This document shows, piece by piece, positions 1 to 64,000 of a stretch of DNA of 64,000 nucleotides. Below the pieces are notes generated by a model. It searched no databases. It was not told the DNA's origin and saw only the letters and a program-made list of their open reading frames with translations. This DNA comes from Paracoccaceae bacterium (GTDB lineage: Bacteria > Pseudomonadota > Alphaproteobacteria > Rhodobacterales > Rhodobacteraceae). A program made the translations under genes and the position numbers. Location of the stretch: the NCBI GenBank assembly GCA_037190175.1, contig JBBCJM010000004.1, positions 3,164 to 67,163 of the forward strand, given 5' to 3'. Positions within the stretch are counted from its first letter, which is position 1; each line of letters begins with the position of its first letter.

Positions 1-327
1 CCGGTCCGGGAAGGGCCGGCGGTTGCGGCGCAGCCGGGCGGGATCGAACAGAAGCGAGGGCGGCTCCACCCCCTCCTGCCGGCGCGAGGCGGGGTCCGAG
101 ATGGTCTGCCCGTCCACCACGAAGGCATAGGCCATCCCCTCGGCCGCCGGATAGCGGCCGCGGTGGACGCCCTGCGGGTCGCGTTCCAGCGGCAGCAGGC
201 GCCGGCCCAGCCGCAGCTCCACCCGGCCCGCCGAGGGCGCCCACAGCGCGAAGGCCCAGTCGCCCGCCCCGGCCGGCACCGCGCCCCACATCGGCGCCAG
301 GGCCACGCCCCCCTGCATGTCGTTCAT
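1..327 (-). CDS. 5' part of a GH13 alpha-amylase-family gene, most like malto-oligosyltrehalose trehalohydrolase (TreZ-type N-terminus); runs off the left edge
   Basis: Not in the supplied ORF track (no stop in window). My reverse-complement translation from ATG at 327 gives MNDMQGGVALAPMWGAVPAGAGDWAFALWAPSAGRVELRLGRRLLPLERDPQGVHRGRYPAAEGMAYAFVVDGQTISDPASRRQEGVEPPS... and stays open to position 1. The pattern F.LWAP.A..V.L.L ... Y.F..DG....DPASR.Q..GV..PS is typical of TreZ N-termini. Confidence 0.45.
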   Translation of the reverse strand, partial: MNDMQGGVALAPMWGAVPAGAGDWAFALWAPSAGRVELRLGRRLLPLERDPQGVHRGRYPAAEGMAYAFVVDGQTISDPASRRQEGVEPPSLLFDPARLRRNRRPFPDR

Positions 328-394
328 CCGCTCGTCCCCCAAGGGTTGCCGGGGAAAAGGCGGCCCGGCGCCGGATTGTTCCCCCGCGCGGGGC

Positions 395-420
395 GGAACA
401 ATCGGCCCAGCCGGCGGGTT
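395..420 (+). promoter_or_regulatory. Candidate EcfG-type (general stress response) promoter, GGAAC-N17-gGTT, upstream of the small ORF at 449
   Basis: GGAAC at 395-399, a 17-nt spacer, then GGTT at 417-420 (consensus GGAAC-N16-17-CGTT, one mismatch). It lies about 28 nt upstream of the ATG at 449, which has SD GGAGAG. The GGAAC is also the right arm of a 9-bp inverted repeat. Confidence 0.3.
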
Positions 421-448
421 TCCCGCCGAACATCCATGGAGAGCGCCG

Positions 449-664
449 ATGACCGCCCGCCGCCTTGCCACGCTGATCCTCGTCGGGCTTGCCGGCTATG
501 CGCTGAAGACGCTGGTCGCGCAGCGGGCCGCGGCGGAGGCTCCCGGCTTCCGCTACGTGCGCCCGGCCGGGCCGGAGGCGATGGAGGCCCCGCCGGACGA
601 CTGGGACAGGATCGACGAGATGTCGGACGAATCCTTCCCCGCCAGCGATCCGCCTTCGTATTGA
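449..664 (+). CDS. Small (71 aa) N-terminally membrane-anchored protein with C-terminal SFPASDPP motif; hypothetical, stress-protein-like
   Basis: Internal ATG of ORF 317..664 preceded by GGAGAG. Sequence: MTARRLATLILVGLAGYALKTLV (one TM segment), then an acidic tail ending DEMSDESFPASDPPSY. Confidence 0.55.
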   Translation: MTARRLATLILVGLAGYALKTLVAQRAAAEAPGFRYVRPAGPEAMEAPPDDWDRIDEMSDESFPASDPPSY

Positions 665-686
665 AGCCCCCGCGGGGCGCGACGGT

Positions 687-1598
687 TCACCCCCAGTCCC
701 GCGCCACCGCGGCGGCCAGTTCCCGGCGGAAGCGGTCGATGGTGTATTCGGCAAAGCTCGACAACTGCCGTCCGCGCTTGGTCACCACCCAGGCGGTGAT
801 CATCGCGCGTTCCGCCAGCGGGCGGCGGGTGAGGCCGGGCATGTAGACCTCGGCCACCGAGAACTCGTCGATCACCGCCACCCCCAGCCCGTGCCGCACC
901 AGGCTGACCACGGTCTGCGCGAAGCGCCCGCGCATGGTATGGCGCGGCGTGATCCCGGCCTCGCGGAACGGGCGGGCGAGGATCTCGCCATAGGGGTCGT
1001 TCGGGTCCACCCCCACGAAGTCCTCGGCGGCCAGGTCGTGGACCGAGATGACCGCCTGCCCCGCCAGCCGGTGCCCGTCCGGCACGATCGCCACCAGCCG
1101 GCCCTGCGCCAGCGGTTCGCTGTGCAGCGCCGGGTTCTCGATGGGCGAGCTCATCAGCACGAACTCGCCGCGTTCCAGCAGTAGGTAGTCGGCGGTTTCC
1201 TCGATCTTCAGGATGTTGAGGTCGATGAACAGGTCGGGGAACCGCTGGCGCACCCGGCGGATGGCGCGGGCGGCGATGAACTGGGCGATGGAGGGGGCCG
1301 AGGCGAAGCCCAGCCGCACGTCCTCCCCCTTCTGCAACGAGGCCACGGCGGCGTTCAGGTTGTCCATCTGCCGGTGGAGCTGATGCACGATCTCGAAGAT
1401 CGCCGTGGCCTCGATGGAGGGCACGAAGAGCCCCGCCTTGCGCTCGAAGAGCCTGATGCCCAGCGATTCCTCGGTGTGCTTCACCAGCCGCGAGATGCCG
1501 GGGGCCGAGACGTTCAGCAGCTTCGCCGCGCCCTGGATGGTGCCCGCCATCATCACGGCGCGGATCACCTCGACCTGGCGCAGGGTGAGCTCCTTCAT
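687..1598 (-). CDS. LysR family transcriptional regulator
   Basis: 303 aa. N-terminal wHTH (LTLRQVEVIRAVMMAGTIQGAAKLLNVSAPGISRLVKHTEESLGIRLFER) plus a LysR substrate-binding domain. Confidence 0.9.
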   Translation of the reverse strand: MKELTLRQVEVIRAVMMAGTIQGAAKLLNVSAPGISRLVKHTEESLGIRLFERKAGLFVPSIEATAIFEIVHQLHRQMDNLNAAVASLQKGEDVRLGFASAPSIAQFIAARAIRRVRQRFPDLFIDLNILKIEETADYLLLERGEFVLMSSPIENPALHSEPLAQGRLVAIVPDGHRLAGQAVISVHDLAAEDFVGVDPNDPYGEILARPFREAGITPRHTMRGRFAQTVVSLVRHGLGVAVIDEFSVAEVYMPGLTRRPLAERAMITAWVVTKRGRQLSSFAEYTIDRFRRELAAAVARDWG

Positions 1599-1607
1599 GG
1601 CCGGATG

Positions 1608-2429
1608 CTACGCCCGCCCCGCCGCGCGCAGCACCGCCAGCGTGGCGGCGCGGGCGATCTCGGCCCGGCCCTGCGCGTCGATCCGGCCGGCCAGCGAACG
1701 GGTGGGCACCTCGACGCTGATCGTCACGCCCTCGGGGATGGCGCGGGCCAGCCCGATCAGGTCGATGCCGCCGAAGCCGGGGAACATCCGCTCGCCCCGG
1801 GCGATGGCGATCAGCGCCGCGTCCGAGGGGTCGTAGGGCACCGGGCCGTCGCAGATCTGCACATAATTCACCATGGCAGGCGGCAGAGCGGCGATCTGGT
1901 CGAGCGTGGTGGTGGAACGGTCGACGTGCAGCGCATCGACCAGCACCCCGCCGTTCGGCCGCCCGGCGTCCCGCACCACCCGCAGCGCCGCGGTCAGGTC
2001 GGGCACCGCGGTCCAGGGCATGAACTCCAGATCCGCGGTCAGCCGGCGGGGGGCGGCCATGTCGCAGAAGCGGGCGAAGCTTTCGGTCAGCCGGGCCGGC
2101 TCGGGGTCGTCGCCGGCCACCAGCACATGCCGCGCCTCCAGCGCCGCGCAGCGGTCGCAGAAACGGTCGAAGAGCGGCCAGTCGTTCTCGGGCTTCAGCC
2201 GGACGATCTCCACGTCGCCCACGGTGACCCCGGTGTCGGCCAAGGCCGCCCGCACCTCGGCCAGCACCCGGTCGTCGGTCAGCAGCGGATAGTCGGCCTC
2301 GCCCCCCGCCGGCAGGATGCGCAGGCCGACCATCCGGTAGCCGGTGGCCGCGGCGATGCGCACGGCCTCGACCGGGCCGACATCGAAGGTGGTGAGGAAG
2401 GCGAGGGAAAGCGGATGGGTCATGGTCAT
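1608..2429 (-). CDS. Sugar phosphate isomerase/epimerase (xylose-isomerase-like TIM barrel) family protein
   Basis: Internal start MTMTHPLSLAFLTTFD... at 2429 forms an ATGA overlap with the stop of the upstream gene (2426-2428). 273 aa with AP-endonuclease-2/TIM-barrel-like composition. The long N-terminal extension in the track is Arg/Gly junk. Confidence 0.8.
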   Translation of the reverse strand: MTMTHPLSLAFLTTFDVGPVEAVRIAAATGYRMVGLRILPAGGEADYPLLTDDRVLAEVRAALADTGVTVGDVEIVRLKPENDWPLFDRFCDRCAALEARHVLVAGDDPEPARLTESFARFCDMAAPRRLTADLEFMPWTAVPDLTAALRVVRDAGRPNGGVLVDALHVDRSTTTLDQIAALPPAMVNYVQICDGPVPYDPSDAALIAIARGERMFPGFGGIDLIGLARAIPEGVTISVEVPTRSLAGRIDAQGRAEIARAATLAVLRAAGRA

Positions 2430-3037
2430 TTCAGCGGCGAGAAGGGCAGCGGCAGGGCGATCTGGCTGGTCATGTCCGGGGTCAGCCAGTCCGGCCCGCC
2501 CTTGGGGGGCCACTTGCCATCGGCCACCGACTTCGCCCGCGCCTCCGCCCGGGCGGCGAGGCTGGCATAGGGCCAGATCTGCGTCAGCCGCGGCGCACCG
2601 TCCAGCCCGTACATCGCCACGGTCAGCCTGGAATACTCCTCCCGCCCGGGCACGGCATTGCGCCATTTCTCGGCGGTAGGGGCCAGCCCGTTCAGCCGGG
2701 CGCAATAGGTGCGGAACTCGTAGACCGGGCCGAAGGTCCCCGGCTCCACCGGCGGCAGGAAGTCCAGCGCGCGGTAGCTCTCCATGCTCAGCCCCGCCAG
2801 ATGCTCGACGCAGCCGAAGGGGTTGTCGGAGAGCAGGGCGCGCTCCCGCTCGGCCATCAGGGTCTCAATACTGTCGAAGGCGCGCAGCAGGAACACCCGG
2901 TTCAGCGTACCGATGTCGGTGCCCCAGGCGCCGCAGAGCCGGCCCCGGCCCTCCGCCACCCATCGCTCGATCCCCGGGCCGGCCTTGCCCGCGCCGAAGA
3001 TCACCGTGTCGAGGGTGGCGAGTTCGTAAAGGCTCAT
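2426..3037 (-). CDS. NIPSNAP family protein (two NIPSNAP repeats)
   Basis: 203 aa. Contains MSLYELATLD... and ...VYEFRTYCARLNG... (repeated YE[LF]RTY-type dimeric alpha-beta barrel signature). ATGA overlap with the upstream flavoprotein gene. Confidence 0.75.
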   Translation of the reverse strand: MSLYELATLDTVIFGAGKAGPGIERWVAEGRGRLCGAWGTDIGTLNRVFLLRAFDSIETLMAERERALLSDNPFGCVEHLAGLSMESYRALDFLPPVEPGTFGPVYEFRTYCARLNGLAPTAEKWRNAVPGREEYSRLTVAMYGLDGAPRLTQIWPYASLAARAEARAKSVADGKWPPKGGPDWLTPDMTSQIALPLPFSPLK

Positions 3038-4755
3038 GCTGTCTCCTCCTGTTCCGTGTGGAGCCCGGTCACGGGCTGGCCGGCCAGAACGCGGCCGGCG
3101 ATGTAGCCGAAGGTCATCCCGGGGCCGAGGGTGATCCCGCCCGAGGGGTAATGCCCGCCCATGACCGAGGCCATGTCGTTGCCCACCGCGAAAAGCCCGA
3201 GGATCGGGGCGCCGCCGCCGTCCAGCACCCGCGCCGCGGGGTCGGTGACAAGGCCGGCGAAGGTGCCCAGGCTGCCGGGCTCGATCCGCACCGCGTAGAA
3301 CGGCCCCCTGTCCAGCGGCGCCAGCGCGGGGTTGGGGCGGTGGTCGGGATCGCCCTGCACCCGGTTGTAGGGCGACCGGCCGCGGTGGAAGTCCGGGTCC
3401 TCGCCGCGGGCGGCGTGGCGGTTGAACCGGGCGATGGTCTCGGCCAGCGTGGCCTCGGGGATGTTGCAGGCCCGCGCGAGGTCGGCCAGCCGGCGGCCGC
3501 GCTTCAGGTAGCCGGACCGGATCGCGGGGCCCAGCGGGAAGGGGAAGGGCTTGGCCCAGCCCAGCCCCCAGCGCCTTTGCGCCCGGTGGTCGGCGATCAG
3601 CCAGCAGGTGGGGTGGCGGCCCGCAGGCGTGGCGGCCACCAGCGCCGCCATGAAGTCGTGATAGCTGTCGGCCTCGTTCCCGAACCGCCTGCCGGCGGGG
3701 GTGACGGCGATGATCCCGGGCTTGGCGCGCTCCACCAGATGCGGGAAATGCGCGGTGGAGCCGTCGGGGCGGGGGACCAGCGAGACCGGCGCCATGGCGA
3801 CGGCCGAGGCGAGGTCGCCGCTGACCGTGGCGCCCATGCCCTCGCCCAGCCGCAGCCCGTCGCCGGTGTTCGACGGCGGCGCGGCGGAGCGGTGGGCCTT
3901 GCCGCCCGCCTGGGGCGCCAGAGCCTCCAGCCGCGCGGGGTCATGCGGGAAGCCGCCAGTGGCCAGCACCACGCCGCGCGCCGCCTGCACCAGCACTTCG
4001 CCGTCCGGCGTGGCCAGCCGCGCCCCGGTCACCCGCCCGTCCTCCTGCACCAGCGCCATCGCCGGGGCGCTGTCGATCAGCCGCACCCCGCGGTCCAGCG
4101 CCGAGCGCATCAGCCGCGCCACCAAGGCGTTACCGTTGAAAAGCCGCGTCCCGCGGCCGTGGCGGGCCAGATCGCCCAGATGCCGGGCGATCCGGCCGGC
4201 GGCATAGAGCGCCGAGCGCGGGCTGCGGCTGGCGCGGAAGAAATGCCCCATGTCGGCGCCGCTGCCGATCCCCATCCCCCACAGGCTGACCACATCCAGC
4301 GGCGGGCGCAGCTTGCGCGCCCAGTCCCCCAGCCCCCGCGCGTCATAGGGCATGGCCGAGACCGAACGCCCGCCCTCCAGCGCCCCGGGAGTGGCGTGGA
4401 AATCGGGGATCCGGTTGCCGTCGATCCACTCCACCGCGGTATGGTCGCGGAAGAACCCCACCATCTCCGGCCCGTTGTCCAGGAACACCGCCAGCCGCGG
4501 ATCGCCCGCGCGGTTGCCGAGTTCGCTGCGCAGATAGGCCATCGGGCCCTCCGCCGGCTCCTCGATCCCCGCCGCCCGGGCCAGCGGGTTGCGCGGGATC
4601 CACAGCCACCCCCCGGACCAGGCCGAGGTGCCGCCGAACACGGGCTCCTTCTCGGCCACCACCACCGTGAGGCCGAAATGCGCCGCCGTGACCGCGCAGG
4701 CCAGCCCCGCGGCGCCCGAGCCGACCACCAGCACATCGCAGCCGATGCGCTCCAT
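3034..4755 (-). CDS. FAD-dependent oxidoreductase, 3-ketosteroid-dehydrogenase (KstD)/fumarate-reductase-flavoprotein-like (paralog A)
   Basis: 573 aa. N-terminal dinucleotide fold DVLVVGSGAAGLACAVTAA...AEKEPVFGGTSAWSGGWLWIP. C-terminal GLFAVGNDMASVMGGHYPSGGITLGP. Confidence 0.9.
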   Translation of the reverse strand: MERIGCDVLVVGSGAAGLACAVTAAHFGLTVVVAEKEPVFGGTSAWSGGWLWIPRNPLARAAGIEEPAEGPMAYLRSELGNRAGDPRLAVFLDNGPEMVGFFRDHTAVEWIDGNRIPDFHATPGALEGGRSVSAMPYDARGLGDWARKLRPPLDVVSLWGMGIGSGADMGHFFRASRSPRSALYAAGRIARHLGDLARHGRGTRLFNGNALVARLMRSALDRGVRLIDSAPAMALVQEDGRVTGARLATPDGEVLVQAARGVVLATGGFPHDPARLEALAPQAGGKAHRSAAPPSNTGDGLRLGEGMGATVSGDLASAVAMAPVSLVPRPDGSTAHFPHLVERAKPGIIAVTPAGRRFGNEADSYHDFMAALVAATPAGRHPTCWLIADHRAQRRWGLGWAKPFPFPLGPAIRSGYLKRGRRLADLARACNIPEATLAETIARFNRHAARGEDPDFHRGRSPYNRVQGDPDHRPNPALAPLDRGPFYAVRIEPGSLGTFAGLVTDPAARVLDGGGAPILGLFAVGNDMASVMGGHYPSGGITLGPGMTFGYIAGRVLAGQPVTGLHTEQEETA

Positions 4756-4756
4756 C

Positions 4757-5581
4757 TCAGGCGGTCCGCCGGCCGGGCTCCAGCGCCCGCACCTGCGCCT
4801 GGAAATAGTGCGAGCCCGCCGCGGCCTCGCCCAGTTCCACCGCCGCTGCCTGCAACCGAGGGGCCAGTTCCGCCATCCGCTCGGCCGTCATCCGCACCGC
4901 GGGGCCGGCGATCGACAGACACCCCAGCACCGGGCCGGTGCCGTGATGGCGCACCGGCACCGCCATGGCCGCCATCCCGGCGATATAGCTGTCGACCGCC
5001 GTGGCATAGCCGCGGGCGCGGGCCTCGGCGAGGTGGTCCAGAAGCAGGCTCAGGCTGCGCGGCGCGTTGGGCCCCGCGCCCTCGGCCTGCCGGATCAGGC
5101 CCTGCGCGGCAACCCGGGCCAGCGCCTCGTCGTCGGTCATGGTGGACAGCCAGGCCTTGCCGCCCGAGGAACTGGCCAGGTGCACGATCACCCCCTGCTC
5201 CTGCCCCGGGTCGTAGCGCAGCCCGCGCGTGGCCCCCTGCGCCACCGCCACCCAGATCAGCCGGTCGCCGTCCACCACGGACAGGCGGATGAGCTCGCCC
5301 GAATCCGCCGCCAGCCGGTCCAGCACCGGCTGCGCCACGTCGGTGATCCCGGCGCGGCCGAGGAAGCCGAGGCCCATGGCCGGCAGCTTGATGGTCAGCG
5401 CATAGTCGCCCTGCGCCTGCACCTGCCGCACGTAGCCCAGCCGGCCGAGTTCCTGCAGCGTGCGATGCACGCCGCTGGCCGGCTGGTCGGTCGCCGCGGC
5501 GATGGCGGAAACCGGCAGGCCCGCCGGATGGTCGACCAGCAGTTCCACGATGGCCAGCGATTTTTCCAGGACGCCGCTCAT
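4757..5581 (-). CDS. IclR family transcriptional regulator
   Basis: Internal start MSGVLEKSLAIVELLVDHPAGLPVSAIAAATDQPASGVHRTLQELGRLGYV at 5581 (ATGA overlap with the stop of the upstream gene at 5578). IclR HTH plus effector domain. Confidence 0.9.
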   Translation of the reverse strand: MSGVLEKSLAIVELLVDHPAGLPVSAIAAATDQPASGVHRTLQELGRLGYVRQVQAQGDYALTIKLPAMGLGFLGRAGITDVAQPVLDRLAADSGELIRLSVVDGDRLIWVAVAQGATRGLRYDPGQEQGVIVHLASSSGGKAWLSTMTDDEALARVAAQGLIRQAEGAGPNAPRSLSLLLDHLAEARARGYATAVDSYIAGMAAMAVPVRHHGTGPVLGCLSIAGPAVRMTAERMAELAPRLQAAAVELGEAAAGSHYFQAQVRALEPGRRTA

Positions 5582-6681
5582 GCCCGGCCTCCGCTGAACG
5601 CCGTTCCAAGCGAGGAGAGATCCACCTGCACCGCCCGCCCGCTGGCCGCCGCGCCGCGGATCGCGTCCAGCACGATCAGGTTCGCGGTGGCGTCGCGGGC
5701 CGAGACGCGGGGCGCGCCGCCCTCGCGGATCAGGCCGGCGAAGTGCAGGAGCTGCGCCTCGTAGGGGTCGCCCGGGGACACCGGCAGCGCCGCGCCGCTC
5801 AGGGGCCGGGTCCAGTCGGGCTCGCCCTCGGGCTGCCACAGCATGAGGTCGGGCAGGGACAGCCCGCCGCGGCTACCGGCATAGTGATGGGCGCTGACCG
5901 GATGGGCGGGAAAGCGCGCGAGGTTCTCGCCCGAGGTCAGGTCCCAGGCCCAGGGGCCCACCGCGGCATCGGAGATGCAGAGGGTGGCCAGGCCCCCGCC
6001 GGCGAAGGTCAGGCAGACCGCCGCGGTATCCTCCACCTCGAACCCCCGGCGGGCGTGGCTGGCGATGGCCTGCACGCCGGCGATCTCGCCGAAGAAATGG
6101 CGCAAAAGGTCGATCTCGTGCACCAGGTTGATCAGCAGCGGCCCGCCCGCGCCCGGGGTCCTGCGCCATGCGGCGTTGAAATAGGCGGGGTCCTTGGCCA
6201 GCGCGCAGGTGACGGTGGCCATGACCAGATCGCCGATCCGTCCGGCCTGGATCGCTTCCCAGGCCGTGCGCACGATGGGGTTGTGGCGGCGGTGGTGGCC
6301 GACCAGCAGCGGCACCCCGGTTGCGTCCGCCACCGCGATCAGGTCCAGCGCCGCGGCCAGGCTTTCCGCCACCGGCTTTTCCAGCAGCACCGGCAGCCCG
6401 GCCCGCAACAGCGCCGCGGTGACCGGCAGGTGCGTCTCGTTCGGCGTGGCCACGATGGCCGCCCGCGCCAGCCCCGAATCGATCAGCGCGGCGGTATCGG
6501 GCAGGCAGGGCACGCCCAGCCGGGCGGCGAGGTCCGCCCCCGCCGGCGAGGGTTCCACCAGCGCGGCCAGCCGCAGCCCGGGCGTGCGCGCCAGCGTGCC
6601 GATATGCGTGCGCCCGATGACGCCCGCGCCGATCACCGCGATGTCGATGGGTTCGCCCACGGCCCCTCTCCCCCTGCGCAT
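5578..6681 (-). CDS. Gfo/Idh/MocA family oxidoreductase
   Basis: Rossmann N-terminus IDIAVIGAGVIGRTHIGTL; about 360 aa. An alternative GTG start at 6660 has the better SD (GGGGGAGAGGGG). Confidence 0.9.
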   Translation of the reverse strand: MRRGRGAVGEPIDIAVIGAGVIGRTHIGTLARTPGLRLAALVEPSPAGADLAARLGVPCLPDTAALIDSGLARAAIVATPNETHLPVTAALLRAGLPVLLEKPVAESLAAALDLIAVADATGVPLLVGHHRRHNPIVRTAWEAIQAGRIGDLVMATVTCALAKDPAYFNAAWRRTPGAGGPLLINLVHEIDLLRHFFGEIAGVQAIASHARRGFEVEDTAAVCLTFAGGGLATLCISDAAVGPWAWDLTSGENLARFPAHPVSAHHYAGSRGGLSLPDLMLWQPEGEPDWTRPLSGAALPVSPGDPYEAQLLHFAGLIREGGAPRVSARDATANLIVLDAIRGAAASGRAVQVDLSSLGTAFSGGRA

Positions 6682-6730
6682 TCCGGCCCAGTGATAGCAG
6701 AGCCGCCACCGAATGGAAGAAGATTTAATT

Positions 6731-6761
6731 GTTGAATGCCGTTCCAGTTTACTGCATCAAC
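6731..6761. promoter_or_regulatory. Imperfect palindrome in the AT-rich divergent promoter region; candidate operator (IclR?)
   Basis: GTTGAATGC-N14-GCATCAAC, in the only clearly AT-rich stretch of this locus (about 6700-6765). It lies between divergent genes starting at 6681 (-) and 6802 (+). Confidence 0.25.
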
Positions 6762-6801
6762 GCACCACGGGCAAGGGGAGCGCCCGGGAATCGGGGGGTT
6801 C

Positions 6802-8520
6802 ATGCACCGCAGGCTGGCCGAGGTCGGGGACGGTTACGATGTGGTCGTGCTGGGCGCGGGCTCGGGCGGCATGTCGGCCGCGGTCTTCGCCGCGCTGGAA
6901 GGCGCCCGGGTGCTGCTGGTGGAGCGTACCGAATACCTGGGCGGCACCTCGGCCTGGTCCGCCGCCACCACCTGGATCCCGCTGACCCGCCATTCCCGCG
7001 CCATCGGGGCCGAGGATTCGTTCGAGAAGGTCTCGGGCTTCCTCGACCGCGCGGTGGGCAACCGCAGCCCCAAGGCCCTGCGCGACGCCTTCCTGGCCGC
7101 CGGGCCGGGGGTGATCGACACGCTGGAGGAGCGGACGGAGGTCAAGTTCCGCCCCCGGCCGTTCCATCCCGACTACCTGTCGGAGCTGGAGGGCGCCACC
7201 AGCTTCGGCCGCGCGCTGGAGCCGCTGCCGTTCCAGGCCGCCGGGCTGGGCCGCGACCTGGCGCTGATCCGCCCGCCGATCCCCGAGTTCACCATCCTGG
7301 GCGGCATGATGGTCGACCGCGACGACATCCCCCATCTGATGAAGATCGGCAAGTCGCTGAAATCCACCGCCTATTCGGCGCGGATCATCGGGAAATACTG
7401 GCTGGGGAAGGTCCGCCACGGGCGCGACACCCGGCTGCTGATGGGCAATGCGCTGATCGGGCGGATGCTGGCGGCGGCCAACCAGCTGGGGGTTGATATC
7501 CTGACGCGGACCGAGACGCTGGCGTTTTCCTCGGGCCCCGAGGGGGTAACCGGCGTCACGCTGCGGCAGGACGGCACCGAGCGGACCATCGCGGTGGCCG
7601 GCGGCGTGGTGCTGGCCTCGGGCGGCTTCGCCCGGCATCCCAAGCTGCGGGCCGAGATGCTGCCGCAGCCGGTGCCCGAGCACAGCCCCTCGGCCCCCGG
7701 CCATACGGGCGCGCTGCACGACCTGGCCTTCGCGCTCGGCGCCCACCACAACGACACCGCGGCGCAGCCCTGCTTCTGGGCGCCCTGCTCGCACCGCCGC
7801 CGGGCGGACGGCTCGATGGCGGTGTTCCCGCATTTCGTCTTCGACCGCTCCAAGCCCGGGATCATCTCGGTCGGCCGCGACGGGCGGCGGTTCGTGAACG
7901 AATCGACCAGCTATCACCTGTTCGGCGCGGCGCAGTTCGCCACCGGGCAGATCCCGGCCTTCCTGATCGCCGACGCCCGGGCGCTGGCCAAGTACGGGAT
8001 GGGGATGATCCGGCCGGGCGGGCAGAACATCCGGCCGTTCCTGGCCGACGGCTACCTGACCGAAGGCAGGACGCCGGAGGAACTGGCGGGCAGGCTGGGG
8101 ATCGACGCCGAGGGGCTGAAGGACAGCATCGCGCGGATGAACCGCTATGCGGAAGCCGGGGTGGACGCGGATTTCGCCCGCGGCACCACGGTCTACGAAC
8201 GCGCGAACGGCGACCCGGAGCATGGGCCGAACCCGACGCTGGGGCGGCTGGACACCGCACCCTTCTATGCGGTGAAGCTGTGGCCGGGCGACATCGGCTC
8301 GGCCATGGGGCTGGCGGGGGACGAGCACGCCCGGCTGATCCGGCGCGACGGGACGGCCATCGGCGGGCTCTACGCCTGCGGCAACGACCTGGCCTCGATC
8401 ATGGGCGGGGTCTATCCCGGGCCGGGGATCACCGTGGGGCCGGCCATCGTCTTCGGCGCCATCGCCGCCCGCCACGCCGCGGCCCGCGCCGCTGCCGCGC
8501 GCAAGGGGCAGGCGGCATGA
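6802..8520 (+). CDS. FAD-dependent oxidoreductase, KstD-like (paralog B)
   Basis: Internal ATG at 6802: MHRRLAEVGDGYDVVVLGAGSGGMSAAVFAA...ERTEYLGGTSAWSAATTWIP. C-terminal GLYACGNDLASIMGGVYPGPGITVGP. Colinear with paralogs A and C. Confidence 0.9.
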   Translation: MHRRLAEVGDGYDVVVLGAGSGGMSAAVFAALEGARVLLVERTEYLGGTSAWSAATTWIPLTRHSRAIGAEDSFEKVSGFLDRAVGNRSPKALRDAFLAAGPGVIDTLEERTEVKFRPRPFHPDYLSELEGATSFGRALEPLPFQAAGLGRDLALIRPPIPEFTILGGMMVDRDDIPHLMKIGKSLKSTAYSARIIGKYWLGKVRHGRDTRLLMGNALIGRMLAAANQLGVDILTRTETLAFSSGPEGVTGVTLRQDGTERTIAVAGGVVLASGGFARHPKLRAEMLPQPVPEHSPSAPGHTGALHDLAFALGAHHNDTAAQPCFWAPCSHRRRADGSMAVFPHFVFDRSKPGIISVGRDGRRFVNESTSYHLFGAAQFATGQIPAFLIADARALAKYGMGMIRPGGQNIRPFLADGYLTEGRTPEELAGRLGIDAEGLKDSIARMNRYAEAGVDADFARGTTVYERANGDPEHGPNPTLGRLDTAPFYAVKLWPGDIGSAMGLAGDEHARLIRRDGTAIGGLYACGNDLASIMGGVYPGPGITVGPAIVFGAIAARHAAARAAAARKGQAA

Positions 8521-9377
8521 GCCGGATCCTGGTCACCGGCGGGGCGGGCTTCGTGGGCCTGCGCGCGGTCGCCGCGCTGCGGGCCGTGGGGCATTCCGTG
8601 AGGGTGTTCGACCTGCGCCCCGGGCCGGGGGTGGAGGTGGCGGGCGACATCACCGACACCGCGGCGGTGGCCCGGGCGGCGGAGGGCTGCGACGGGATCG
8701 TGCATCTGGCGGGCCTGATGACGGTGGACTGCGCCCGCGATCCGCTGCTGGGCGCGCGGGTGAACCTGCTGGGCAGCCTGAAGGTGTTCGAGGCGGCCAG
8801 GGCCCGACGGCTGCCGGTGGCGTATCTCAGCACCGCCGGCGTGTTCGGGCCGGAGAGCGCGGAGCATCCCCGCCCGATGACCATCTACGGCACCACCAAG
8901 CTGGCGGTCGAGGGCGCGGCGCGGGCCTATGCGCTGGACCACGGCGTGCCCAGCCTCGGCCTGCGGCCCTATATCGTCTATGGGCCGGGGATCAGTTCCG
9001 GCATCGCCGCCGGCCCCTCCATCGCGCTGGCGGCCGCGGTGCGGCGCGAGCCTGCCACCATCCGCTTCTCGGGCCGCGTGGGCTTCGTGCATGTCGATGA
9101 CGTGGCGCGCCTGCTGGCCGCGGCGATGAGCGTGCCTCTGGAGGGCGCCACCGCGCTGACCATGGCCGGCGACACCGCCGAGATGACCGCCTTCACCGCC
9201 GAGCTTGCCCGGCAATCCGGCTGGGACGGGATCGCCATCGAGGGCCCGCCGCTGCGCATCCCGGCCGACCTCGCCTCGGACCCCGTGCCCCCGGCGCTGG
9301 GGGCCCATCCGGTGACGAAGGTCGCCGAGGGCATCGCCCGGTCGCTGGCCGAGCTGAGGGCGGCGCATGGGCAATAG
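8517..9377 (+). CDS. NAD-dependent epimerase/dehydratase family protein
   Basis: Internal ATG at 8517 (ATGA overlap with the preceding stop). Sequence starts MSRILVTGGAGFVGLRAV...; about 286 aa, extended-SDR type. Confidence 0.85.
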   Translation: MSRILVTGGAGFVGLRAVAALRAVGHSVRVFDLRPGPGVEVAGDITDTAAVARAAEGCDGIVHLAGLMTVDCARDPLLGARVNLLGSLKVFEAARARRLPVAYLSTAGVFGPESAEHPRPMTIYGTTKLAVEGAARAYALDHGVPSLGLRPYIVYGPGISSGIAAGPSIALAAAVRREPATIRFSGRVGFVHVDDVARLLAAAMSVPLEGATALTMAGDTAEMTAFTAELARQSGWDGIAIEGPPLRIPADLASDPVPPALGAHPVTKVAEGIARSLAELRAAHGQ

Positions 9378-9482
9378 TCCAACACATCGCCCCCATCGTC
9401 CATTTCCTGCGGCGGGGGGCCGTGGTCTTGTCGATGAAGGGCGCAGGCGGGCCGCAGATCCGTCGCGCGGGGAGGGGAACGG

Positions 9483-10295
9483 ATGACGCAGCCGCTGCGG
9501 ATCGACGGCGAGACCCGGGTGTTTCCCATCCTGGGCCACCCCATCGGGCAGGTGAAATCCCCCGCCTCGCTTAGCGCGATCATGGCCGGGGCCGGGTTCA
9601 ACGGCCTGGTGGTGCCGGTGGACATCCGCCCGGCCGACCTGCAAGGCTGGCTGGCGACCGCGGGGGCGATGCTGAACGTGGGCGGCATCATCGTGACGGT
9701 GCCGCACAAGGCCGCCTGCCTTTCCTTCTGCACCCGGGTGTCGGACCGGGCGCGCGCCTCGGGCGCGGTCAACATCATGGTGCGCGAGGGCGACGACTGG
9801 CTGGGCGACGCCACTGATGGGCACGGCTACCTGGACGGGATCGCGGCCGAGGGCTTCGACGTGGCGGGCAAGCCGGCGCTGCTGGTGGGCACCGGCGGCG
9901 CGGGCTCGGCCATCGCCTACGAGATCCTGGCGCGCGGCGCCTCGGACCTGGCGCTGCACGACATCGACACCGCCCGGCGCGACGGCCTGATCGCCCGGCT
10001 GAACGCGGCCTTCCCCGGCAGGGCGCGGGTGGGCGGCACCGACCCGCGGGGCTTCGCGCTGGTGGCCAATGCCACGCCGCTGGGGATGCGCGAAGGCGAT
10101 CCGCTGCCGGTGCAGGTGGAGCAGCTGACCCCCGACCAGTTCGTGGCCGATGTGGTGACCCGCCCCGCCATCCCGCCGCTGATCGCCGCGGCGCGGGCGA
10201 AGGGGTGCGGCACCATGCCGGGTTCGGGAATGTTCGACGCGCAGGCGGCGCTGCTGGCCGACCTGCTGATGGGCCGGCGCAGGATCGTCGCATGA
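9483..10295 (+). CDS. Shikimate dehydrogenase family protein (AroE-like)
   Basis: 270 aa. Motifs ILGHPIGQVKSP, VTVPHK, LLVGTGGAGSAIAY and NATPLGM are typical of the shikimate/quinate dehydrogenase fold. Confidence 0.85.
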   Translation: MTQPLRIDGETRVFPILGHPIGQVKSPASLSAIMAGAGFNGLVVPVDIRPADLQGWLATAGAMLNVGGIIVTVPHKAACLSFCTRVSDRARASGAVNIMVREGDDWLGDATDGHGYLDGIAAEGFDVAGKPALLVGTGGAGSAIAYEILARGASDLALHDIDTARRDGLIARLNAAFPGRARVGGTDPRGFALVANATPLGMREGDPLPVQVEQLTPDQFVADVVTRPAIPPLIAAARAKGCGTMPGSGMFDAQAALLADLLMGRRRIVA

Positions 10296-10490
10296 TTAAC
10301 CCCATGTTACGGCCCCAGCCCACTCGGTACTCGCCTGCACGGGGCTTTTGCGGCATGGTCCGCAGAGACGGCCTTGGGGAGAGGCCCGTCCCCGGCATGG
10401 CGCAGAAGACGCGAGACGTCCGGCCCTGACCGGGCCGGTTGCGCCCCTTCCGGGGGCAGATCGAACAGGATCAACAAGGGGAGGAACCAC

Positions 10491-11618
10491 ATGATCCGCA
10501 AACTCATCGGCTCTGCCGCGCTGGCGCTGGCGCTGACGGCGGTGCCGGCTCTGGCGCAGCTCAAGGTCGGCGCGGTGGCCGAGCTTTCGGGCGCGGGCGC
10601 CGCCGCCGGCACCAACTGGCAGGACGGCCTGAAGATGGCCTTCGAGGAGATCAACGCCGCGGGCGGGATCCTGGGCCAGCAGGTCCAGATCATGGAATAC
10701 GACAGCCAGACCGACCCGCAGGTCAGCCGCGCCATGGTGCAGAAGGCCATCGACGAAGGCGCCTATGCGCTGTTCGGCACGGTGTTCTCGGGCTCGACCG
10801 TGGTCAACATGCTGATCGCCCAGCAGAACGGCATCCCGCAGTTCACGGGGTCCGAGGCGCCCTCGATCACCTCGATGGGCAACCCCTACATCTTCCGCAC
10901 CACCTTCGGCGCGCAGAAGGGGGTGCCGAAGCTGGCCGCCTACATGCAGGACGAGATGGGGGTGACCAAGGTCGGCGTGGCCTGGGCCAACACCGAGTTC
11001 GGCAAGGGCGGCTATGACGCCTTCAAGAAGGAGATGGAGGCCCGCGGCATCCAGATCGTGGTCGACGTGCCCTCGGAACAGGCGCAGTCCGACTTCTCGG
11101 CCGACATCCTGAAGCTGAAGGGCTCGGACGCCGAGGCGATCTTCGTCTACCTGACCGAAGAGGAAAGCGCCCGCTTCCTGCGCGAGGCGCAGAAGCAGGG
11201 GCTGGCCATCCCGCTGCTGGGCGAGACCACGCTGATCGGCAACAAGGTGATCGAACTGGCCGGCGACGCCGCGAACCTCGGCATGGGCCACGTGGGCCTG
11301 ACGCCCGAGGCCGACGTGCCGGAAATGACCGCGATGGTCGAGAAGTTCATCGGGAAGTACAAGTACACCCCCGACCACAACGCGATCAAAGGCTATACCG
11401 CGGCCTATTACCTCAAGCACGTCACCGAAATGGTGGGCGCGCCGGACAGCGAGGCGATCGCGGCCAGGCTGCACGGGCTGACGCTGACCGCGGCCGACTA
11501 TCCCGGCATCCTGATGGACACCACCTGGGACGAGACCGGCGAGATGTCGCGCGAAAGCTTCCTGGTGCGCGTGGTGGACGGCAAGCAGGAAGTCATCGCG
11601 GTCCTGCCGCCGAACTGA
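10491..11618 (+). CDS. ABC transporter substrate-binding protein, branched-chain-amino-acid (LivJ/LivK-like, type I PBP) family
   Basis: ATG at 10491 after GGGGAGGA. Sec signal MIRKLIGSAALALALTAVPALAQ, then LKVGAVAELSGAGAAAGTNWQDGLKMAFEEINAAGGILGQ. Confidence 0.9.
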   Translation: MIRKLIGSAALALALTAVPALAQLKVGAVAELSGAGAAAGTNWQDGLKMAFEEINAAGGILGQQVQIMEYDSQTDPQVSRAMVQKAIDEGAYALFGTVFSGSTVVNMLIAQQNGIPQFTGSEAPSITSMGNPYIFRTTFGAQKGVPKLAAYMQDEMGVTKVGVAWANTEFGKGGYDAFKKEMEARGIQIVVDVPSEQAQSDFSADILKLKGSDAEAIFVYLTEEESARFLREAQKQGLAIPLLGETTLIGNKVIELAGDAANLGMGHVGLTPEADVPEMTAMVEKFIGKYKYTPDHNAIKGYTAAYYLKHVTEMVGAPDSEAIAARLHGLTLTAADYPGILMDTTWDETGEMSRESFLVRVVDGKQEVIAVLPPN

Positions 11619-11633
11619 GCCTCTCCGTCACCC

Positions 11634-11697
11634 GGGGCCGCGCCAGCGGTGCGGCCCCGACCGGGAACCCGGGGAGTGCTCTCCCCCCGGGTTCCCG
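11634..11697 (+). promoter_or_regulatory. Two consecutive GC-rich stem-loops in the SBP-permease intercistronic gap
   Basis: First: GGGGCCGC(11634-11641)/GCGGCCCC(11651-11658). Second: CGGGAACCCGGGGAG(11662-11676)-tgct-CTCCCCCCGGGTTCCCG(11681-11697), with a 2-nt bulge. Confidence 0.5.
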
Positions 11698-11720
11698 CCC
11701 CCTTGGCGCAGGAGTTGCCG

Positions 11721-12599
11721 ATGGCCGAATTCATCCAGATCATCGTATCCGGCCTTGCGGCGGGTTCGATCTATGCGCTGGCCGCGGTGGGGTTCACCCT
11801 GCTGTGGCAGGCCTCGCAGACCATCAACTTCGCCCAAGGCGAGTTCGTGATGCTGCCCGCCTTCTTCGTGCTGGTGGGCATGACCATGCTGGGGATGCCG
11901 CTCTGGGCCGCGGTGATCTTCGGGCTGGTGCTGTCGCTGATCGTGCTGGGGGTGATGTTCAAGAAGCTGGTGGTGGAGCCGATGCTGCCCCACGGCACCC
12001 TGCCGCTGGTCATCGCCACCATCGCGCTGGGTCTCCTGCTGAAGGAGAGCGTCAAGGAATTCTACGGCGCCACCGCGCAGCCCTTCCCGCCGGTGTTCCC
12101 GCAGACCACGTTCCAGATCGCCGGCGCCACCGTCTCGGTGCAGGACATCGCCAACCTCGCGGTCTCGATGCTGGCCATCGGCGGGTTGCAGCTGTTCCTG
12201 ACCCGCACCCGCACCGGGCGCTGCATGCAGGCCACCGCGCAGAACCCGGGCGTGGCCGAGATCCTGGGCGTCGATGTGAAGCGGATGGTGATGTACACCT
12301 TCCTGATCAACGCGGCCCTGGCCGCCATCGCCTCGGTGCTGATCTCGCCCATCTACCTCGCCAAGTTCTCGAACGGCGAGACGCTGGGGCTGGTGGCCTT
12401 CATCGCGGCCATCGTGGGGGGCTTCAACCAGATCCGCGGCGCGCTGGTGGGCGGGCTGCTGATCGGAGTGATCGACAACATCTCGGCGGTCTATATCTCG
12501 GCGCAGTACCGCAGCGCGATGCCGCTGATCCTGCTGATCGCCATCATCATGCTGCGGCCGCAGGGCCTGCTCGGCACCCCGGAAGGGAGAACGGTATGA
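11721..12599 (+). CDS. Branched-chain amino acid ABC transporter permease (LivH-like)
   Basis: ATG at 11721: MAEFIQIIVSGLAAGSIYALAAVGFTLLWQASQTINFAQGEF... A multi-TM protein. Confidence 0.9.
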   Translation: MAEFIQIIVSGLAAGSIYALAAVGFTLLWQASQTINFAQGEFVMLPAFFVLVGMTMLGMPLWAAVIFGLVLSLIVLGVMFKKLVVEPMLPHGTLPLVIATIALGLLLKESVKEFYGATAQPFPPVFPQTTFQIAGATVSVQDIANLAVSMLAIGGLQLFLTRTRTGRCMQATAQNPGVAEILGVDVKRMVMYTFLINAALAAIASVLISPIYLAKFSNGETLGLVAFIAAIVGGFNQIRGALVGGLLIGVIDNISAVYISAQYRSAMPLILLIAIIMLRPQGLLGTPEGRTV

Positions 12600-13570
12600 C
12601 CCGCTTGCAACTGCTGCTCGTCCTGCTCGGCATCGGGGCGCTGGTCGTGGCGCCCATGGGCCAGGGCAACTACATCATCTATGTGCTGAGCTCGTGGCTG
12701 ATGTTCTCGATCGCCGCGATGGGGCTGAACCTGACGCTGGGCTATGCCGGGCAGGTGTCGCTGGCGCAGGCGGCCTTCATGGGGATCGGCGCCTATGTCA
12801 CCGCGCTGATGACGATGAACGGCATCCACTGGATCCTCGCGGTGCGGGTGGCGGTCAGTTCCTGCTTCGCGGTGGGGCTGCTGCTGGGATATCCGGCCCT
12901 GCGGGTGCAGCACCACTTCCTGGCCTTCGTGACGCTGGCCTTCAACACGCTGCTGTTCCTGGTGCTGCGCAACGAGGAGCACATCACCGGCGGCTCCTTC
13001 GGCCTTGTCGGGATGCCGCGGCCCTCGTTCTTCGGCTGGTCCACCGGGCGGAACCTGCAGTTCTACTACTTCACGCTGGTCTGCTTCCTGGTCTCGGCCG
13101 GGATCATGTGGTGGATCCTGCGCTCGCCCTGGGGCCGGGCCTTCAAGGCGCTGCGCGAGAACCCGATCCGGGCCGAGAGCCTGGGGCTCAAGATCCGCCG
13201 CCAGACGCTCCTGGCCTTCGCCATCGGCTCGGCCTTCGGGGGCCTCGCCGGCGCGATCCAGACCCCGCTGGTGCAGTTCATCGAGCCCGGGTCCTTCGGC
13301 CTGATCCATTCGCTGAAGCTGCTGCTGATGGTGGTGGTCGGCGGCTCGGGCTTCTTCTTCGGGCCGATGCTGGGGGCGGCGGTGGTGATCCTGCTGCCCG
13401 AGGTGCTGCGGTTCACCGAAGGCTACTACCTGATCATCTATTCCTTCCTGGTCATCGTGCTGATGGTCTATTCGCCCAACGGCCTGATCGGCCTCGGCCA
13501 CAAGATCTGGGACCGCTTCAAACCGCGCACCGAGGCCCGCGCCGACCTGCAACAGGGGGTGCAGCTGTGA
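12596..13570 (+). CDS. Branched-chain amino acid ABC transporter permease (LivM-like)
   Basis: ATG at 12596 (ATGA overlap): MTRLQLLLVLLGIGALVVAP...LNLTLGYAGQVSLAQAAFMGIGAY. Confidence 0.9.
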   Translation: MTRLQLLLVLLGIGALVVAPMGQGNYIIYVLSSWLMFSIAAMGLNLTLGYAGQVSLAQAAFMGIGAYVTALMTMNGIHWILAVRVAVSSCFAVGLLLGYPALRVQHHFLAFVTLAFNTLLFLVLRNEEHITGGSFGLVGMPRPSFFGWSTGRNLQFYYFTLVCFLVSAGIMWWILRSPWGRAFKALRENPIRAESLGLKIRRQTLLAFAIGSAFGGLAGAIQTPLVQFIEPGSFGLIHSLKLLLMVVVGGSGFFFGPMLGAAVVILLPEVLRFTEGYYLIIYSFLVIVLMVYSPNGLIGLGHKIWDRFKPRTEARADLQQGVQL

Positions 13571-14319
13571 ACGCCAACGCGCCGATCCTTTCCGTCCGCA
13601 ACATCTCGAAGCAGTTCGGCGGCATCCGGGCGGTGAACCGGGTCAGCTTCGACGTGTACCGGGGCGAGATCCTGGGGCTGATCGGGCCGAACGGCTCGGG
13701 CAAGTCCACGCTGTTCAACTGCATCCTGGGCCAGCTGAAGCCCAGCGAGGGGCATTGCGAGATCAACGGCGTCTCGACCGATGGCGTCCGCCCGGCCAGC
13801 CTGTCGCTGATGGGGGTGGGCCGCACCTTCCAGCAGCTGTCGGTGTTCCCCAAGATGACCGTGCTGGACAACGTGATCCTGGCGGGGCAGGAGCACGAGG
13901 GCACGATGCTGAGCCGCCTGTTCGGCGCCCCGGATGCCGGGCTGACCGAAAAGGCCGAGCAACTGATCGAGTTCTTCCGGCTGACCCCCTATCGCGACAC
14001 GCCGGCGGGCTCGCTGTCCTATGGCCAGCAGAAGCTGGTCGATGCCGCGATGGCCTTCATGGCCGGGCCGGGGATCGTGCTCTTGGACGAGCCCGCGGGG
14101 GGCGTGAACCTGACGATGCTGGCGCATCTGAAGGAACGGCTGATGACCTACAACCGCGAGCACGGCACCACCTTCGTGGTGATCGAGCACAACATGGAGT
14201 TCGTCATGACGCTCTGCACCCGCATCATCGTGCTGGCGCAGGGCGAGATCATCGCCGAGGGGACGCCGGAGGAGATCCGGTCGAACCAGATGGTCATCGA
14301 CGCCTATCTGGGGGGCTGA
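13567..14319 (+). CDS. ABC transporter ATP-binding protein (LivG-like)
   Basis: GTG at 13567 (GTGA overlap). Walker A GPNGSGKST, signature LSYGQQK, Walker B VLLDEP. Confidence 0.9.
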   Translation: MNANAPILSVRNISKQFGGIRAVNRVSFDVYRGEILGLIGPNGSGKSTLFNCILGQLKPSEGHCEINGVSTDGVRPASLSLMGVGRTFQQLSVFPKMTVLDNVILAGQEHEGTMLSRLFGAPDAGLTEKAEQLIEFFRLTPYRDTPAGSLSYGQQKLVDAAMAFMAGPGIVLLDEPAGGVNLTMLAHLKERLMTYNREHGTTFVVIEHNMEFVMTLCTRIIVLAQGEIIAEGTPEEIRSNQMVIDAYLGG

Positions 14320-14320
14320 C

Positions 14321-15043
14321 ATGCTGGAAGTGAAAGACCTGGTGGGCGGCTACGGGCGGATCACTATCCTGAACGGCACCAGCTTCTCGGTGCCCAAGGC
14401 GTCGATCACCACGGTGATCGGCCCGAACGGGGCGGGCAAGTCCACCGTGTTCAAGGCGATCTTCGGGTTGCTGAACATCCACTCGGGCAAGATCCTGCTG
14501 GAGGGCGAGGACGTGACCGGCCTGCGCCCGGCGCAGATGATCGCCCGCGGCGTGACCTACGTGCCGCAGGGCCGCAACGTGGTGCCGCAGCTTTCCGTGC
14601 TGCACAACCTGGAGCTGGGCGGGATCACCGCGAAGGACCAGGCCCGGGTGCGGGCGCGGATGGAACAGGTGATGGACCAGTTCCCCGTGCTGCGCGAGCG
14701 CAAGGACCAGAAGGCCGTCGAACTGTCCGGCGGCCAGCAGAAACAGCTGGAGATCGCCCGGGCGCTGCTGCTGGACCCGAAGCTGATGCTGATCGACGAG
14801 CCCTCCATCGGCCTGTCGCCCAACCTGGTGCAGGAGGTGTTCCAGACCCTGATCAAGCTGCGTGACGCCGGCGTGACGATCCTGATGGTGGAGCAGAACG
14901 CCAAGGCGGCGCTGGCGATGTCGGACTATGGCCTCGTGCTGGAACTGGGCCAGACCCGGATGTTCGACAAGGCCGACAGGCTGCTGAACGACCCCCGCGT
15001 GGGGCAGCTGTTCCTCGGCGGCCATATCGAGGACGCGGCCTGA
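14321..15043 (+). CDS. ABC transporter ATP-binding protein (LivF-like)
   Basis: 240 aa. Walker A GPNGAGKST, signature LSGGQQ, Walker B LMLIDEP. Confidence 0.9.
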   Translation: MLEVKDLVGGYGRITILNGTSFSVPKASITTVIGPNGAGKSTVFKAIFGLLNIHSGKILLEGEDVTGLRPAQMIARGVTYVPQGRNVVPQLSVLHNLELGGITAKDQARVRARMEQVMDQFPVLRERKDQKAVELSGGQQKQLEIARALLLDPKLMLIDEPSIGLSPNLVQEVFQTLIKLRDAGVTILMVEQNAKAALAMSDYGLVLELGQTRMFDKADRLLNDPRVGQLFLGGHIEDAA

Positions 15044-15059
15044 GCTTGCCCCGCGGGCG

Positions 15060-15079
15060 GCGGGCGATAACGCCCGCTT
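15060..15079 (+). terminator. Candidate intrinsic terminator after the LIV-type operon
   Basis: GCGGGCG(15060-15066)-ATAA-CGCCCGC(15071-15077) followed by TT, 17 nt after the livF-like stop. Confidence 0.45.
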
Positions 15080-15148
15080 GAACGCGGCTGAGGAAACTGT
15101 GTTCCCGCCGTGCCGGTTTGCCCCCGCGACGCAAACCGGAGAGCGCCC

Positions 15149-16423
15149 ATGTCCCGCCTGCTTCCCCTCGTCACCGGAACCCTGCTGTCCTGCCTTCTCC
15201 TCGGCCCCGGACTGGCGCAGGAGGAGGAGGAGGATGAACCCAGCCAGCCCTCGACGGGCGCCGAGGGCACCCCGCCCGGCCAGCCGGTGGAACTGGCCGC
15301 GCCCAACGCCCCCGACCAGCAGCCCGCCGTCGCCGGCCAGACCCGCGCGCCGCAGCCCGACACGCTGGCGACCCCGGCGGTCCAGCCGGTGGCCGAGGGG
15401 CTGCCGCAGCTCTGGGCGATGGAGTTCCTGCCCGACGGGCGGATGCTGGTCACCGCCAAGGCCGGCGCGATGCACCTGATCGGCCCGGACGGCGCCCCGG
15501 GGCCGGAGATCGCCGGAGTGCCCGAGGTGGACGCCGAGGGGCAGGGGGGCCTGCTGGACGTGGCGTTGGCGCCGGACTTCGAGTCGTCGGGCCTGATCTT
15601 CTTCTCCTACGCCGAGCCGCGCGAGGGCGGCAACGGCACGACCGTGGCCTCGGCCCGGCTGGTGCTGGACGACGCCGGCGGCGGCGCGCTGGAGGACATG
15701 CAGGTGATCTTTCGCCAGATGCCCACCTATGACGGCAACCAGCACTTCGGCTCGCGCCTGACCTTCGGGCCGCAGGGCGAGCTTTACGTGACGGTCGGCG
15801 AGCGTTCGGACGAAGAGCCGCGGGTGCAGGCGCAGGATCCGGCCAGCGGCCTTGGCAAGCTGTTCCGCATTGCCGCCACCGGCGAGCCCTTCGAGGGCAA
15901 TCCCTTCATCGGCCGCGACGACGCCCAGCCCGAGATCTGGAGCCTCGGCCACCGCAACACCCAGGCGGCCGCGCTGGACGCCGAGGGGCGGCTGTGGATC
16001 GTCGAGCACGGGCCGCGCGGCGGCGACGAGCTGAACCGACCGGAGGCCGGGGTGAACTACGGCTGGCCCGAGGTGACCTATGGCATCGACTACGGCGGCG
16101 GCCCTATCGGCGAGGGGATCACCCAGCGGGCCGAGACGGCGCAGCCGGTCTACTACTGGGATCCGGTGATCGGGCCCTCGGGCATGGCGCTCTATGAGGG
16201 GGAGGAGTTCCCCGAATGGCAGGGCGCCTTCCTGATCGGCGGACTGGTCTCGCAGGGGCTGGTCGTGCTGCACCTGGATGGCGACCGCGTGGTGACCGAG
16301 GAACGCGTGCCGCTGCAGGCCCGCGTGCGCGACGTTCGGGTGGGGCCGGACGGCGCGGTCTATGCCGTGACCGAGGACCGCGACGCCGGCACCTCCAGCA
16401 TCCTGCGGCTGACGGGGGGCTGA
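15149..16423 (+). CDS. PQQ-dependent sugar dehydrogenase (soluble aldose sugar dehydrogenase, YliI/Asd-like), secreted
   Basis: ATG at 15149 after GGAGAG. Signal MSRLLPLVTGTLLSCLLLGPGLAQ, an acidic/Pro-rich linker, then a beta-propeller with GLLDVALAPDF, HFGSRL, GHRN, EHGPRGGDELN and NYGWP. Confidence 0.85.
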   Translation: MSRLLPLVTGTLLSCLLLGPGLAQEEEEDEPSQPSTGAEGTPPGQPVELAAPNAPDQQPAVAGQTRAPQPDTLATPAVQPVAEGLPQLWAMEFLPDGRMLVTAKAGAMHLIGPDGAPGPEIAGVPEVDAEGQGGLLDVALAPDFESSGLIFFSYAEPREGGNGTTVASARLVLDDAGGGALEDMQVIFRQMPTYDGNQHFGSRLTFGPQGELYVTVGERSDEEPRVQAQDPASGLGKLFRIAATGEPFEGNPFIGRDDAQPEIWSLGHRNTQAAALDAEGRLWIVEHGPRGGDELNRPEAGVNYGWPEVTYGIDYGGGPIGEGITQRAETAQPVYYWDPVIGPSGMALYEGEEFPEWQGAFLIGGLVSQGLVVLHLDGDRVVTEERVPLQARVRDVRVGPDGAVYAVTEDRDAGTSSILRLTGG

Positions 16424-16429
16424 GCGGGA

Positions 16430-17176
16430 TCAGCCCGCAGAGGCCCCTCCGAAATCCCCGAAGGCTGTCCAGCCGCCGTCCACCGGCAGCACCGCGCCGG
16501 TGATGGCCGAGGCGGCGTCGGAGGCGAGGAAGGCCACGGCTGCCGCCACCTCCTCCGCCGCGATCAGCCGGCCCAGCGGGGTGCGGCGGCGGATGGCGGG
16601 CAGGTCCACCCGGCCGGCCTCGGCCAGCCGGCGCACCAGCGCGGTCTCCACATAGGCCGGCGCCACGGCGTTGACCCGGATGCCCCTGCCCGCCCATTCG
16701 CAGGCCATGGCCCGGGTCATCGCCACGATCCCGGCCTTGGCCGCGCCATAGGCGTTGCGCCGGGGCAGCCCGGTCAGCCCGGCGATGGAGGAGAGGTTGA
16801 CGATGGCGCCCCGCCCGCGCGCCAGCATCCCGCGCCCGACCTCGCGCGACATCAGGAAGGTGCCGGCCAGATGCACGTCCAGCACCCGGCGGAAGGCGTC
16901 GATCCCCTGCTCGGCCGTGGGCAGGTGGCTGTCGCCGATGCCGGCATTGTTCACCAGCACCTCGAAGGGCGCCACGGCGGCCGCCATGGCCACCTGCGCC
17001 TCGTCGGTCACGTCGCAGGCCAGCCCCCGGTGCCCCGCGCCCAGTTCCGCCGCCCGCGCCGCAGCCTTCTCCCCGTCCAGATCCGCGATGGTGACGCGGC
17101 AGCCCTGCCCGGCCAGCACCCGGGCGATGGCCAGCCCGATCCCCTCGGCCCCGCCGGTGACCAGCGCCTCACGCAT
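16430..17176 (-). CDS. SDR family oxidoreductase
   Basis: 248 aa. TGGAEGIG, NNAG, and YGAAK (catalytic Y-x3-K). Confidence 0.9.
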   Translation of the reverse strand: MREALVTGGAEGIGLAIARVLAGQGCRVTIADLDGEKAAARAAELGAGHRGLACDVTDEAQVAMAAAVAPFEVLVNNAGIGDSHLPTAEQGIDAFRRVLDVHLAGTFLMSREVGRGMLARGRGAIVNLSSIAGLTGLPRRNAYGAAKAGIVAMTRAMACEWAGRGIRVNAVAPAYVETALVRRLAEAGRVDLPAIRRRTPLGRLIAAEEVAAAVAFLASDAASAITGAVLPVDGGWTAFGDFGGASAG

Positions 17177-17948
17177 AGCCCGGCCGCGGCACCAGCCCCA
17201 GCAGCGACTGCGAGAGCCCGCCGTCCACCACGATGTCCTGCCCGGTCACGTAACCCGCGCGGTCGGAGGCCAGGAACAGCGCCACCTCGGCCATGTCCTG
17301 CGGGCTGGCGATGCGGCGCAGCGGCACCATGGCCTCGCGCCGCGCGCGGTTCTCGGGGTCGGCGTAGAAGGGCGCCGACATGGGCGTCAGCACCAGCCCG
17401 GGGCTGACGCAGTTCGACCGCACCCCCCGCGGCCCCCATTCATAGGCCAGCTGCCGCGACAGCATCAGCACCCCGGCCTTCGACGCCGAATAGGCCCCGC
17501 TGGCCGGCTGCGGCTGGGTGCCGGCGATGGAGGAGATGTGCACCAGCACGCCCCGCCCCCGCTCCAGCATCCCCCGGCCGAAGGCCTGCGCCGCGCTCAG
17601 ATAGCCGGTCAGGTTCACGGCCAGCATCGCCTGCCAGTCGGCGGTGGTCACGGACTCCAAGGCCCCCGGCCGCAGGATCGCGGCGCAGTTGACCAGGATG
17701 TCGGCGCCCCCCTCGGTTTCCACCCGCGCCGCCGCCTCGGCCAGGCTTCCGGCATCCGCCACGTCGCAGGCCAGCGCCCGCGCGCCGCCGCCCAGCTCCT
17801 CCGCCAGCGGCGCCGAGCGGTCGGTGTCGCGGTCCAGCAGCACCACCCGCGCGCCCTGCCCGGCGAAGGCGCGGGCCAAAGCCTGACCGATGCCGCCGCC
17901 CGCGCCGGTGACGACCGCGGTCTTCCCCTCCAGCCCCAGCCAGTTCAT
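17169..17948 (-). CDS. SDR family oxidoreductase
   Basis: Internal ATG at 17948 (ATGA overlap with the stop of flavoprotein C). Sequence MNWLGLEGKTAVVTGAGGGIGQA, with YSASK. 8-nt overlap with the next SDR gene. Confidence 0.9.
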   Translation of the reverse strand: MNWLGLEGKTAVVTGAGGGIGQALARAFAGQGARVVLLDRDTDRSAPLAEELGGGARALACDVADAGSLAEAAARVETEGGADILVNCAAILRPGALESVTTADWQAMLAVNLTGYLSAAQAFGRGMLERGRGVLVHISSIAGTQPQPASGAYSASKAGVLMLSRQLAYEWGPRGVRSNCVSPGLVLTPMSAPFYADPENRARREAMVPLRRIASPQDMAEVALFLASDRAGYVTGQDIVVDGGLSQSLLGLVPRPGYA

Positions 17949-19612
17949 TCCCGTTCCTCCATTCCCACGCCTGCCAAATGCCGGCCGGTGATCCAGCCGA
18001 AGGTCATCGCGGGCCCGAGGGTGATCCCCGCGCCCGGATAATTGCCGCCCATGATGCTGGCGCGGTCGTTGCCCACGGCATAGAGGCCGGGGATGGCCTG
18101 TCCCTGCCGGTCCAGCACCTCGCCGGGAACCGTGGTCTTCAGCCCGTCGAAGGTGCCCAGGTCCCCCATCTCCAGCCGCACCGCATAGAACGGCCCGCGC
18201 TCCACCGGGGCCACGCAGGGGTTGGGCCGGTGGTCGGGGTCGGCGAGATAGCGGTTGAAGCTGGTCTCGCCGCGGTGGAACGCCTCGTCCCGCCCCTGCC
18301 GCGCGCCGCGGTTGTACTCGGCCACCGTCGCCTCCAGCCCCGCGGGGTCGATCCCGCAGACGCGGGCGAGGTCGGCGAGCGTGCGGCCGGTCTTGAGATA
18401 GCCGGTGCGGGTCCAGAGCCACAGGGGCAGCGGCGCGGGCTTGGCGTGGCCGAGGCCGTATTTGCGGATCGTGCGGCGGTCGCAGACCAGCCAGCAGGCG
18501 GCCTCGCCCGCCGCCAGCATCGCGGCGCCCACGTCGTGATAGCTCTCGCTCTCGTTGGTGAAGCGGCGGCCGTCGGACAGCACCGCGATCATCCCGGGCT
18601 TGTAGCGGTCCAGCAGGTGGGGGAAGACGCCCTTCCCCGGCACCCGGCTGACCGGCATCCAGGCCGCGGGCTGGGCGAATTCGGCGTCGAAGGCGCCGCC
18701 CGCCTCCTCCCCCAGCCGGATGCCGTCGCCGGTGTTGTCCCCGGGCACCGGGGAGTGGTGTTCGCCCCCGGCCTTCAGGTGGGCATAGACCCCGGCGCGG
18801 CGGGCCAGATCCTGGGCATAGCCGCCGCAGGCCAGCACCACGCCCTTGCGCGCCCCGATCACACCGGCCGGCGTCTCGGCCCCCGTCACCCGGCCACCCT
18901 CGCGCACCAGCCGCAGGGCGGGGGTGCCGGTCAGGATCGGGATCCCGAGGTCGAAGCAGCTCTTCGCCAGCCGCGCCGCCAGCGCATTGCCCGAGGTCAC
19001 CTGCACCCCCCGCCCGTGGCGCACCACCTCGACCGCATGGGCCGCCAGCCGGCGGGCGACATAGAGGAAGGATTGCAACGACCTGGTGGCGTTGAAGAAG
19101 TGCCTGATGTCGGCGTTGGAGGAGTTGAACATCATCCCCATGAAGGTGATGGTCGCAAGCGGCGGGCGCAGCCGTTTCAGGTTCTCGCCAAGGGTGCTGC
19201 TGTCATAGGGCGCGGCCAGCACCGAGCGGCCCACGTCCACGCCCCCCTCCACCGTGGGGTGATAGTCGGGGTAGAGCGTGGGCACGAACCGCACCTCGGT
19301 CTCCCTCTCGAACCAGTCCAGCATCCGGGGGCCGGCGTCCAGGAAGGCCTCGACCGCCGCGGGCTGGAAGAAGTTGCCGGCCTCGGCGCGCAGATAGGTC
19401 CGCGCCGCCTCGCGCGAGTCGCCGGGGTTCAGCGCCTGCCCGTGGCGGTTGCCGGGGATCCACAGCACCCCACCGGAAAAGGCCGTGGTGCCGCCGAACA
19501 CCGGCGCCTTTTCCAGCACGGTCACCGAAAGCCCGTGCCTGCGCGCGGTGAGGGCGGTGGCCAGCCCCCCGGCCCCCGAACCGATCACCAGCACGTCGCA
19601 GTCTGCCTGCAT
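17945..19612 (-). CDS. FAD-dependent oxidoreductase, KstD-like (paralog C)
   Basis: Internal ATG at 19612 after GGGAGGAGGGG. Sequence MQADCDVLVIGSGAGGLATALTA...EKAPVFGGTTAFSGGVLWIP. C-terminal GLYAVGNDRASIMGGNYPGAGITLGP. Confidence 0.9.
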   Translation of the reverse strand: MQADCDVLVIGSGAGGLATALTARRHGLSVTVLEKAPVFGGTTAFSGGVLWIPGNRHGQALNPGDSREAARTYLRAEAGNFFQPAAVEAFLDAGPRMLDWFERETEVRFVPTLYPDYHPTVEGGVDVGRSVLAAPYDSSTLGENLKRLRPPLATITFMGMMFNSSNADIRHFFNATRSLQSFLYVARRLAAHAVEVVRHGRGVQVTSGNALAARLAKSCFDLGIPILTGTPALRLVREGGRVTGAETPAGVIGARKGVVLACGGYAQDLARRAGVYAHLKAGGEHHSPVPGDNTGDGIRLGEEAGGAFDAEFAQPAAWMPVSRVPGKGVFPHLLDRYKPGMIAVLSDGRRFTNESESYHDVGAAMLAAGEAACWLVCDRRTIRKYGLGHAKPAPLPLWLWTRTGYLKTGRTLADLARVCGIDPAGLEATVAEYNRGARQGRDEAFHRGETSFNRYLADPDHRPNPCVAPVERGPFYAVRLEMGDLGTFDGLKTTVPGEVLDRQGQAIPGLYAVGNDRASIMGGNYPGAGITLGPAMTFGWITGRHLAGVGMEERE

Positions 19613-19694
19613 GGCGTCCCCTCCTCCCGCTGCCCGTCTGCTAGCCCGCGCGGGCCGGCCGTCCAATGGACGCAGCGGCGCAACTGTTGGACGA

Positions 19695-21332
19695 TCAGGG
19701 GATCTCGGGCGTGCGCGGCATCTCGTGCCCGTGGCCATGGTCGGGAGGCCGGACCGTGTGACGCTCCAGCTTGCGATGCGCCACGGGCGGGCCGTCGCCG
19801 CGGTGCAGCAGCAGAAGCTGGCGATGGTTCTCGGCATCCGCCTGGGTGCGGCGCTGCATCATGCGGATGTAATCGGTCCAGGTCGCCACGTGATAGCTTT
19901 CCGACCACAGGTGCGGGTCCGAGAGGTCGCGCAGGAGCACCCAGTTCGAGGCGCCGTTGCGCAGCCGGATCCGCCGCCGCTCGGCCATCACCGCCATGAA
20001 GGCCGGAATGTCGGGATCGTCGATCAGATAGTCCACGGTGACGAGGATCGGCCCGCTCTGCGGCCGGATGTCCAGCTTGGGCGGCGGCGGCGTCACGTTG
20101 CCGGTGGGGTCCAGCGTCGCGGCGTCGGTGGGCAGCAGCGGCAGCACCAGCCCCAGCGCCAGCGAGGCCAAAAGCGCACCCCCCGCCCCCACCAGCGCCA
20201 CGTCCAGGCCCAGGAGGTCGGCGCTCCAGCCGTGGAACCAGCTGCCCAGCGCCATGCCGCCGAAGGTGCAGGTCTGATAGATCGACAGCGCCCGGCCCAC
20301 CACCCAGCGGGGGCTGGAAAACTGCACCGACACGTTGAAGAGCGACAGCGCCAGCACCCAGGCCGCGCCCGCGGGCAGCATCGCCAGATGGCTGAGCAGG
20401 CTATTGCGGCTGAGCCCCAGCACGATGGCCCCCACCCCCAGCGCCGCGCAGGCGAGCCGGATGATCCCCTCGTTGGACAGCAGCGCCCGCAGCCGCTGGT
20501 TCATCAGCGCCGCGCCGATCGCGCCCAGGCCGAAGGCGCCCAGCAGCGTGCCGTAGCCCAGCGCCCCAGCGGCCACGTACTGGCTGGCCACCGAGGGCAT
20601 CAGCGCCATCACCGCGATCCCGATGTAGCTGAAGACGAAGGCCCGCAGCATCACGGTCAGCAGCCGGGGCGACAAAAGCACATAGCGGATCCCCGCCCGC
20701 ATCGCACCGCCGAAGCGTTCGCGCGGCAGGGTGCGCGGCTCGCGCTTGGGCTTCCAGCGCCAGATCGCCCAGATGAGCGGCAGGTAGCTGAGCGCGTTCA
20801 GCGCGAAGGCCGTGAACACGCCCGCCACGGCCACGATCATCCCGCCCAGCGCCGGCCCGACGCTGCGCATCAGGTTGAAGCCCACGCTGTTCAGGCTGAC
20901 CGCCTGGGGCACCTCGTCCCGCGTCACGATATCGCCGACCGAAGCCTGCCAGGAGGGGTTGTTCAGCGCATTGCCGCAGCCGATCAGGAAGGTGAAGCCC
21001 AGAAGGATCCAGGGGCTGAGCCCGTCCAGCAGCGTGAGCGCGGCCAGCCCGAAGGAGGCCGCCATCATCAGCGCCTGCGCCCAGAGCAGCACGTGGCGAC
21101 GGTCGAGGTTGTCGGCCAGCACCCCGGCCATCATCGAGAACATCATCACCGGCAGCGTGCTGGCCGCCTGCACCAGCGCGATCATGCTGTTCGAATCGGT
21201 CATGAGCGTCATGGTCCAGCCCACGCCCACCACCTGGATCAGCCCGCCGAGGTTCGAGACCAGAAGCGCCAGCCACAGCGACCGGAACACCGGATTGCGC
21301 AGGGGCGCGAGTGTGGATTTGTGTTGCTGCAC
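19695..21332 (-). CDS. MFS transporter (MFS_3 / EntS-like 'transmembrane secretion effector' type) with ~145-aa soluble C-terminal extension
   Basis: GTG start. N-terminus PLRNPVFRSLWLALLVSNLGG; about 12 TM segments to residue ~400. This is followed by a non-membrane tail (ILVTVDYLIDDPDIPAFMAVMAERRRIRLRNGASNWVLLRDLSDPHLWSESY...). Confidence 0.85.
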   Translation of the reverse strand: MQQHKSTLAPLRNPVFRSLWLALLVSNLGGLIQVVGVGWTMTLMTDSNSMIALVQAASTLPVMMFSMMAGVLADNLDRRHVLLWAQALMMAASFGLAALTLLDGLSPWILLGFTFLIGCGNALNNPSWQASVGDIVTRDEVPQAVSLNSVGFNLMRSVGPALGGMIVAVAGVFTAFALNALSYLPLIWAIWRWKPKREPRTLPRERFGGAMRAGIRYVLLSPRLLTVMLRAFVFSYIGIAVMALMPSVASQYVAAGALGYGTLLGAFGLGAIGAALMNQRLRALLSNEGIIRLACAALGVGAIVLGLSRNSLLSHLAMLPAGAAWVLALSLFNVSVQFSSPRWVVGRALSIYQTCTFGGMALGSWFHGWSADLLGLDVALVGAGGALLASLALGLVLPLLPTDAATLDPTGNVTPPPPKLDIRPQSGPILVTVDYLIDDPDIPAFMAVMAERRRIRLRNGASNWVLLRDLSDPHLWSESYHVATWTDYIRMMQRRTQADAENHRQLLLLHRGDGPPVAHRKLERHTVRPPDHGHGHEMPRTPEIP

Positions 21333-21467
21333 CCTCCGGCCCCTCCCCGCCGGCCCGGTCCGCCGTCCGGGGGTGGCCGCCCGGCCCGATTCCGGCGGCG
21401 CAGGTATCTATGTTCCCCGGCGGGGCGGATCTTGCAACTCCCGTTCTGTCCCGGGGGGCGGGGGCGA

Positions 21468-22547
21468 CTATTCCGTCGCCCAGTCGGCCGACTGCATCTC
21501 GATCAGCCGGCTGGCGGTGCGGGCGAATTCGAAGGTGCCCTCGCCTTCGAGGTACAGCTGCTCGGGCGCCGCCGCGGCGCTGGCCACCAGCTTCACCCGC
21601 GCCTCGTAAAGCGCGTCGATCAGGGTCACGAACCGCTTCGCCTCGTTGTAGTTCTCGGCCGACAACTGCGGGATGTCCTCCAGGATCAGCACCCGGACCG
21701 CCTGCGCCAGCGCCAGGTAGTCGGCCGGCCCCAGGGGGCGGGCGCAGAGGTCCCAGAAGGTCGCCCGCGCCACGCCGCTGGCAAAGCGGGGCAGTTCCAC
21801 CTCGCGCCCGTTCACGGCCAGCCGCAGGGTCTCGGGCGGCGCGCCGCCGGTCAGGTCGGCCCACATCGCCTCGATCCGCCCGCCCGCGGCGCTGGCCGGG
21901 TGGAAATAGACCTGCGCCCCGGCCAGCCGATGGCGGCGATAGTCGGTCGGGCTTTCCAGTTCCACCACCTCCAGCCGCTGCCGCAACAGGCCGATGAAGG
22001 GCAGGAACAGGTTGCGGTTCAGCCCGTCCTTGTACAGGTCCTCCGGCGGGCGGTTCGAGGTCGCCACCACCACCACGCCGCCGGCGAACAGCTTCTCGAA
22101 CAGCCGGCCCACGATCATCGCATCGGTGATGTCGGTGACCTGCAACTCGTCGAAGGCCAGAAGCCGCAGGTCGCGCAGCAGCGCCTCGGCCACCGGGGCC
22201 AGCGCATCCTCCACCCCTTGCTGGCGGGCCGCGTGCATCCCCCGGTGCACCTCCTGCATGAAGGCGTGGAAATGCACCCGCCGCTTGGCCGGCGTGTCGG
22301 TGGCGGCGTGGAACAGGTCCATCAGCATCGACTTGCCGCGCCCCACGCCGCCCCAGAGGTAAAGGCCCTTCGGCGCCGGCTCGGGCCGGCGGAAGCGGGA
22401 GAGGAAGCCGTTGCGCCGCCCGCCCTGCGCCTCCAGCCACTCGCGCAGGGCTTGCAGACGGGGCAGCACCGCGTGCTGGGCAGGGTCGGGGCGCAACAGC
22501 CCCGCCGCCACCCGCGCCTCGTAGATCTCGGTCAGGCTTTCGCTCAT
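21468..22547 (-). CDS. zapE: Cell division protein ZapE (AFG1-like ATPase)
   Basis: 359 aa. Walker A GGVGRGKSMLMD, Walker B LLAFDELQVTDI, SNRPPEDLY; typical AFG1/ZapE layout. Confidence 0.9.
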   Translation of the reverse strand: MSESLTEIYEARVAAGLLRPDPAQHAVLPRLQALREWLEAQGGRRNGFLSRFRRPEPAPKGLYLWGGVGRGKSMLMDLFHAATDTPAKRRVHFHAFMQEVHRGMHAARQQGVEDALAPVAEALLRDLRLLAFDELQVTDITDAMIVGRLFEKLFAGGVVVVATSNRPPEDLYKDGLNRNLFLPFIGLLRQRLEVVELESPTDYRRHRLAGAQVYFHPASAAGGRIEAMWADLTGGAPPETLRLAVNGREVELPRFASGVARATFWDLCARPLGPADYLALAQAVRVLILEDIPQLSAENYNEAKRFVTLIDALYEARVKLVASAAAAPEQLYLEGEGTFEFARTASRLIEMQSADWATE

Positions 22548-22569
22548 GGCACCGTGGTTTAGCGGGCCG

Positions 22570-22833
22570 TCAGCCGCTGTGCCAGAGCGTGCTGGCCGCG
22601 ATCAGCGCGACCAGCGCCGCGGTCAGCCAGCCCAGCCGCCGGCGGTCGGCGGCGAACTCGGGTTCGGTCAGGAAGGCGCGGAACGAGCGCAGCGTGGCCC
22701 CGGGGCCGGGAAAGGCGATGCCGCTCTCGGCCACCGCCCGGCGGCGCAGGCGGAACAGGGTGCGGAACATCGCCGCCGCCCAGAGCACGAAGACCATGGC
22801 CTGCACCGCCAGCAGGGCGACCAGCCCGTCCAT
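22570..22833 (-). CDS. Small hypothetical membrane protein (87 aa, two predicted TM segments)
   Basis: The ATG shares one base with the DUF1428 stop (TGATG). There are hydrophobic segments at both ends. No family recognised. Confidence 0.45.
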   Translation of the reverse strand: MDGLVALLAVQAMVFVLWAAAMFRTLFRLRRRAVAESGIAFPGPGATLRSFRAFLTEPEFAADRRRLGWLTAALVALIAASTLWHSG

Positions 22834-23195
22834 CAGCCCGGCAGCCCCCGCACCACCAGCCCGCGGAACCCGCCCCAGATCATCCGCTTGCGGTCGAAGG
22901 GAGGGTCGGGGTCGTCATAGGCCAGCCGCGGGTCGGCCATCACCGCGGCGTTGATGCGGTCGCGGCCGGCGCGGTCGGGATAGCCGATGAAGCTGAAGAA
23001 CGGCACTTCCCCCGGCCGCAGGTCCACCGCCCGGGCGAAGTCGGTCACCTCGCCCGCCGGCACGTCGTCGCCCGCCGCCTCCACCGCGAACAGCGCGCCG
23101 TGCTCCATCCAGATGTCCAGCGCCTTTTCCGCCATCTTGCGGTAGGCGTCGATCCTGTCGGCCGGAACGGGAAGCACGAAGCCGTCGATATACAT
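22833..23195 (-). CDS. DUF1428 domain-containing protein
   Basis: Internal ATG at 23195: MYIDGFVLPVPADRIDAYRKMAEKALDIWMEHGAL...FDRKRMIWGGF. About 120 aa. Confidence 0.7.
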   Translation of the reverse strand: MYIDGFVLPVPADRIDAYRKMAEKALDIWMEHGALFAVEAAGDDVPAGEVTDFARAVDLRPGEVPFFSFIGYPDRAGRDRINAAVMADPRLAYDDPDPPFDRKRMIWGGFRGLVVRGLPG

Positions 23196-23199
23196 GGCA

Positions 23200-23742
23200 T
23201 CACTCCTGCAAGGGGCCCAGCCAGCGGGCGGCCGCCGGCACCCGGCCGAAGTCCAGATAGAAGTCGTCCAGCTGCGGCGGCGGCACCGAGGTTCCCGACA
23301 GCATGGCATGGGCCTGCCCGCGGTGGTGGATCTGGTGCTGGAAAAGGTGCAGCAGGATCAGGTCCACCCGCTCCTCCACCCGTCCGCGGTCGCCCCGGTC
23401 GGTCACCACCCGGCGGGGCAGGTCGGCGGCCGCCAGCCCCTCGCAGAACCCGATCAGCCGGCGGTCCTGCGCGCCCTGCGCCGCGGCCAGCCCCTCGCGG
23501 CCCGCAAACACCGGCGCCTCGCGGAAGGCCCGGGGGCCGAGCCCGCCGCCGGTCAGCGCGTCGGTGTAATAGAGGTCGATCGCGTGGATGTGGTGCAGCG
23601 TGGCCGAGAGCGAGGGGAAGAAGCCCACCCGCGGCGCCTCCCACTCGCCCGGTTGCAGCCGGGCGCAGGCCTCCAGCAGGATTTCGTTGGCGCAGGCGCT
23701 GTTGCGCGCCATCAGCGCCAGTTGCGCCACCGCGGGGTCCAT
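23200..23742 (-). CDS. DinB family protein (His-triad four-helix bundle)
   Basis: C-terminal 180 aa of track ORF 23200..25074. The ATG at 23742 shares one base with the fahA stop. Motifs LHHIHAIDLYY and HLFQHQIHHRGQ. Confidence 0.8.
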   Translation of the reverse strand: MDPAVAQLALMARNSACANEILLEACARLQPGEWEAPRVGFFPSLSATLHHIHAIDLYYTDALTGGGLGPRAFREAPVFAGREGLAAAQGAQDRRLIGFCEGLAAADLPRRVVTDRGDRGRVEERVDLILLHLFQHQIHHRGQAHAMLSGTSVPPPQLDDFYLDFGRVPAAARWLGPLQE

Positions 23743-24989
23743 CACGGCACCGAGGGCAGCGCCGCCACCACCTGCCCGCTGCACTCGCCGAAGCCCACGC
23801 GGAAGCCGTCGCCCTGCGCGTGCCCCCGCAGCACCACCACGTCGCCGTCCTCCAGGAAGCTGCGGCTGACGCCGCCGGGCAGCGCCAGCGGCTCCTTGCC
23901 GCCCCAGGAGAGTTCCAGCATCGAGCCGCGGCTGTCCTTCCCCGGCCCCGAGATGGTGCCCGAGCCCAGCAGATCCCCCACCGTCATCGGGCAGCCGCAG
24001 AGCGTGTGGTGCGCCAGTTGCTGGGCGAAGGAGAAATACATCTCGCGGTAGTTGGTGCGCGAGACCACGGTTTCCCCCTGCCCGCCCGGCGCCAGCGCCA
24101 CGGACAGGTCGATGTCCCAGGACGCCTTCTCCGGCGCCTCCAGATAGGGCAGCACCGGCACCTCGCGCGGGGGCAGCGCGGTGCGGAAGGGCTCCAGCGC
24201 GGCCTTCATCACGATCCAGGGGCTGATGGTGGTGGCGGTGGCCTTGGCCTGGAACGGGCCCAGCGGCTGGTATTCCCACCCCTGGATGTCGCGCGCCGAC
24301 CAGTCGTTCAGCAGGACGAAGCCGAAGATCATCTCCTCGGCCCGCGCCACGCCGACCGGCCCGTCCGAGGCGGTGCCGACGATGGCGCCCAGTTCCAGCT
24401 CGAAGTCGAACCGGGCCGAGGGCGCCAGCACCGGCGGGCCGTCGCCGCGCTTCAGCTGCCCCCAGGGCCGGCGCACCGGCGCGCCCGAGACCACCACCGA
24501 GGATGCCCGCCCGTTGTAGCCGATGGGCAGGTGCAGCCAGTTGGGCGGCAGCGCGTTCTCGGCCCCGCGCAGCATGGTGCCCACGTTCATCGCATGGTGC
24601 TTGCCCGCGTAGAAGTCGGTGTATTCCGCCACCAGCAGCGGCAGGTGCAGCCGCACGGCCGGCCGCGGGTGCAGGTAATGCTCGACCTCCACCCGCGTCT
24701 CGGCCCCCTCGCCCAGGAACCCGGTCAGCAGCAGCCGCAGCCGCGCCCAGGCGGCGGGGCCAAGCTCCATCACCTCGTTCCAGAACGGCACGTCCAGCAC
24801 CGCATGGTCGGCCAGCCGCAACAGCCCCGCGCGTTCCATCCCCGCCACGTCCAGCACATGGTCGCCGATGGCCACCCCGCAGCGCGGGTCCTCGCCGGCC
24901 ACGTCGAAGACCCCCAGCGCGAGGTTGTTCAGGGGAAACTCGCCCTCGGGATCGTTGGCCCCGGGAACCCAGCTGCGGCGCAGGCTCAT
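23742..24989 (-). CDS. fahA: Fumarylacetoacetase
   Basis: Internal ATG at 24989 (ATGA overlap). 415 aa: FPLNNLALGVF..., YTDFYAGKHHA, LPIGYNGRASS, LLNDWSARDIQ.WEYQPLGPF, GDLLGSGTISG. Confidence 0.9.
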   Translation of the reverse strand: MSLRRSWVPGANDPEGEFPLNNLALGVFDVAGEDPRCGVAIGDHVLDVAGMERAGLLRLADHAVLDVPFWNEVMELGPAAWARLRLLLTGFLGEGAETRVEVEHYLHPRPAVRLHLPLLVAEYTDFYAGKHHAMNVGTMLRGAENALPPNWLHLPIGYNGRASSVVVSGAPVRRPWGQLKRGDGPPVLAPSARFDFELELGAIVGTASDGPVGVARAEEMIFGFVLLNDWSARDIQGWEYQPLGPFQAKATATTISPWIVMKAALEPFRTALPPREVPVLPYLEAPEKASWDIDLSVALAPGGQGETVVSRTNYREMYFSFAQQLAHHTLCGCPMTVGDLLGSGTISGPGKDSRGSMLELSWGGKEPLALPGGVSRSFLEDGDVVVLRGHAQGDGFRVGFGECSGQVVAALPSVP

Positions 24990-25909
24990 AATGCAATCTC
25001 CATTCCGTCGCGGCCCACCGTGACCGGGCCATTCCAAACCTCGCCCGCCGCGGCCAGCCAGTCGGCCTCGCCAAAGGCGGGATCGTCGGCGGGGATCAGG
25101 TGGTGCAGCACCAGCCGCCCCGCCCCTGCCGCCCGGGCGATGCGGGCAGCGTTCTCCACGGTGCAATGCGCCATGTGCAGGTGGTTGCGCAGAGCGGCGC
25201 CGAGCCCGGTCTTCTGCACGATGGCCTCCACCCCCGCGGGCAGCATCGCCTCGTGCACCAGCACCGCGCTGCCGCGCGCGAAGTCGGCCAGCGGCGGGTG
25301 ATAGGCGGTATCGCCCGAGAAGGTGACCGAGGCCGCCCCGTCGAAGCGCAGGGCGAAGCAGTTCTCCAAGGGCGGATGCGGCACCCGCAGCGCCGAGACG
25401 CGCAGGCCCGGCCCGGCCAGAACCTCGCCCTCCTCCAGCACATGCAGGCGGATCAGGTCGGCCAGCGGCGCGCGGCCCTCGTCATGGATGCGGATGGTGA
25501 TGTCATAGGCCAGCGCGGCCATGAAGCCTTGCAGATAGACGTCCAGCCCCTTCGGCCCCCAGATCTGGACGGGCGCGGTCCGCCCGGTGGTCCAGGCGGT
25601 GTGCAGCAGGGGGCCGAGTTCCAGCACATGGTCGGAATGCAGGTGGGAGACGAAGACATGGTCAAGGCTGCGCAGATCCGCCCCGGCCTGAACCAGGCTG
25701 CGGGTGACGCCCAGCCCGCAGTCCACCACGCAGCGCCGCCCGGCGATGTCCAGCAGCGATGAGGTCGGCATCGCCCCGCCCTGCCGCACCGCCGGCCCGC
25801 CCTTGACGCCCAGGAGCACCAGCCGGTCGGGCCGGGCGGCGGCCGGCGCGGGCTCCGGCAGGGGCTCGGCGCTCAGCACCGGGCGCAGGGGCAGGGTGTC
25901 CTCGGGCAT
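24986..25909 (-). CDS. MBL-fold metallo-hydrolase (RNase Z / beta-lactamase-like)
   Basis: HLHSDH motif. ATG at 25909 has SD GGAGA; the track start at 25933 is a GTG alternative. The stop overlaps the fahA start. Confidence 0.85.
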   Translation of the reverse strand: MPEDTLPLRPVLSAEPLPEPAPAAARPDRLVLLGVKGGPAVRQGGAMPTSSLLDIAGRRCVVDCGLGVTRSLVQAGADLRSLDHVFVSHLHSDHVLELGPLLHTAWTTGRTAPVQIWGPKGLDVYLQGFMAALAYDITIRIHDEGRAPLADLIRLHVLEEGEVLAGPGLRVSALRVPHPPLENCFALRFDGAASVTFSGDTAYHPPLADFARGSAVLVHEAMLPAGVEAIVQKTGLGAALRNHLHMAHCTVENAARIARAAGAGRLVLHHLIPADDPAFGEADWLAAAGEVWNGPVTVGRDGMEIAL

Positions 25910-25966
25910 GGGCGTCTCCGGGGGCTTTCGCACGAGCCTAGGGGCAGGCGGCGGGCTCCGCTACCG

Positions 25967-27085
25967 TCAAATCGCCCCGGCGGTGGCCCGCGCCATGCCG
26001 CGCAGCATCATCCCGCCCATCGCCGCCGCCGCCAGCGTGGCCGCAGCCAGCGCCGGGAAGAACAGCGCCTGCCCGGCCGCCTGCATGAGCTGCGCCATGA
26101 CCAGCGGGGCCAGCGCATAGCCCACCAGCCCCGCCGCGATCACCGCCGGCCCCACCCGCGGGTGGTCGCCCATCTGCCGCACCGCGCTGACGTAGAAGCC
26201 GGGGAAGACCAGCGCCACGCAGCCCCCCAGCGGCACGAAGGCCCAGACCGACCCGCCCGCCACCAGCGCGGCGAAGGCCCCCGTGCCCGCCAGCGCGCCC
26301 ACCAGCAGCGCGAAGGGCGGCACGCGCGCGGCCACCGGCACCAGCGCCAGCCGGGCGACCAGGAAGGCGGTGAAGAAGGCCGAAAGATACTCGGCCGCGC
26401 CCCTCTCGCTGACCCCCAGCGCGATCAGCGCCACCGGGCCCAGGCCCACCAGGCACGCCTCCGCCCCGATCCCCAGCGCGCCGAAGCCCAGGATCGCCGG
26501 GCGCCAGCGGAAGGGGCCGCCCGCCGGGCCCGCGGCCTCCGCCACGGCCGGCCCGGTATTCCCGGCCAGACCCATCACCAGCAGCATCAGCCCCGCGATG
26601 ATCCCGTAGGCCAGCCGCGGGTCGCTGCCCAGCGCCACGAAGGCCAGCGGCGCGCCGATGGCGCCGATCCCGAACACCGCGTTGACCAGCGCCAGCATCG
26701 ACGGCCCCCGCGCCCCGAAGGCGGCCAGGAAGCGGCGGTTGTAGATCACCGTGCTCATCCCGTAGCCGGCGCCGAAGGCCGCCGCGGCCAGCAGGGTGAC
26801 CGCCAGCCCCGCGCCCGCCGCGATCCCCGCCGTGCCCAGCGCCATGACGGCCAATGCGGTGCGCGGCCCGATGCGGTCGCCGCGCAGGAACATCGCCGCC
26901 ACGCCCGCCGCGCAGCCCACCGAGTGGAAGGGGATCAGCAGCCCCGCCTCGGCCACCCCGGTGGCGAAGGCCCGGGCAAAGGCCGGCAGCGCCGCGCCGT
27001 ACAGCGACTGCCCCGCCCCCATCAGCACGAAACTGGCGATGCCGGCGATCACCAGCCCCGCATTCGCCCGCAACTCCGCCCGCAT
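25967..27085 (-). CDS. MFS transporter
   Basis: About 372 aa, 12 hydrophobic segments. ATG at 27085 is preferred over the TTG at 27100. Confidence 0.8.
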   Translation of the reverse strand: MRAELRANAGLVIAGIASFVLMGAGQSLYGAALPAFARAFATGVAEAGLLIPFHSVGCAAGVAAMFLRGDRIGPRTALAVMALGTAGIAAGAGLAVTLLAAAAFGAGYGMSTVIYNRRFLAAFGARGPSMLALVNAVFGIGAIGAPLAFVALGSDPRLAYGIIAGLMLLVMGLAGNTGPAVAEAAGPAGGPFRWRPAILGFGALGIGAEACLVGLGPVALIALGVSERGAAEYLSAFFTAFLVARLALVPVAARVPPFALLVGALAGTGAFAALVAGGSVWAFVPLGGCVALVFPGFYVSAVRQMGDHPRVGPAVIAAGLVGYALAPLVMAQLMQAAGQALFFPALAAATLAAAAMGGMMLRGMARATAGAI

Positions 27086-27233
27086 CCCGGCCCCCGGCAA
27101 CCCGCCGGCCGCCTCTGGCCCTGCGGCGCGGCAAGGTCAAGCCCGTGCCGCGCACCTTCACGCCGGCGCGATCACCGGGCTTGCGGCGGCGCGGCGAAGA
27201 GGGCAGCCTGCGCGCCGAAAAGGGGGGCCTTCC

Positions 27234-27872
27234 ATGATCGTTCTGCACGACTTCTGGCGGTCGTCGGCCGCGTGGCGGGTCAGGATCGGGCTGAACCTGC
27301 TGGGGCTGGACTACCGCGCCGTCTCGGTCACCCTGTCGAAGGGCGAGCAGTTCTCGCCCGCGCATCTGGCGGTGAACCCGCAGGGGCTGGTCCCGGCGCT
27401 GGAGATCGACGGGCTGGTGCTGACGCAATCGCTGGCGATCCTCGAATACCTCGACGAGACGCGGGGGCCGGCCTTCCTGCCCCCCGACGCCGCGGGCCGC
27501 GCCCGGGTCCGCGCGCTGGCCCATGCGGTGGCGATGGAGATCGCGCCGGTGGCCAACCTGCGCATCCGCAACCGGGTGGCCGAGATCACCCATGGCGAAG
27601 TGGCCGCCGAGGACTGGACGCGCGAGGTCATCCTGCGCGGCTTCGACGCGCTGGAGGTGATGCTGGGCCGCGGCGCCCCGCCCGGCCCCTATGCCCATGG
27701 CGAGAGCCCGGGCCTCGCGGACATCTGCCTGGTCCCCCAGTGCTACAACGCCCGGCGGGTGAGGCTGGACCTCGCCGCCTGGCCGCGGATCGCCGCTGTC
27801 GAGGCCGCGCTGGCCGAACATCCGGCCATCGCCGCCGCCCATGCCGACAAACACCGACCTCAGGGAGCCTGA
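27234..27872 (+). CDS. maiA: Maleylacetoacetate isomerase (zeta-class glutathione S-transferase)
   Basis: Internal ATG at 27234: [25 protein letters not shown]...[29 protein letters not shown]. The S-S-x-x-W-R-V-R-I motif is characteristic of GST zeta. Confidence 0.85.
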
Positions 27873-27873
27873 C

Positions 27874-29049
27874 ATGACCGACATCGTGATCCTTTCCGGC
27901 GCGCGCACCGCCATCGGCACCTTCGGCGGCAGCCTGGCCGGCCTGCCGCCCATCGACACCGCCACCGTGGCGATGCGGGCGGCGCTGGCGCGGGCGGGGG
28001 TGGAGCCCGCGCAGATCGGCACCGTGGTCATGGGCCACGTCATCAACACCGAGCCGCGCGACATGTACCTCTCGCGCGTGGCCGCGCTGCAGGCGGGCGT
28101 GCCGGACGAGACCCCGGCGATGAACGTGAACCGCCTCTGCGGTTCCGGCGCGCAGGCCATCGTCTCGGCCGCGCAGGCGCTGATGCTGGGCGACGCCGAT
28201 TTCGCGCTGGCCGGCGGGGCCGAGGCGATGAGCCGCGCGCCCTATGCGCTCTCGGCCGCCCGCTTCGGCCAGAAGATGGGGGACACCAAGGCGGTCGACA
28301 TGATGACCGGCGCGCTGACCTGCCCCGTCGGCACCGGCCACATGGGGGTGACCGCCGAGAACGTGGCGGCCGAGCACGGCATCACCCGCGCGGCGCAGGA
28401 CGAATTCGCGCTGGAAAGCCAGCGCCGCGCCGCGGCGGCGATCGCCGAGGGGCGGTTCCGCGACCAGATCGCGCCGGTCGAGATCGCCGGGCGCAAGGGG
28501 GTGGTGGTCTTCGACACCGACGAACATCCCAAGGCCAGCACCGCCGAGGCGCTGGCGGGGCTGAAGCCGGTGTTCCAGAAGGACGGCACGGTGACCGCGG
28601 GCAACGCCAGCGGCATCAACGACGGCGCCGCGGCGCTGGTGCTGGCCCGGGCCGGGGCGGCGGAGAAGGCGGGGCTCAAGCCGCGCGCCCGCATCCTGGG
28701 CTATGCCCATGCCGGGGTGGCGCCGCGGGTGATGGGGATCGGCCCGGTGCCGGCGGTCCGCGCCCTGCTGGCGCGGACGGGGCTGGCCATCGCCGACTTC
28801 GACGTGATCGAATCGAACGAGGCCTTCGCGGCGCAGGCGCTGGCGGTCGCGGCGGAACTGGGCTTCGACCCCGCCCGGGTGAACCCCAACGGCGGGGCCA
28901 TCGCGCTGGGCCATCCGGTGGGGGCCACAGGGGCGATCATCACGGTGAAGGCGATGGCCGAGCTGGAACGCACCGGCGGCAGGCGGGCGCTGGTCACCAT
29001 GTGCATCGGCGGCGGCCAGGGCATCGCGCTGGCCATCGAGCGGGTCTAG
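27874..29049 (+). CDS. Acetyl-CoA C-acetyltransferase (thiolase II)
   Basis: ATG at 27874 after AGGGAG. NRLCGSG (active-site Cys), [11 protein letters not shown], and the C-terminal CIGGGQG signature. Confidence 0.95.
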
Positions 29050-29161
29050 AGCGGGATCGGTTCAGGCGGAATCGCCGGCAGGAAGGGCGCCTCCGCTCCC
29101 CACCAGGGGGAGGGAGGCGTGAGGCTTCATCCGGTGGTTCCGCCTGAGGCGATCCTGTCCG

Positions 29162-29186
29162 GGGAACGCCCGCGCCGGGGGTTCCC
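29162..29186. terminator. Hairpin between convergent gene ends (possible bidirectional terminator)
   Basis: GGGAAC-g-CCCG-cgc-CGGG-g-GTTCCC. It lies between the thiolase stop (29049) and the stop of the minus-strand gene at 29206. There is no U-tract. Confidence 0.35.
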
Positions 29187-29205
29187 ACCCCCGGCGCCTT
29201 CGCCG

Positions 29206-30717
29206 TCACATCGGCAGGCGCATCCCGTTGGCGAAGATCCCGCCGTCCTTGAACTCGATGGTCGAGGTCAGCGAATCCGGGGTGGGGCCGGGGCGGGCGA
29301 AGACGCCCAGCATCATCCGCACCCCCATCACCTGGTCCTCGGGCAGAAGCCCCATCGCCACCAGCTTGTCCAGGAGCGTGTTGGCCCCGGTCAGCGACAG
29401 GTTGATGCTGCCCGAGGGCGCCGGCATTCCGCCGAAGGTCATCAGGTCGGTGTTGTCGAAGGTCAGCGCGCCGTTGCCGGTCAGCTCGGCCCCGGCGAGG
29501 CGGAACAGCAGTTCCGGCAGGTCCAGCGCGTCCAGCTGGGCGGGCGGCATGGTGGACTGCATCGCCTGCTCGTCCAGGATGTCGGCCATCAGCGTGGCCT
29601 TGCCGCGGGCATCGACCACCAGCGAGGCGGGATCGCGCGCCAGGCTGCCCATGGGATCGACCATGCCCCAGAGCTCATCCGAGACCGACAGGTCGATCAG
29701 CCGGATCGCCGCCACGAAGTCCTGCGGCGAGGGGCCCTTGGCCAGCGGCATCAGGAAATCCACCGCCGCCTCGGAATAGCGCAGCGCCAGTTCCGGGAAG
29801 GGGATGTCGCCGCCGGAGGCCACGATCTCCACCCCCTTGCCGCCGCCGCGATAGGCCATGCGGGTGCGGTCCATGGCGAAGCCCAGGTTGCCGCCGTCGG
29901 ACTTGCCGCGGATGTCGGTGCGGGTGCCGGCGTCCAGCACCATCATCGTGTAGCCGACCGGCCCGAAGGTCATCGCGAAATCGACGGCCAGCCCGGCGGC
30001 GAAGGCGTCATAGGGGTTCTCGTGCGCCATCATCGCCGCGCCGAAGGTGCCCGACGACACCGTGGCCAGTTGCGCGACCGAACCCTCCACCTGCGCCTCG
30101 TTACCGTTCGTGGGGTCGGTGAAGGCGAAGGACAGCGCCACGTTGCCAGCGTTGAAGGAGGAGGCGAGGTCCATCACCTCGCCGGGCCGGCGGGTGATCA
30201 GGTAGTTGCCGCCCGCCGCGTCCAGCGCCAGGCTCAGCTTCATCGGCACCGCCTGCCCCGCCTCGGTCACCCCGGTGGTGGCCATCGAGATCGCCTCGGC
30301 GGTGAAGTCGTAGCTGGTGCTGTCGGGCGAGCCGGCGGCGATCATCCGCAGGTTCCGCTGCAGCATCTCGAGGTTGATCGCCACCTCGTCGCCGCCGGGG
30401 TTGGTGAGGCGGATCGCCAGCGGATAGCTGGGCGACATGGTGATCTCGACCCGCCCGTCGCCGGTCTCGCGGAAGCGCACCTCCTCCAGCGTGCCGGTCA
30501 CGGTGACATCGGGCTCGGTCGCGGTGAAGCTGAGGCCCGTGACCACCAGCGTGTCGCCCTGCATGGCCTCGCCGGCCGCGGTCACGGTCTGGCCGGTGGT
30601 GGCCGCCATGTCCTTCCAGTTCTGCCAGACCTGCGCGGCGGAGACCTGCGCCTGGACCGAGGTGGAGGACAGGAGCACGCAGAAAAGCGAGCCCCCCAGC
30701 CAGACGCGCGGTGCCAT
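29206..30717 (-). CDS. Secreted hypothetical protein, DUF2125-like
   Basis: ATG at 30717 gives signal peptide MAPRVWLGGSLFCVLLSSTSVQAQ. About 500 aa, Gly/Ala/Thr-rich, no catalytic motif. My recollection is that this resembles Rhodobacterales DUF2125 proteins. Confidence 0.55.
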   Translation of the reverse strand: MAPRVWLGGSLFCVLLSSTSVQAQVSAAQVWQNWKDMAATTGQTVTAAGEAMQGDTLVVTGLSFTATEPDVTVTGTLEEVRFRETGDGRVEITMSPSYPLAIRLTNPGGDEVAINLEMLQRNLRMIAAGSPDSTSYDFTAEAISMATTGVTEAGQAVPMKLSLALDAAGGNYLITRRPGEVMDLASSFNAGNVALSFAFTDPTNGNEAQVEGSVAQLATVSSGTFGAAMMAHENPYDAFAAGLAVDFAMTFGPVGYTMMVLDAGTRTDIRGKSDGGNLGFAMDRTRMAYRGGGKGVEIVASGGDIPFPELALRYSEAAVDFLMPLAKGPSPQDFVAAIRLIDLSVSDELWGMVDPMGSLARDPASLVVDARGKATLMADILDEQAMQSTMPPAQLDALDLPELLFRLAGAELTGNGALTFDNTDLMTFGGMPAPSGSINLSLTGANTLLDKLVAMGLLPEDQVMGVRMMLGVFARPGPTPDSLTSTIEFKDGGIFANGMRLPM

Positions 30718-30843
30718 GATGGAAACCTTCCCTGAAGCGAAATTTGCGCAAAGCATCGGGCCAGCCGCGCGGGCGGTCAAGGATTTCCTGCGGGGCGCGC
30801 GGCCTGTCCGGCCGGGGCGCCGTTCCCTCGCGCGCGGGAATGC

Positions 30844-32427
30844 TCAGGCCGTGCCGGTGGGGCCGGGAACGCGGTCCACCAGGTCGATCTCCATCCGCGC
30901 CAGCGCGAGCAGAAGGTCGGCCCGCACCCCCGCGCTGCCGGGATCGTCCCAGAGGTTGACGTATTCGCCCGGGTCGGTCTCCAGGTCGTAGAGTTCCCCG
31001 TCCTCCGCCCCGTCATAGAGCGTCAGTCGCCAGCGTTTGCCGGCCAGGGTGTGGACGCGCGGCGGGCGGCCCAGCCGGCGGTCGGTGCGCTGGTTCTCGT
31101 ACTGGATCAGGGCGAAGTCCCGCACCGCCGTCCCCGCCATGGCGGGGCCCAGCGGCAGGCCCTGCAACCCGGCGCAGGGCTCGACCATCGCCCGGTCCAG
31201 GATCGTCGGCCCGATGTCCATGGTCGATCCGACCTCTTCCGTCACCCTGCCGCCGGGCCGGGCGGGATCGCACCAGATGAAGGGCACGCGGATCACCTGG
31301 CGATAGGGCTCGCTCCCCTTCAGCAGCAGCCGGTGGTCGCCCAGGTTGTCGCCGTGGTCCGAGGTGAAGGCGACCACCGTGTCCTCGGCCAGGCCCAGCG
31401 CCCGCAGTTCCGCCAGGATGGCGCCCACCGCATCGTCGATCATGGTGATCATGCCGCAGGTCAGGGCGCGCACCTCCTGCGCCTCGCGCGCGGTGCAGGC
31501 GATGGTGCGGGTGCCGCCGAGATTGGCCTTGCCGGCCGCCCGCTGTTGCAGCGCATCGCGGACGGCGGGCGACATCTGCCAGTCGTTGCGGGCGAAGGCG
31601 TCGGGGATCTCCATCTCGTCGGGGTCGTACATGTCCCAGTACCGCCCGGGCGGGTTGAAGGGATGGTGCGGGTCGGGGAACGAGACGAAGAGGAAGAACG
31701 GCTCGGCCCGGCCGGCCCGGCGGCGCAGGTAGTCCACCGCCTCGCCCGCGACATAGCTGGTGGGATAAAGCTCCTCCGGCAGCGCGGTGCGGACGGCCTG
31801 GGGGCAGGAATAGCCGTGCGGCAGCTGGTTCTGCGGCCCCGTCAGCCTGTCGGCATCCGGCCGCCGCGCCAGCAGCCAGCGCCGGTAATGGCCGACCAGG
31901 CTGTCGCCGTGGTTGGTCACCAGCGCCACATGGCCGAAGCCGTGGAACGGCAGCGGCACATCCGCCGCGGGGTCCTGCCAGTGGCTGGGGCGTTCCACAT
32001 CGTAGACGGGGTGGCGCAGGTCGTGGCGGATCGCCTCCTCCAGTCCCGGCGAGGGCCGGTGAAACCCCTCGCGCAGCGGGGGCCGGTCGACCGCCGGGGG
32101 GTTGTCGGTGATGTTGCCCAGATGGCTTTTCCCGACCAGCGCGGTGTCGTAGCCGGCATCGGCCAGAAGTTCCACGAAGGTGACGTTGCGCCGGTCCAGC
32201 GGGATGCCGTTGTGCCGCACCCCGTGCGAGGACGGCATCCGCCCGGTCATGAAGCTGGCGCGGTTGGGCTGGCAGACCGGGCTGTTGACGAAGAACCGCT
32301 CGAACCGGGTGCCGCGGTCGGCCAGCCCGTCGATATGCGGCGTGCGCACCACCGGATGGCCATAGCAGCCCAGGAAATCCGCCCGCAGCTGGTCGGTCAT
32401 GATGACGACGAAGTTCGGGCGGGGCAT
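30844..32427 (-). CDS. Sulfatase family protein (arylsulfatase-like), no signal peptide
   Basis: MPRPNFVVIMTDQLRAD..., SPVCQPNRASFMTGR (C-x-P-x-R formylglycine motif, Cys52), GKSHLG. 527 aa. Confidence 0.9.
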   Translation of the reverse strand: MPRPNFVVIMTDQLRADFLGCYGHPVVRTPHIDGLADRGTRFERFFVNSPVCQPNRASFMTGRMPSSHGVRHNGIPLDRRNVTFVELLADAGYDTALVGKSHLGNITDNPPAVDRPPLREGFHRPSPGLEEAIRHDLRHPVYDVERPSHWQDPAADVPLPFHGFGHVALVTNHGDSLVGHYRRWLLARRPDADRLTGPQNQLPHGYSCPQAVRTALPEELYPTSYVAGEAVDYLRRRAGRAEPFFLFVSFPDPHHPFNPPGRYWDMYDPDEMEIPDAFARNDWQMSPAVRDALQQRAAGKANLGGTRTIACTAREAQEVRALTCGMITMIDDAVGAILAELRALGLAEDTVVAFTSDHGDNLGDHRLLLKGSEPYRQVIRVPFIWCDPARPGGRVTEEVGSTMDIGPTILDRAMVEPCAGLQGLPLGPAMAGTAVRDFALIQYENQRTDRRLGRPPRVHTLAGKRWRLTLYDGAEDGELYDLETDPGEYVNLWDDPGSAGVRADLLLALARMEIDLVDRVPGPTGTA

Positions 32428-32437
32428 GATCCCTCCT

Positions 32438-33901
32438 TCAGCCCAGGATGACGTTGACCGCCTTTTCCTCGGTATAGGACAGCAGTTCGTCCAGGCTTTC
32501 CTCTCGGCCGTGGCCGCTGTTCCTGTAGCCGCCGAAGGGCACGCCCCTGTAGCGGCCGGCGGTGCCGTTCACCCAGACATGGCCCGATTGCAGGCGCCGC
32601 GCGGTGTGCAGCGCCCGGCCCAGGTCGCGGGTCCAGACGGCGCCGGTCAGGCCGTAGTGCAGCGAGTTGGCGATGGCCACCGTTTCCTCCAGATCGCTCC
32701 ACCGGAAGACGGCGAGCACCGGCCCGAACACCTCCTCGCGGGCAAGCTGCATCTCGGGCGTCACATCGGCGAAGATCGTCGGTTCCACCCAGAACCCCCG
32801 CGCGAACTGGGCGCCGGGGGGCCTTTTGCCGCCGGTCACCAGCCGCGCGCCCTCGGCCCGGGCGGCCTCGATATGCGACATGACCTTCTCGTACTGCGCC
32901 CGCGAGTTGACCGGCCCCATCTGCGTGTCGTCCGCCATGGGGTCGCCCACCCGCAGCCGCGACACCCTGCCGGCCAGGTCGGCCAGGAAGCGGTCGTGCA
33001 GATCCTCGTGCAGGAACAGCCGGGTGATCGAGCTGCAGGACTGGCCCGTGACGCCCAGGTTCATCCCCGCCACGGCGGCGGCCAGCGCCCGGTCGTAGTC
33101 GGCGTCGGGAAAGACGCTCATCGGGTTCTTGCCGCCCAGTTCCAGCGTGACCGCCTTCACCGCGCCCTCGGCCGCGATCCGCTGCACCGCCATCCCGGTC
33201 TGGACCGAGCCGGTGAAGGCCAGCCGCTTGACCCGCGGATGGCGGGCCAGCGCCGCCCCGGCCTCGGCCCCCGTGCCGGTGACGATGTTCAGCACCCCGG
33301 GCGGCAGCACCTCGGCGGCCATCCGGGCCAGGATGCCGGCCGACAGCGGGCTCTGGTCCGAGGGCTTCCCGACCATCGTGTTGCCGGCGATCAGCGGGGC
33401 GGCCATGCGCGAGGCCGCGAAGTTGATGGGGTGGTTGAACGGCATGATCCGCCCCACCACGCCATAGGGCTCGCGCAGGGTGAAATGCAGGTTGCCGGCG
33501 GTGGCGGGGATCGTGCTGCCCTTCAGCTCGCCCCCCAGCCCGGCGAAGAGCCGGATCTGCGCGCTGGCCTTGCCGACATCGGCGCGCATCTTGGCGATGG
33601 TGTTGCCGGTGTCCAGAACCTCGATCCGCAGGATGTCGGCGGCGCGCGCCTCCAGCGCATCGGCCACGCGGTGCAGATAGCCGGCGCGTTCCGCGATGGA
33701 GAGCGCCGCCCAGCCGGGCTGCGCCTTCTCGGCCGCCGCCACCGCCCGGTCCACGTCCTGCGCGGTTCCCTGCGGCACGCGGCCGAGCACTTCCTCGGTA
33801 GCGGGATCGATGGAGTCCATCCAGCGGCCGCTCTCGCTGGCCACCAGATCTCCGCCGATCAGCATGGGCATGTCGCCGATGGGGCCCCGGGACTCGGTCA
33901 T
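32438..33901 (-). CDS. Aldehyde dehydrogenase family protein
   Basis: 487 aa. ELGGKNP (catalytic Glu), GQSCSSITR (catalytic Cys), FTGSV. Confidence 0.95.
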   Translation of the reverse strand: MTESRGPIGDMPMLIGGDLVASESGRWMDSIDPATEEVLGRVPQGTAQDVDRAVAAAEKAQPGWAALSIAERAGYLHRVADALEARAADILRIEVLDTGNTIAKMRADVGKASAQIRLFAGLGGELKGSTIPATAGNLHFTLREPYGVVGRIMPFNHPINFAASRMAAPLIAGNTMVGKPSDQSPLSAGILARMAAEVLPPGVLNIVTGTGAEAGAALARHPRVKRLAFTGSVQTGMAVQRIAAEGAVKAVTLELGGKNPMSVFPDADYDRALAAAVAGMNLGVTGQSCSSITRLFLHEDLHDRFLADLAGRVSRLRVGDPMADDTQMGPVNSRAQYEKVMSHIEAARAEGARLVTGGKRPPGAQFARGFWVEPTIFADVTPEMQLAREEVFGPVLAVFRWSDLEETVAIANSLHYGLTGAVWTRDLGRALHTARRLQSGHVWVNGTAGRYRGVPFGGYRNSGHGREESLDELLSYTEEKAVNVILG

Positions 33902-33911
33902 CGTGATGCTC

Positions 33912-34670
33912 CTACGGGGACCGCGCCGCCTTGACCCGGGACTTCAGGTACTGCCACGGCCGGTCGGCGTCGAAGTTCTCGGTGGCGTTCAGCGCCAGTT
34001 CGTCCTCGTTCATCGCCGTGATCGGGCCCAGCGTCATGCCCGCGAACTGCGCCCGGGCGTTGATGTTGACATAGACCGTGCGGACCGTCGCCTCCTTGGC
34101 CGAGCGGCCCACCACCGTGTTGCCGTGCCCGCGCATCAGCACCGCCGGATGGTCGCCCAGGCATTCCGCCAGCGAGGCCGCCAGCTTCGCGTCGCGCACC
34201 AGCATTCCCTTCTGGGCGTGATCGCGGTTGGCGTCGCGGATCTCGAACAGCGGCGTCTCGGCGGGCAGGAAGCCGGCCTGCGCCACCACCGGCCGCAAGG
34301 GCACGTTGGCGATGCCGAAGGGGATGGTGGCCAGGTCGTGGGTATGGATGACGCACTGGACCTCCGGCCGCACCTTGTAGATGCCGCTGTGGATGAACCG
34401 CTCTCCGTTCAGCCGCGGGGCGTCGGGATCGACGGGTTTCGCCTCCATGTCGAGCTCGACGATATCGGCCCGCGAGACCAGCGCCGGCGGCATCGCGCGC
34501 GGCATGAAGAACCGTGCGGGGTCGCGCGCCGATCTCACCGTCACGTGGCCGAAACTGTCCAGGATGCCCTCGTTGGCCAGGATATGGCTGGCGGTGATGA
34601 GGTCGGCGATGCGTTCCTCGTCCGAGGCGGCCCATCCGGCCTTGGTGTCGTGGCCCGGTCGTGTTCCCAA
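33912..34670 (-). CDS. Class II aldolase/adducin family protein
   Basis: TTG start preceded by AGGAGGAG. GHVTVR, VIHTHD, MRGHGNTVVG. 252 aa. Confidence 0.85.
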   Translation of the reverse strand: MGTRPGHDTKAGWAASDEERIADLITASHILANEGILDSFGHVTVRSARDPARFFMPRAMPPALVSRADIVELDMEAKPVDPDAPRLNGERFIHSGIYKVRPEVQCVIHTHDLATIPFGIANVPLRPVVAQAGFLPAETPLFEIRDANRDHAQKGMLVRDAKLAASLAECLGDHPAVLMRGHGNTVVGRSAKEATVRTVYVNINARAQFAGMTLGPITAMNEDELALNATENFDADRPWQYLKSRVKAARSP

Positions 34671-34697
34671 GATCTCCTCCTGTTCTGTCCGTGCCCG

Positions 34698-35099
34698 CTA
34701 GAGCGAAGCCATGGCCTCGGCGCCCGCGATCGCCGCGGCCTCGTCGTCGTCGCCGATGCCCGAGACGCCGATGCCGCCCACGATCTGGCCCTTGTGGAAC
34801 AGCGGGATCCCCCCGGCGACAGCGACCGCCCCGGGATAGGTCAGGAAACCCGGCTTCTCCTTCACCCGCTCCTGCAGGGTCGCCGACGGGCGTTCGCGGA
34901 AGGCGGCGGTGCGGGCCTTGCCCACCGCCATGTCGACGGAATTGCCCGGCTGGTGGTCGGGCCGTTCGAGGTAGAGCAGCAGCCCGGCATCGTCCACCAC
35001 CGCGATGGTCGCCGGCTTGACGATCTCGACGGCCTTCCTGCGGGCGGCGTCCACGATGATCGCCACGTCTTCCAGCGTCAGGCAGGTCTTGGTGCGCAT
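34698..35099 (-). CDS. GlcG/HbpS-like (DUF336) heme-binding-type protein
   Basis: Internal ATG at 35099: MRTKTCLTLEDVAIIVDAARRKAVEIVKPATIAVVDDAGLLLYLERPD...GGIPLFHKGQIVGGIGVSG. Confidence 0.8.
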   Translation of the reverse strand: MRTKTCLTLEDVAIIVDAARRKAVEIVKPATIAVVDDAGLLLYLERPDHQPGNSVDMAVGKARTAAFRERPSATLQERVKEKPGFLTYPGAVAVAGGIPLFHKGQIVGGIGVSGIGDDDEAAAIAGAEAMASL

Positions 35100-35112
35100 G
35101 TTCCGTTCCTTT

Positions 35113-36564
35113 TCAGCGGGCGGCCCTGGCCCGCGCCTCTTCGATGATCGCCGCGGCCGCCTCGGCCACGATGCCCGCCCCCTGCACCTGGCCGGCAATC
35201 GCCCGGGCCTGGCGGTCATAGTCCTGCCAGAGCGCGCGGATGCCCGCGAAGTCGAAGGTGGTGGGCATGAGGGTCCTGCCCAGCACGACATCCATCACCG
35301 CCCCGGTGTCGAGGTCGAAGTCGCGCCCGGTCTCGGCCTTCAGCGCGGCGTTGAGGTCGGGGATCGGCTCGCCCGCCATATGCGCGCGCGCCATCCGGCC
35401 CAGCACGGCATGGCCCACGCGGAACGGCACCCCGTGTTCGTAGACCAGCATGTCATGCGCCTCGCTCGATCCGGCATAGTCGAGCACCGCCTTGCGCCGC
35501 ATCTCCTCCAGGTTGAACTCGCCGTCGCGGATGACCTCGGCCATGTAGCGGGTGAAGGCCACGATATCCCACGCGGCCTGGTAGAGCGTGCCGGACTGGT
35601 AGATTGCCTCGGACCCTTCGGAAGGGCTGCCCGCGGCGGCGGACATCTCGCCCGACAGGCGGTTGGCGGCCAGGATGGCGCCGCCGATGACCGACTGGAA
35701 CCCGAAGGGCACCCGGGCATGGGGCAGGGCGCTGCTGCCGCCGGTGTGGTGGCCGGCGGGGGCGAAGAGGTCGAACTCGGGCGTCATCCAGATCCGCAGG
35801 TCCTGCGCCAGCCGGGCCAGATCCACGGCCAGCGCGGTCAGGCCGAAGAACGGCTCGGAGAACTGGGTGTTCATCCAGATCCCGTCGCGCCGCAGCTGGG
35901 CCCGCCGGGTGAAGCCCAGCCGCCTGGCCACCGTGTCGAACAGCGCCCGCACCTCGGACCGCGAGCCCAGGAAGGAGGGGCCGTAGTCCAGCCGGCGGTC
36001 GATCTCTTCCAGCCGGTCGATGTGGTCGAACATCCGCGGCACCCAGGACATCAGGTATTCGCCCACCGTGGCAAAGCCCGAATGCTGCAGGTGGTGGTAG
36101 TTGGGGGTCAGCGCCTCCATCAGCGGCTCGGCGCGGTCCAGCAGGATGCGGATCATCGCGCCGACTTCCTGCCGCGCCTCGTGCAGGGTCTGGCGGAAAT
36201 AGAGCCGCGGCAGGTAGTTGCGCAGGCTTTCCCCCCGGTTGCGGCCCAGGTGCAGCCAGGCGGCGTGCTGCGGCCCGGCCTGTTCGCGCATCCAGGCTTC
36301 GCGCTGGGCGACGATATCGCCGGGCGGCACGGAGAAGTCGCGGCTCGCCAGCCCGTCGAGGTTCGCCAGCACCCCCTTCAGCAGCACCTGCGCCGTGTCC
36401 TCCGGCGTCAGGCCCAGGTCGGCGGCGGTCAGCACATAGGCCAGGTCGCTGACCAGCATGTGCCGCGCCGTGAAGCGGCTGGCGCGCGTTTCGATCTCGT
36501 TCACCGCGCGGACATAGGACGGGGCCTTCGCCCCGGGGCTCCTGCCCTTGTTTTCCTCGGCCAT
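35113..36564 (-). CDS. Aspartase/fumarase-superfamily protein, argininosuccinate-lyase-like, with degenerate catalytic-loop signature
   Basis: 483 aa. PNYHHLQHSGFATVGEYL aligns to ASL GYTHLQRAQP. LARLAQDLRIWMTPEFDLF...TGGSSALPHARVP aligns to ASL LSRLAEDL....SEFGF...TGSSxMPQKKNP. SD GGGGGAAGGGAG. Confidence 0.7.
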   Translation of the reverse strand: MAEENKGRSPGAKAPSYVRAVNEIETRASRFTARHMLVSDLAYVLTAADLGLTPEDTAQVLLKGVLANLDGLASRDFSVPPGDIVAQREAWMREQAGPQHAAWLHLGRNRGESLRNYLPRLYFRQTLHEARQEVGAMIRILLDRAEPLMEALTPNYHHLQHSGFATVGEYLMSWVPRMFDHIDRLEEIDRRLDYGPSFLGSRSEVRALFDTVARRLGFTRRAQLRRDGIWMNTQFSEPFFGLTALAVDLARLAQDLRIWMTPEFDLFAPAGHHTGGSSALPHARVPFGFQSVIGGAILAANRLSGEMSAAAGSPSEGSEAIYQSGTLYQAAWDIVAFTRYMAEVIRDGEFNLEEMRRKAVLDYAGSSEAHDMLVYEHGVPFRVGHAVLGRMARAHMAGEPIPDLNAALKAETGRDFDLDTGAVMDVVLGRTLMPTTFDFAGIRALWQDYDRQARAIAGQVQGAGIVAEAAAAIIEEARARAAR

Positions 36565-36579
36565 GGCTCCCTTCCCCCT

Positions 36580-36996
36580 TCACTCGCCCCCGGAAAGCGC
36601 CTCGGTCAGCACCCGGGCGGCGTACAGCGCCACCACCTCGTCCTCCTCGGCGATGCCCGAGACGCCGATGGCGCCGATGCAGGTCTCGCCGAAGAAGATG
36701 GGCGCGCCCCCTTCCAGCGAGATGTAGTTGGGCGCCGTCAGGTAGCCCGGCTTGGTCTTCACCCGCTCGGCCAGCGTGCCGCTGGGCCGGCCGCGCAGCG
36801 CGGCGGTGCGGGCCTTGGCGGCGGACATCTCGACGGTGTTCACCCCGTTGACCTCGGGCCGCTCCAGATACAGCAGATGGCCCGCCGCATCGCAGACGGC
36901 GATGGTCGGCCGGTTCTGCTTCTGCGCGGCATGGTCCTTGGCGGCCTTGACGATGCGGGCCACGTCTTCGGCATCGAGGGTGGGGGACATGAACAT
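36580..36996 (-). CDS. GlcG/HbpS-like (DUF336) protein, second copy
   Basis: 138 aa: LDAEDVARIVKAAKDHAAQKQNRPTIAVCDAAGHLLYLERPE...GGAPIFFGETCIGAIGVSG. SD GGAGGAG. Confidence 0.8.
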   Translation of the reverse strand: MFMSPTLDAEDVARIVKAAKDHAAQKQNRPTIAVCDAAGHLLYLERPEVNGVNTVEMSAAKARTAALRGRPSGTLAERVKTKPGYLTAPNYISLEGGAPIFFGETCIGAIGVSGIAEEDEVVALYAARVLTEALSGGE

Positions 36997-37025
36997 CGGT
37001 TTCGCTCCTCCAGCGGGCAGGCGGT

Positions 37026-38399
37026 TCAGGGACAGGCGAGGCAGGCCAGCAGCGGCCCCACGCCGGGCGCCGTCTCCAGCGTTTCCAGCAGGCCCAGCAG
37101 GTCGCGCTGCCGCGCCGGCGGCAGCACATCGGCGGAATAGCGCAGGAACTTCACCTCGACCTCCTGCCGGCTGAGCGGGTTCTGCGGCGAGCCGGGGGTG
37201 GCGGGCAGGCTGACCGAGACCACGCGGCCGTCGGGCCCGGTGGCCTCCAGCCGGCAGGGCAGGTCGCGCACCGGGGTCAGCGCGGGGTCGATCGCGATCT
37301 CCAGCCGGGCGATCAGGCCGGCCACGTCGGGGTCGCGCCAGCGCCGCGCCTCGATCTGGTGCTGCGAGACCTCGCCGTCCAGCAGGGCCAGCGCCACCAG
37401 CACGTGCAGGCTGTGGTCGGCCTCCTCGGCCGTCTGCGGCACCTGCCCGGGGCCGGGGCTGACCCGCATCCGCGCCCGGCCGGTGTCGGCCACGGCCAGC
37501 CGGATCGCCCGGCTGGCCGCCACGTCGGTCTGCTGCCGCAGCCGGACGGCCGCCATCATCGGCCCCTGGCCCAGCGAGAAGCCGGGAAACGGCTTCAGCC
37601 CCACGGACAGCAGGCGGTCGGGCCCCTCCATCGCCACCAGGCGCGCGATGTCGGCCCCGTCCAGCACCAGCCGGGCAAAGCCGCGCTCGCCGGCCAGCGC
37701 CGCGCCGGGGCCGGTCAGCCCCTCGGCGGCCAGCAGGGTCAGCATGGCGGCGGTATGGCTGACCATCGAACTGGCGACCGACTTGGCGCCCGAGACCCGG
37801 CCGCTGCGGACCTCGCCCAGCGTGGCGGAATGCGTGGCGGCCAGGTCGACGGCATGGGCCAGCGCCGCGGGCGGCAGGCGCAAGAGCCAGCCGGTCATCA
37901 CCGCGGTCGCGATCCCGGCCACCGACACGTGGTCCCAGGCCGAGCCGGGATCGGCCAGGTCCAGCAGCCGGCCATAGACCTCGTACCCCAGCCGGATGGC
38001 GCGCCGCAGGTCGGCGCCCGAGGCCCCGGCGATTTCCGCCGCCGCCAGCGCCGCCCCGATGATCTCGCTGGGATGCCCGCTCTGGCGGGGGCCGTAGTAG
38101 GTGTCGTTCAGGTCGAGGTCGCGGATCAGCGTGCCGGTGGCCAGCGTGGCCAGCGGCAGGCTGGTGCGCAGCCGCGAGCCGGGAAGCGTGCAGAGCGGCG
38201 CCCCGCCCAGCCTCTCCACCACGCGCATCACCAGGGCGGCATTGCCCTCGCGCGTCGCCCCCAGCGCGCAGGCGAGCGTGTCGAGCAGGATGAGGTCCAA
38301 CTGCCGGGCGGCGTCGGGGCGGATCTCCTCGCCGGCGAAGCGCAGGGCCCAGTCGACCAGCGCCGCCGAGGTGAAACCGGGGGTCGGCGGTGCGCTCAT
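37026..38399 (-). CDS. MmgE/PrpD family protein (2-methylcitrate-dehydratase-like), paralog 1
   Basis: 457 aa. LLDTLACALGA, DLNDTYY....GHPSE, and GYEVYGRL are typical of the MmgE/PrpD family. Confidence 0.9.
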   Translation of the reverse strand: MSAPPTPGFTSAALVDWALRFAGEEIRPDAARQLDLILLDTLACALGATREGNAALVMRVVERLGGAPLCTLPGSRLRTSLPLATLATGTLIRDLDLNDTYYGPRQSGHPSEIIGAALAAAEIAGASGADLRRAIRLGYEVYGRLLDLADPGSAWDHVSVAGIATAVMTGWLLRLPPAALAHAVDLAATHSATLGEVRSGRVSGAKSVASSMVSHTAAMLTLLAAEGLTGPGAALAGERGFARLVLDGADIARLVAMEGPDRLLSVGLKPFPGFSLGQGPMMAAVRLRQQTDVAASRAIRLAVADTGRARMRVSPGPGQVPQTAEEADHSLHVLVALALLDGEVSQHQIEARRWRDPDVAGLIARLEIAIDPALTPVRDLPCRLEATGPDGRVVSVSLPATPGSPQNPLSRQEVEVKFLRYSADVLPPARQRDLLGLLETLETAPGVGPLLACLACP

Positions 38400-39811
38400 G
38401 CCGGCTGCGCCCCCTGCGCGTCGGGGGCCCGCGCCCCCCGCAGGATCGCCATCAGCGGCTCCAGCGAGGCCAGGCGTTCGAGCCCCAGCACCATCTCGAC
38501 GACCTCGGCCGCCCGGGCGTCGGGCAGCGCGCCGGCCACGCAGTCCTGGAACTTGCGGATCACCGTCGCGGCGTCCGCTGGGGCGGCGGGGCTGCCGGGC
38601 GGGTCGGCCACGTCGATCTCGATGCGCCCGCCGTCGTGCAGCTCCGCCACCAGACGGGCGGGAAAGCCGCTCAGCCCCCGCGCGAGCGGCTCGGGCCGGA
38701 CGGTGATGGCGTCCATGATGCGCAGGATCTCGGGGTCGTTCCAGCGGTCGCCCGCGAACTGCCGGGGCGTCAGCTCGCCGTCCACCAGCGCGGCGGCGAT
38801 CAGGAAATAGAAGCTGTGGTCGGCCGTTTCCCTGTCCTGCGGCCGGCGGTAGCCCGGCTGCGACTGCACCCGCACCACCGGCGCGTCGGGCAGCAGGGCC
38901 AGCAGCGAGCGCAGCCGGCCGCGGTCGCCCAGCCGTCGCCGCAGCTCGATGGCCGCGGCGACGGCGGACTGGCCGGTGCCGATGCAGGGGAAGATCTTCA
39001 CCGCCACGTCCAGGATGCGCGGCGCGTCACCCGGCGCGGGGACCAGCGTGGCCAGGTCGGCGCCGGGCATCAGCGTGGCGGGCAGGCCCTGCGGCCCCTC
39101 CAGCGCGGCCAGCGGGCCGGTCAGCCCGCCCTCGGCCAGCAGCGCGCCCAGCATCCCCTGCACGGCCACCAGCGCGTTCGAGACCGCCTTGGCCTGCGAT
39201 ATCCCGCCCTTGCGCAGCGCGGCCAGCGGATGGGCATAGGTGGCCCCCAGCGCCAGCGCATGGGCCAGCCGGTCCGGCGGAAGGCCCATCAGCCGCCCCG
39301 CCATCGCCGCGCCGGCCAGGCCCGAGGCGCCCACATGGTCCCAGGGCGAGGCGGTGTCCATCAGGTCGGCCAGCCGGCAATAGACCTCGTACCCCGCCAA
39401 AATCGCGGCCAGCGCGGCCTTTCCGCCCAGCCCGCGCTCCTCGGCCACCGCCAGCGCGACCGGGATGTTGTCGCTGGGATGCCCGCCGCCTCCGGCAAGG
39501 CTCCAGTAGAAGTCGTTGAGGTCCAGCGCCCGGACGCAGGCGCCGTTGACCAGCACCGCCGAGGTGGCCGGAGCCCGGTCCGCGCGGCCGATCACGCTGG
39601 CCGCCGGATGCGCGCCCAGCCCGGCCAGCAGGCCGCGCACCGGCCCCACCGCCGGATGCCCCAGCCCGGCGATGGCGCAGCCGAGGGTGTCCAGCAGGAA
39701 GAGCCGCGCCCGTTCCACCGCCGCGGCCGGCCAGGTTTCCAGGCCCGCGCCGGCAACCCAGCCGGCCAGCCGCCCCAGCACCGCGTCCTGTGTAGCCGCC
39801 TTTGCGTCCAT
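38396..39811 (-). CDS. MmgE/PrpD family protein, paralog 2
   Basis: 471 aa. LLDTLGCAIAG, DLNDFYW....GGHPSD, GYEVYCRL. ATGA overlap with paralog 1. Confidence 0.9.
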   Translation of the reverse strand: MDAKAATQDAVLGRLAGWVAGAGLETWPAAAVERARLFLLDTLGCAIAGLGHPAVGPVRGLLAGLGAHPAASVIGRADRAPATSAVLVNGACVRALDLNDFYWSLAGGGGHPSDNIPVALAVAEERGLGGKAALAAILAGYEVYCRLADLMDTASPWDHVGASGLAGAAMAGRLMGLPPDRLAHALALGATYAHPLAALRKGGISQAKAVSNALVAVQGMLGALLAEGGLTGPLAALEGPQGLPATLMPGADLATLVPAPGDAPRILDVAVKIFPCIGTGQSAVAAAIELRRRLGDRGRLRSLLALLPDAPVVRVQSQPGYRRPQDRETADHSFYFLIAAALVDGELTPRQFAGDRWNDPEILRIMDAITVRPEPLARGLSGFPARLVAELHDGGRIEIDVADPPGSPAAPADAATVIRKFQDCVAGALPDARAAEVVEMVLGLERLASLEPLMAILRGARAPDAQGAQPA

Positions 39812-39857
39812 GCCCTCGCCCGGACCGCACCCTGACGGGGCGCCCCGGTCTCCTCCC

Positions 39858-41543
39858 TCAGTGCCCTCGCTTCGTCACCTTGCCCTCGCGAAGATCCCGC
39901 TCTGCCAGCGCCGGATCGCGGGACGCCGGATCGCCGTAGCCCCCCCCGCCCGGCGTCAGCACGGTCAGCACGTCGCCCGCCTCCATGGTGATGCCGGCCG
40001 CCTTGCAGGGCAGCTTCTCCACCCGGCCGTCGGTGCGGGTCAGGACGAACTCGCCCGGCCTGGCCTCGCCGCCGCCGAAGATGCCGCGGGGCGAGAAGCG
40101 GTGACGCTCGGCGCGGACCGAGAGGTCCAGCGGGCTCAGCGCGCGGATGTCGCGGCGCAGGCCCAGCCCGCCGCGGAACCGGCCCTCGCCGCCCGAATCC
40201 GCCCGCAGTTCGTAGCGTTCCACCCGCAGCGGGAACTGCATCTCCATCGCCTCGATGGGGGTGTTGTTCAGGTTGGCGACCGGGAAATCCACCACGTCCG
40301 GCCCGTCCGACCCGTTGCGCCCGCCCCAGCCGCCCGGCAGCGGTTCGGACTTGTAGAAGAACTTGCCGGTCGCGGGGTCGGTGCCGGACATGCGGTAGAT
40401 CGCGACCTGCCCGTGGTCCTGCGCCACCGCCCGGTCGGGCAGCGCCTCGCCCAGCGCCCCCATGATCACGTTCGAGATCCGCGCCTGCGTCTCGGGCCGC
40501 GAGCTGACCGACCCAGGGGGGTTGGGGTTGAGCAGCGAGCCTTGGGGCAGGATGATCTCCACCGCGTCATAGCAGCCCTCGTTGTTGGGGATCTCGTCGC
40601 GCGGGTCGAGAAATATCTTCAGCGCAGCATAGATGGCCGACAGCGAGTTGGCGACCGGGCAGTTCAGCGAGCCGCGGACCTGCCGCGACGTGCCGGTGAA
40701 GTCGACGGTCAGCGTCTCGCCCTGCACGGTGATCGCCACGCGGATCGGGATCGGAGTGTCGTCGAACCCGTCGTCGTCCAGCACGTCCTCGTAGTCATAG
40801 ATGCCGTCCGGGATCTCGGCGATCAGGCGGCGGAACCCGACCCGCGTGCGCTCGATCAGCTCCGAGACCGCCTGGTGGACCGTCTCCTCGCCGAAGCGCG
40901 TCAGCGTCTCGTCGTAGCGCACCGCGCCGGTGCTGAGCGAGGCCAGCTGCGCCCGCACGTCGCCCACCACCGAATCCGGCTTGCGCGAGTTGGCCTTGAT
41001 GATCGCCATCAGCGTCTGGTTCATCTCGCCCGCCGTCATCAGGTGCATGGGCGGGATCAGCAGCCCTTCCTGGAAGATCTCGGTGGACAGCGGCGGGGTG
41101 CTGCCCGGCAGCATCCCGCCCACGTCGGTCTGGTGCGCATAGCTGCAGCCGAAGCCCGACAGCCGCCCCTCGCGGTAATAGGGCATGACCAGGATGAAGT
41201 CGGGCGGATGCGAGCCGCCGTAATAGGCGTGGTTCAGGATGAACACGTCGCCCGGCTGCATCCTGTCGGGCGGCATCCACTTCAGCACCTCCTTGACCGC
41301 CACGCTCGATCCGGCCAGCTGCACCGGCAGCGAGACCGCCTGGGCGATCAGCCGGCCCGAGGGGTCGAACAGCGAGCTCGAGGCGTCGCCCACCTCGCGG
41401 ATGGCCTGCGAATGGGCCGTGCGCTCCAGCGTCGTCTGCATCTCCTGCGCGATGCCGTTCAGCGCGTTCTTCACCAGCTCGACGGTGACGACATCGACGG
41501 GCCGGGCCGCCGCCTGCGGATGGACTGCGACTGCCACGCTCAA
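39858..41543 (-). CDS. hyuB: Hydantoinase B/oxoprolinase family protein
   Basis: 561 aa. VTVELVKNALNGIAQEMQTTLERTAHSQAIREVGDASSSLFD is typical of HyuB. The TTG start overlaps the hyuA stop (TTGA); a GTG two codons downstream is an alternative. Confidence 0.9.
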   Translation of the reverse strand: MSVAVAVHPQAAARPVDVVTVELVKNALNGIAQEMQTTLERTAHSQAIREVGDASSSLFDPSGRLIAQAVSLPVQLAGSSVAVKEVLKWMPPDRMQPGDVFILNHAYYGGSHPPDFILVMPYYREGRLSGFGCSYAHQTDVGGMLPGSTPPLSTEIFQEGLLIPPMHLMTAGEMNQTLMAIIKANSRKPDSVVGDVRAQLASLSTGAVRYDETLTRFGEETVHQAVSELIERTRVGFRRLIAEIPDGIYDYEDVLDDDGFDDTPIPIRVAITVQGETLTVDFTGTSRQVRGSLNCPVANSLSAIYAALKIFLDPRDEIPNNEGCYDAVEIILPQGSLLNPNPPGSVSSRPETQARISNVIMGALGEALPDRAVAQDHGQVAIYRMSGTDPATGKFFYKSEPLPGGWGGRNGSDGPDVVDFPVANLNNTPIEAMEMQFPLRVERYELRADSGGEGRFRGGLGLRRDIRALSPLDLSVRAERHRFSPRGIFGGGEARPGEFVLTRTDGRVEKLPCKAAGITMEAGDVLTVLTPGGGGYGDPASRDPALAERDLREGKVTKRGH

Positions 41544-43627
41544 GCCTCCACGCTGATCACGATGTTCTCCAGCTCGTCGATCTCCACCGCGCAGCGGGGC
41601 GGGATCACGGTGGTCGATCCGTATTCCTCGACGATGGCCGGGCCAGCGAAGCGGTGGCCGGGCAGCAGATCCTCGCGGCGATAGACGGCGACCTGCTGCG
41701 GGGCGGTCCCGTTGGGGAACAGCGCCATGCGCGAGCCCGCCGCCGGGGCGGCGCCCTGGCCGTGCCCCCGCCCCGCGTGCAGCGCCACCACGTCGGTCTT
41801 GCGCAGCGCGGTCATCCGCAGCGAAAGGATTTCGATCTCGCCCTCGGGGTCGTGGTAGCGGTACTGCATCTGGTGCTGCTCGTCGAACTGGCGCTTCAGC
41901 TCGGCCCGCCAGCCCTCGGCATCGAGGCCCGCCAGCCCGGCGATGGAAACGGTCAGCTCGTACCCCTGCCCGACATAGCGCATGTCCATCGAGGGCTCGA
42001 GGCTGAGCGTTGCGGTCGCCGAGCCTTCCAGCGCCGCGAGGGCGCCCCCCGCCTCCTCGCGCAGCTCGTCCAGCGTCCGTTGCAGCCGGGCGCCGTCCAG
42101 CTCGGACAGCACGCCACCGAACTGGCGCTGGAAGTCGTAGCGCGAATCCGCGATCAGCGCGCCGAAGGCGTTGACGTTGCCGGGCGCGGGGGGGATCACC
42201 ACCTGCGGGATGCCGGCCTGCCGGGCCAGGGTGACCGCGTGCACCGGCCCCGCGCCGCCGAAGCCGATCAGGGTGCAGGTGCGCGGGTCGATGCCGCGCT
42301 GGGTGGTGACCAGCCGGATCGCCGCCTCCATGTCGAAGTTGGCGATGCGCAGGATGCCCAGCGCCGTCTCGGTGGTGGTCATCCCCAGCCGGTCGCCCAG
42401 CCGCTCCTGGATCGCGGCGCGGGCGCCCTCGATATCCAGCCGCATCTTGCCGCCGATCAGCTCGTCCGGGTAGTAGCCCACCACCGCGTTGGCGTCGGTG
42501 ATGGTGGGCTGGGTGCCGCCGCGGTCATAGCAGATCGGACCGGGGCGCGAGCCGGCGCTGCGCGGCCCCACGTGCAGCAGCCCGCCCTCGTCCATCCAGG
42601 CGATGGTGCCGCCGCCGCCGCTGATCTCGATCAGGTCGACCACCGGCGCGCGCACCGGCAGCCGTTCCACGAACAGGGTGTTCTGCGTCTTGAAGGTGCC
42701 GTTCTCGATATAGGCGGCCTTGGCGGTGGTGCCGCCCATGTCCAGCGCGATGACCCGCGGCAGCCGGCTGGCCTCGGCGATATGCGCCGCGGCGATCACG
42801 CCGCAGGCCGGGCCGGATTCCACGGTCTGCGACGGGCGCGCCGCCGCGTCGCGGATCGCCATCGTCCCGCCGCCGGAATGGATGACGTCCAGCCGGCCGC
42901 GGAAGTCGTGCTCGTCGCGCAGGCGCCGCTCCAGATCCTCGTAGTAGGTCGTCACCTCGGGCTTCACATAGGCGTCGATGACCGTGGTGCTGGCGCGTTC
43001 GTACTCGCGGAACTCGGGGTTCACCGCCGAGGAGATCGACACGAAGGCCTGCGGATAGATCTCGGCGATCAGCTCGGCCACCCGCTGCTCGTGCCGGGGG
43101 TTCAGGAACGAGAACAGGAACACCACCGCGATGGCCTGGCAGCCCGCATCGCGCAGCGTTGCGACCGCGGCGCGCACCGCGTCCTCGTCCAGCGGCACCA
43201 GCACCCGGCCCTCGGCATCCACCCGCTCGGGCACCTCCAGCCGCAGGTCGCGCGGCACCAGCGGCTTGGCCTTGTCGTAGAGCATGTCGTAGAGCCGGTC
43301 GCGGCGGGTGCGCTGGATCTCCAGCACGTCGCGGAAGCCCGCGGTGGTGATCAGCCCCACCCGCGCCCCCTTCTTCTCGGCGACCACGTTGGCGGCGACG
43401 GTGGAGCTGTGCACCAGATGCTCGACATCCGCGAAGGTCGCGTTCATCTGCGACAGCGCCTCGACCCCCGCGGCGATCACGCCGTCGGCGAAGGTGGGTG
43501 GCGTCGAGGGCACCTTGGAGAACAGGAGCCGGCCGGCCCCGTCGTCCCAGACGGCGCCGTCGGTGAAGGTGCCGCCCACGTCGATGCCGATGCGCAGCGC
43601 GCGCCGGGTTTGCTTCTGACCTGTCAT
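41540..43627 (-). CDS. hyuA: Hydantoinase/oxoprolinase family protein (A subunit)
   Basis: Internal ATG at 43627: MTGQKQTRRALRIGIDVGGTFTDGAV..., DMGGTTAK, GFGGAGP. 695 aa. The upstream extension in the track is junk. Confidence 0.9.
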   Translation of the reverse strand: MTGQKQTRRALRIGIDVGGTFTDGAVWDDGAGRLLFSKVPSTPPTFADGVIAAGVEALSQMNATFADVEHLVHSSTVAANVVAEKKGARVGLITTAGFRDVLEIQRTRRDRLYDMLYDKAKPLVPRDLRLEVPERVDAEGRVLVPLDEDAVRAAVATLRDAGCQAIAVVFLFSFLNPRHEQRVAELIAEIYPQAFVSISSAVNPEFREYERASTTVIDAYVKPEVTTYYEDLERRLRDEHDFRGRLDVIHSGGGTMAIRDAAARPSQTVESGPACGVIAAAHIAEASRLPRVIALDMGGTTAKAAYIENGTFKTQNTLFVERLPVRAPVVDLIEISGGGGTIAWMDEGGLLHVGPRSAGSRPGPICYDRGGTQPTITDANAVVGYYPDELIGGKMRLDIEGARAAIQERLGDRLGMTTTETALGILRIANFDMEAAIRLVTTQRGIDPRTCTLIGFGGAGPVHAVTLARQAGIPQVVIPPAPGNVNAFGALIADSRYDFQRQFGGVLSELDGARLQRTLDELREEAGGALAALEGSATATLSLEPSMDMRYVGQGYELTVSIAGLAGLDAEGWRAELKRQFDEQHQMQYRYHDPEGEIEILSLRMTALRKTDVVALHAGRGHGQGAAPAAGSRMALFPNGTAPQQVAVYRREDLLPGHRFAGPAIVEEYGSTTVIPPRCAVEIDELENIVISVEA

Positions 43628-43629
43628 GA

Positions 43630-44493
43630 TTACCTGCGCACGCCGTCGACGATGGCCATCGTCTTGTATTCCCAGAGATGCGGCTCGATCAGCACCTCCT
43701 GCGCGGCCTTCACGACCTCGTGCAGCGGAGCGGCGAGCCAGTTGGCCTTCTGGTATTCGAAGGCCTGCTCCACCGGCACGCGCCTGGCCCCCGCCCAGGT
43801 CACGAAGATGCGCAGGAGCCAGGCCAGCTGCGGATCCTGCTTGGCCAGCTCGAAGGTCATCGGCGTCGGGCCGTATTCGACCAGCACCAGCCGCCCGCCC
43901 GGCTTGATCAGCCGGGTCAGAGCGCGGAACTCGGGCACGTAGTCGTCGCAGTGGTGCATCTGGCTGGCGATCACCGCGTCGAACTCGCCCTCGGCATAGT
44001 TCGAGGCGAATTCGCGGTAGATCCCCCATTGCCGGGTGGTGCTGTTGCGGGCCTTGACATAGGGGCGCACCTCCAGCGGCACGACCTCCACCCCCGCGGG
44101 CAGGACCTCGCGCGCCACGTCGAGCAGGCCGGTGGGCTCCAGCGCCTCGGCGATCAGCAGCACCCGCCCGCCCGGGGGCACGCGCGCCTTGATGAAGCCC
44201 ATCTGGTGGAATTCGCGCTCGGGCTTCAGGAAGGCGGCGGTGGAGAACCGCTTTCCGAACAGCGGCTGCCGGTAATATTCGGCCATTTCCGCGAGGGATT
44301 CGAAAAGCGTATCGTCCCCTTCCGTCAGGCCGGTCCTGTCCCGGCCCGGATCCAGTTCGAGCCAGGGCTGGGAACTTCGAAAGACCTCATCGGTGATGAT
44401 CGTCCTGGTTTCGTCCGGCTTGCCCATGATATCCATCCCCCGGACCGCTTTGGCCATTTCTGGCCGAAGCCGAAAGGTCCGGCCGTTTTCCAT
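43630..44493 (-). CDS. Class I methyltransferase-fold protein with degenerate SAM-binding motif I; function unknown
   Basis: 287 aa. FDAVIASQMHHCDDYVPEFRALTRLIKPGGRLVLVEY is a typical Methyltransf_11-like post-I region. At the motif I position it reads GGRVLLIAEALEPTG instead of VLD.GCG.G. SD GGGAGAA. Confidence 0.6.
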   Translation of the reverse strand: MENGRTFRLRPEMAKAVRGMDIMGKPDETRTIITDEVFRSSQPWLELDPGRDRTGLTEGDDTLFESLAEMAEYYRQPLFGKRFSTAAFLKPEREFHQMGFIKARVPPGGRVLLIAEALEPTGLLDVAREVLPAGVEVVPLEVRPYVKARNSTTRQWGIYREFASNYAEGEFDAVIASQMHHCDDYVPEFRALTRLIKPGGRLVLVEYGPTPMTFELAKQDPQLAWLLRIFVTWAGARRVPVEQAFEYQKANWLAAPLHEVVKAAQEVLIEPHLWEYKTMAIVDGVRR

Positions 44494-44508
44494 GCGTTCT
44501 CCCAGGGC

Positions 44509-44577
44509 GATGGAAGCATCCCGCTCGGGGGCCGATCAATCTCGCAGATCCGGGGCGGCGATAGGAAGCACCTATCG
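44509..44577 (+). promoter_or_regulatory. Conserved non-coding block (copy 1) containing a LysR-type T-N11-A inverted repeat CGATAGG-N5-CCTATCG
   Basis: Lies between divergent genes 44493(-) and 44692(+). Positions 44534-44577 are 37/44 identical (hand count) to 49301-49344, and GATGGAA.CA.C also recurs further 5'. Confidence 0.55.
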
Positions 44578-44691
44578 GGCACGCCCCGCGCCCGCCGGCC
44601 AGCGCCCCGCAGGCCGCCGCGGCATTGACACCATGGCTGAACCTTCTAGCCTTGGGTCCCTTGGCACCAGCTCTCGGGGGCCCGGCCGGCC

Positions 44692-45594
44692 GTGGATATC
44701 AGACAGCTCCGCTACTTCGTCGTGCTGGCCAAGGAACTGCACTTCGGCCGCGCCGCCGAGAAGCTGGGGATCGCGCAACCCTCGCTGAGCGCACAGGTTC
44801 AGGCGCTGGAGGCCAGCCTCGGGGCCCAGCTTCTGACCCGCGGCCCCCGGGCGGTGACGCTGACCACCGCGGGCGCGATCTTCCTGGAGGAGGCGCGCCT
44901 GACGCTGGCCCAGGCGGACCGGGCCATCGCGGTCGGCCGCCGCGCCGGGCGGGGCGAGATCGGCACCGTCCGCATCGGCCTTGCGCTGGGCAGCACGCTG
45001 TCGGGCGCGCCCTCGATCATCATCGCGCAGTTCCGCGAGCGTTTCCCGGATATCGACATCCAGCTTTCGATCATGCCGCCGAACCGGCAGATCGACGGGC
45101 TGCGGAACCGGACCATCGACGTGGGCTTCCTGCTGCCCCCCTCGTCCATGCCCGACGATATCGAGGTGATCGGGCTGCAATTCGAGAAGCCCGCCATCGC
45201 GCTTTGCGCCGACCATCCGCTGGCGCGAAAGCCCACGCTGGAAGCCGCGGATCTGGCGGACGAGCCCTTTCTGGTCATGCATCCCGAAAGTTCCAACAGC
45301 ATCTACGAGGCGACGATCCAGCTCGGCAAGCACGGCCGGTTTTCCCCGCGCATCACGCGGATCGAGTACGATCTGGTCGCGCTGCTGAGCCTGGTCGGCG
45401 CGGGGTTCGGCGTGATCCTGGTCTCCGAGGCCGTGCAGCGGATCGCCATGCCGAACGTGGTGTTCCGCCCGCTCGTGGGGTTCCAGGCCAATACCGAGAT
45501 AGCGGCAGCCTATCGGCGCGACGAGACAGCCAAGCCGGTCAGGCCGCTGCTGCAGTTCTGCGCCCGGTACTCGAGCGGCGGCGGCGCGACCTGA
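44692..45594 (+). CDS. LysR family transcriptional regulator (divergent from the hyu/prpD operon)
   Basis: GTG start. MDIRQLRYFVVLAKELHFGRAAEKLGIAQPSLSAQVQALEASLGAQLLTR plus a LysR effector domain. 300 aa. Confidence 0.9.
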   Translation: MDIRQLRYFVVLAKELHFGRAAEKLGIAQPSLSAQVQALEASLGAQLLTRGPRAVTLTTAGAIFLEEARLTLAQADRAIAVGRRAGRGEIGTVRIGLALGSTLSGAPSIIIAQFRERFPDIDIQLSIMPPNRQIDGLRNRTIDVGFLLPPSSMPDDIEVIGLQFEKPAIALCADHPLARKPTLEAADLADEPFLVMHPESSNSIYEATIQLGKHGRFSPRITRIEYDLVALLSLVGAGFGVILVSEAVQRIAMPNVVFRPLVGFQANTEIAAAYRRDETAKPVRPLLQFCARYSSGGGAT

Positions 45595-45633
45595 CCGCGC
45601 GCGCCCACCCGCCGCCCTTCCGGCCGGCGGGGC

Positions 45634-47688
45634 TCAGAAGATGTCCATCCAGCGCGCGCGGGTCAGCGAGGGGAACATCCCGCCCAGCACGCTGTCCGGC
45701 CAGACCAGGCGAAGCCCCACATGCAGCACCAGGTAGGTGAGCGCGAAGAAGCCCAGGCTGTAGGCCAGCGGCGCGAGCCAGCCGGTCCTGCCCTCGATCT
45801 TGATGAAGGCGAAGATGAAGATCGCCATGGCCAGCATGAAGCCCACGAGCCAGGCGCTGACCAGGAACAGCGCCAGAAGCCCGACCAGCGTCGCCGAGCG
45901 GATCGCCAGGTCGCGGCGGCTGACGCCCGCCACGTCCTCGTTGCCGATGTCCATGCCGCCCGCGCCGGTATCGGCCTGGGCGAAGACATGGCGGCCCAGC
46001 AGATGCATGATCAGGAACACCAGCCCGGCGATGCCGATGGCCGTCGGATAGTAGCGCGCATAGTAGGGCCAGCCCGAGGAGGACACGAGGACCCACACGA
46101 AGAAGGCCAGCAGCAGGGCCAGGAAGATCGTGTTGGCCTCCATCCGGGGCAGCTGGGGCTGGAAGGCGAAGCCCTTGCGCGTGCCGTCCTCGTCGCGCGC
46201 GCGCAGGATCCGGACCAGGTGGCGGATCAGCGGGTTCAGCACGAAGAACAGCGCCATCAGCAGCAGCACCACGACGATGGGCCGGCTGAGCCAGTCCATC
46301 CCGTAGCGGGTGACGCTGATGAAGGCATAGCGTTCGGCAATGGCGCCCAGCACGAACCCCAGGATCAGCGGCGGCCGCGGCCAGCCCAGGAGCTTCATGA
46401 CCAGCCCGATCAGGCCGAACAGGAACAGCAGGCCCAGGTCCTCCCAGCTGTTGCTGGCCTGGAAAGCGCCGACGAAGACCAGCGACAGCACGATCGGCGC
46501 CAGGATATGCACCGGCACCAGCGCCATCCGGGCCAGATAGCCCGCGAAGAGGAAACAGATCGTCGCGCCCAGGATGTTGGCGACCGCGACCGACCAGACC
46601 ATCGTGTAGGTCAGGTCCAGGTTCTTGCTCAGCATGTCCGGCCCGGGATTGATCCCGTGGATCACGAAGGCGCCCAGCAGGATGGCCATCGAGGCGCCGC
46701 CGGGGATGCCGAAGGCGATGGTGGGCACCAGCGCGCCGCCCGCATTGGCGTTGTTGGCGGATTCCGGCGCAATCACGCCGCGCACGTCGCCCTTGCCGAA
46801 GGTCTCGGCCGCGCCCTTCTCGGTCGACCGGGCATGGGCATAGGTGATCCAGTCGATGACCGCCGAGCCGACGCCCGGCATGGCGCCCAGCACCGCGCCA
46901 ATGCCCGAGCAGCGCAGGACCAGGAACCAGTTCCTGAACGTGGCCCTGATCCAGGCGACCTGCGCCATGGGGCTGGTGTCCTGGAAGGTCCGGGCGATCT
47001 TGACCCGGCCGAGGACCAGCGTGGCGATCTCGGGGATGGCGAACAGCCCCAGCGCCACCACGACGATCGACATGCCGTCATAGAGGTAGATCGAGCCGAA
47101 GGTCCATCGCAGCGTCGCGGTCTGGCTGTCCTCGCCGATCGTGCTCATCCACAGCCCCACGCAGGCCATGATCAGCCCCTTCATCGGCGAGGTGCCGGAC
47201 AGGACCGAGACCAGCGACAGGCCCATCACGATGACCGCCAACAGTTCCGGCGTGGCGAGCGACAGCATGAGCGGGCGCAGCACGGGCACCGAGATGCCCA
47301 GCACCAGCGCGCCGAACAGCCCGCCGATGAGCGAGGCCGAGAAGGCGGCGCCCAGCGCCTCGGGCGCCCGGCCCTGGCGGGCCATGGGGTAGCCATCGAC
47401 GATGGTCGCCTGCGCCGCCACGGTGCCCGGCACCCCGAACATGACCGAGGGGATGGTGTCCGACGTCGCGGTGACCGACAGCAGCCCCAGCAGCATGGCC
47501 AGGGCGCTGGTGGTGTCCATGTCGTAGGTGAAGGGCAGGAGCATGGTCAGGCCCATCAGCCCCCCCAGCCCCGGCACCACGCCCAGCACCAGCCCGAGCA
47601 GCACGCCCGCGAAGAGATAGACCAGCCGCTCCAGCATGAACAGCTGCATGCCGGCTGACAGGGCGACCGAGAACACGTCCGTTTCCAT
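45634..47688 (-). CDS. Tripartite tricarboxylate transporter (TTT) large permease TctA fused to a C-terminal TctB-like four-TM module
   Basis: 684 aa from ATG 47688 (the track uses the TTG at 47691). TctA-like body (GVVPGLGG..., PGVGSAV..., GIPGGA). After residue ~515 there are four further TM helices, as in the small TctB subunit. Confidence 0.85.
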   Translation of the reverse strand: METDVFSVALSAGMQLFMLERLVYLFAGVLLGLVLGVVPGLGGLMGLTMLLPFTYDMDTTSALAMLLGLLSVTATSDTIPSVMFGVPGTVAAQATIVDGYPMARQGRAPEALGAAFSASLIGGLFGALVLGISVPVLRPLMLSLATPELLAVIVMGLSLVSVLSGTSPMKGLIMACVGLWMSTIGEDSQTATLRWTFGSIYLYDGMSIVVVALGLFAIPEIATLVLGRVKIARTFQDTSPMAQVAWIRATFRNWFLVLRCSGIGAVLGAMPGVGSAVIDWITYAHARSTEKGAAETFGKGDVRGVIAPESANNANAGGALVPTIAFGIPGGASMAILLGAFVIHGINPGPDMLSKNLDLTYTMVWSVAVANILGATICFLFAGYLARMALVPVHILAPIVLSLVFVGAFQASNSWEDLGLLFLFGLIGLVMKLLGWPRPPLILGFVLGAIAERYAFISVTRYGMDWLSRPIVVVLLLMALFFVLNPLIRHLVRILRARDEDGTRKGFAFQPQLPRMEANTIFLALLLAFFVWVLVSSSGWPYYARYYPTAIGIAGLVFLIMHLLGRHVFAQADTGAGGMDIGNEDVAGVSRRDLAIRSATLVGLLALFLVSAWLVGFMLAMAIFIFAFIKIEGRTGWLAPLAYSLGFFALTYLVLHVGLRLVWPDSVLGGMFPSLTRARWMDIF

Positions 47689-48129
47689 CAAGGTCCTGCC
47701 TCTGAGGATTTTGTCTTTGGCGTGGCCGCCTCGCGCGCGCCCGAAAGCCGCCCCCGCGCCGCGGAGGGGGCCGGAGAGGCCCCGGGGCGCTATCGCCGCA
47801 CGGCCGCGGCCCGTCGGTGGTCAGGCGCCTTCGCAGCCTGCCCGAGTTCGGGCGGCATCGCCAGCCTTCCGGCGTCGAAGGCCGGGCGCGGCGGCGCCCT
47901 GCCGGCGGCGCGGCCGCCGGTCCCTCGCGGGACGGGCATCCCGGTCATCCACCCGGCCCGGTCGCCGCCGGCGGTCCCGAAGCGGGCCGCTGCCGGCCGA
48001 AGCGCCCCGCAAGCGGTGCTCTGCGTTCCATGCGTTTCCTCCCGTCACGATGCAGTTGCGGTTGTCCCCGACTGCAAGGCCCGGCACCCCGTCGGCCATT
48101 GGGCGCCGGGCCCGTCCCCTTCCCGCGCC

Positions 48130-49182
48130 CTAGTTCTGTACCGCGGCGACCAGCTCGAAGTAGAGCGTCCTCGCCGCATCGACCAGTTCGACCGGCGTCG
48201 CCAGGATCGCCCGGATCTGGGCGTCCATCTCCTCGCCGGTGCGCGGGGAAAGGGGCAGTCCGCGGCCCTGGATCTCGGCCAGGAACTCGGGGTCCTGCAT
48301 CGTGGCGTCGAAGGCGGCGCGCAGCGCCTCGATCCGCTCGTCGGGCACGCCCTCGGGGGCGATCAGCGACAGCCCGATCACGCCCTGCGACTTGTAGATG
48401 TCGAAGAACGCCCGGTCGACGGGCTCCTTGACGAACTCGCCCAGGGCGGGGACGTCCGGGTGCGAGGGGTGCCGTTCCTCGGTGATCGAGACCAGCGGGA
48501 TGATCTCGCCCGCGTCGCGCTTGGCCGCCCACAGGATGTTGACGTTGGTCCAGGTCGGGGTCATCGCGTCGCTTTCGCCCTGCTCCATCGCCAGCATCAG
48601 GCCCGAGGTGCCGTCATAGCCCAGCACGACGCGCATCTGCGTGCCCGTCAGGTGGTTGATGAGCATGGGCGAGATCGCGAAATGGTCGCGCGGGCCCTGC
48701 GAGCCGGCGATCAGCGGCTTGCCGATGGCCTCCTCCAGCGTCGGGACGCCGGCCTTGTTCGAGACGATCAGCACGTTCGAGACATCCGTCAGCCGGCCGA
48801 TCCAGTTGAAGGACTCGACCTTGAAGCGGGCCGCCTCGTGCCCGAAGAGCTCGAAGATGATCAGTTCCCAGGACGGCAGCGACAGGACGGTGCCGTCCTT
48901 GGCCGCGGAATCGGCCATGAAGTTCAGGTTGCGGGTGCCGCCGGCGCCCTCCAGCGGCACCACGTTGATGTTCGGGTTGCCGGGGATGTGCTTGCCCATG
49001 TGCCGCGACAGGATCGTGGCATAGGTGCCATAGGTCCCCGCGATGGTGCCGCCGATGTGAAAGGTCACGTCGCGGCCGCGATAGAAGTCCTCGATCGAGG
49101 ACTGCGCCGCGGCGGGCAACCCCCCCATGACGAGGCCGGCCCCCGCAAGCGCGAGGCTTGCGAGAAATGTTCTGCGTGTCAT
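48130..49182 (-). CDS. Periplasmic substrate-binding protein, TctC/Bug-like (TTT family), with twin-arginine signal
   Basis: MTRRTFLASLALAGAGLVMGGLPAAAQ (T-R-R-x-F-L). About 350 aa PBP-like protein. Assigned to TTT mainly by adjacency to tctA and general layout. SD GGAGGAG. Confidence 0.6.
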   Translation of the reverse strand: MTRRTFLASLALAGAGLVMGGLPAAAQSSIEDFYRGRDVTFHIGGTIAGTYGTYATILSRHMGKHIPGNPNINVVPLEGAGGTRNLNFMADSAAKDGTVLSLPSWELIIFELFGHEAARFKVESFNWIGRLTDVSNVLIVSNKAGVPTLEEAIGKPLIAGSQGPRDHFAISPMLINHLTGTQMRVVLGYDGTSGLMLAMEQGESDAMTPTWTNVNILWAAKRDAGEIIPLVSITEERHPSHPDVPALGEFVKEPVDRAFFDIYKSQGVIGLSLIAPEGVPDERIEALRAAFDATMQDPEFLAEIQGRGLPLSPRTGEEMDAQIRAILATPVELVDAARTLYFELVAAVQN

Positions 49183-49276
49183 CAGGTCTCCTCCCCTTGC
49201 AGTCCCGGCTGGCCAGAGCTACCAGTTTCCTTGGGCTAGCGGTGTCCCTGTGCGTCCGGGCGGCGTTATGCAATCC

Positions 49277-49344
49277 GATGGAAACACCGGCCCCAGAGGC
49301 GATCAATCGCGCAGATCCGCGTCGGCGATAGGTTGAATCTATCG
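49277..49344 (+). promoter_or_regulatory. Conserved non-coding block (copy 2) with LysR-type box CGATAG-N7-CTATCG
   Basis: Same orientation as copy 1. Lies upstream of tctC-like (start 49182, minus) and ligM-like (start 49564, plus). See finding. Confidence 0.55.
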
Positions 49345-49563
49345 ACCCCCCGGGGCCAGGGCGCGCGATCCCCTTCGGTTCCTCGTGCTGCAACCGCCGC
49401 GGCGGGGGGGACGCCTGCCCGCCCGCCCTGATCGCGCCAGACTGCGGCGATGCGGGTCGCCCCCGTGTTATGATCGCATTGAAGGGTGTTATCCCGATTC
49501 AGCATAGGACGCGCCCGCGACCGGATGTCAGGCTGCCCCCGCCAAGGGAGGAGAGCCAGGACC

Positions 49564-50940
49564 ATGACGCAGCCGCGGTCGCTTGAGGACAAGATCAACC
49601 AGGTCGGAAACCCGTCGCTGATGCTGCAGAATGCCGGCGGCGGGCAGTACGTGTTTCCCATCCAGCCCCAGTTCACCAACTGGATCGAGGAGGTCAGGGC
49701 GTGGCGGAACAGCGCGGTCCTGCTGGATCAGTCCTACCACATGACCGACCTTTACATCCGCGGAAAGGATGTCGTCCGGCTGCTGAGCCATGTGGGCATC
49801 AACAGCTTCGCCGGCTTCGGCAGGAACAAGGCCAAGCAGCTGGTCTGCTGCAACCATGACGGCTATGTCATCGGCGACGTGATCGTGTTCGGCCTCGAGG
49901 ACGACGAGGCGCTGCTGGTGGGCCGGCCCCCCGTCTCGCACTGGGTCAAGTTCCAGGCCGAGACCGGCGGCTTCGATGTGGAGACCGAGCTCGACCTGCG
50001 CAGCCTCGAGACCACGGGCAGGCCGCGCAGGCTCTATCGCTTCGAGGTGCAGGGGCCACGGGCCATGGAGATCCTGGAGGCCGTCAACGAGGGCGGCCCG
50101 CTGACCACGCGGTTCTTCGCGATGGGAGAGATCCGCATCGCCGGCTGCACCGCCCGGACGCTGTGCCACGGCATGGGCGGGGCCAAGGGGCTGGAGATCT
50201 GGGGCCCCTACGAGGAAGGCGCCCGGGTGCGCGAGGCGCTGCTGGAGGCCGGCCGCGGCCACGGGATGCTGCGGGCCGGCGCGCGGGCCTATTCCACCGC
50301 GGCGATGGAATCGGGCTGGATCCCCTCGCCCCTGCCGGCGATCTATTCCGGCGAGGCGATGCGCCCCTATCGCGAATGGCTGCCGGCGGACGGGTTCGAG
50401 GCCACCTGCTCGGTCGGCGGCAGCTTCCAGCCCGAGGACGTCGGCGCCTATTACCTGACGCCCTGGGACCTGGACTATGGCCGGCTGGTCAGGTTCGACC
50501 ACGACTTCATCGGCCGCGCGGCGCTGGAACGCATGGCCACGCAGCCGCACCGCAGGAAGGTGACGCTGGTCTGGGACCGGCAGGGCATCCTCGACATCTT
50601 CGGGGGGATGATGGACGACTATCCCGCGCCCAAGCTGATGGAGCTTCCCTCGGGCCACTATGCCACCCATCCCTATGACCAGGTGCTGCTGGACGGCGAG
50701 CTGGTCGGGCTGTCCACCTATCCTGTCTATTCGGCGAACGAGCGGGCATGGATCTCGCTGGCGATGGTGCGCGAGGATCTGTCGGCGCAGGGCACGGCGC
50801 TTTCCATCCTGTGGGGCGAGGCCGGCGGTGGCAGCGCCAAGCCGCATGTCGAGCGCCACCGCCAGATCCAGGTCGGCGCCACGGTCTATCCCTGGCCGAT
50901 CCACGAGGTCGCCAGGCGCGAATACCGTCGCCAGACCTGA
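49564..50940 (+). CDS. Aminomethyltransferase (GcvT)-fold protein resembling tetrahydrofolate-dependent aromatic O-demethylases (LigM/DesA type)
   Basis: ATG at 49564 after GGGAGGAG. 458 aa. WRNSAVLLDQSYHMTDLYIRGKD, GLEIWGPYEEG, ESGWIPSPLPAIYSGE and YREWLPA match my recollection of LigM-type demethylases. Longer than GcvT/DmdA. Confidence 0.65.
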   Translation: MTQPRSLEDKINQVGNPSLMLQNAGGGQYVFPIQPQFTNWIEEVRAWRNSAVLLDQSYHMTDLYIRGKDVVRLLSHVGINSFAGFGRNKAKQLVCCNHDGYVIGDVIVFGLEDDEALLVGRPPVSHWVKFQAETGGFDVETELDLRSLETTGRPRRLYRFEVQGPRAMEILEAVNEGGPLTTRFFAMGEIRIAGCTARTLCHGMGGAKGLEIWGPYEEGARVREALLEAGRGHGMLRAGARAYSTAAMESGWIPSPLPAIYSGEAMRPYREWLPADGFEATCSVGGSFQPEDVGAYYLTPWDLDYGRLVRFDHDFIGRAALERMATQPHRRKVTLVWDRQGILDIFGGMMDDYPAPKLMELPSGHYATHPYDQVLLDGELVGLSTYPVYSANERAWISLAMVREDLSAQGTALSILWGEAGGGSAKPHVERHRQIQVGATVYPWPIHEVARREYRRQT

Positions 50941-50951
50941 CACCCCCGGCC

Positions 50952-52151
50952 TCAGGCCCGGGCCAGGCAGTTGCGCAGCGCCTGCTCGAATGCCGCCACG
51001 ATATCGGGCGATCCGCCGGTGGTGCGGAAGGTCAGCCCGATCTCGGTGCGGGCATCCGGCAGGTCGAGGTCCAGCCTCCTCAGCCCTTCGGGCAGGGCGG
51101 CGAGCCTTTCGTCGCTGTAGGTCAGCAGGGCGATGGAATCGCTGTAGAGGATCAGTTCCTCGGCATGGCGGAAGGACAGGATCTCGCAGGTCTGGGTGGG
51201 GGGAACCGCGCCGACCGTGCGGAACAGCCCCTCGAAGAAGGCCCGCACCGGCGTTCCGTGCGGCGCGACGATCCACCGCTCCCGCGCCAGGTCCGCAATC
51301 GAGAGCCCTTCGCGGTGGCAGGGATGGCCGCTTCGCGCCACCAGCGCGAACCTTTCGCTGTAGAGATGGGTCTCGGACAGATCGGCAAAGGGCGCCGGGT
51401 TGCGCAGCAGCCCGACGATGCAGTCGATCTCGCCCGACCGCAGCGCCTGGACCAACATGCTGTAGCTTCCCGGAACGGCCGCGAGGCGCAGGTCGGGATG
51501 GGCCTTGGTCAGTTCGCCGAACGCCCTGGCCACCAGATCCTGCCCCGAGAACGGCATCATCCCCACGGCAAGGCGGCCGACGAGCCCCTGTCCCTGCGCC
51601 GTCCCGGCCAGCGGCAGGTCCGAAAGCTCCCGGGCGAGCGCCTCGCGCAGCGCCGACAGCCTGAAGGCCGGCGGGCCGGGGTCCAGCCCGCGCGGCTTGC
51701 GCGCGAACAGATCCTGGCCGCAACAGCGCGCGACCGCGGCGATGGCCCGGCTGACGGCGGGCTGCGTGATCCCCAGCTCCAGCGCAGCGCTGCTGGCATT
51801 CCCGTGCCTGACCACCGCGGCGACTGCATCCAGCTGGTGCAGCGACAGGAAGGCGCCCAGATTGGGCCTGGTCCCGGAAAGCGCCGCGATGTCCTCCTCG
51901 GCCGCCGCGATCAGGCGCTGCACGTTCAGGCACCGGCGCAGCACCGCCTCGCCCCGCGCCGTGGGCTCCGCACCCCCCCAGCCGCGCTGGAACAGCGGGG
52001 CGCCCAGGCTGGTCTCCGCCGCCGCGACGGCGCGCGAGACCACGGGCTGGGTGGTGTTGAGCGCCTGCGCGGCCTGCGCGAACCCCCGGCAGCGCGCGAC
52101 GGCCTCGATGGCCCGGACCTGCTTCAGCGAAAGGGGGGGATGCCGCTGCAT
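50952..52151 (-). CDS. LysR family transcriptional regulator with duplicated N-terminal wHTH domain
   Basis: 399 aa. HTH-1 at residues ~7-60 (LSLKQVRAIEAVARCRGFAQAAQALNTTQPVVSRAVAAAETSLGAPLFQR). HTH-2 at residues ~102-152 (LSLHQLDAVAAVVRHGNASSAALELGITQPAVSRAIAAVARCCGQDLFAR). A single LysR effector domain follows. Confidence 0.85.
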   Translation of the reverse strand: MQRHPPLSLKQVRAIEAVARCRGFAQAAQALNTTQPVVSRAVAAAETSLGAPLFQRGWGGAEPTARGEAVLRRCLNVQRLIAAAEEDIAALSGTRPNLGAFLSLHQLDAVAAVVRHGNASSAALELGITQPAVSRAIAAVARCCGQDLFARKPRGLDPGPPAFRLSALREALARELSDLPLAGTAQGQGLVGRLAVGMMPFSGQDLVARAFGELTKAHPDLRLAAVPGSYSMLVQALRSGEIDCIVGLLRNPAPFADLSETHLYSERFALVARSGHPCHREGLSIADLARERWIVAPHGTPVRAFFEGLFRTVGAVPPTQTCEILSFRHAEELILYSDSIALLTYSDERLAALPEGLRRLDLDLPDARTEIGLTFRTTGGSPDIVAAFEQALRNCLARA

Positions 52152-52207
52152 GGCTCATGCTACGCGGGCGCGCGGCGCCCTACAACTCGGGCTCCGCCGG
52201 GCCGGGG

Positions 52208-52933
52208 TCAGCCGCCGCCGGCCAGTTGCCGCAGCCGGTCGCGGCTGCCGCCGAGGTGGACCCTGACCGCGGCACGGGCCGCGTCGGGGTCGCGGGCGCG
52301 CACCGCGTCGGCGATGGCCTGGTGCTCGTCGCAGAGCTTGCGGATATAGCCGCCGTCGTGCGGCGCCTCGTTCACCCCGGCCTTGCGCGGGATGATGTAC
52401 TGGCCGAGAAAGGTGATCATCCGCGGAAAATGGACGTTCTGCGTCGCCTCGGCGATGGCGAGGTGAAAGCTGAAATCCTCCTCGGCTGCGTTGCCGCCGG
52501 TGTCGGCGGCGGCCACGAAGGCGGCCATGGCGGCGGCGATGCGGTCCAGCTGCCCCGGCGTGGCGCGCTGGGCCGCCAGCGCCGCGCCCTCCAGCTCGAT
52601 CGCCAGCCGCAACTCGGTCAGTTCCGCCAGCGAGGAGACGCTGCCCTGGTCCGGCTGGAAGCGCAGCGGCTGCACCAGCGCGTCGGTGGCGACGAAGGCG
52701 CCCAGCCCCTGCCGCGTGGTCACGAAGCCCTCGGCGCGCAGCTGGGCCACGGCCTCGCGCACCACGGTGCGGCTGACCTTCATCGCCTCGATCAGCTCCT
52801 TCTCGGTGGGAAGCTGGTCGCCCGGCCCCAGCCGGCCCGCGAGGATGTCGGCGCGCAGGACGCCGGACACTTCCTCCACCAGCGTCGGCAGCCGGGCGAT
52901 GGGACGCATGTCCTGCGAACCGAATTTGTTCAT
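52208..52933 (-). CDS. GntR family transcriptional regulator (FadR/FCD subfamily)
   Basis: Internal ATG at 52933. LPTEKELIEAMKVSRTVVREAVAQLRAEGFV plus a C-terminal FCD-like helical domain. Confidence 0.9.
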   Translation of the reverse strand: MNKFGSQDMRPIARLPTLVEEVSGVLRADILAGRLGPGDQLPTEKELIEAMKVSRTVVREAVAQLRAEGFVTTRQGLGAFVATDALVQPLRFQPDQGSVSSLAELTELRLAIELEGAALAAQRATPGQLDRIAAAMAAFVAAADTGGNAAEEDFSFHLAIAEATQNVHFPRMITFLGQYIIPRKAGVNEAPHDGGYIRKLCDEHQAIADAVRARDPDAARAAVRVHLGGSRDRLRQLAGGG

Positions 52934-53031
52934 CGGCCGATCCTTATGGCTTGTATTCCCACCCTGCCGACCCACTCCTAGCATCCGGCGGAGCCGCCGC
53001 GACACGTCATGAGAGGGACGCTGCGAAAACC

Positions 53032-54393
53032 ATGTCCAGCCTCGCACCACATCGGGCGAACCGCCACCGCGAGGTGTTGCAGGTCGCCATTCCGGTGACG
53101 CTTGCGACCCTTTCGACACCGCTGGTCGGCCTGGTGGACACCGCGGTGGTGGCCCGGATCGGCGATCCCGCGGCGCTGGGGGGCGTGGCGGTGGCGGGCG
53201 TCATCGCCAATGTGGTGATCTATGCCTTCAACTTCCTGCGCACCTCGACCACCGGCCTGGTGGCCCAGGCCATCGGCCGCGGCGACGGGGCCGAGCAGGT
53301 GGCGGCCAGCCTGCGGGCGCTTTCGGTCGCGCTGGGGGCCGGGTTGCTGGCCGTGCTGTTCCGCCGGCCGTTGCAGGAGGCCGGGCTGGCGCTGATGGAG
53401 GTGGAGCCCGCGGTGGCAGGGGCCGCGCGCGACTATCTCTCCACCCGGGCGCTGTCGCTGCCGATGATGCTTGTGAACTTCGCCGTGCTCGGCAGCCTGC
53501 TGGGAGAGCGGCGGGTGCGCGCGGCGCTGCTGCTGCAGCTGTTCCTGAACATCACCAACATGGGCCTGGCCATCGCCTTCGTGCACGGGCTCGGCTGGGG
53601 GGTCGCCGGGGCCGGCACCGCCACCGCGCTGGCCGAGACGGCGACCGCCGCGGCCGGCTGCCTGCTGTTGTGGCGCAGGGCGCGCGGCCGGCTGGCCCCG
53701 GCGCTGGCGGTCTATGGCAAGGCCGAGCGGTTCCGCGCGCTGTTCCGCATCGGCGCCGACATCCTGATCCGCTCGATGTGCATCCTGGGCGCCATCGCGC
53801 TCTTCACCCGGATCGGGGCGGGGCTGGGCACCGGGGTGCTGGCGGCCAACGTGGTGCTGATGAACCTGTTCTACCTCTCCGGCGCCTTCCTGGACGGGCT
53901 GGCGACCGCGGCGCAGCAGATGTCGGGCCGCGCCTACGGGGCCGGCGATCGGCGGGCCTTCCTGGCCAATGCCCGGTTGCTCATGGGATGGGGCCTTGCC
54001 ATCGGCGCGGCGGTCTCGGCGGCCTATTTCGCGGCCGGCAACGGCTTCATCGCCGCGATGACGCCCGACCCCGAGATCGCCAGGCTGGCGCGGCGCTATT
54101 TCCCGCTGACCGCGCTGATCCCGCTGGTCGGCAGCCTGACCTTCGTGCTGGACGGGGTGTACATCGGCGCGACCTGGACCGCGCAGGCCCGCAACATCAT
54201 GCTGGCGGCGGTGGCGATCTTTGCGGTGGCGGGCGAGGTGCTGGCCGCCACCTTGGGCAATGCCGGGCTGTGGCTGGCGCTGCTGCTGTTCCTGGCCATA
54301 CGCGGGCTGGCGCAGCTGGCCTGGCTCGGCCGCCTGGCGGGCAGCGACCGGGCCTTCCCCGGGCATCACGCCGGGGAGCGCGGGGCCCTGTAG
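53032..54393 (+). CDS. MATE family efflux transporter (DinF-like)
   Basis: ATG at 53032. REVLQVAIPVTLATLSTPLVGLVDTAVV..., 12 TM segments, about 453 aa. Confidence 0.9.
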   Translation: MSSLAPHRANRHREVLQVAIPVTLATLSTPLVGLVDTAVVARIGDPAALGGVAVAGVIANVVIYAFNFLRTSTTGLVAQAIGRGDGAEQVAASLRALSVALGAGLLAVLFRRPLQEAGLALMEVEPAVAGAARDYLSTRALSLPMMLVNFAVLGSLLGERRVRAALLLQLFLNITNMGLAIAFVHGLGWGVAGAGTATALAETATAAAGCLLLWRRARGRLAPALAVYGKAERFRALFRIGADILIRSMCILGAIALFTRIGAGLGTGVLAANVVLMNLFYLSGAFLDGLATAAQQMSGRAYGAGDRRAFLANARLLMGWGLAIGAAVSAAYFAAGNGFIAAMTPDPEIARLARRYFPLTALIPLVGSLTFVLDGVYIGATWTAQARNIMLAAVAIFAVAGEVLAATLGNAGLWLALLLFLAIRGLAQLAWLGRLAGSDRAFPGHHAGERGAL

Positions 54394-55460
54394 CCCCGCG
54401 ACCACAGCGCCAGCAGCTCCTCCTGCGTCATCGCCTCGATCCCCAGCGCCTCGGCCATGGTGTTCTGGATGCGATAGTCCTTGCGGCGGGTGGCGTTGTA
54501 GACATCGACCAGCGAGGACAACAGCGGCGTGGCCAGCCCCGCCTTGCGCGCCATCTGCTCGATGGTGACGAGGTGATAGGGCACCTCCTCCTCGATATAG
54601 CGGGTCTTGATGTTCTTCGGCCCGTTGCGGAAGGTGCGCTCGTAGGTCAGCGGTTGCAGCGTGTCCTGCGCGGTCTTCTTGCGCGGGTCGCCCTTGCCGA
54701 ACATCTGCACCACGTCGGGCAGGTCCAGCCCATAGGCGCGGCAGACCGTCAGCCGGTCGGCGTCCAGCGCCTCGATCAGGTTCGAGACGCTTTCGGTCAC
54801 GGTGCCGTAGCCGCACCAGTCCTCGGCCAGCTCGATGCGGGTGATGTTGCAGATCGTCAGCGCCGGGTGGACGATCCCGCCCATCAGCCGCATTCCCACG
54901 CCCAAGAGGTTCTCGCCCTTGCGGAAGCGGGGGCCCCAGGCGGTTTCCCAGCGGGCGATCAGCGCCCCGGTGTCGTCGGGGTTCACGGCCGAGGTGAAGG
55001 CGGCGGTCTTGGCGGGCACCTGCACGCAGTCGTTCGGGCCCAGCTTGCGGCCCATGGTGATCGGGCCGTGGATGAGCCCGACCTGCGTCTTCAGCCCCTT
55101 CTCGGCCAGCAGGCGGTCGAGGTACAGCACGCCGTAGCCCAGCTGGCCGCCGGTCACCAGGATCGAATGGTCGTCGGTCAGGTGGGGCAGCAGCTGCTCG
55201 AACACCGACTTCTGCCCGAAGGCCGGGATGGCGACCATGATCAGGTCGGCGGCCTCGGCCAGGTCCCTGGGGCTTTTCACCGCCGCGGCGCGGAAGGTGC
55301 CGTTCAGCGTGCCCGAAGTGGTGATCCGCCCCGTGTCCTCGATCCCCAGCGTCCCGCGGCCCGAGGGGGACCACAGCACCGGCTCGTTGCCGAGGTGGTT
55401 CAGCAGGCAGGCGCCGGTGAAGGCGACGTTTCCGGCCCCGGCGATGGCGACTTTGGGCAT
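54366..55460 (-). CDS. NAD/NADP octopine/nopaline (opine) dehydrogenase family protein
   Basis: Internal ATG at 55460. MPKVAIAGAGNVAFTGACLL (Rossmann fold). About 364 aa with an ODH-like C-terminal helical domain (by recollection of the family). Confidence 0.7.
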   Translation of the reverse strand: MPKVAIAGAGNVAFTGACLLNHLGNEPVLWSPSGRGTLGIEDTGRITTSGTLNGTFRAAAVKSPRDLAEAADLIMVAIPAFGQKSVFEQLLPHLTDDHSILVTGGQLGYGVLYLDRLLAEKGLKTQVGLIHGPITMGRKLGPNDCVQVPAKTAAFTSAVNPDDTGALIARWETAWGPRFRKGENLLGVGMRLMGGIVHPALTICNITRIELAEDWCGYGTVTESVSNLIEALDADRLTVCRAYGLDLPDVVQMFGKGDPRKKTAQDTLQPLTYERTFRNGPKNIKTRYIEEEVPYHLVTIEQMARKAGLATPLLSSLVDVYNATRRKDYRIQNTMAEALGIEAMTQEELLALWSRGYRAPRSPA

Positions 55461-55471
55461 GGGTCTGGTCC

Positions 55472-56653
55472 TCAAGCGGTCTGGTGTTCGGTTGCGGCGA
55501 AGGTGGCCGTGATCTCGGTCACCAGCGGGCGCAGGCGGCGCGGCGCGTTGACGGCCATGGCGAAGACGGGCCGGCCCGCGGCATTCCGGCCGGTCACGGC
55601 GAAACTGCCGCCGGCGCGGTCGCCCTCGGTCTCGAACCCCGCCGCCGCGCGCCAGTCGCCCGCCGCCTGGATGTTCAGGCCGAACTGCTCGGTCCACCAG
55701 CGCAGCACGCGGGGATAGGCGGTCGGCGTGCCGGCCAGCGTGCGGGCCAGCGCCTGCCCCTGGTCCAGCGCGGCGTGATAGCTTTCGGCGGGCAGCGGCT
55801 CGGCCATGCCGGGGAACGCCGGCTCGGCCACGTCGCCGGCGGCCCAGATCCCCGGGGCCGAGGTGCGGCCGAAGGCGTCGGTCAGGATGCCGGTGCGCAG
55901 CGCGATCCCCGCCTGCGCCGCCAGCGCGGTGTTGCGGGCAAGCCCCACGCCGGCCACCGCCACGTCCGCCGGCAGCCGGCGGCCGTCCGCCAGCACCAGC
56001 GCCACCCCCTGCCCCGCGGGCTCGACCGCCGCCAGCGCCGCGCCCAGCACGAACCGCGTGCCCTGCGCGCGGTGCAGGCCTTCCAGCCAGTCGCGTTCCG
56101 CCGGCGGCAGCGCGCGGGCCATGATGCAGGGCGCCGCCTCGATCACCATGGCCTCGGCCCCCAGGGCGCGGGCGGTGGCGGCCAGTTCCAGCCCGATCAC
56201 CCCGCCGCCCACCAGCGCCAGCCGCCGTCCCGGGGCCATGGCCGCGCGGATCGGCGCCACGTCGCCCAGCCGCCGCAGCGGCAGCAGCAGCTCCGCCCCC
56301 GGCACCGCCAGCCGCCGCGCCTCGCCCCCCGTGGCCAGCACCAGATCCTGCCAGGGCAGCGCGCTGCCATCGTCGAGGTGCAGCAGCCGCGCCGCGGGGT
56401 CGATGCGCAGCGCGCGGCGGCCCATCAGCAGCGCCACCCCCCGCTCGGCCCAGGCGGCGGGCGGCAGGAAATACGGCGGTTCCAGCGGGGCCTCGGGCTG
56501 CATCAGCGCCTTGGACAGCGGCGGGCGTTCGTAGGGGGCATGGGGCTCGTCGCCCACCAGCGTCACCGGCCGCTCCGGCGCCGCCTTGCGCAGCGTCGCT
56601 GCCAGCGCATAGCCGGCCTGCCCGGCGCCGACGATGACGACCGGCCCGCTCAT
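55472..56653 (-). CDS. NAD(P)/FAD-dependent ferredoxin reductase (putidaredoxin-reductase-like)
   Basis: Internal ATG at 56653 (ATGA overlap). VVIVGAGQAGYA, YERPPLSK, LVGGGVIGLELA, AAGDVA. Confidence 0.85.
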   Translation of the reverse strand: MSGPVVIVGAGQAGYALAATLRKAAPERPVTLVGDEPHAPYERPPLSKALMQPEAPLEPPYFLPPAAWAERGVALLMGRRALRIDPAARLLHLDDGSALPWQDLVLATGGEARRLAVPGAELLLPLRRLGDVAPIRAAMAPGRRLALVGGGVIGLELAATARALGAEAMVIEAAPCIMARALPPAERDWLEGLHRAQGTRFVLGAALAAVEPAGQGVALVLADGRRLPADVAVAGVGLARNTALAAQAGIALRTGILTDAFGRTSAPGIWAAGDVAEPAFPGMAEPLPAESYHAALDQGQALARTLAGTPTAYPRVLRWWTEQFGLNIQAAGDWRAAAGFETEGDRAGGSFAVTGRNAAGRPVFAMAVNAPRRLRPLVTEITATFAATEHQTA

Positions 56654-57564
56654 CCGCCCAGATGCTCCCTCAGCGTGGCCAGCAGGTGGCGGGTGCGCAC
56701 CTCCAGCGCCTCGTCGGTGCTGGACCCCTGGTGCGGCGACAGCACGAGGTTCGGCAGGGCGATCAGTTCGGGCGGCACATGCGGCTCGTTCTCGAAGACG
56801 TCCAGCGCCGCCCGCTCCAGCCGCCCCTCCGCCAGCGCCGAGACCAGCGCGGCCTGATCCACCACCGAGGCGCGCGCGACGTTGACCAGCCAGCCCTTCG
56901 GCCCCAGCGCCTCGATCACCCGGGCCGAGACCAGGTTGTCGGTGCCGGGCCCGCCGGCGATCGCCACCATCAGCACGTCCGCCCAGGTCGCCATCCGGGT
57001 GATGTCGCCGAAGAAGCGCCAGGGCGCGTCGGGCTTCTCGGCGCGGCCGAAATAGCCGATCTCCGCGCCGAACCCCTGCAGGCGCAGGGCGATGCCGCGC
57101 CCGATGTTGCCCAGCCCCACGATGCCGAAGCGCCGCGCCCCGATCAGCGCCCCGGGGCGATAGCGGCCCTGGGGCCATCTGCCGGCCCTGACATGGGCAT
57201 CCGCCCCGGGAATGTCGCGCGCGATGGCCAGGAGCAGCCCCATGGCCAGGTCGGCCACCGAATCCGCCAGCGCCGCCGAGTTGTTGGTCAGCGCGATGCC
57301 GCGCGACAGCACGGCCGGAATGTCCACCATGTCCTGCCCGGCGGTGAAGCAGGCGACGAGCCGCAGCGCCGGCAGGCGGTCCAGCAGCGCCGCGTCCACC
57401 GTGCCGCGGGTGCCGGTGACGATGCCCCGCACCCGCGGCCCGATGTCGGCGAGCATCCGGTCGCGCCCCTCGCCGGGGGCGGGCAGGGCGTGCAGGGTGA
57501 AGGGCCCGTCCAGCGTGGCGCGGGTCAGTTCGGGCAGCGGGATCAGGGTCAGGATGTCGGTCAT
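56650..57564 (-). CDS. D-isomer-specific 2-hydroxyacid dehydrogenase (glyoxylate/hydroxypyruvate reductase-like)
   Basis: 304 aa. GIVGLGNIGRGIA, NVARASVVD, DVFENEP, SPHQGS. Confidence 0.9.
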   Translation of the reverse strand: MTDILTLIPLPELTRATLDGPFTLHALPAPGEGRDRMLADIGPRVRGIVTGTRGTVDAALLDRLPALRLVACFTAGQDMVDIPAVLSRGIALTNNSAALADSVADLAMGLLLAIARDIPGADAHVRAGRWPQGRYRPGALIGARRFGIVGLGNIGRGIALRLQGFGAEIGYFGRAEKPDAPWRFFGDITRMATWADVLMVAIAGGPGTDNLVSARVIEALGPKGWLVNVARASVVDQAALVSALAEGRLERAALDVFENEPHVPPELIALPNLVLSPHQGSSTDEALEVRTRHLLATLREHLGG

Positions 57565-57569
57565 GGCCT

Positions 57570-58637
57570 TCAGTGCAGGATCAGCGCGTTCTCGGGGGCC
57601 CAGGTCAGCCAGACGTCGCTTACCCCGTCCGGCACCGTGCGCTGCGGCGCCGCGACCGAGAAGGCACGGCCGTTCGCCTCGACCAGATAGTTCACGTCCG
57701 CGCCGCGGAAGATGCGCTCGGTCACCCGTCCGGCGACGGCGTTCGGGAGGCCGGCCGCGGGCGGGTCCAGGCCCAGCGCGATGTGCTCGGGCCGCACGCC
57801 CAGCAGCACCTCCTGCCCGGGCGGGGGCAGCCGCGCCGGCAGGCGGGCGGCCAGCGGCGTGCCGAACCAGTCGAGTTCGATGGCCTCGGCCGTCGCCGCG
57901 CCCGCCCGCACGGGGAAGAAGTTCATCTCGCCCACGAAGCGGGCCACGAATTCGCTGCCGGGGCGGTTGTAGAGATCCCAGGGCTTGCCGATCTGCTCGA
58001 TCCGCCCGTCGTTCATCACCACCACGGTGTCCGACATGGTCAGCGCCTCTTCCTGGTCGTGGGTGACGAGGATGAAGGTCTTGCCGGTCTCGCGCTGCAA
58101 CCGGCGCAGTTCGATCTGCATCTCCTTGCGCAGCTTGGCGTCCAGCGCCGACAGCGGTTCGTCCAGCAGCAGGATCGGCGGGTTCGGCGCCAGCGCGCGG
58201 GCCAGCGCCACGCGCTGCTTCTGCCCGCCCGAGAGCGCCGCCGGCATCCGTTCGGCCAGCGCCTCGAGCTTGACCAGCGCCAGCATCTCGTCCACGCGGG
58301 CGGCGATGGCGGCGCGGCCCAGCCCCTTCAGCTCCAGCCCGAAGGAGATGTTGCGGCGCACGGTCAGGTGCGGGAACAGGGCATAGTCCTGGAACACCAC
58401 GTTCACGTCGCGCTTGTGCGGCGGCAGGTCGGTCACGTCGCGGCCCTGGATCAGCACCCGGCCGCTGTCGGGATCCTCGAAGCCGCCGATCATCCGCAGC
58501 GTGGTGGACTTGCCGCAGCCCGAGGGGCCGAGCAGGGTGACGAACTCGCCCGAGGCGAGGGTCAGCGACAGATCCTCGACCGCGGTCACCGACTGATAGG
58601 TCTTGCGGATGCGGTCGAGCACGAGAACGCCGGACAT
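57570..58637 (-). CDS. ABC transporter ATP-binding protein (PotA/spermidine-putrescine type)
   Basis: GPSGCGKST, LSGGQKQRVALARAL, LLLDEP, plus a C-terminal TOBE-like domain. Confidence 0.95.
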   Translation of the reverse strand: MSGVLVLDRIRKTYQSVTAVEDLSLTLASGEFVTLLGPSGCGKSTTLRMIGGFEDPDSGRVLIQGRDVTDLPPHKRDVNVVFQDYALFPHLTVRRNISFGLELKGLGRAAIAARVDEMLALVKLEALAERMPAALSGGQKQRVALARALAPNPPILLLDEPLSALDAKLRKEMQIELRRLQRETGKTFILVTHDQEEALTMSDTVVVMNDGRIEQIGKPWDLYNRPGSEFVARFVGEMNFFPVRAGAATAEAIELDWFGTPLAARLPARLPPPGQEVLLGVRPEHIALGLDPPAAGLPNAVAGRVTERIFRGADVNYLVEANGRAFSVAAPQRTVPDGVSDVWLTWAPENALILH

Positions 58638-58641
58638 CTTT

Positions 58642-59439
58642 TCACCTCATCCTGCGGGTGGTGCGTTCGGCGTAAAGGCCGAGCGCGACGGTGATGACCA
58701 GGACCATGGCCGAGATCGCGGCGATCTCGGGCGACAGGCCGCGGTGGATGCGCTGGTAGATCAGCACGGGCAGCGTGGGCGAATAGCCGCCCAGGAAGGT
58801 CGAGCGCACGAAGTCGTCGAAACTGGTCAGCATCGCGAAGATGGTGCCGCCGACCAGCGCGGGGCGCAGGAACGGCAGGGTGACGCGCACGAAGGCCACG
58901 AAACCGTCGGCGCCCAGGTCGCGCGCGGCGTCGGTCAGGTTGCGGGGCATGGCCTGCAACCGGGTCAGCACCATCAGCGCCACGAAGGGCACGGCGTGGA
59001 TGGTATGGGCCAGCACGATGGCCAGCGCGCCCTGCTCGATCCCCAGCGTGCGGGTGAAGATGCGCAGGCTGATGGCCTGCACCACGCCGGGCACCACGAT
59101 GGGCAGGCAGACCAGCGCGAAGAAGGTGGAGACGGCGATCATCCGCCGGTCGGCCAGCGCCACCGCGGCCCAGATGCCGATGATCGTCGCCGCCACCGTC
59201 GAGACCGCCGCGATCCAGATCGACAGGAACAGCGCCTCCAGGAACTCGCGGTCGGCCATGGCCGAGGCGTACCACTTGGTCGTCCAGGCATTGATCGGAA
59301 AGCCCATGAAGGGGCCGTCCTTCAGGCTCATCACCACCACGATGGCCAGCGGCGACAGAAGGTAGAAGGCGAAGGCGGCATAGGCGAAGCCCAGCCAGCT
59401 CCAGCTGCCCGGCGAGGCGAGGCGTTGCCAGCGGGTCAT
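58642..59439 (-). CDS. ABC transporter permease (PotC-like)
   Basis: Internal ATG at 59439 (ATGA overlap). 265 aa, 6 TM segments. EAA-loop region DAARDLGADGFVAFVRVTLP. Confidence 0.9.
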   Translation of the reverse strand: MTRWQRLASPGSWSWLGFAYAAFAFYLLSPLAIVVVMSLKDGPFMGFPINAWTTKWYASAMADREFLEALFLSIWIAAVSTVAATIIGIWAAVALADRRMIAVSTFFALVCLPIVVPGVVQAISLRIFTRTLGIEQGALAIVLAHTIHAVPFVALMVLTRLQAMPRNLTDAARDLGADGFVAFVRVTLPFLRPALVGGTIFAMLTSFDDFVRSTFLGGYSPTLPVLIYQRIHRGLSPEIAAISAMVLVITVALGLYAERTTRRMR

Positions 59440-60401
59440 TTCGGCCTCCGCGCGCGGATCGCGACGTTCAGCGCCGCGGCGATGGCCAGCGCCAGCACGA
59501 AGAGCGTGATCGAACCCGCCGCCCCCATCGGCCAGGTCAGGTTGGCGTCGTAGAAATAGCTGGCGATCACCTGCGAGAAGAGGTTGGTGCCGGGCCCGGC
59601 CAGGATCAGCGGCACGGTGTAGATGCCGGTCGAGATCAGGAAGACCAGCGTGACCCCGGTGGCGATGCCGTCGCGGATCAGCGGCAGGGTGACGCGGAAG
59701 AACCGGCGCATCGGGCTGGCCCCCAGGTCGGCCGCGGCCTCGAGCACGTGGTTCGGCACCTTCTCGATCGCCGCATAGAGCGGCAGCAGCATGAAGAGCG
59801 CGGTGACGTAGAGCAGCCCCAGCGACAGCGAGAACCAGGTGTAGAGGAAGGGGATGGGCCGCTCGGTCAGCCCCAGGGTCTGCAGCACGATGTTCACCGC
59901 GCCGTTGGCGGCGAAGATCAGCACGTAGGAGAAGACGCGGATGATCTCGCCCGCCCAGGCGGGGATCATCACCAGCAGAAGCAGGCGCACCTGCCAGCCG
60001 GGCGGCACCTTCTTGGCGATGAAATAGGCCAGCGGCAGCATCACGACAAAGGTCGCGGCGACGATCAGCATCGACAGCACCAGCGTGCGGATCAGCGGCC
60101 GGTAGATGGTATAGTCGGTGGCGATCTGGCGGTAGTTGTCCAGCGTGTAGACCGGCCCTTGCCCCGCCGGCAGCGGATAGAGCCGCATGAAGGAGATATT
60201 GGCCATCTGGATCAGCGGCAGCACGTTCCACACCACCACCCACAGCACCGGCACCCCCAAGAGCAGCCCGACCGACAGCCAGCCGCGGCGGCGCAGAAAG
60301 GCCGACAGCCGCGAATAGGCGCGGCTCTGCATCAGCAGATAGGACCAGTGGGGGCGCCCCGGCGGCGCGGTCAGCTTGGCGGAATGGCTCGTCACGGTCA
60401 T
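59436..60401 (-). CDS. ABC transporter permease (PotB-like)
   Basis: Internal ATG at 60401. 321 aa. EAAADLGASPMRRFFRVTLP. The 780-aa track ORF is a junk extension. Confidence 0.85.
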   Translation of the reverse strand: MTVTSHSAKLTAPPGRPHWSYLLMQSRAYSRLSAFLRRRGWLSVGLLLGVPVLWVVVWNVLPLIQMANISFMRLYPLPAGQGPVYTLDNYRQIATDYTIYRPLIRTLVLSMLIVAATFVVMLPLAYFIAKKVPPGWQVRLLLLVMIPAWAGEIIRVFSYVLIFAANGAVNIVLQTLGLTERPIPFLYTWFSLSLGLLYVTALFMLLPLYAAIEKVPNHVLEAAADLGASPMRRFFRVTLPLIRDGIATGVTLVFLISTGIYTVPLILAGPGTNLFSQVIASYFYDANLTWPMGAAGSITLFVLALAIAAALNVAIRARRPK

Positions 60402-60478
60402 GGGCGATCCTGGCGATGGGGGGCGGCGGCTCCGGCAGGACCGGCGCGCGGGTGGGCGCGCCGGTCCGCCAAGGTCGG

Positions 60479-61579
60479 TCAGGCCTCCATCAGCCCGGCG
60501 GAGTACTTGTCCAGCAGCATGTAGCGGGTGTCGTCGGCCCCCTTCACGTCCAGCCAGGTGATCCGCTTCAGCTGTTCCTCGCCGAAGGAATAGGCGCGGA
60601 TCTCGTCTTCGGTCAGCCCGGTTGTGGTGTCCTGGAAGGTGGAGATGTTGCCCGAGGACCGCACCATCGAGGCCGCGGCTTCCGTCTGCGACAGCAGGAA
60701 GTCGATGAACCGATAGGCGTTGTCCTGGTTGGCGCCGCCCTTGATCAGCGAATAGTTCATGGTCCAGCCCATCGCGCCTTCCTTCGGCACGCCCTGGGCC
60801 AGGCTGGGATCGGCCAGCACCAGCGGCACGATGCCCTCGTTCAGGCCCTGCGCCACGTCGACCTCGTTGCCCAGCATCAGCTGCTGCACCTCGGTCGTGG
60901 TCGAGTACCACTTCCGCAGCACGCCCTTGCGCGACACGACGTATTCCCGCAGCTCGGCGAAGGCCTTCTCGACCGGCTCGGGATCGCCGTCGTAGTTCAG
61001 CCAGGCGTCCTGCATCCCGCGGTAGAACAGCGCGGCATAGAGCGCGCTGCCCGGGCGCATGGTGACGCGGCCGGCATAGGTGTCCTCGAAGACCGAGGAC
61101 CAGCTGTCGGCATCGGCATCCGAGACCACGCCCTTGCGGGTGGCGATCAGGTTGAAGCCGATGGCGATCGGCACCCCGTACCGCTGGCCATTGATGAACT
61201 GGGCCGGGTTGTCGCTGTAAAGCGGGTTCAGCACGCTCATCGCCGGCAGCCGCGCCGCGTCGATGGGGTCGATCACGTCCACCGCGATATAGCTGTAGAG
61301 CCGGTGGCCGGCGATCACCGCCATGTCGGTCGACTTCTTCTCGCCCTCCGAGGAGAGCAGGTTGAAGGTCTGCGAGGCGTCGGTGTTCTGCTTGAGGTTG
61401 ATGCGCACCCCGGTCTCGGCCGTGAACCTGTCGCGGATGTCCTTCGGCAGGAAGGGATCCGTGCCCATGATGTTCAGTTCGGTGCTCTGGGCGTGCACGA
61501 TGGCGGGCGCCGCCAAGGCGCCGGCGGCCAGTGCCGACGAACCGATGAGGAACCTGCGTCTTCCGAGTGTTGTCAGCAT
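60479..61579 (-). CDS. ABC transporter substrate-binding protein (PotD/PotF-like) with twin-arginine signal
   Basis: MLTTLGRRRFLIGSSALAAGALAAPAIVHA. 366 aa, type II PBP layout. Confidence 0.85.
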   Translation of the reverse strand: MLTTLGRRRFLIGSSALAAGALAAPAIVHAQSTELNIMGTDPFLPKDIRDRFTAETGVRINLKQNTDASQTFNLLSSEGEKKSTDMAVIAGHRLYSYIAVDVIDPIDAARLPAMSVLNPLYSDNPAQFINGQRYGVPIAIGFNLIATRKGVVSDADADSWSSVFEDTYAGRVTMRPGSALYAALFYRGMQDAWLNYDGDPEPVEKAFAELREYVVSRKGVLRKWYSTTTEVQQLMLGNEVDVAQGLNEGIVPLVLADPSLAQGVPKEGAMGWTMNYSLIKGGANQDNAYRFIDFLLSQTEAAASMVRSSGNISTFQDTTTGLTEDEIRAYSFGEEQLKRITWLDVKGADDTRYMLLDKYSAGLMEA

Positions 61580-61651
61580 TTCCGTCTCCCTGTGCTGGAT
61601 GGCCCTGTGTTGTCGGTGTCTCGCGGGCCGGCCTTCGGTGGATGGTCGTGG

Positions 61652-61966
61652 TCAGGCGGTGCTGAGGATGATCTCCTCGCCCTCGATCCGCAGGGGATAG
61701 GTGCGGATCGGCACCTCGCAGGGCAGTTCGGTGGGCTCGCCGGTGCGCACGTCGAAACAGCCATTGTGCAGCGGGCATTCGACCTGCCCGTCCTCGGTCA
61801 GCCAGCCCTCGGACAGATAGGCGGCGCCGTGGGTGCAGGTGTCGGCGGTGGCGCAGAAGGTCCCGTCGTGCAGGTGGTAGAGGGCGACCGGCTCGCCCTC
61901 CACCTCCACCTGGATGATCTCGCCCTTGGGAATGTCGCCCGTTCTGGCGACGGCAATCTCGGTCAT
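61652..61966 (-). CDS. Rieske [2Fe-2S] ferredoxin (dioxygenase ferredoxin-component-like)
   Basis: 104 aa. C-T-H ...17 aa... C-P-L-H, canonical Rieske spacing. Confidence 0.85.
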   Translation of the reverse strand: MTEIAVARTGDIPKGEIIQVEVEGEPVALYHLHDGTFCATADTCTHGAAYLSEGWLTEDGQVECPLHNGCFDVRTGEPTELPCEVPIRTYPLRIEGEEIILSTA

Positions 61967-61982
61967 GGAACGGCTGCGTCCT

Positions 61983-62399
61983 TCATACGGTCAGAACCAG
62001 ATAGTCGGCGTCGACCTCGACCTCGAAGGTCTCGGCCTTGTAGGGGCCCTCGACCACCTGCCGGCCGCTGGTCACCTCGGAGAGGTAGGTCTTGACCTTG
62101 CAATGCGCCGGGTCGAACCAGGACTGGCCGGTGCGCAGGTCGAACTCCCAGCCGTGGTTGGGGCACATGACGATCTCGCCCTCGCGCTCGATCGACATCC
62201 GGCCGGGGCCGGACGAGGTGACCAGGCCGGTCAGATGCCCGGCGCAGAGCGGCGCGCCCTGGTGGGGACACTTGTTCAGGATGGCCAGGTAGTCGCCCTT
62301 CACGTTGAAGATGACGATGGGCCGGCCCCCGGCGGTGACGAGCTTGCGGCTGCCCGGCGGCACTTCGGAGGCCAGCGCGACGACGTATTTCGCAGGCAT
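61983..62399 (-). CDS. Rieske [2Fe-2S] domain protein (138 aa) with long inter-motif spacer
   Basis: C-P-H-Q-G ... 32 aa ... C-P-N-H-G-W-E-F. Confidence 0.8.
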   Translation of the reverse strand: MPAKYVVALASEVPPGSRKLVTAGGRPIVIFNVKGDYLAILNKCPHQGAPLCAGHLTGLVTSSGPGRMSIEREGEIVMCPNHGWEFDLRTGQSWFDPAHCKVKTYLSEVTSGRQVVEGPYKAETFEVEVDADYLVLTV

Positions 62400-62402
62400 C
62401 GG

Positions 62403-63512
62403 TCAGACCCTCAGCACGCGCTTGGCGTTGGAGTTGAAGATCGCCTCCTTCAGATCTGCGGCCAGCGGGAAGGGGAAGACGTAGTGCGGGTCGTCCGAAT
62501 CCCAGTGTGGATAGTCGGTGGCGAACAGCAGGCGGTCCCAGCCCACCCATTCCATCAGCGTCCTGAGGTCGGCCGGATTGTCGAAGACGTCCATCGGCTG
62601 GGTCGAGGCCCAGAAATGCCGGCGGAAGATCTCGGAGGGCGGCTCCTTCACCCGCGGCAGTTCCGAGCGCATCCGGGACCACAGCGCGTCCAGCCGGTAG
62701 AGCGCGGTCGGGATCCAGGTGAAGGCGCCCTCGACCAGGATGACCTTGAGCCGCGGGAATTCGTCGAACACGCCCTCCAGGATCAGGCTCGCCATCACGG
62801 CGGCCATGCCGGCATGGATGCTCTGGTGCTGCTGGATGTGATAGGAGGCCCAGCCCGCCCCGCCGAACACCGGCGCGCCGCCGTTGCCGCCGCCATGGAT
62901 GCCGATCGGCAGGTCGAACTCCTGCGCCGCGGCGAAGACCGGCCAGTACCGCTTGCGCCCCAGCGGCTCCACCAGCCGCTGGCCCAGCGAGACCTGCGCG
63001 AAGCGGGGGTTGTTGCCGTGGCGGCGGATCTCGGCCACCGAGCTCTCGGCATCCTCCTGCATCACGCAGATCGAGGCGCGCAGCCGCGGTTCGGGCTCGG
63101 CCCAGGCTTCCAGCTGCCAGCGGTTGACGCAGGCGGCCAGCGCGGTCCCGTATTCGACGTTGCGCTGCCAGCCGCCGTTGGGCGCCAGCGGCTGCAACAT
63201 GCCGATCTCGATGTTGTTGGGGTCGAGGTGCTGCTGGCGCATGAAGTCCAGATCCGACCCCGGCACCCGGCCGCTGGGCGGATAGCTGTCGCGCCGGGCG
63301 ATGTTCGGCTCGATCCCGGCATAGGCGTCCAGCGCCGCGAAGGGCAGCTTGGGAAAGCCGGAATAGGTCAGGTGGAACTCGTGCCATTCCTTGTCGAGGA
63401 AGGGCAGCGCCTCGGCGGCCGAGTTCATCGTCGGGTGGATGTCGGCATCCACCAGCGCGGGCTTCGCGGGAGCGGCGGCCCTTGCCCGGGCCTGGGGCGT
63501 TTCGACGGTCAT
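62403..63512 (-). CDS. Amidohydrolase-2 (ACMSD/LigW/LigI-type metal-dependent hydrolase or decarboxylase) family protein
   Basis: Internal ATG at 63512 (ATGA overlap). LVDADIHP..., GIHGG, LLFATDYPHWDSD. 369 aa. Confidence 0.8.
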   Translation of the reverse strand: MTVETPQARARAAAPAKPALVDADIHPTMNSAAEALPFLDKEWHEFHLTYSGFPKLPFAALDAYAGIEPNIARRDSYPPSGRVPGSDLDFMRQQHLDPNNIEIGMLQPLAPNGGWQRNVEYGTALAACVNRWQLEAWAEPEPRLRASICVMQEDAESSVAEIRRHGNNPRFAQVSLGQRLVEPLGRKRYWPVFAAAQEFDLPIGIHGGGNGGAPVFGGAGWASYHIQQHQSIHAGMAAVMASLILEGVFDEFPRLKVILVEGAFTWIPTALYRLDALWSRMRSELPRVKEPPSEIFRRHFWASTQPMDVFDNPADLRTLMEWVGWDRLLFATDYPHWDSDDPHYVFPFPLAADLKEAIFNSNAKRVLRV

Positions 63513-64000
63513 TGCAGTCCCCCCGGTTGCAGGGCCAGGCGTCCATAGGTGGCGGCGGGGTTGGCGCCGGCGATGCGGGCGGCAAGCTCGGGCCCGATCC
63601 CCTCGGGCACCGCCGCCGTCCCCTCGAACTGCCAGTGCGGATAGTCGGTCGAGAACAGCAGGATCTCGTCCGCCGCGATCATCTCGACGATGCGGGCGAC
63701 ATGCGCGGCCGAGGGCGCGTCGAAGGGCTGGGTGGTGAAGCGGACGTGCCGCTTGATCAGCGTCGAGGGCGCTTCGGTCACCCAGGGCACCTCGCGGCGC
63801 AGCGCCATCCACTTGTTGTCGGTGTCGGCCAGGAAGGCGGGCAGCCAGGTGACGCCGCTTTCCAGCATGACCACGCGCAGGTCGGGGAACTCCTGGAACA
63901 CGCCCTCGTGCACCAGGCTCAGCAGCTGGCCCTGCACCATGCCCGATTGCAGGAACAGCTCCTCGGCATAGGTCGAGTGCCAGCCGACATAGCTTTGCGG
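63509..64000 (-). CDS. Amidohydrolase-2 family protein, 3' part (gene continues beyond the right edge)
   Basis: The frame is open from 63509 to 64000 (I translated 63941-64000: PQSYVGWHSTYAEELFLQSG). ILLFSTDYPHWQFEG parallels the neighbouring paralog. Confidence 0.75.
   Translation of the reverse strand, partial: PQSYVGWHSTYAEELFLQSGMVQGQLLSLVHEGVFQEFPDLRVVMLESGVTWLPAFLADTDNKWMALRREVPWVTEAPSTLIKRHVRFTTQPFDAPSAAHVARIVEMIAADEILLFSTDYPHWQFEGTAAVPEGIGPELAARIAGANPAATYGRLALQPGGLQ

What the first reader, a model, noticed from the sequence alone, without database searches (positions are those of the whole stretch)
30844..44493. Eleven-gene operon (MTase-fold, HyuA, HyuB, 2x MmgE/PrpD, GlcG, divergent ASL-like lyase, GlcG, class II aldolase, ALDH, cytoplasmic sulfatase) that I cannot map to any named pathway
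Seen: eleven minus-strand CDS with junctions from -4 to +46 nt, consistent with one transcription unit. A divergent LysR gene sits at 44692. The operator-containing block upstream of the operon recurs in front of the adjacent TTT transporter (see 44509 and 49277).

Established family knowledge:
- HyuA/HyuB-type enzymes do ATP-dependent opening of lactams/hydantoins/5-oxoproline, or carboxylation of ketones.
- MmgE/PrpD members are dehydratases, decarboxylases (cis-aconitate) or, as I recall, the iminodisuccinate epimerase of Agrobacterium.
- Aspartase/fumarase-superfamily enzymes are C-N/C-O lyases (ASL, EDDS lyase, iminodisuccinate lyase).

Inference: pairing PrpD-type proteins with a superfamily lyase resembles aminopolycarboxylate (iminodisuccinate/EDDS-like) breakdown. 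Adding Hyu A/B, an aldolase, an ALDH, a sulfatase and a carboxylate-type TTT importer suggests catabolism of an anionic, possibly cyclic-amide and/or sulfated N-carboxyalkyl compound. The substrate is unknown. This is my best candidate for an undescribed system in the window.
Basis: partly seen in the sequence, partly recalled or inferred. Interest (0 to 1): 0.7.

Follow-up and report, generated by a model that had tools for sequence, protein, structure and literature searches.

The report
Uncharacterised lactam-acid breakdown operon
This is a real eleven-gene operon, with a matching transporter and regulator, whose core recurs in uncultured soil bacteria and matches no described pathway; it most likely breaks down an unidentified ring-shaped, nitrogen-containing acid.

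Summary
Eleven co-directional genes lie at 30844-44493 with junctions of -4 to +46 nt. A divergent LysR gene follows, and a 58-nt operator block recurs in front of the adjacent TTT transporter.

All family calls are right, but none of the ten proteins scanned reaches an NCBIfam cut-off and the methyltransferase-fold (MT-fold) protein matches no NCBIfam model.

The core set recurs in soil MAGs in shuffled order: MT-fold protein, HyuA, HyuB, divergent aspartase/fumarase lyase, two PrpD paralogs, GlcG, class II-aldolase-fold enzyme and LysR. The same GATAG-N7-CTATC box sits before the MT-hyuAB genes and before the aldolase-fold genes. The sulfatase is found only here.

- The PrpD paralogs carry 2-methylcitrate-dehydratase-type motifs, not the iminodisuccinate-epimerase tyrosine.
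- The "aldolase" is closest to a hydroxypyridine-dicarboxylate decarboxylase.
- The MT-fold protein belongs to a very rare family, always translationally coupled to HyuA, with a degenerate SAM loop.

Best guess (about 0.4): ATP-dependent opening of an imported cyclic amide carboxylate, then beta-elimination, (de)hydration, decarboxylation and aldehyde oxidation. The substrate is unknown. I rate it a new variant of a known kind, of moderate interest.

The parts
43630..44493 (-). Methyltransferase-fold protein (probable start 44427), a conserved partner of HyuAB
   Evidence: Only a weak Pfam Methyltransf_11 hit, to the C-terminal half of the domain. AF2 model pLDDT 82.6; Foldseek finds class I MTases at E about 1e-8. 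Gly-rich motif I is replaced by invariant E-A-L-E-P. The family has 41 clusters in 5.8 billion proteins, and 7 hits at E<=1e-30 among 1.84 billion representatives. It always sits directly upstream of HyuA, with a 4-nt overlap or a 2-nt gap.
41540..43627 (-). HyuA-type ATP-dependent hydantoinase/oxoprolinase subunit
   Evidence: Pfam Hydant_A_N, Hydantoinase_A and Hydant_A_C. Caprolactamase alpha 515 bits, below the 1000 cut-off. PDB N-methylhydantoinase 458 bits; the chain 6yra labelled 5-oxoprolinase 374 bits. 56-81% identical to MT-linked HyuA elsewhere, at most 42% to any plasmid HyuA.
39858..41543 (-). HyuB-type subunit
   Evidence: Pfam Hydantoinase_B 583 bits. Caprolactamase beta 244 bits, below the 1000 cut-off. 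Its start overlaps the HyuA stop by 4 nt.
38396..39811 (-). MmgE/PrpD paralog 1, dehydratase-like motifs
   Evidence: Pfam MmgE_PrpD_N and _C. Ortholog in L034 at 64%. Keeps D88, H99, K198 and K266; H85 is Arg; the Tyr145 loop is deleted; WDHV motif.
37026..38399 (-). MmgE/PrpD paralog 2, dehydratase-like motifs
   Evidence: Pfam. Orthologs at 47-51% in L034, L008 and L024, each next to a GlcG1-type gene. Its motifs match 2-methylcitrate dehydratase 5mvi.
36580..36996 (-). GlcG/HbpS-like (DUF336) paralog 1
   Evidence: Pfam HbpS-like 91 bits. Its pairing with PrpD2 is conserved.
35113..36564 (-). Divergent aspartase/fumarase-superfamily lyase, an unnamed subfamily
   Evidence: Pfam Lyase_1 49.6 bits. 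XcbC model 158 bits (cut-off 575) and ArgH 118 bits (cut-off 279.5). 23-26% identical to ASL and XcbC. Motifs GRNRGES, PNYHHLQHSG and GGSSALPHA(K/R)VPF are invariant in the family. At least 120 clusters at 57-66% identity, from metagenomes and soil MAGs.
34698..35099 (-). GlcG/HbpS-like (DUF336) paralog 2
   Evidence: Pfam HbpS-like 94 bits. A GlcG gene next to the aldolase-fold gene recurs in L002 and L032.
33912..34670 (-). Class II-aldolase-fold metal enzyme, probably a decarboxylase
   Evidence: Pfam Aldolase_II 90.5 bits. Best PDB hit 2z7b at 157 bits, E 5e-45; 2z7b is Mn-dependent 3-hydroxy-2-methylpyridine-4,5-dicarboxylate decarboxylase (PMC11841055). 3,4-dihydroxyphthalate decarboxylase model 79 bits, below 200. 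In L014 and L015 the LysR box precedes homologous genes.
32438..33901 (-). NAD(P)-dependent aldehyde dehydrogenase
   Evidence: Pfam Aldedh 532 bits. Best NCBIfam models are BADH (463) and HpaE (450), all below cut-off. Homologs at 44-48% near the lyase in 6 loci.
30844..32427 (-). Cys-type sulfatase without an evident signal peptide; accessory and specific to this window
   Evidence: Pfam Sulfatase 173 bits. C-Q-P-N-R motif in the translation. Closest PDB chains are 4upi, 4upl and 4uph, labelled sulfatase family protein. No homolog in any related locus.
44520..44577 (.). Operator block 1, between lysR and the operon, with palindrome GATAGGAAGCACCTATC at 44560-44576
   Evidence: Conserved in the LysR/MT intergenic regions of L014, L015 and L034.
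44692..45594 (+). Divergent LysR-type regulator
   Evidence: Pfam HTH_1 and LysR_substrate. Orthologs at 66-69% in the same position in L014, L015 and L026, and at 53% in L034.
45634..47691 (-). TctA membrane component with a C-terminal TctB-like domain in the same ORF
   Evidence: Pfam TctA 425 bits at residues 23-444; TctB 28.7 bits (cut-off 29.1) at residues 523-665.
48130..49182 (-). TctC-type periplasmic solute receptor
   Evidence: Pfam TctC 32.7 bits. Weak PDB match to a terephthalate-binding protein.
49287..49344 (.). Operator block 2, upstream of tctC, in the same orientation as block 1, with palindrome GATAGGTTGAATCTATC at 49327-49343

Best explanation
This is a LysR-controlled catabolic regulon for an unidentified anionic cyclic amide (a lactam or imide bearing carboxylates).

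**Proposed steps, all inferred**
1. The TTT system (TctC plus the fused TctA-B) imports the compound.
2. HyuA/HyuB, working with the tightly coupled MT-fold protein as a third, probably non-methylating component, spends ATP to open the ring. This is what 5-oxoprolinase, N-methylhydantoinase and caprolactamase do.
3. The product carries a 2- or 3-substituted succinate backbone, which is the substrate class of both PrpD enzymes and aspartase/fumarase-superfamily lyases.
4. The divergent lyase removes the C2 substituent, most likely the nitrogen, by beta-elimination.
5. The two dehydratase-type PrpD paralogs hydrate or dehydrate the unsaturated polycarboxylate, as 2-methylcitrate dehydratase does.
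6. The Mn/Zn/Fe-type class II-aldolase-fold enzyme decarboxylates an enol or beta-keto (or ortho-hydroxy) acid.
7. The ALDH oxidises the resulting aldehyde to a central-metabolism acid.
8. The two GlcG/DUF336 proteins are accessory, possibly binding a reactive aldehyde.
9. The sulfatase is a strain-specific addition that widens the substrate range to a sulfate ester.

**Shown:** gene content, operon structure, the conserved gene set and the operator. **Inferred:** every chemical step and the order of the steps.
For: - Operon structure and family assignments.
- The same set (MT, HyuA, HyuB, lyase, PrpD1 ortholog at 64%, PrpD2 ortholog at 50%, GlcG, aldolase-fold gene, LysR) occurs in locus L034 in a different order.
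- Subsets occur in L014, L015, L019, L023, L025 and L032.
- Six further MT-family hits have the same longest-contig length as a lyase-family hit, which suggests shared contigs.
- The GATAG-N7-CTATC box precedes the operon and tctC here. In other genomes it precedes MT-hyuAB and the aldolase-fold genes.
- HyuA scores best against lactam-opening enzymes (N-methylhydantoinase 458 bits, the 6yra chain 374 bits, caprolactamase-alpha model 515 bits). Ketone carboxylases score lower (306 and 231 bits), and no gamma-subunit gene is present (subunit criteria in PMC5214803).
- PrpD genes accompany MT-hyuAB in L030, L033, L034 and the window.
- All characterised PrpD-family substrates share a substituted C4-dicarboxylate backbone (PMC12290011).
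- The lyase keeps the catalytic Ser-Ser loop and the C2 histidine.
- Precedents link HyuAB with lactam carboxylates: lactam opines on pTiEU6, next to a LysR gene and mmgE (PMC6733357); a HyuA at 40.7% identity in a Ti-plasmid opine-type region; predicted 2-oxoindoleacetyl-CoA lactamases that would yield an arylsuccinyl product (PMC5214803, PMC8360864).
Against: - No enzyme reaches an equivalog cut-off, so every step is extrapolated from family-level chemistry.
- The lyase lacks the signature Lys and Asn that bind the substrate carboxylate. Its substrate may therefore not be a classical succinyl compound.
- The decarboxylase's only close characterised relative acts on a hydroxypyridine dicarboxylate.
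- Several related loci carry extradiol dioxygenases, CoA ligases, enoyl-CoA hydratases or O-methyltransferases. These point to aromatic chemistry rather than to an aliphatic amino-polycarboxylate.
- In most lyase loci the partners are an AMP-binding ligase and an Asp/Glu-racemase-family protein, not HyuAB. Neither is present anywhere in this window.
- GlcG function is unknown (PMC8153426).
- There is no transcript or biochemical evidence.
Confidence: 0.4

Rival explanations
1. (Hetero)aromatic acid catabolism. The regulon degrades a hydroxylated aromatic or N-heteroaromatic di- or tricarboxylate, for example a pyridone/hydroxypyridine dicarboxylate, an oxindole-type auxin catabolite, or a lignin-derived carboxy-phenolic. 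The aldolase-fold enzyme acts as an ortho-hydroxy-acid decarboxylase. The ALDH oxidises an aromatic or ring-fission aldehyde. HyuAB opens a pyridone or oxindole lactam. The PrpD enzymes and the lyase process tricarboxylic ring-fission products, as OMA hydratase and carboxymuconate cycloisomerase do.
For: - The decarboxylase is closest to HMPDdc (157 bits; PMC11841055), then to the 3,4-dihydroxyphthalate decarboxylase model.
- The ALDH scores almost as well on HpaE as on BADH.
- A two-domain VOC (glyoxalase/dioxygenase-superfamily) gene lies two genes downstream of the box-preceded aldolase-fold gene on the same strand in L014 and L015. A homolog lies in L018 and a LigAB gene in L032.
- Caffeoyl-CoA-type O-methyltransferase, AMP-binding ligase, ECH and MaoC genes surround the lyase elsewhere.
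- An FAD_binding_3 ring hydroxylase follows MT-hyuAB in L030.
- A DUF336 gene is reported in a chloroaniline degradation cluster (PMC8153426).
- A DesA/LigM-family O-demethylase and a PcaQ-like regulator lie next to tctC in the window.
- The aspartase/fumarase superfamily includes carboxymuconate cycloisomerases.
Against: - The window cluster has no oxygenase or dioxygenase, and none of those families has a homolog in the window.
- The DesA/LigM-like gene is absent from all related loci.
- The operator block is oriented like block 1 relative to tctC, not relative to the demethylase gene.
- Aromatic genes are common neighbours in these soil genomes in any case.
- Aromatic pyridones are not known HyuAB substrates (my knowledge).
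Confidence: 0.25
2. One reading: breakdown of an aminopolycarboxylate or N-carboxyalkyl (opine-like, iminodisuccinate/EDDS-like) compound and its lactam. HyuAB opens the lactam (for example succinopine lactam), the PrpD paralogs epimerise stereocentres, and the lyase cuts the C-N bond to release fumarate.
For: [quoted passage not shown]
- A Ti-plasmid HyuA at 40.7% identity lies in an operon with an FAD oxidoreductase and ABC transporter genes.
- IDS epimerase is the best PDB hit of PrpD1 (76.7 bits).
- The lyase is ASL-like and keeps the Ser-Ser loop.
- TTT transporters take polycarboxylates.
- An octopine/nopaline-dehydrogenase-family gene lies 10 kb away.
Against: - Both PrpD paralogs lack the second catalytic base (Tyr145) of IDS epimerase and methylsuccinate isomerase, and carry dehydratase-type motifs (PMC12290011).
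- The lyase lacks the signature Lys and Asn and is no closer to the 508-aa chains that I believe include EDDS lyase than to ordinary ASLs.
- This scheme gives no role to the conserved decarboxylase, the ALDH or GlcG.
- The carriers are free-living soil MAGs, not Agrobacterium, and neither the lyase nor the MT-fold family has a homolog at the thresholds used (E 1e-30 and 1e-10) in 72,556 plasmids.
Confidence: 0.15
3. A mosaic. The eleven genes are co-transcribed but serve two or more unrelated functions, for example a lactamase module, a lyase/decarboxylase module and an arylsulfatase. No single pathway exists.
For: - The modules occur separately elsewhere: MT-hyuAB without the lyase in L030, L031 and L033.
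- The lyase occurs with a CoA ligase and a racemase-family gene but without hyuAB in most loci.
- The sulfatase is unique to the window.
- A 46-nt gap separates hyuB from prpD1.
Against: - The full core set recurs together in shuffled order in L034, and partly in L014, L015, L023, L025 and L032.
- One conserved operator precedes MT-hyuAB, tctC and the decarboxylase genes across genomes.
- No internal terminator-like sites were found.
Confidence: 0.1

Closest known systems
ATP-dependent lactam/hydantoin hydrolases of the HyuA/HyuB family (5-oxoprolinase, N-methylhydantoinase, caprolactamase CapAB; proposed opine-lactam and 2-oxoindoleacetyl-CoA lactamases)
   Same: Same three HyuA domains and the HyuB domain, hyuA-hyuB order with overlapping stop and start, and subunit lengths typical of the hydrolase branch (PMC5214803). 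It sits in a catabolic operon with a LysR gene and a PrpD-family gene, as on pTiEU6 (PMC6733357).
   Different: Scores are far below the caprolactamase equivalog cut-offs (515 and 244 against 1000) and identity to any plasmid HyuA is at most 42%. It has an obligate upstream MT-fold partner that no described Hyd (alpha-beta), Acx (alpha-beta-gamma) or Apc (alpha-alpha'-beta-gamma-epsilon) enzyme has (PMC5214803).
Iminodisuccinate / EDDS degradation (PrpD-family IDS epimerase plus aspartase/fumarase-superfamily C-N lyase)
   Same: It pairs PrpD-family proteins with a superfamily lyase. IDS epimerase is the top PDB hit of PrpD1.
   Different: Only 22-25% identity. The Tyr145 loop is absent and His85 is Arg. 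The lyase signature Lys and Asn are replaced. There are additional HyuAB, decarboxylase, ALDH and GlcG genes.
2-Methylcitrate dehydratase PrpD
   Same: Shared R-x-L-D-x-N-D, GHPSD and DHV motifs, plus the conserved Asp, His and two Lys residues.
   Different: NCBIfam scores of 53-102 bits against cut-offs of 458-950. No prpB, prpC or acn genes nearby. There are two paralogs with separate orthologs elsewhere.
XcbC, the phosphate-eliminating aspartase/fumarase-superfamily enzyme of bacterial coenzyme M synthesis
   Same: It is the best-scoring NCBIfam model for the lyase (158 bits). Both are ASL-like enzymes that depart from the canonical motifs (PMC9457059).
   Different: 26% identity. XcbC keeps the K-x-N of the signature but changes the Ser-Ser loop and the C2 histidine, which is the opposite pattern to this lyase. 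No phosphosulfolactate synthase gene is nearby, unlike Xaut_5052-5053.
HMPDdc (Mlr6791, PDB 2Z7B), Mn-dependent 3-hydroxy-2-methylpyridine-4,5-dicarboxylate decarboxylase of vitamin B6 degradation
   Same: It is the closest solved relative of the aldolase-fold protein (E 5e-45, 157 bits over residues 22-249). H-x-H and G-H-G motifs that may provide the metal-binding histidines are visible in the translation.
   Different: No other B6-pathway enzymes (pyridoxal and pyridoxate dehydrogenases, MHPC oxygenase) are in the cluster. Pyruvic oxime dioxygenases of the same fold are the next hits, at 50 bits (PMC11841055), so the reaction type is not settled.

Membership tests
Aspartase/fumarase superfamily (lyase 35113-36564) | Pfam Lyase_1 domain above the gathering score | tested here: met
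   49.6 bits against 27.
Aspartase/fumarase superfamily (lyase 35113-36564) | Catalytic Ser in the mobile SS loop and the conserved C2 histidine | tested here: met
   GGSSALP and NYHHLQ are invariant in 22 family members and align with GSSIMP and KTHLQ of ASL.
Aspartase/fumarase superfamily (lyase 35113-36564) | Full signature GSSxMPxKxN, with the carboxylate-binding Lys and Asn | tested here: not met
   The signature Lys position is Ala and the Asn position is Val. A Lys or Arg sits one residue later.
Argininosuccinate lyase ArgH | NCBIfam TIGR00838 equivalog cut-off | tested here: not met
   117.8 bits against 279.5. 23% identity to M. tuberculosis ASL.
XcbC (phosphosulfolactate phosphate-lyase) | NCBIfam NF052535 cut-off and a neighbouring phosphosulfolactate synthase gene | tested here: not met
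   157.7 bits against 575. 26% identity with a different motif pattern. No ComA/XcbB-like gene in the cluster.
EDDS / iminodisuccinate C-N lyase | Closer to EDDS lyase than to ordinary ASLs | tested here: inconclusive
   The 508-aa PDB chains 6g3d and 6rx8 score 68-70 bits against 74 bits for ASL 6iem. That 6g3d is EDDS lyase rests on my memory, because the tool labels it argininosuccinate lyase. No IDS lyase sequence was available.
IDS epimerase / methylsuccinate isomerase (two-base PrpD enzymes) | Catalytic His99 plus the second base Tyr145; His85, Asp88, His150, Lys198, Lys266 (PMC12290011) | tested here: not met
   Asp88, His99, Lys198 and Lys266 are present. His85 is Arg, the Tyr145 loop is deleted, and His150 is shifted (WDH) in both paralogs and their orthologs.
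2-Methylcitrate dehydratase PrpD | NCBIfam equivalog cut-offs | tested here: not met
   Best scores 102 and 73 bits against cut-offs of 950 and 575. The motif pattern is nevertheless shared with 5mvi.
HyuA/HyuB ATP-dependent hydantoinase/oxoprolinase family | Hydant_A_N + Hydantoinase_A + Hydant_A_C and Hydantoinase_B domains in adjacent genes | tested here: met
   4-nt overlap between the two genes.
Caprolactamase CapAB | NCBIfam equivalog cut-offs | tested here: not met
   515 against 1000 (alpha) and 244 against 1000 (beta).
Acetone / acetophenone carboxylase | Gamma subunit gene (and alpha' for Apc), longer alpha subunit (PMC5214803), NCBIfam cut-offs | tested here: not met
   No gamma or alpha' gene in the operon. 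ApcC 336 bits against 1500. PDB scores are lower than for the lactamases.
SAM-dependent class I methyltransferase (43630-44493) | Rossmann-like MTase fold | tested here: met
   AF2 pLDDT 82.6. Foldseek hits NovO, CouO, Coq5 and CmoA at E about 1e-8, TM 0.4-0.5.
SAM-dependent class I methyltransferase (43630-44493) | Glycine-rich motif I (E/DxGxGxG) that binds SAM | tested here: not met
   It is replaced by invariant (I/L)xEALEPxG. Pfam matches only profile positions 51-95 of Methyltransf_11. Actual SAM binding cannot be tested here.
Class II aldolase/adducin fold (33912-34670) | Pfam Aldolase_II; motifs expected to provide the three metal-binding histidines | tested here: met
   90.5 bits against 22.2. 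IHTHD and RGHGN motifs are visible in the translation; assigning them as the ligands is my reading, not an alignment result.
3,4-Dihydroxyphthalate decarboxylase PhtC / HMPDdc | Equivalog-level similarity | tested here: inconclusive
   PhtC model 78.6 bits against 200. HMPDdc 2z7b 157 bits, E 5e-45. It is a relative, but orthology is not shown.
Type I (formylglycine) sulfatase (30844-32427) | Sulfatase domain and the C/S-x-P-x-R motif | tested here: met
   172.6 bits. C-Q-P-N-R in the translation. Arylsulfatase and choline-sulfatase equivalog cut-offs are not met (248 against 481; 198 against 433).
LysR-type regulon | Divergent LysR gene and a palindromic T-N11-A-type box upstream of the target promoters | tested here: met
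   GATAG-N7-CTATC at 44560 and 49327 (0.00 expected). The box occupies the equivalent position in L014, L015 and L034. Binding itself was not tested.
Tripartite tricarboxylate transporter | TctC, TctB and TctA components | tested here: met
   TctA 425 bits. TctC 32.7 against 27. The TctB-like domain scores 28.7 against 29.1, just below cut-off, and is fused to TctA.

The most novel reading that the evidence does not exclude
[quoted passage not shown] Together with a new aspartase/fumarase subfamily that has lost the signature Lys and Asn, two dehydratase-type PrpD enzymes and an HMPDdc-like decarboxylase, it forms a new pathway. Uncultured soil Alphaproteobacteria and Binatia would use this pathway to mineralise an abundant but overlooked N-heterocyclic carboxylate, for example an oxindole-type auxin catabolite, a tetrapyrrole-derived maleimide or lactam, or a pyridone dicarboxylate.
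Probability: 0.25. Interest if true: 0.7.

Novelty: new variant of a known kind. Interest (0 to 1): 0.5.

Why it matters
If the scheme is right, the cluster defines a catabolic route with no characterised member. Three of its protein subfamilies have no assigned function: the MT-fold partner of HyuAB, the lyase without the signature Lys and Asn, and the paired dehydratase-type PrpD proteins.

In the collections searched, the lyase and MT-fold families turned up only in metagenome-derived sequences and MAGs (Xanthobacteraceae, Hyphomicrobiales, Binatia), apart from this window, whose own source I could not identify. The substrate is therefore probably a soil or rhizosphere compound whose turnover is not yet attributed to any genes.

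It would also give a testable context for DUF336/GlcG proteins, and a third architecture for the hydantoinase/ketone-carboxylase enzyme family.

If instead it proves to be one more variant of aromatic or opine breakdown, the value is mainly better annotation of genes now labelled 'argininosuccinate lyase', 'methyltransferase' and '2-methylcitrate dehydratase'.

Tried and rejected
- **Source contig.** Exact look-ups of the window's lyase gave no contig on record, and cluster look-up gave no names or organism. The source organism remains unidentified.
- **ATG ORF 33898-34635.** It has no Pfam hit. It was rejected in favour of the overlapping TTG ORF in another frame.
- **XcbC membership.** This was suggested by the best NCBIfam hit. 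It was rejected after fetching Xaut_5053: 26% identity, the opposite motif pattern, and no phosphosulfolactate synthase neighbour.
- **IDS-epimerase reading of the PrpD paralogs.** Rejected at motif level.
- **Arylmalonate decarboxylase literature.** I checked it because Asp/Glu-racemase and Amdase genes accompany the lyase or MT-hyuAB elsewhere. It offers TTT neighbours only and no pathway.
- **DesA/LigM-like gene as part of the regulon.** Judged unlikely. It is absent from all related loci and the operator is oriented towards tctC.
- **Plasmid collection.** No homolog of the lyase (E<=1e-30) or of the MT-fold protein (E<=1e-10).
- **MT-fold protein as an analogue of Apc-epsilon.** The paper gives no fold for epsilon, so this could not be tested.
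- **Distant MT-fold relative P0170.** It is not linked to hyuAB, so it says nothing about function.
- **Full-text searches.** Combinations of the gene families found no described cluster of this composition.
- **Pyruvic-oxime-dioxygenase reading of the aldolase-fold protein.** It stays possible but is much weaker (50 bits against 157 bits).

Full report
**1. The observation**

The window has about 71% G+C, so all six frames are full of long ORFs. I chose frames by Pfam and NCBIfam hits and by third-position GC.

Eleven minus-strand genes fill 30844-44493:

| Gene | Coordinates |
|---|---|
| MT-fold protein | 43630-44493 (probable start 44427) |
| HyuA | 41540-43627 |
| HyuB | 39858-41543 |
| PrpD1 | 38396-39811 |
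| PrpD2 | 37026-38399 |
| GlcG1 | 36580-36996 |
| Divergent Lyase_1 protein | 35113-36564 |
| GlcG2 | 34698-35099 |
| Class II-aldolase-fold protein | 33912-34670 (TTG start) |
| Aldehyde dehydrogenase | 32438-33901 |
| Sulfatase | 30844-32427 |

The ATG ORF 33898-34635 is in another frame and has no Pfam hit. No terminator-like hairpin lies on the minus strand inside the cluster.

The divergent LysR gene (44692-45594), a TctA gene with a fused TctB-like domain (45634-47691) and a TctC gene (48130-49182) follow.

Positions 44520-44577 and 49287-49344 are 78% identical over 58 nt. Each copy carries the palindrome GATAG-N7-CTATC, which occurs three times in the window against 0.00 expected. Both copies have the same orientation relative to the downstream minus-strand gene, namely the operon and tctC.

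**2. Is it a functional unit?**

*Lyase as bait.* The lyase has at least 120 homolog clusters at 57-66% identity, from metagenomes and MAGs. A scan of 185,579 species-representative genomes returned 27 loci. All are MAGs of Xanthobacteraceae, Hyphomicrobiales, other Alphaproteobacteria or Binatia.

I ran tblastn with the window's proteins against these loci, and clustered the loci's own ORFs. The lyase is accompanied by:
- a GlcG gene in nearly all loci;
- the aldolase-fold gene in most loci;
- TctC, TctB and TctA genes;
- an ALDH gene in six loci;
- the MT-HyuA-HyuB trio, at about 80% identity, in L014, L015, L019, L023 and L025;
- a PrpD2-type gene next to a GlcG1-type gene in L008 and L024;
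- a LysR ortholog at 66-69% in L014, L015 and L026.

In the majority of loci the partners are instead an AMP-binding ligase, an Asp/Glu-racemase-family protein, ECH and MaoC. None of these has a homolog in the window.

*MT-fold protein as an independent bait*:
- L034 carries aldolase-fold(-), LysR(-) | MT-HyuA-HyuB-lyase-PrpD2-GlcG1-PrpD1(+). This is the window's core set in another order, with separate orthologs of both PrpD paralogs at 50% and 64%.
- L032 carries MT-HyuA-HyuB-aldolase-fold-GlcG next to lyase-TctC-TctB-TctA.
- L030, L031 and L033 have the trio without the lyase. In L030 and L033 it comes with a PrpD gene.
- Six more MT-family hits have the same longest-contig length as lyase-family hits. 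This suggests further shared contigs, but it is an inference.

*The operator.* The palindrome sits in the LysR/MT intergenic region of L014, L015 and L034. In L014 and L015 it also sits between two divergent aldolase-fold genes. The flanking TCTnCGAGATTGAT element is conserved too.

*The sulfatase.* It has no homolog in any of the 34 related loci. I treat it as a strain-specific addition.

The core set and its operator are therefore conserved through rearrangement, which is good evidence for one regulon.

**3. What the individual proteins say**

*HyuA and HyuB.* They have the full domain set. They score best against ATP-dependent lactam and hydantoin hydrolases: N-methylhydantoinase 458 bits, the PDB chain 6yra (labelled 5-oxoprolinase) 374 bits, and the caprolactamase-alpha model 515 bits. 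Acetophenone and acetone carboxylases score lower, at 306 and 231 bits. The operon has no gamma or alpha' subunit gene, which are the criteria that PMC5214803 uses to separate carboxylases from hydrolases.

*The MT-fold protein.*
- It is unusual. Among 1.84 billion representative proteins, a profile of the family finds only 7 hits at E<=1e-30 and 50 at E<=0.001.
- Its model is confident (pLDDT 82.6) and has a class I methyltransferase fold.
- The glycine-rich SAM loop is replaced by an invariant EALEP. Pfam matches only the C-terminal half of the domain.
- Its gene always abuts hyuA, with a 4-nt overlap or a 2-nt gap.
- MT-linked HyuA proteins are 56-81% identical to each other but at most 42% identical to any plasmid HyuA.
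- I infer a third, probably non-methylating, component of this HyuAB clade. The dissociable epsilon subunit of acetophenone carboxylase is a loose precedent (PMC5214803).

*The two PrpD paralogs.* They keep Asp88, His99, Lys198 and Lys266 (IDS-epimerase numbering). They have Arg for His85, lack the loop carrying the second base Tyr145, and carry R-x-L-D-x-N-D, GHPSD and WDHV. The 2-methylcitrate dehydratase 5mvi shows the R-x-L-D-x-N-D, GHPSD and DHV elements of this pattern. By the mechanistic scheme of PMC12290011 they look like one-base (de)hydratases, not epimerases. That paper also notes that all known family substrates share a substituted C4-dicarboxylate backbone.

[quoted passage not shown] It keeps the Ser-Ser loop and the C2 histidine. 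The signature Lys and Asn are replaced by Ala and Val in every family member. It is neither ArgH nor XcbC.

*The aldolase-fold protein.* It is closest to PDB 2z7b (E 5e-45). PMC11841055 identifies 2z7b as the Mn-dependent 3-hydroxy-2-methylpyridine-4,5-dicarboxylate decarboxylase. Pyruvic oxime dioxygenases of the same fold are next, at 50 bits.

*GlcG/DUF336.* These proteins have no settled function. One member senses formaldehyde, and others sit in aldehyde-generating and chloroaniline-degrading clusters (PMC8153426).

*The sulfatase.* It has the C-x-P-x-R motif and no evident signal peptide. It is closest to PDB chains 4upi, 4upl and 4uph, labelled sulfatase family protein. From memory these belong to a group of promiscuous arylsulfatase / phosphonate-monoester-hydrolase enzymes.

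**4. Most likely mechanism, and rivals**

I commit, at about 0.4, to the following scheme. TTT imports an anionic cyclic amide. The MT-HyuAB enzyme opens the ring with ATP, giving a substituted-succinate-type amino-polycarboxylate. The lyase performs a beta-elimination. The PrpD pair carries out (de)hydration. The aldolase-fold enzyme decarboxylates. The ALDH oxidises the resulting aldehyde. The GlcG proteins and the sulfatase are accessory. Only the gene content, the linkage and the operator are shown. All of the chemistry is inferred from family-level knowledge.

The main rival (0.25) is a (hetero)aromatic acid pathway. It is supported by the following:
- the decarboxylase's relatives;
- the HpaE-like score of the ALDH;
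- a VOC-superfamily dioxygenase-like gene in L014, L015 and L018 and a LigAB gene in L032; in L014 and L015 the VOC gene lies two genes downstream of the box-preceded aldolase-fold gene;
- CoA-ligase, ECH and O-methyltransferase neighbours;
- the DesA/LigM-like and PcaQ-like genes beside tctC.

Against it, the window cluster has no oxygenase, and the demethylase gene is not conserved with the system.

It conflicts with the PrpD and lyase motifs, and it leaves the conserved decarboxylase without a role.

A mosaic of unrelated functions (0.1) is made unlikely by the shuffled-order conservation and by the shared operator.

**5. Comparison with the known, and novelty**

None of the ten proteins scanned reaches an NCBIfam cut-off, the MT-fold protein matches no NCBIfam model, and the solved structures found for the lyase, PrpD paralogs and MT-fold protein are remote. 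Full-text searches found no cluster of this composition. Neither the lyase (E<=1e-30) nor the MT-fold family (E<=1e-10) occurs in 72,556 plasmids.

The system is built from known enzyme families and has the ordinary architecture of a LysR-controlled catabolic operon. I therefore rate it a new variant of a known kind. It contains three uncharacterised subfamilies and an unknown substrate. Interest is 0.5: a worthwhile target for substrate discovery, but not a new kind of system.

Noticed in passing
window 49486-50940 (+): A DesA/LigM-family tetrahydrofolate-dependent aryl O-demethylase. It scores 562 bits on the syringate O-demethylase model and 522 bits on the vanillate/3-O-methylgallate O-demethylase model, both below cut-off. 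It is divergent from tctC. It is not conserved in any related locus.
   Followed up: partly
window 50952-52151 (-): A PcaQ-like LysR ORF of 399 aa with two HTH_1 matches, at residues 9-68 and from about residue 104. This could be an N-terminal duplication, a fused fragment or a mis-set start.
   Followed up: no
window 45634-47691 (-): The TctA domain (residues 23-444) and a TctB-like domain (residues 523-665) lie in one 685-aa ORF, in the order A then B, whereas the related loci have separate tctB and tctA genes. About 310-440 nt without an obvious gene separate it from tctC (47692-48129).
   Followed up: no
window 45498-45514: A third exact copy of the GATAG-N7-CTATC palindrome lies inside the 3' end of the lysR coding region. 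It could be autoregulatory or fortuitous.
   Followed up: no
window 3034-4887 (-), 6736-8520 (+), 17945-19837 (-): Three paralogous FAD_binding_2 flavoproteins of about 600 aa. Three genes of the same family sit directly next to MT-hyuAB in L031 and in a JGI contig, so a link to the system is possible.
   Followed up: no
window 54366-61579 (-): An octopine/nopaline-dehydrogenase-family gene, a D-2-hydroxyacid dehydrogenase and an ABC transporter (ATPase, permease, binding protein). This may be an opine-like or metallophore-related module about 10 kb from the operon.
   Followed up: no
L030 2736-8800: Next to a MT-hyuAB trio that has no lyase lie PrpD, MaoC, an Amdase-family gene, an Asp/Glu-racemase-family gene and an AMP-binding ligase. 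These are the same accessory families that surround the lyase in most Xanthobacteraceae loci.
   Followed up: partly
L014 14702-18028 and L015 14483-17204: The operator box precedes an aldolase-fold gene that is followed, on the same strand and close together, by an unannotated ~286-aa gene whose product starts with a hydrophobic, signal-peptide-like N-terminus (no Pfam hit) and by a two-domain VOC (glyoxalase/dioxygenase-superfamily) gene.
   Followed up: partly
window 29206-30780 (-): A DUF2125 gene starts 63 nt downstream of the sulfatase on the same strand. No terminator-like site was found between them, so read-through from the operon is possible.
   Followed up: no

What the first reader, a model, noticed from the sequence alone, without database searches (positions are those of the whole stretch)
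44509..44577. ~68-nt non-coding block with a perfect LysR-type palindrome, duplicated 4.7 kb away (copy 1, hyu/prpD-lysR divergent region)
Seen:
- Copy 1, 44534-44577: GATCAATCTCGCAGATCCGGGGCGGCGATAGGAAGCACCTATCG.
- Copy 2, 49301-49344: GATCAATCGCGCAGATCCGCGTCGGCGATAGGTTGAATCTATCG.
- These are identical at 37/44 positions (hand alignment), in the same orientation.
- A further shared GATGGAA(G/A)CA(T/C)C element lies ~25 nt to the left (44509 and 49277), with a 1-nt indel.
- Copy 1 contains CGATAGG-N5-CCTATCG: 7-bp perfect arms, with a T-N11-A core at T44562..A44574.

Established: T-N11-A inverted repeats in divergent lysR-target intergenic regions are classic LysR recognition sites.

Inference: the LysR protein at 44692-45594 controls both the 11-gene operon and the TTT transporter operon, and possibly the ligM-like gene, tying them into one regulon.
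Basis: partly seen in the sequence, partly recalled or inferred. Interest (0 to 1): 0.6.

Follow-up and report, generated by a model that had tools for sequence, protein, structure and literature searches.

The report
Duplicated LysR-type promoter-operator module
The repeated 69-base block is a complete regulator-dependent promoter present in two copies, which most likely puts an uncharacterised breakdown operon and a transporter operon under the neighbouring LysR-family regulator; this is an ordinary kind of wiring, but well documented here.

Summary
The two blocks match at 37/44 and 45/58 positions. They are the only two copies in the 4.9-Mb genome; the next-best 44-mer match is 30/44.

Read on the minus strand, each block is a full LTTR-type promoter:
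- GATAG-N7-CTATC dyad (T-N11-A), centred about -65;
- 13 nt of linker;
- TGCGnGATTGATCG, an ABS-like box containing a TTGATC -35;
- a 17-18 nt spacer;
- TGnTTCCAT, an extended -10.

Both copies point at the minus-strand operons: MT-like/hyuA/hyuB/prpD, and tctC/tctAB.

The same module, ungapped, sits upstream of the orthologous operon in nine other public loci. Orthologues of the LysR at 44692-45594 (52-69% identity) lie divergently next to it wherever they were found. A second genome (G061) also has exactly two copies and one LysR orthologue. Its second copy drives a different unit (aldolase/dioxygenase).

Within-genome copies resemble each other more than orthologous copies do, which suggests independent promoter duplications.

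Control of the ligM-like gene is not supported. Binding and transcription starts were not measured.

This is a new member of a known kind, of modest interest. The scan had noted both copies on this same window only, not on other DNA.

The parts
44509..44577 (-). Module copy 1: complete regulator-dependent promoter of the MT-like/hyuA/hyuB/prpD operon
   Evidence: 45/58 and 37/44 identity to copy 2. Aligns without gaps to 9 instances in other genomes.
44559..44577 (.). Copy 1 RBS-like dyad CGATAGG-N5-CCTATCG (T-N11-A), centre 44568, predicted about -65
   Evidence: Perfect 7+7 dyad. It is unique in the genome at 0 mismatches. The ATAG/CTAT core is invariant in 10/10 aligned instances, with no covariation beyond shuffles.
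44533..44546 (-). Copy 1 ABS-like box TGCGAGATTGATCG (minus strand), containing the -35-like TTGATC (44539-44534)
   Evidence: ATTGA and one G are invariant and T-C-T nearly so, at a fixed 18-nt distance from the dyad in all instances.
44510..44519 (-). Copy 1 extended -10 (minus strand ATGCTTCCAT: TG-n-TTCCAT). The spacer to the -35 is 18 nt and the predicted TSS is about 44503.
Evidence: A TGnTTnnnT-like hexamer lies 17-18 nt after TTGAT in 9 of 11 instances, seen by inspecting the output. The consensus scanner does not call it.
49277..49344 (-). Module copy 2: promoter of tctC-tctAB. Dyad 49326-49344 (centre 49335), -35 TTGATC 49306-49301, -10 TTCCAT 49283-49278 with a 17-nt spacer, predicted TSS about 49271.
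   Evidence: PWM score 59.4, against 14 for the next site in the genome.
44692..45594 (+). LysR-family regulator (LysR1), divergent from copy 1; proposed cognate activator
   Evidence: HTH_1 plus LysR_substrate domains. It has no close paralogue in the genome. Orthologues are adjacent to the module in L005/G061, L085 and L170. The closest solved relatives are ItcR, BenM and CbnR.
43630..44427 (-). First gene of the regulated operon (265-aa methyltransferase-fold protein); hyuA, hyuB and 2x prpD-like genes follow downstream
   Evidence: Pfam. There are 31 orthologue clusters of 263-268 aa.
48130..49182 (-). tctC-like periplasmic binding protein, the first gene downstream of copy 2
   Evidence: Pfam TctC; signal-peptide-like N-terminus read.
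45634..47691 (-). Fused TctA-TctB permease, downstream of tctC
   Evidence: TctA at residues 23-444 and TctB at 523-665 in one 685-aa frame.

Best explanation
Each block is a complete LysR-type (LTTR) activator-dependent sigma-70 promoter, read on the minus strand.

Anatomy:
- a high-affinity recognition dyad GATAG-N7-CTATC, centred about 65 bp upstream of the predicted transcription start;
- a fixed 13-nt linker;
- a conserved asymmetric box TGCGnGATTGATCG that acts as the activation site and contains the -35 hexamer TTGATC;
- a weak extended -10 (TGnTTCCAT) 17-18 nt further on.

Proposed mechanism:
- A tetramer of the divergently encoded LysR protein (44692-45594) binds dyad and box together.
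- On sensing an unidentified organic-acid inducer, it shifts on the box so that RNA polymerase can use the weak promoter.
- Copy 1 turns on the MT-like/hyuA/hyuB/prpD catabolic operon and copy 2 turns on the tctC-tctAB uptake system, so transporter and pathway form one regulon.
- The two copies arose by duplication of the roughly 70-bp promoter within the genome.

Shown here: the repeat; its uniqueness in the genome; its conservation, fixed geometry and fixed orientation in other genomes; and its co-occurrence with LysR orthologues.

Inferred: protein binding, activation rather than repression, the transcription start sites, and the inducer.
For: (1) There are exactly two copies in the genome, far beyond chance.

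(2) Phylogenetic footprint. Eleven instances align without gaps: win1, win2, G061a (= L005), G061b, L085, L166, L168, L169, L170, L171 and L178.
- ATAG, CTAT, a G of the TGCG box and ATTGA are invariant. The linkers vary.
- Every instance lies 106-153 nt upstream of, and points towards, the first gene of a unit of the same gene set: MT-like/HyuA/HyuB, Lyase_1, HbpS-like, class II aldolase, TTT transporter.
- The pattern hits only 3 single sites in 400 other genomes of the class, and all 3 lack the TGCG box.

(3) The geometry matches the LTTR rule: a T-N11-A RBS near -65 and an ABS near -35 (PMC5603801). Dyad centre to -35 hexamer centre is 31.5 bp.

(4) Regulator link.
- LysR1 orthologues are divergent and adjacent to the module in G061/L005 (69%), L085 (67%) and L170 (52%).
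- Their HTH recognition region is conserved.
- G061 has one LysR1 orthologue, two module copies and no LysR2 orthologue.
- Four orthologous or related loci without the module (L165, L167, L177, L179) have no LysR1 orthologue in the DNA held.

(5) The dyad arms are conserved in sequence and do not covary, as expected for a protein site. There is no Rfam match.
Against: - No binding, transcription start or expression data exist.
- The simple sigma-70 consensus scan calls no promoter in either region, so the -35/-10 assignment rests on conserved position only.
- L166 and L171 carry the module but have no LysR1 orthologue within 8 kb upstream; the divergent gene there is an MFS transporter or an aldolase.
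- L168, L169 and L178 are cut by contig ends or rearranged.
- ATAG-N7-CTAT is a generic LTTR-type core, so another LTTR could bind it.
- Some instances were found with patterns derived from the window, which inflates the 'invariant' columns somewhat.
Confidence: 0.68

Rival explanations
1. The module is an operator-promoter for a regulator other than LysR1, either another LTTR or another family encoded elsewhere. On this reading the adjacency of LysR1 reflects only common gene neighbourhood.
For: L166 and L171 carry the module without a LysR1 orthologue within 8 kb. The window holds two more regulators nearby: a PcaQ-like LysR2 and a GntR/FCD protein. The ATAG-N7-CTAT core is generic for LTTRs.
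Against: - LysR1 orthologues are adjacent and divergent in all four loci where one was found.
- G061 keeps two modules and one LysR1 orthologue but has no LysR2 orthologue.
- GntR/FadR-type sites are not T-N11-A dyads (from memory).
- Module-less related loci carry IclR or MarR regulators instead.
Confidence: 0.17
2. The blocks are two paralogous copies of an ordinary constitutive promoter kept by descent, and the dyad has no regulatory role.
For: Within-genome copies share variable positions, 15/23 and 17/23, which indicates duplication rather than convergence. The -35 box is the best conserved part.
Against: - The dyad core is invariant across loci whose first-gene proteins are only 64-85% identical, while adjacent linker bases vary freely.
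- The spacing to the -35 is fixed.
- The -10 is weak, as in activator-dependent promoters.
Confidence: 0.08
3. The block is a REP/MITE-like repeat, or it encodes a structured RNA such as a leader, attenuator or small RNA.
For: It contains a perfect hairpin-forming dyad and occurs more than once.
Against: - There are only two copies in 4.9 Mb.
- Rfam gives no hit.
- The stem shows no covariation: 121/500 shuffles score as high.
- The block lies upstream of the conserved -35/-10 of the gene it faces.
- It has no terminal repeats.
Confidence: 0.03

Closest known systems
PnpR/PnpM regulon of Pseudomonas sp. WBC-3 (PMC5603801)
   Same: One LTTR, encoded beside its targets, activates several separate catabolic operons. 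Each target promoter has a T-N11-A-type RBS upstream of the -35. RBS near -65 and ABS near -35.
   Different: The dyad sequence differs (GTT-N11-AAC vs ATAG-N7-CTAT), as do the pathway and the regulator. There, binding and transcription starts were measured; here they are predicted. Here the whole RBS-to--10 unit is a recognisable duplicate.
BenM/CatM/CbnR-type LTTR promoters of aromatic-acid catabolism
   Same: LysR1 matches BenM, CatM and CbnR over its full length (E 3e-34 to 9e-30). From memory, their sites are ATAC-N7-GTAT dyads at about -65 with weaker sites over the -35, next to a divergent regulator gene.
   Different: The half-site is ATAG, not ATAC. LysR1 scores far below the BenM and CatM model cut-offs (133 vs 600 and 116 vs 580 bits). 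The target genes are unrelated.
ItcR, the itaconate-responsive LTTR (PDB 7W06-7W08; PMC9636186)
   Same: It is the closest solved relative of LysR1 (E 1.9e-44 over residues 1-284). It is an organic-acid-sensing LTTR.
   Different: There is no evidence that LysR1 senses itaconate. The ItcR operator was not compared. Target genes differ (ict/ich/ccl there, from memory, vs hyuAB/prpD-like here).
ThnR at close divergent promoters (PMC4834489)
   Same: In L171 one dyad is flanked on both sides, at the same distance, by ATTGA(T/C) boxes facing divergent genes. This recalls an LTTR serving two divergent promoters (title and abstract).
   Different: This is seen only in L171, not in the window. It was not analysed further.

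Membership tests
LTTR (LysR-type) operator-promoter | Dyad with a T-N11-A core (RBS) | tested here: met
   GATAG-N7-CTATC at 44560-44576 and 49327-49343. The ATAG/CTAT core is invariant in 10 aligned instances.
LTTR (LysR-type) operator-promoter | Second, weaker site overlapping the -35, about 30 bp from the RBS centre | tested here: met
   The conserved TGCGnGATTGATCG box lies at a fixed distance. Dyad centre to TTGATC centre is 31.5 bp in all instances. That it is a protein contact is inferred.
LTTR (LysR-type) operator-promoter | RBS centred near -65 of a mapped transcription start | not testable with these tools
   The start is only predicted (about 44503 and 49271) from the conserved -35/-10 positions.
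LTTR (LysR-type) operator-promoter | LTTR gene next to the site, usually divergent | tested here: met
   Met in the window, G061/L005, L085 and L170. Not seen in the held DNA of L166, L169, L171 and L178.
LTTR (LysR-type) operator-promoter | Specific binding by the LTTR and inducer-dependent activation | not testable with these tools
   Needs EMSA or footprinting, a knockout and reporters.
REP / MITE-type intergenic repeat | Many copies dispersed at unrelated intergenic sites | tested here: not met
   Two copies in 4.9 Mb; the next-best PWM score is 14 against 57-59.
Structured RNA element | Match to a known family, or compensatory changes in the stem | tested here: not met
   No Rfam match in 44000-50000 at E<=1 except a chance miRNA hit elsewhere. 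Four of 7 pairs never vary, and the covariation score is reached by 121/500 shuffles.
OxyR-type site (ATAG-N7-CTAT-N7-ATAG-N7-CTAT; consensus recalled from memory) | Two tandem ATAG-N7-CTAT dyads 7 nt apart | tested here: not met
   The first dyad fits. At the position of the second, only the last AT is conserved (column reading). LysR1 scores 81 bits vs the OxyR cut-off of 329.

The most novel reading that the evidence does not exclude
The roughly 70-bp unit (dyad to -10) behaves as a copyable regulatory cassette. In two separate lineages (this genome and G061) it was duplicated within the genome and placed in front of different transcription units: a TTT transporter here, an aldolase/dioxygenase operon there. 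This would be regulon growth by duplication of a whole promoter-operator rather than by point-mutational birth of a site.
Probability: 0.5. Interest if true: 0.45.

Novelty: new member of a known kind. Interest (0 to 1): 0.36.

Why it matters
It gives a concrete, testable regulon for an uncharacterised catabolic operon: one regulator, two promoters, and defined bases to mutate. It links a specific uptake system to that operon, which narrows the search for the unknown substrate and inducer. The conserved module is also a sequence tag for finding the same regulon in metagenomes. The within-genome similarity of copies in two lineages is a clean small example of regulon rewiring by promoter duplication. 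None of this changes what is known about how LysR-type regulators work.

Tried and rejected
- REP-like repeat: rejected by whole-genome pattern, Hamming and PWM scans.
- Known RNA family: none found.
- RNA hairpin: no covariation.
- Consensus promoter/terminator scans: nothing called in either intergenic region.
- A third dyad-like site inside lysR (45497-45515, 2 mismatches): not conserved in the L005 orthologue and lacks the ATTGA box, so taken as chance.
- LysR1-based scans of genome and metagenome collections: only two close orthologues (L005, L085). All other hits were at or below 42% identity.
- First pattern search: my N-run was one base too long and found nothing. Corrected.
- TctC orthologue route for copy 2: only one closer homologue (51%, L183). 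It has no module and lies next to a GcvT-family gene and an unrelated LysR.
- Literature search for the gene combination: no paper.

Full report
**1. Observation**

- The repeat finder lists them as family D6: 58 nt, 78% identical, same orientation, 4767 nt apart.
- My own count gives 37/44 and 45/58.
- Against every position of both strands of the whole assembly (G000: 4.90 Mb, 272 contigs, 70.7% G+C), the 44-mer's best matches are 44 (itself), 37 (copy 2), then 30. For the 58-mer they are 58, 45, then 36.
- A 32-nt degenerate pattern with up to 3 mismatches finds only these two sites.
- The perfect dyad CGATAGG-N5-CCTATCG is unique. With one mismatch, only copy 2 is added.

The repeat is therefore real, has two copies, and is not a dispersed REP-like element. 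MAFFT shows that similarity stops at the edges of the block.

**2. Genes around the two copies**

| Coordinates | Strand | Gene |
|---|---|---|
| about 29.2-44.4 kb | - | DUF2125, sulfatase, aldehyde dehydrogenase, class II aldolase, HbpS/GlcG-like, Lyase_1, two MmgE/PrpD, HyuB, HyuA, and a methyltransferase-fold protein as first gene |
| 44692-45594 | + | LysR-family regulator (LysR1), divergent from that operon |
| 48130-49182 | - | tctC |
| 45634-47691 | - | fused tctA-tctB |
| 49564-50940 | + | GcvT-fold, LigM/DesA-like gene, below both NCBIfam cut-offs |
| 50952-52151 | - | PcaQ-like LysR with two HTH domains (LysR2) |
| 52208-53119 | - | GntR/FCD regulator |

Copy 1 lies between the first operon gene and lysR1. 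Copy 2 lies between tctC and the ligM-like gene.

The first operon gene most likely starts at ATG 44427, not 44493. Its 31 orthologue clusters are 263-268 aa long, and the N-terminus of the L005 orthologue aligns from that Met.

**3. Anatomy**

Read on the minus strand, which is the strand of the genes that both copies face, the block is:

nGATAG-N7-CTATCn, then N13, then TGCGnGATTGATCG, then N17-18, then TGnTTCCAT.

It is an extended -10 of weak consensus.

With a start about 7 nt past the -10, the predicted starts are near 44503 and 49271. That puts the dyad centres (44568 and 49335) at about -65 and -64, with the conserved box over the -35.

This is the textbook LTTR layout: an RBS with T-N11-A near -65 and an ABS near -35 (PMC5603801). 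The simple consensus scanner calls no promoter here. The hexamer assignment therefore rests on conserved position, not on match quality.

**4. Comparative evidence**

LysR1 is rare.
- Only one 41% hit appeared in 60 relatives.
- One 69% orthologue appeared in the species-genome collection (L005, an alphaproteobacterial MAG).
- One 67% orthologue appeared in the metagenome collection (L085).
- Both of these carry the module between lysR and the orthologous MT-like/HyuA/HyuB operon.

Starting instead from the MT-like protein, I fetched eleven further loci; one (P0014) came without DNA.
- The module is present upstream of the MT-like gene in L166, L168, L169, L170, L171 and L178.
- It is absent where that gene is internal to a longer operon (L165, L167).
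- It is also absent in more distant clusters with other regulators (L177 with IclR, L179 with MarR/TRAP).

All instances align without a gap over 49 nt.
- ATAG, CTAT, one G of the TGCG box and ATTGA are invariant.
- The linkers and the dyad spacer vary freely.
- Every instance lies 106-153 nt from the start codon of the gene it faces.
- The 41-nt degenerate pattern hits only 3 single sites in 400 other genomes of the class, and none has the TGCG box.
- A PWM built from eight instances scores the two window copies 57-59 and the next genomic site 14.
- Caveat: part of the invariance is by ascertainment, because some instances were found with window-derived patterns.

**5. Which regulator**

- tblastn finds LysR1 orthologues only in L005/G061 (69-72%), L085 (67%) and L170 (52%). 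Each is divergent and adjacent to the module. The DNA-less P0014 locus also shows a divergent 299-aa LysR.
- The N-terminal HTH and recognition helix are highly conserved among them.
- G000 has no close LysR1 paralogue.
- G061 has exactly one orthologue, exactly two module copies, and no orthologue of LysR2.
- Against LysR1: L166 and L171 have the module but no LysR1 orthologue within 8 kb. L168, L169 and L178 are cut short or rearranged. The records could not be searched further.

I put LysR1 as the cognate regulator at about 0.7.

**6. The second genome**

In G061 the main operon contains the TTT transporter genes: MT-like, HyuA, HyuB, HbpS, Lyase_1, TctC, TctB, TctA. The second module copy, 13 kb away on the other strand, drives a class II aldolase, a 289-aa protein and a glyoxalase/dioxygenase-fold protein.

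The regulon's gene content is thus conserved while its partition into two units differs.

Over the 46-nt module, the within-genome pairs agree more than any cross-genome pair:

| Pair | Identity over 46 nt | Identity at the 23 variable columns |
|---|---|---|
| win1 vs win2 | 38/46 | 15/23 |
| G061a vs G061b | 40/46 | 17/23 |
| Cross-genome pairs (close relatives G061/L085 set aside) | 20-34/46 | 2-11/23 |

In both genomes the similarity runs from the dyad to the -10 and then stops. The simplest reading is independent intragenomic duplication of the whole promoter. Gene conversion or co-evolution with the regulator cannot be excluded.

**7. The ligM-like gene**

- The module is directional and points away from ligM.
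- No mirrored ATTGA box lies on the ligM side of copy 2, unlike L171, where a mirrored box faces a divergent aldolase.
- The ligM ATG is 229 nt from the dyad centre.
- The region nearer ligM has its own features, including GTGTTAT direct repeats 21 nt apart.
- The only closer TctC homologue (51%, L183) lies beside a GcvT-family gene and an unrelated LysR, without the module. This hints that the transporter and a GcvT-type enzyme travel together. That hint concerns function, not control by this module.

**8. Rivals**

- Structured RNA: no Rfam family. The dyad is conserved in sequence without covariation.
- REP/MITE: two copies only.
- Plain constitutive promoter: hard to square with an invariant dyad at fixed spacing.
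- Another regulator: possible (see section 5).

**9. Comparison with known systems**

LysR1's closest solved relatives are ItcR, the itaconate sensor (7W06; PMC9636186), then BenM, CbnR and CatM. All NCBIfam matches are below cut-off, the best being AlsR at 235 vs 430 bits.

The arrangement works like multi-operon LTTR regulons such as PnpR (PMC5603801). It is a new member of that known kind, attached to an uncharacterised pathway.

**10. Not done**

Structure prediction was not needed.

Noticed in passing
G000 contig C217:5269-5287 (outside the window; L185:3770-3788): A perfect dyad CGATAGA-N5-TCTATCG with the same GATAG-N7-CTATC core. It is followed 19 nt later (module: 20 nt) by TTGATC and a CTATTG -10-like hexamer. 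It lies between an AsnC-type regulator gene and a NAD-formate-dehydrogenase-like operon (2Fe-2S NuoE-like, then molybdopterin subunit). It lacks the TGCG box. It could be another LTTR's site or a third weak target.
   Followed up: partly
window 50952-52151 (-); also G000 C88:23189-24310, C88:34402-35424, C172:6796-7971: The PcaQ-like LysR has two HTH_1 stretches (399 aa). Three further frames in the genome match it from residue about 6-8 onward in open frames of 436-513 aa, so the double-HTH form may be a small paralogue family here.
   Followed up: partly
window 49465-49471 and 49486-49492: GTGTTAT direct repeats 21 nt apart, 70-100 nt upstream of the ligM-like ATG (49564). They are a candidate separate operator or promoter for that gene, distinct from the module.
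   Followed up: no
window 45634-47691 (-); L183:27-233: TctA and TctB are fused in one 685-aa frame. A 72%-identical N-terminal fragment lies in L183 next to a 51% TctC homologue, a GcvT-family gene and an unrelated LysR.
   Followed up: partly
L171:7842-7912: One dyad is flanked symmetrically by ATTGAT (towards the MT-like gene) and ATTGAC (towards a divergent class II aldolase). This is an apparently bidirectional version of the module.
   Followed up: partly
L167:5485-5731 and L165:2694-2955: The two module-less orthologous loci share GGCGGCAAGATTGATTGTAGAATC in their operon-start intergenic regions. An AGATTGAT box like the module's is present without the ATAG-N7-CTAT dyad, which may be a diverged operator.
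   Followed up: no
L178:520-1427: Upstream of the module lie a 44-aa HTH_1 fragment and an IS66-family transposase fragment. The regulator gene there may have been disrupted by an insertion sequence.
   Followed up: no
window 45497-45515: AGATAGCGGCAGCCTATCG, a 2-mismatch version of the dyad, lies inside the 3' end of lysR1. It is not conserved in the L005 orthologue and is probably chance.
   Followed up: yes
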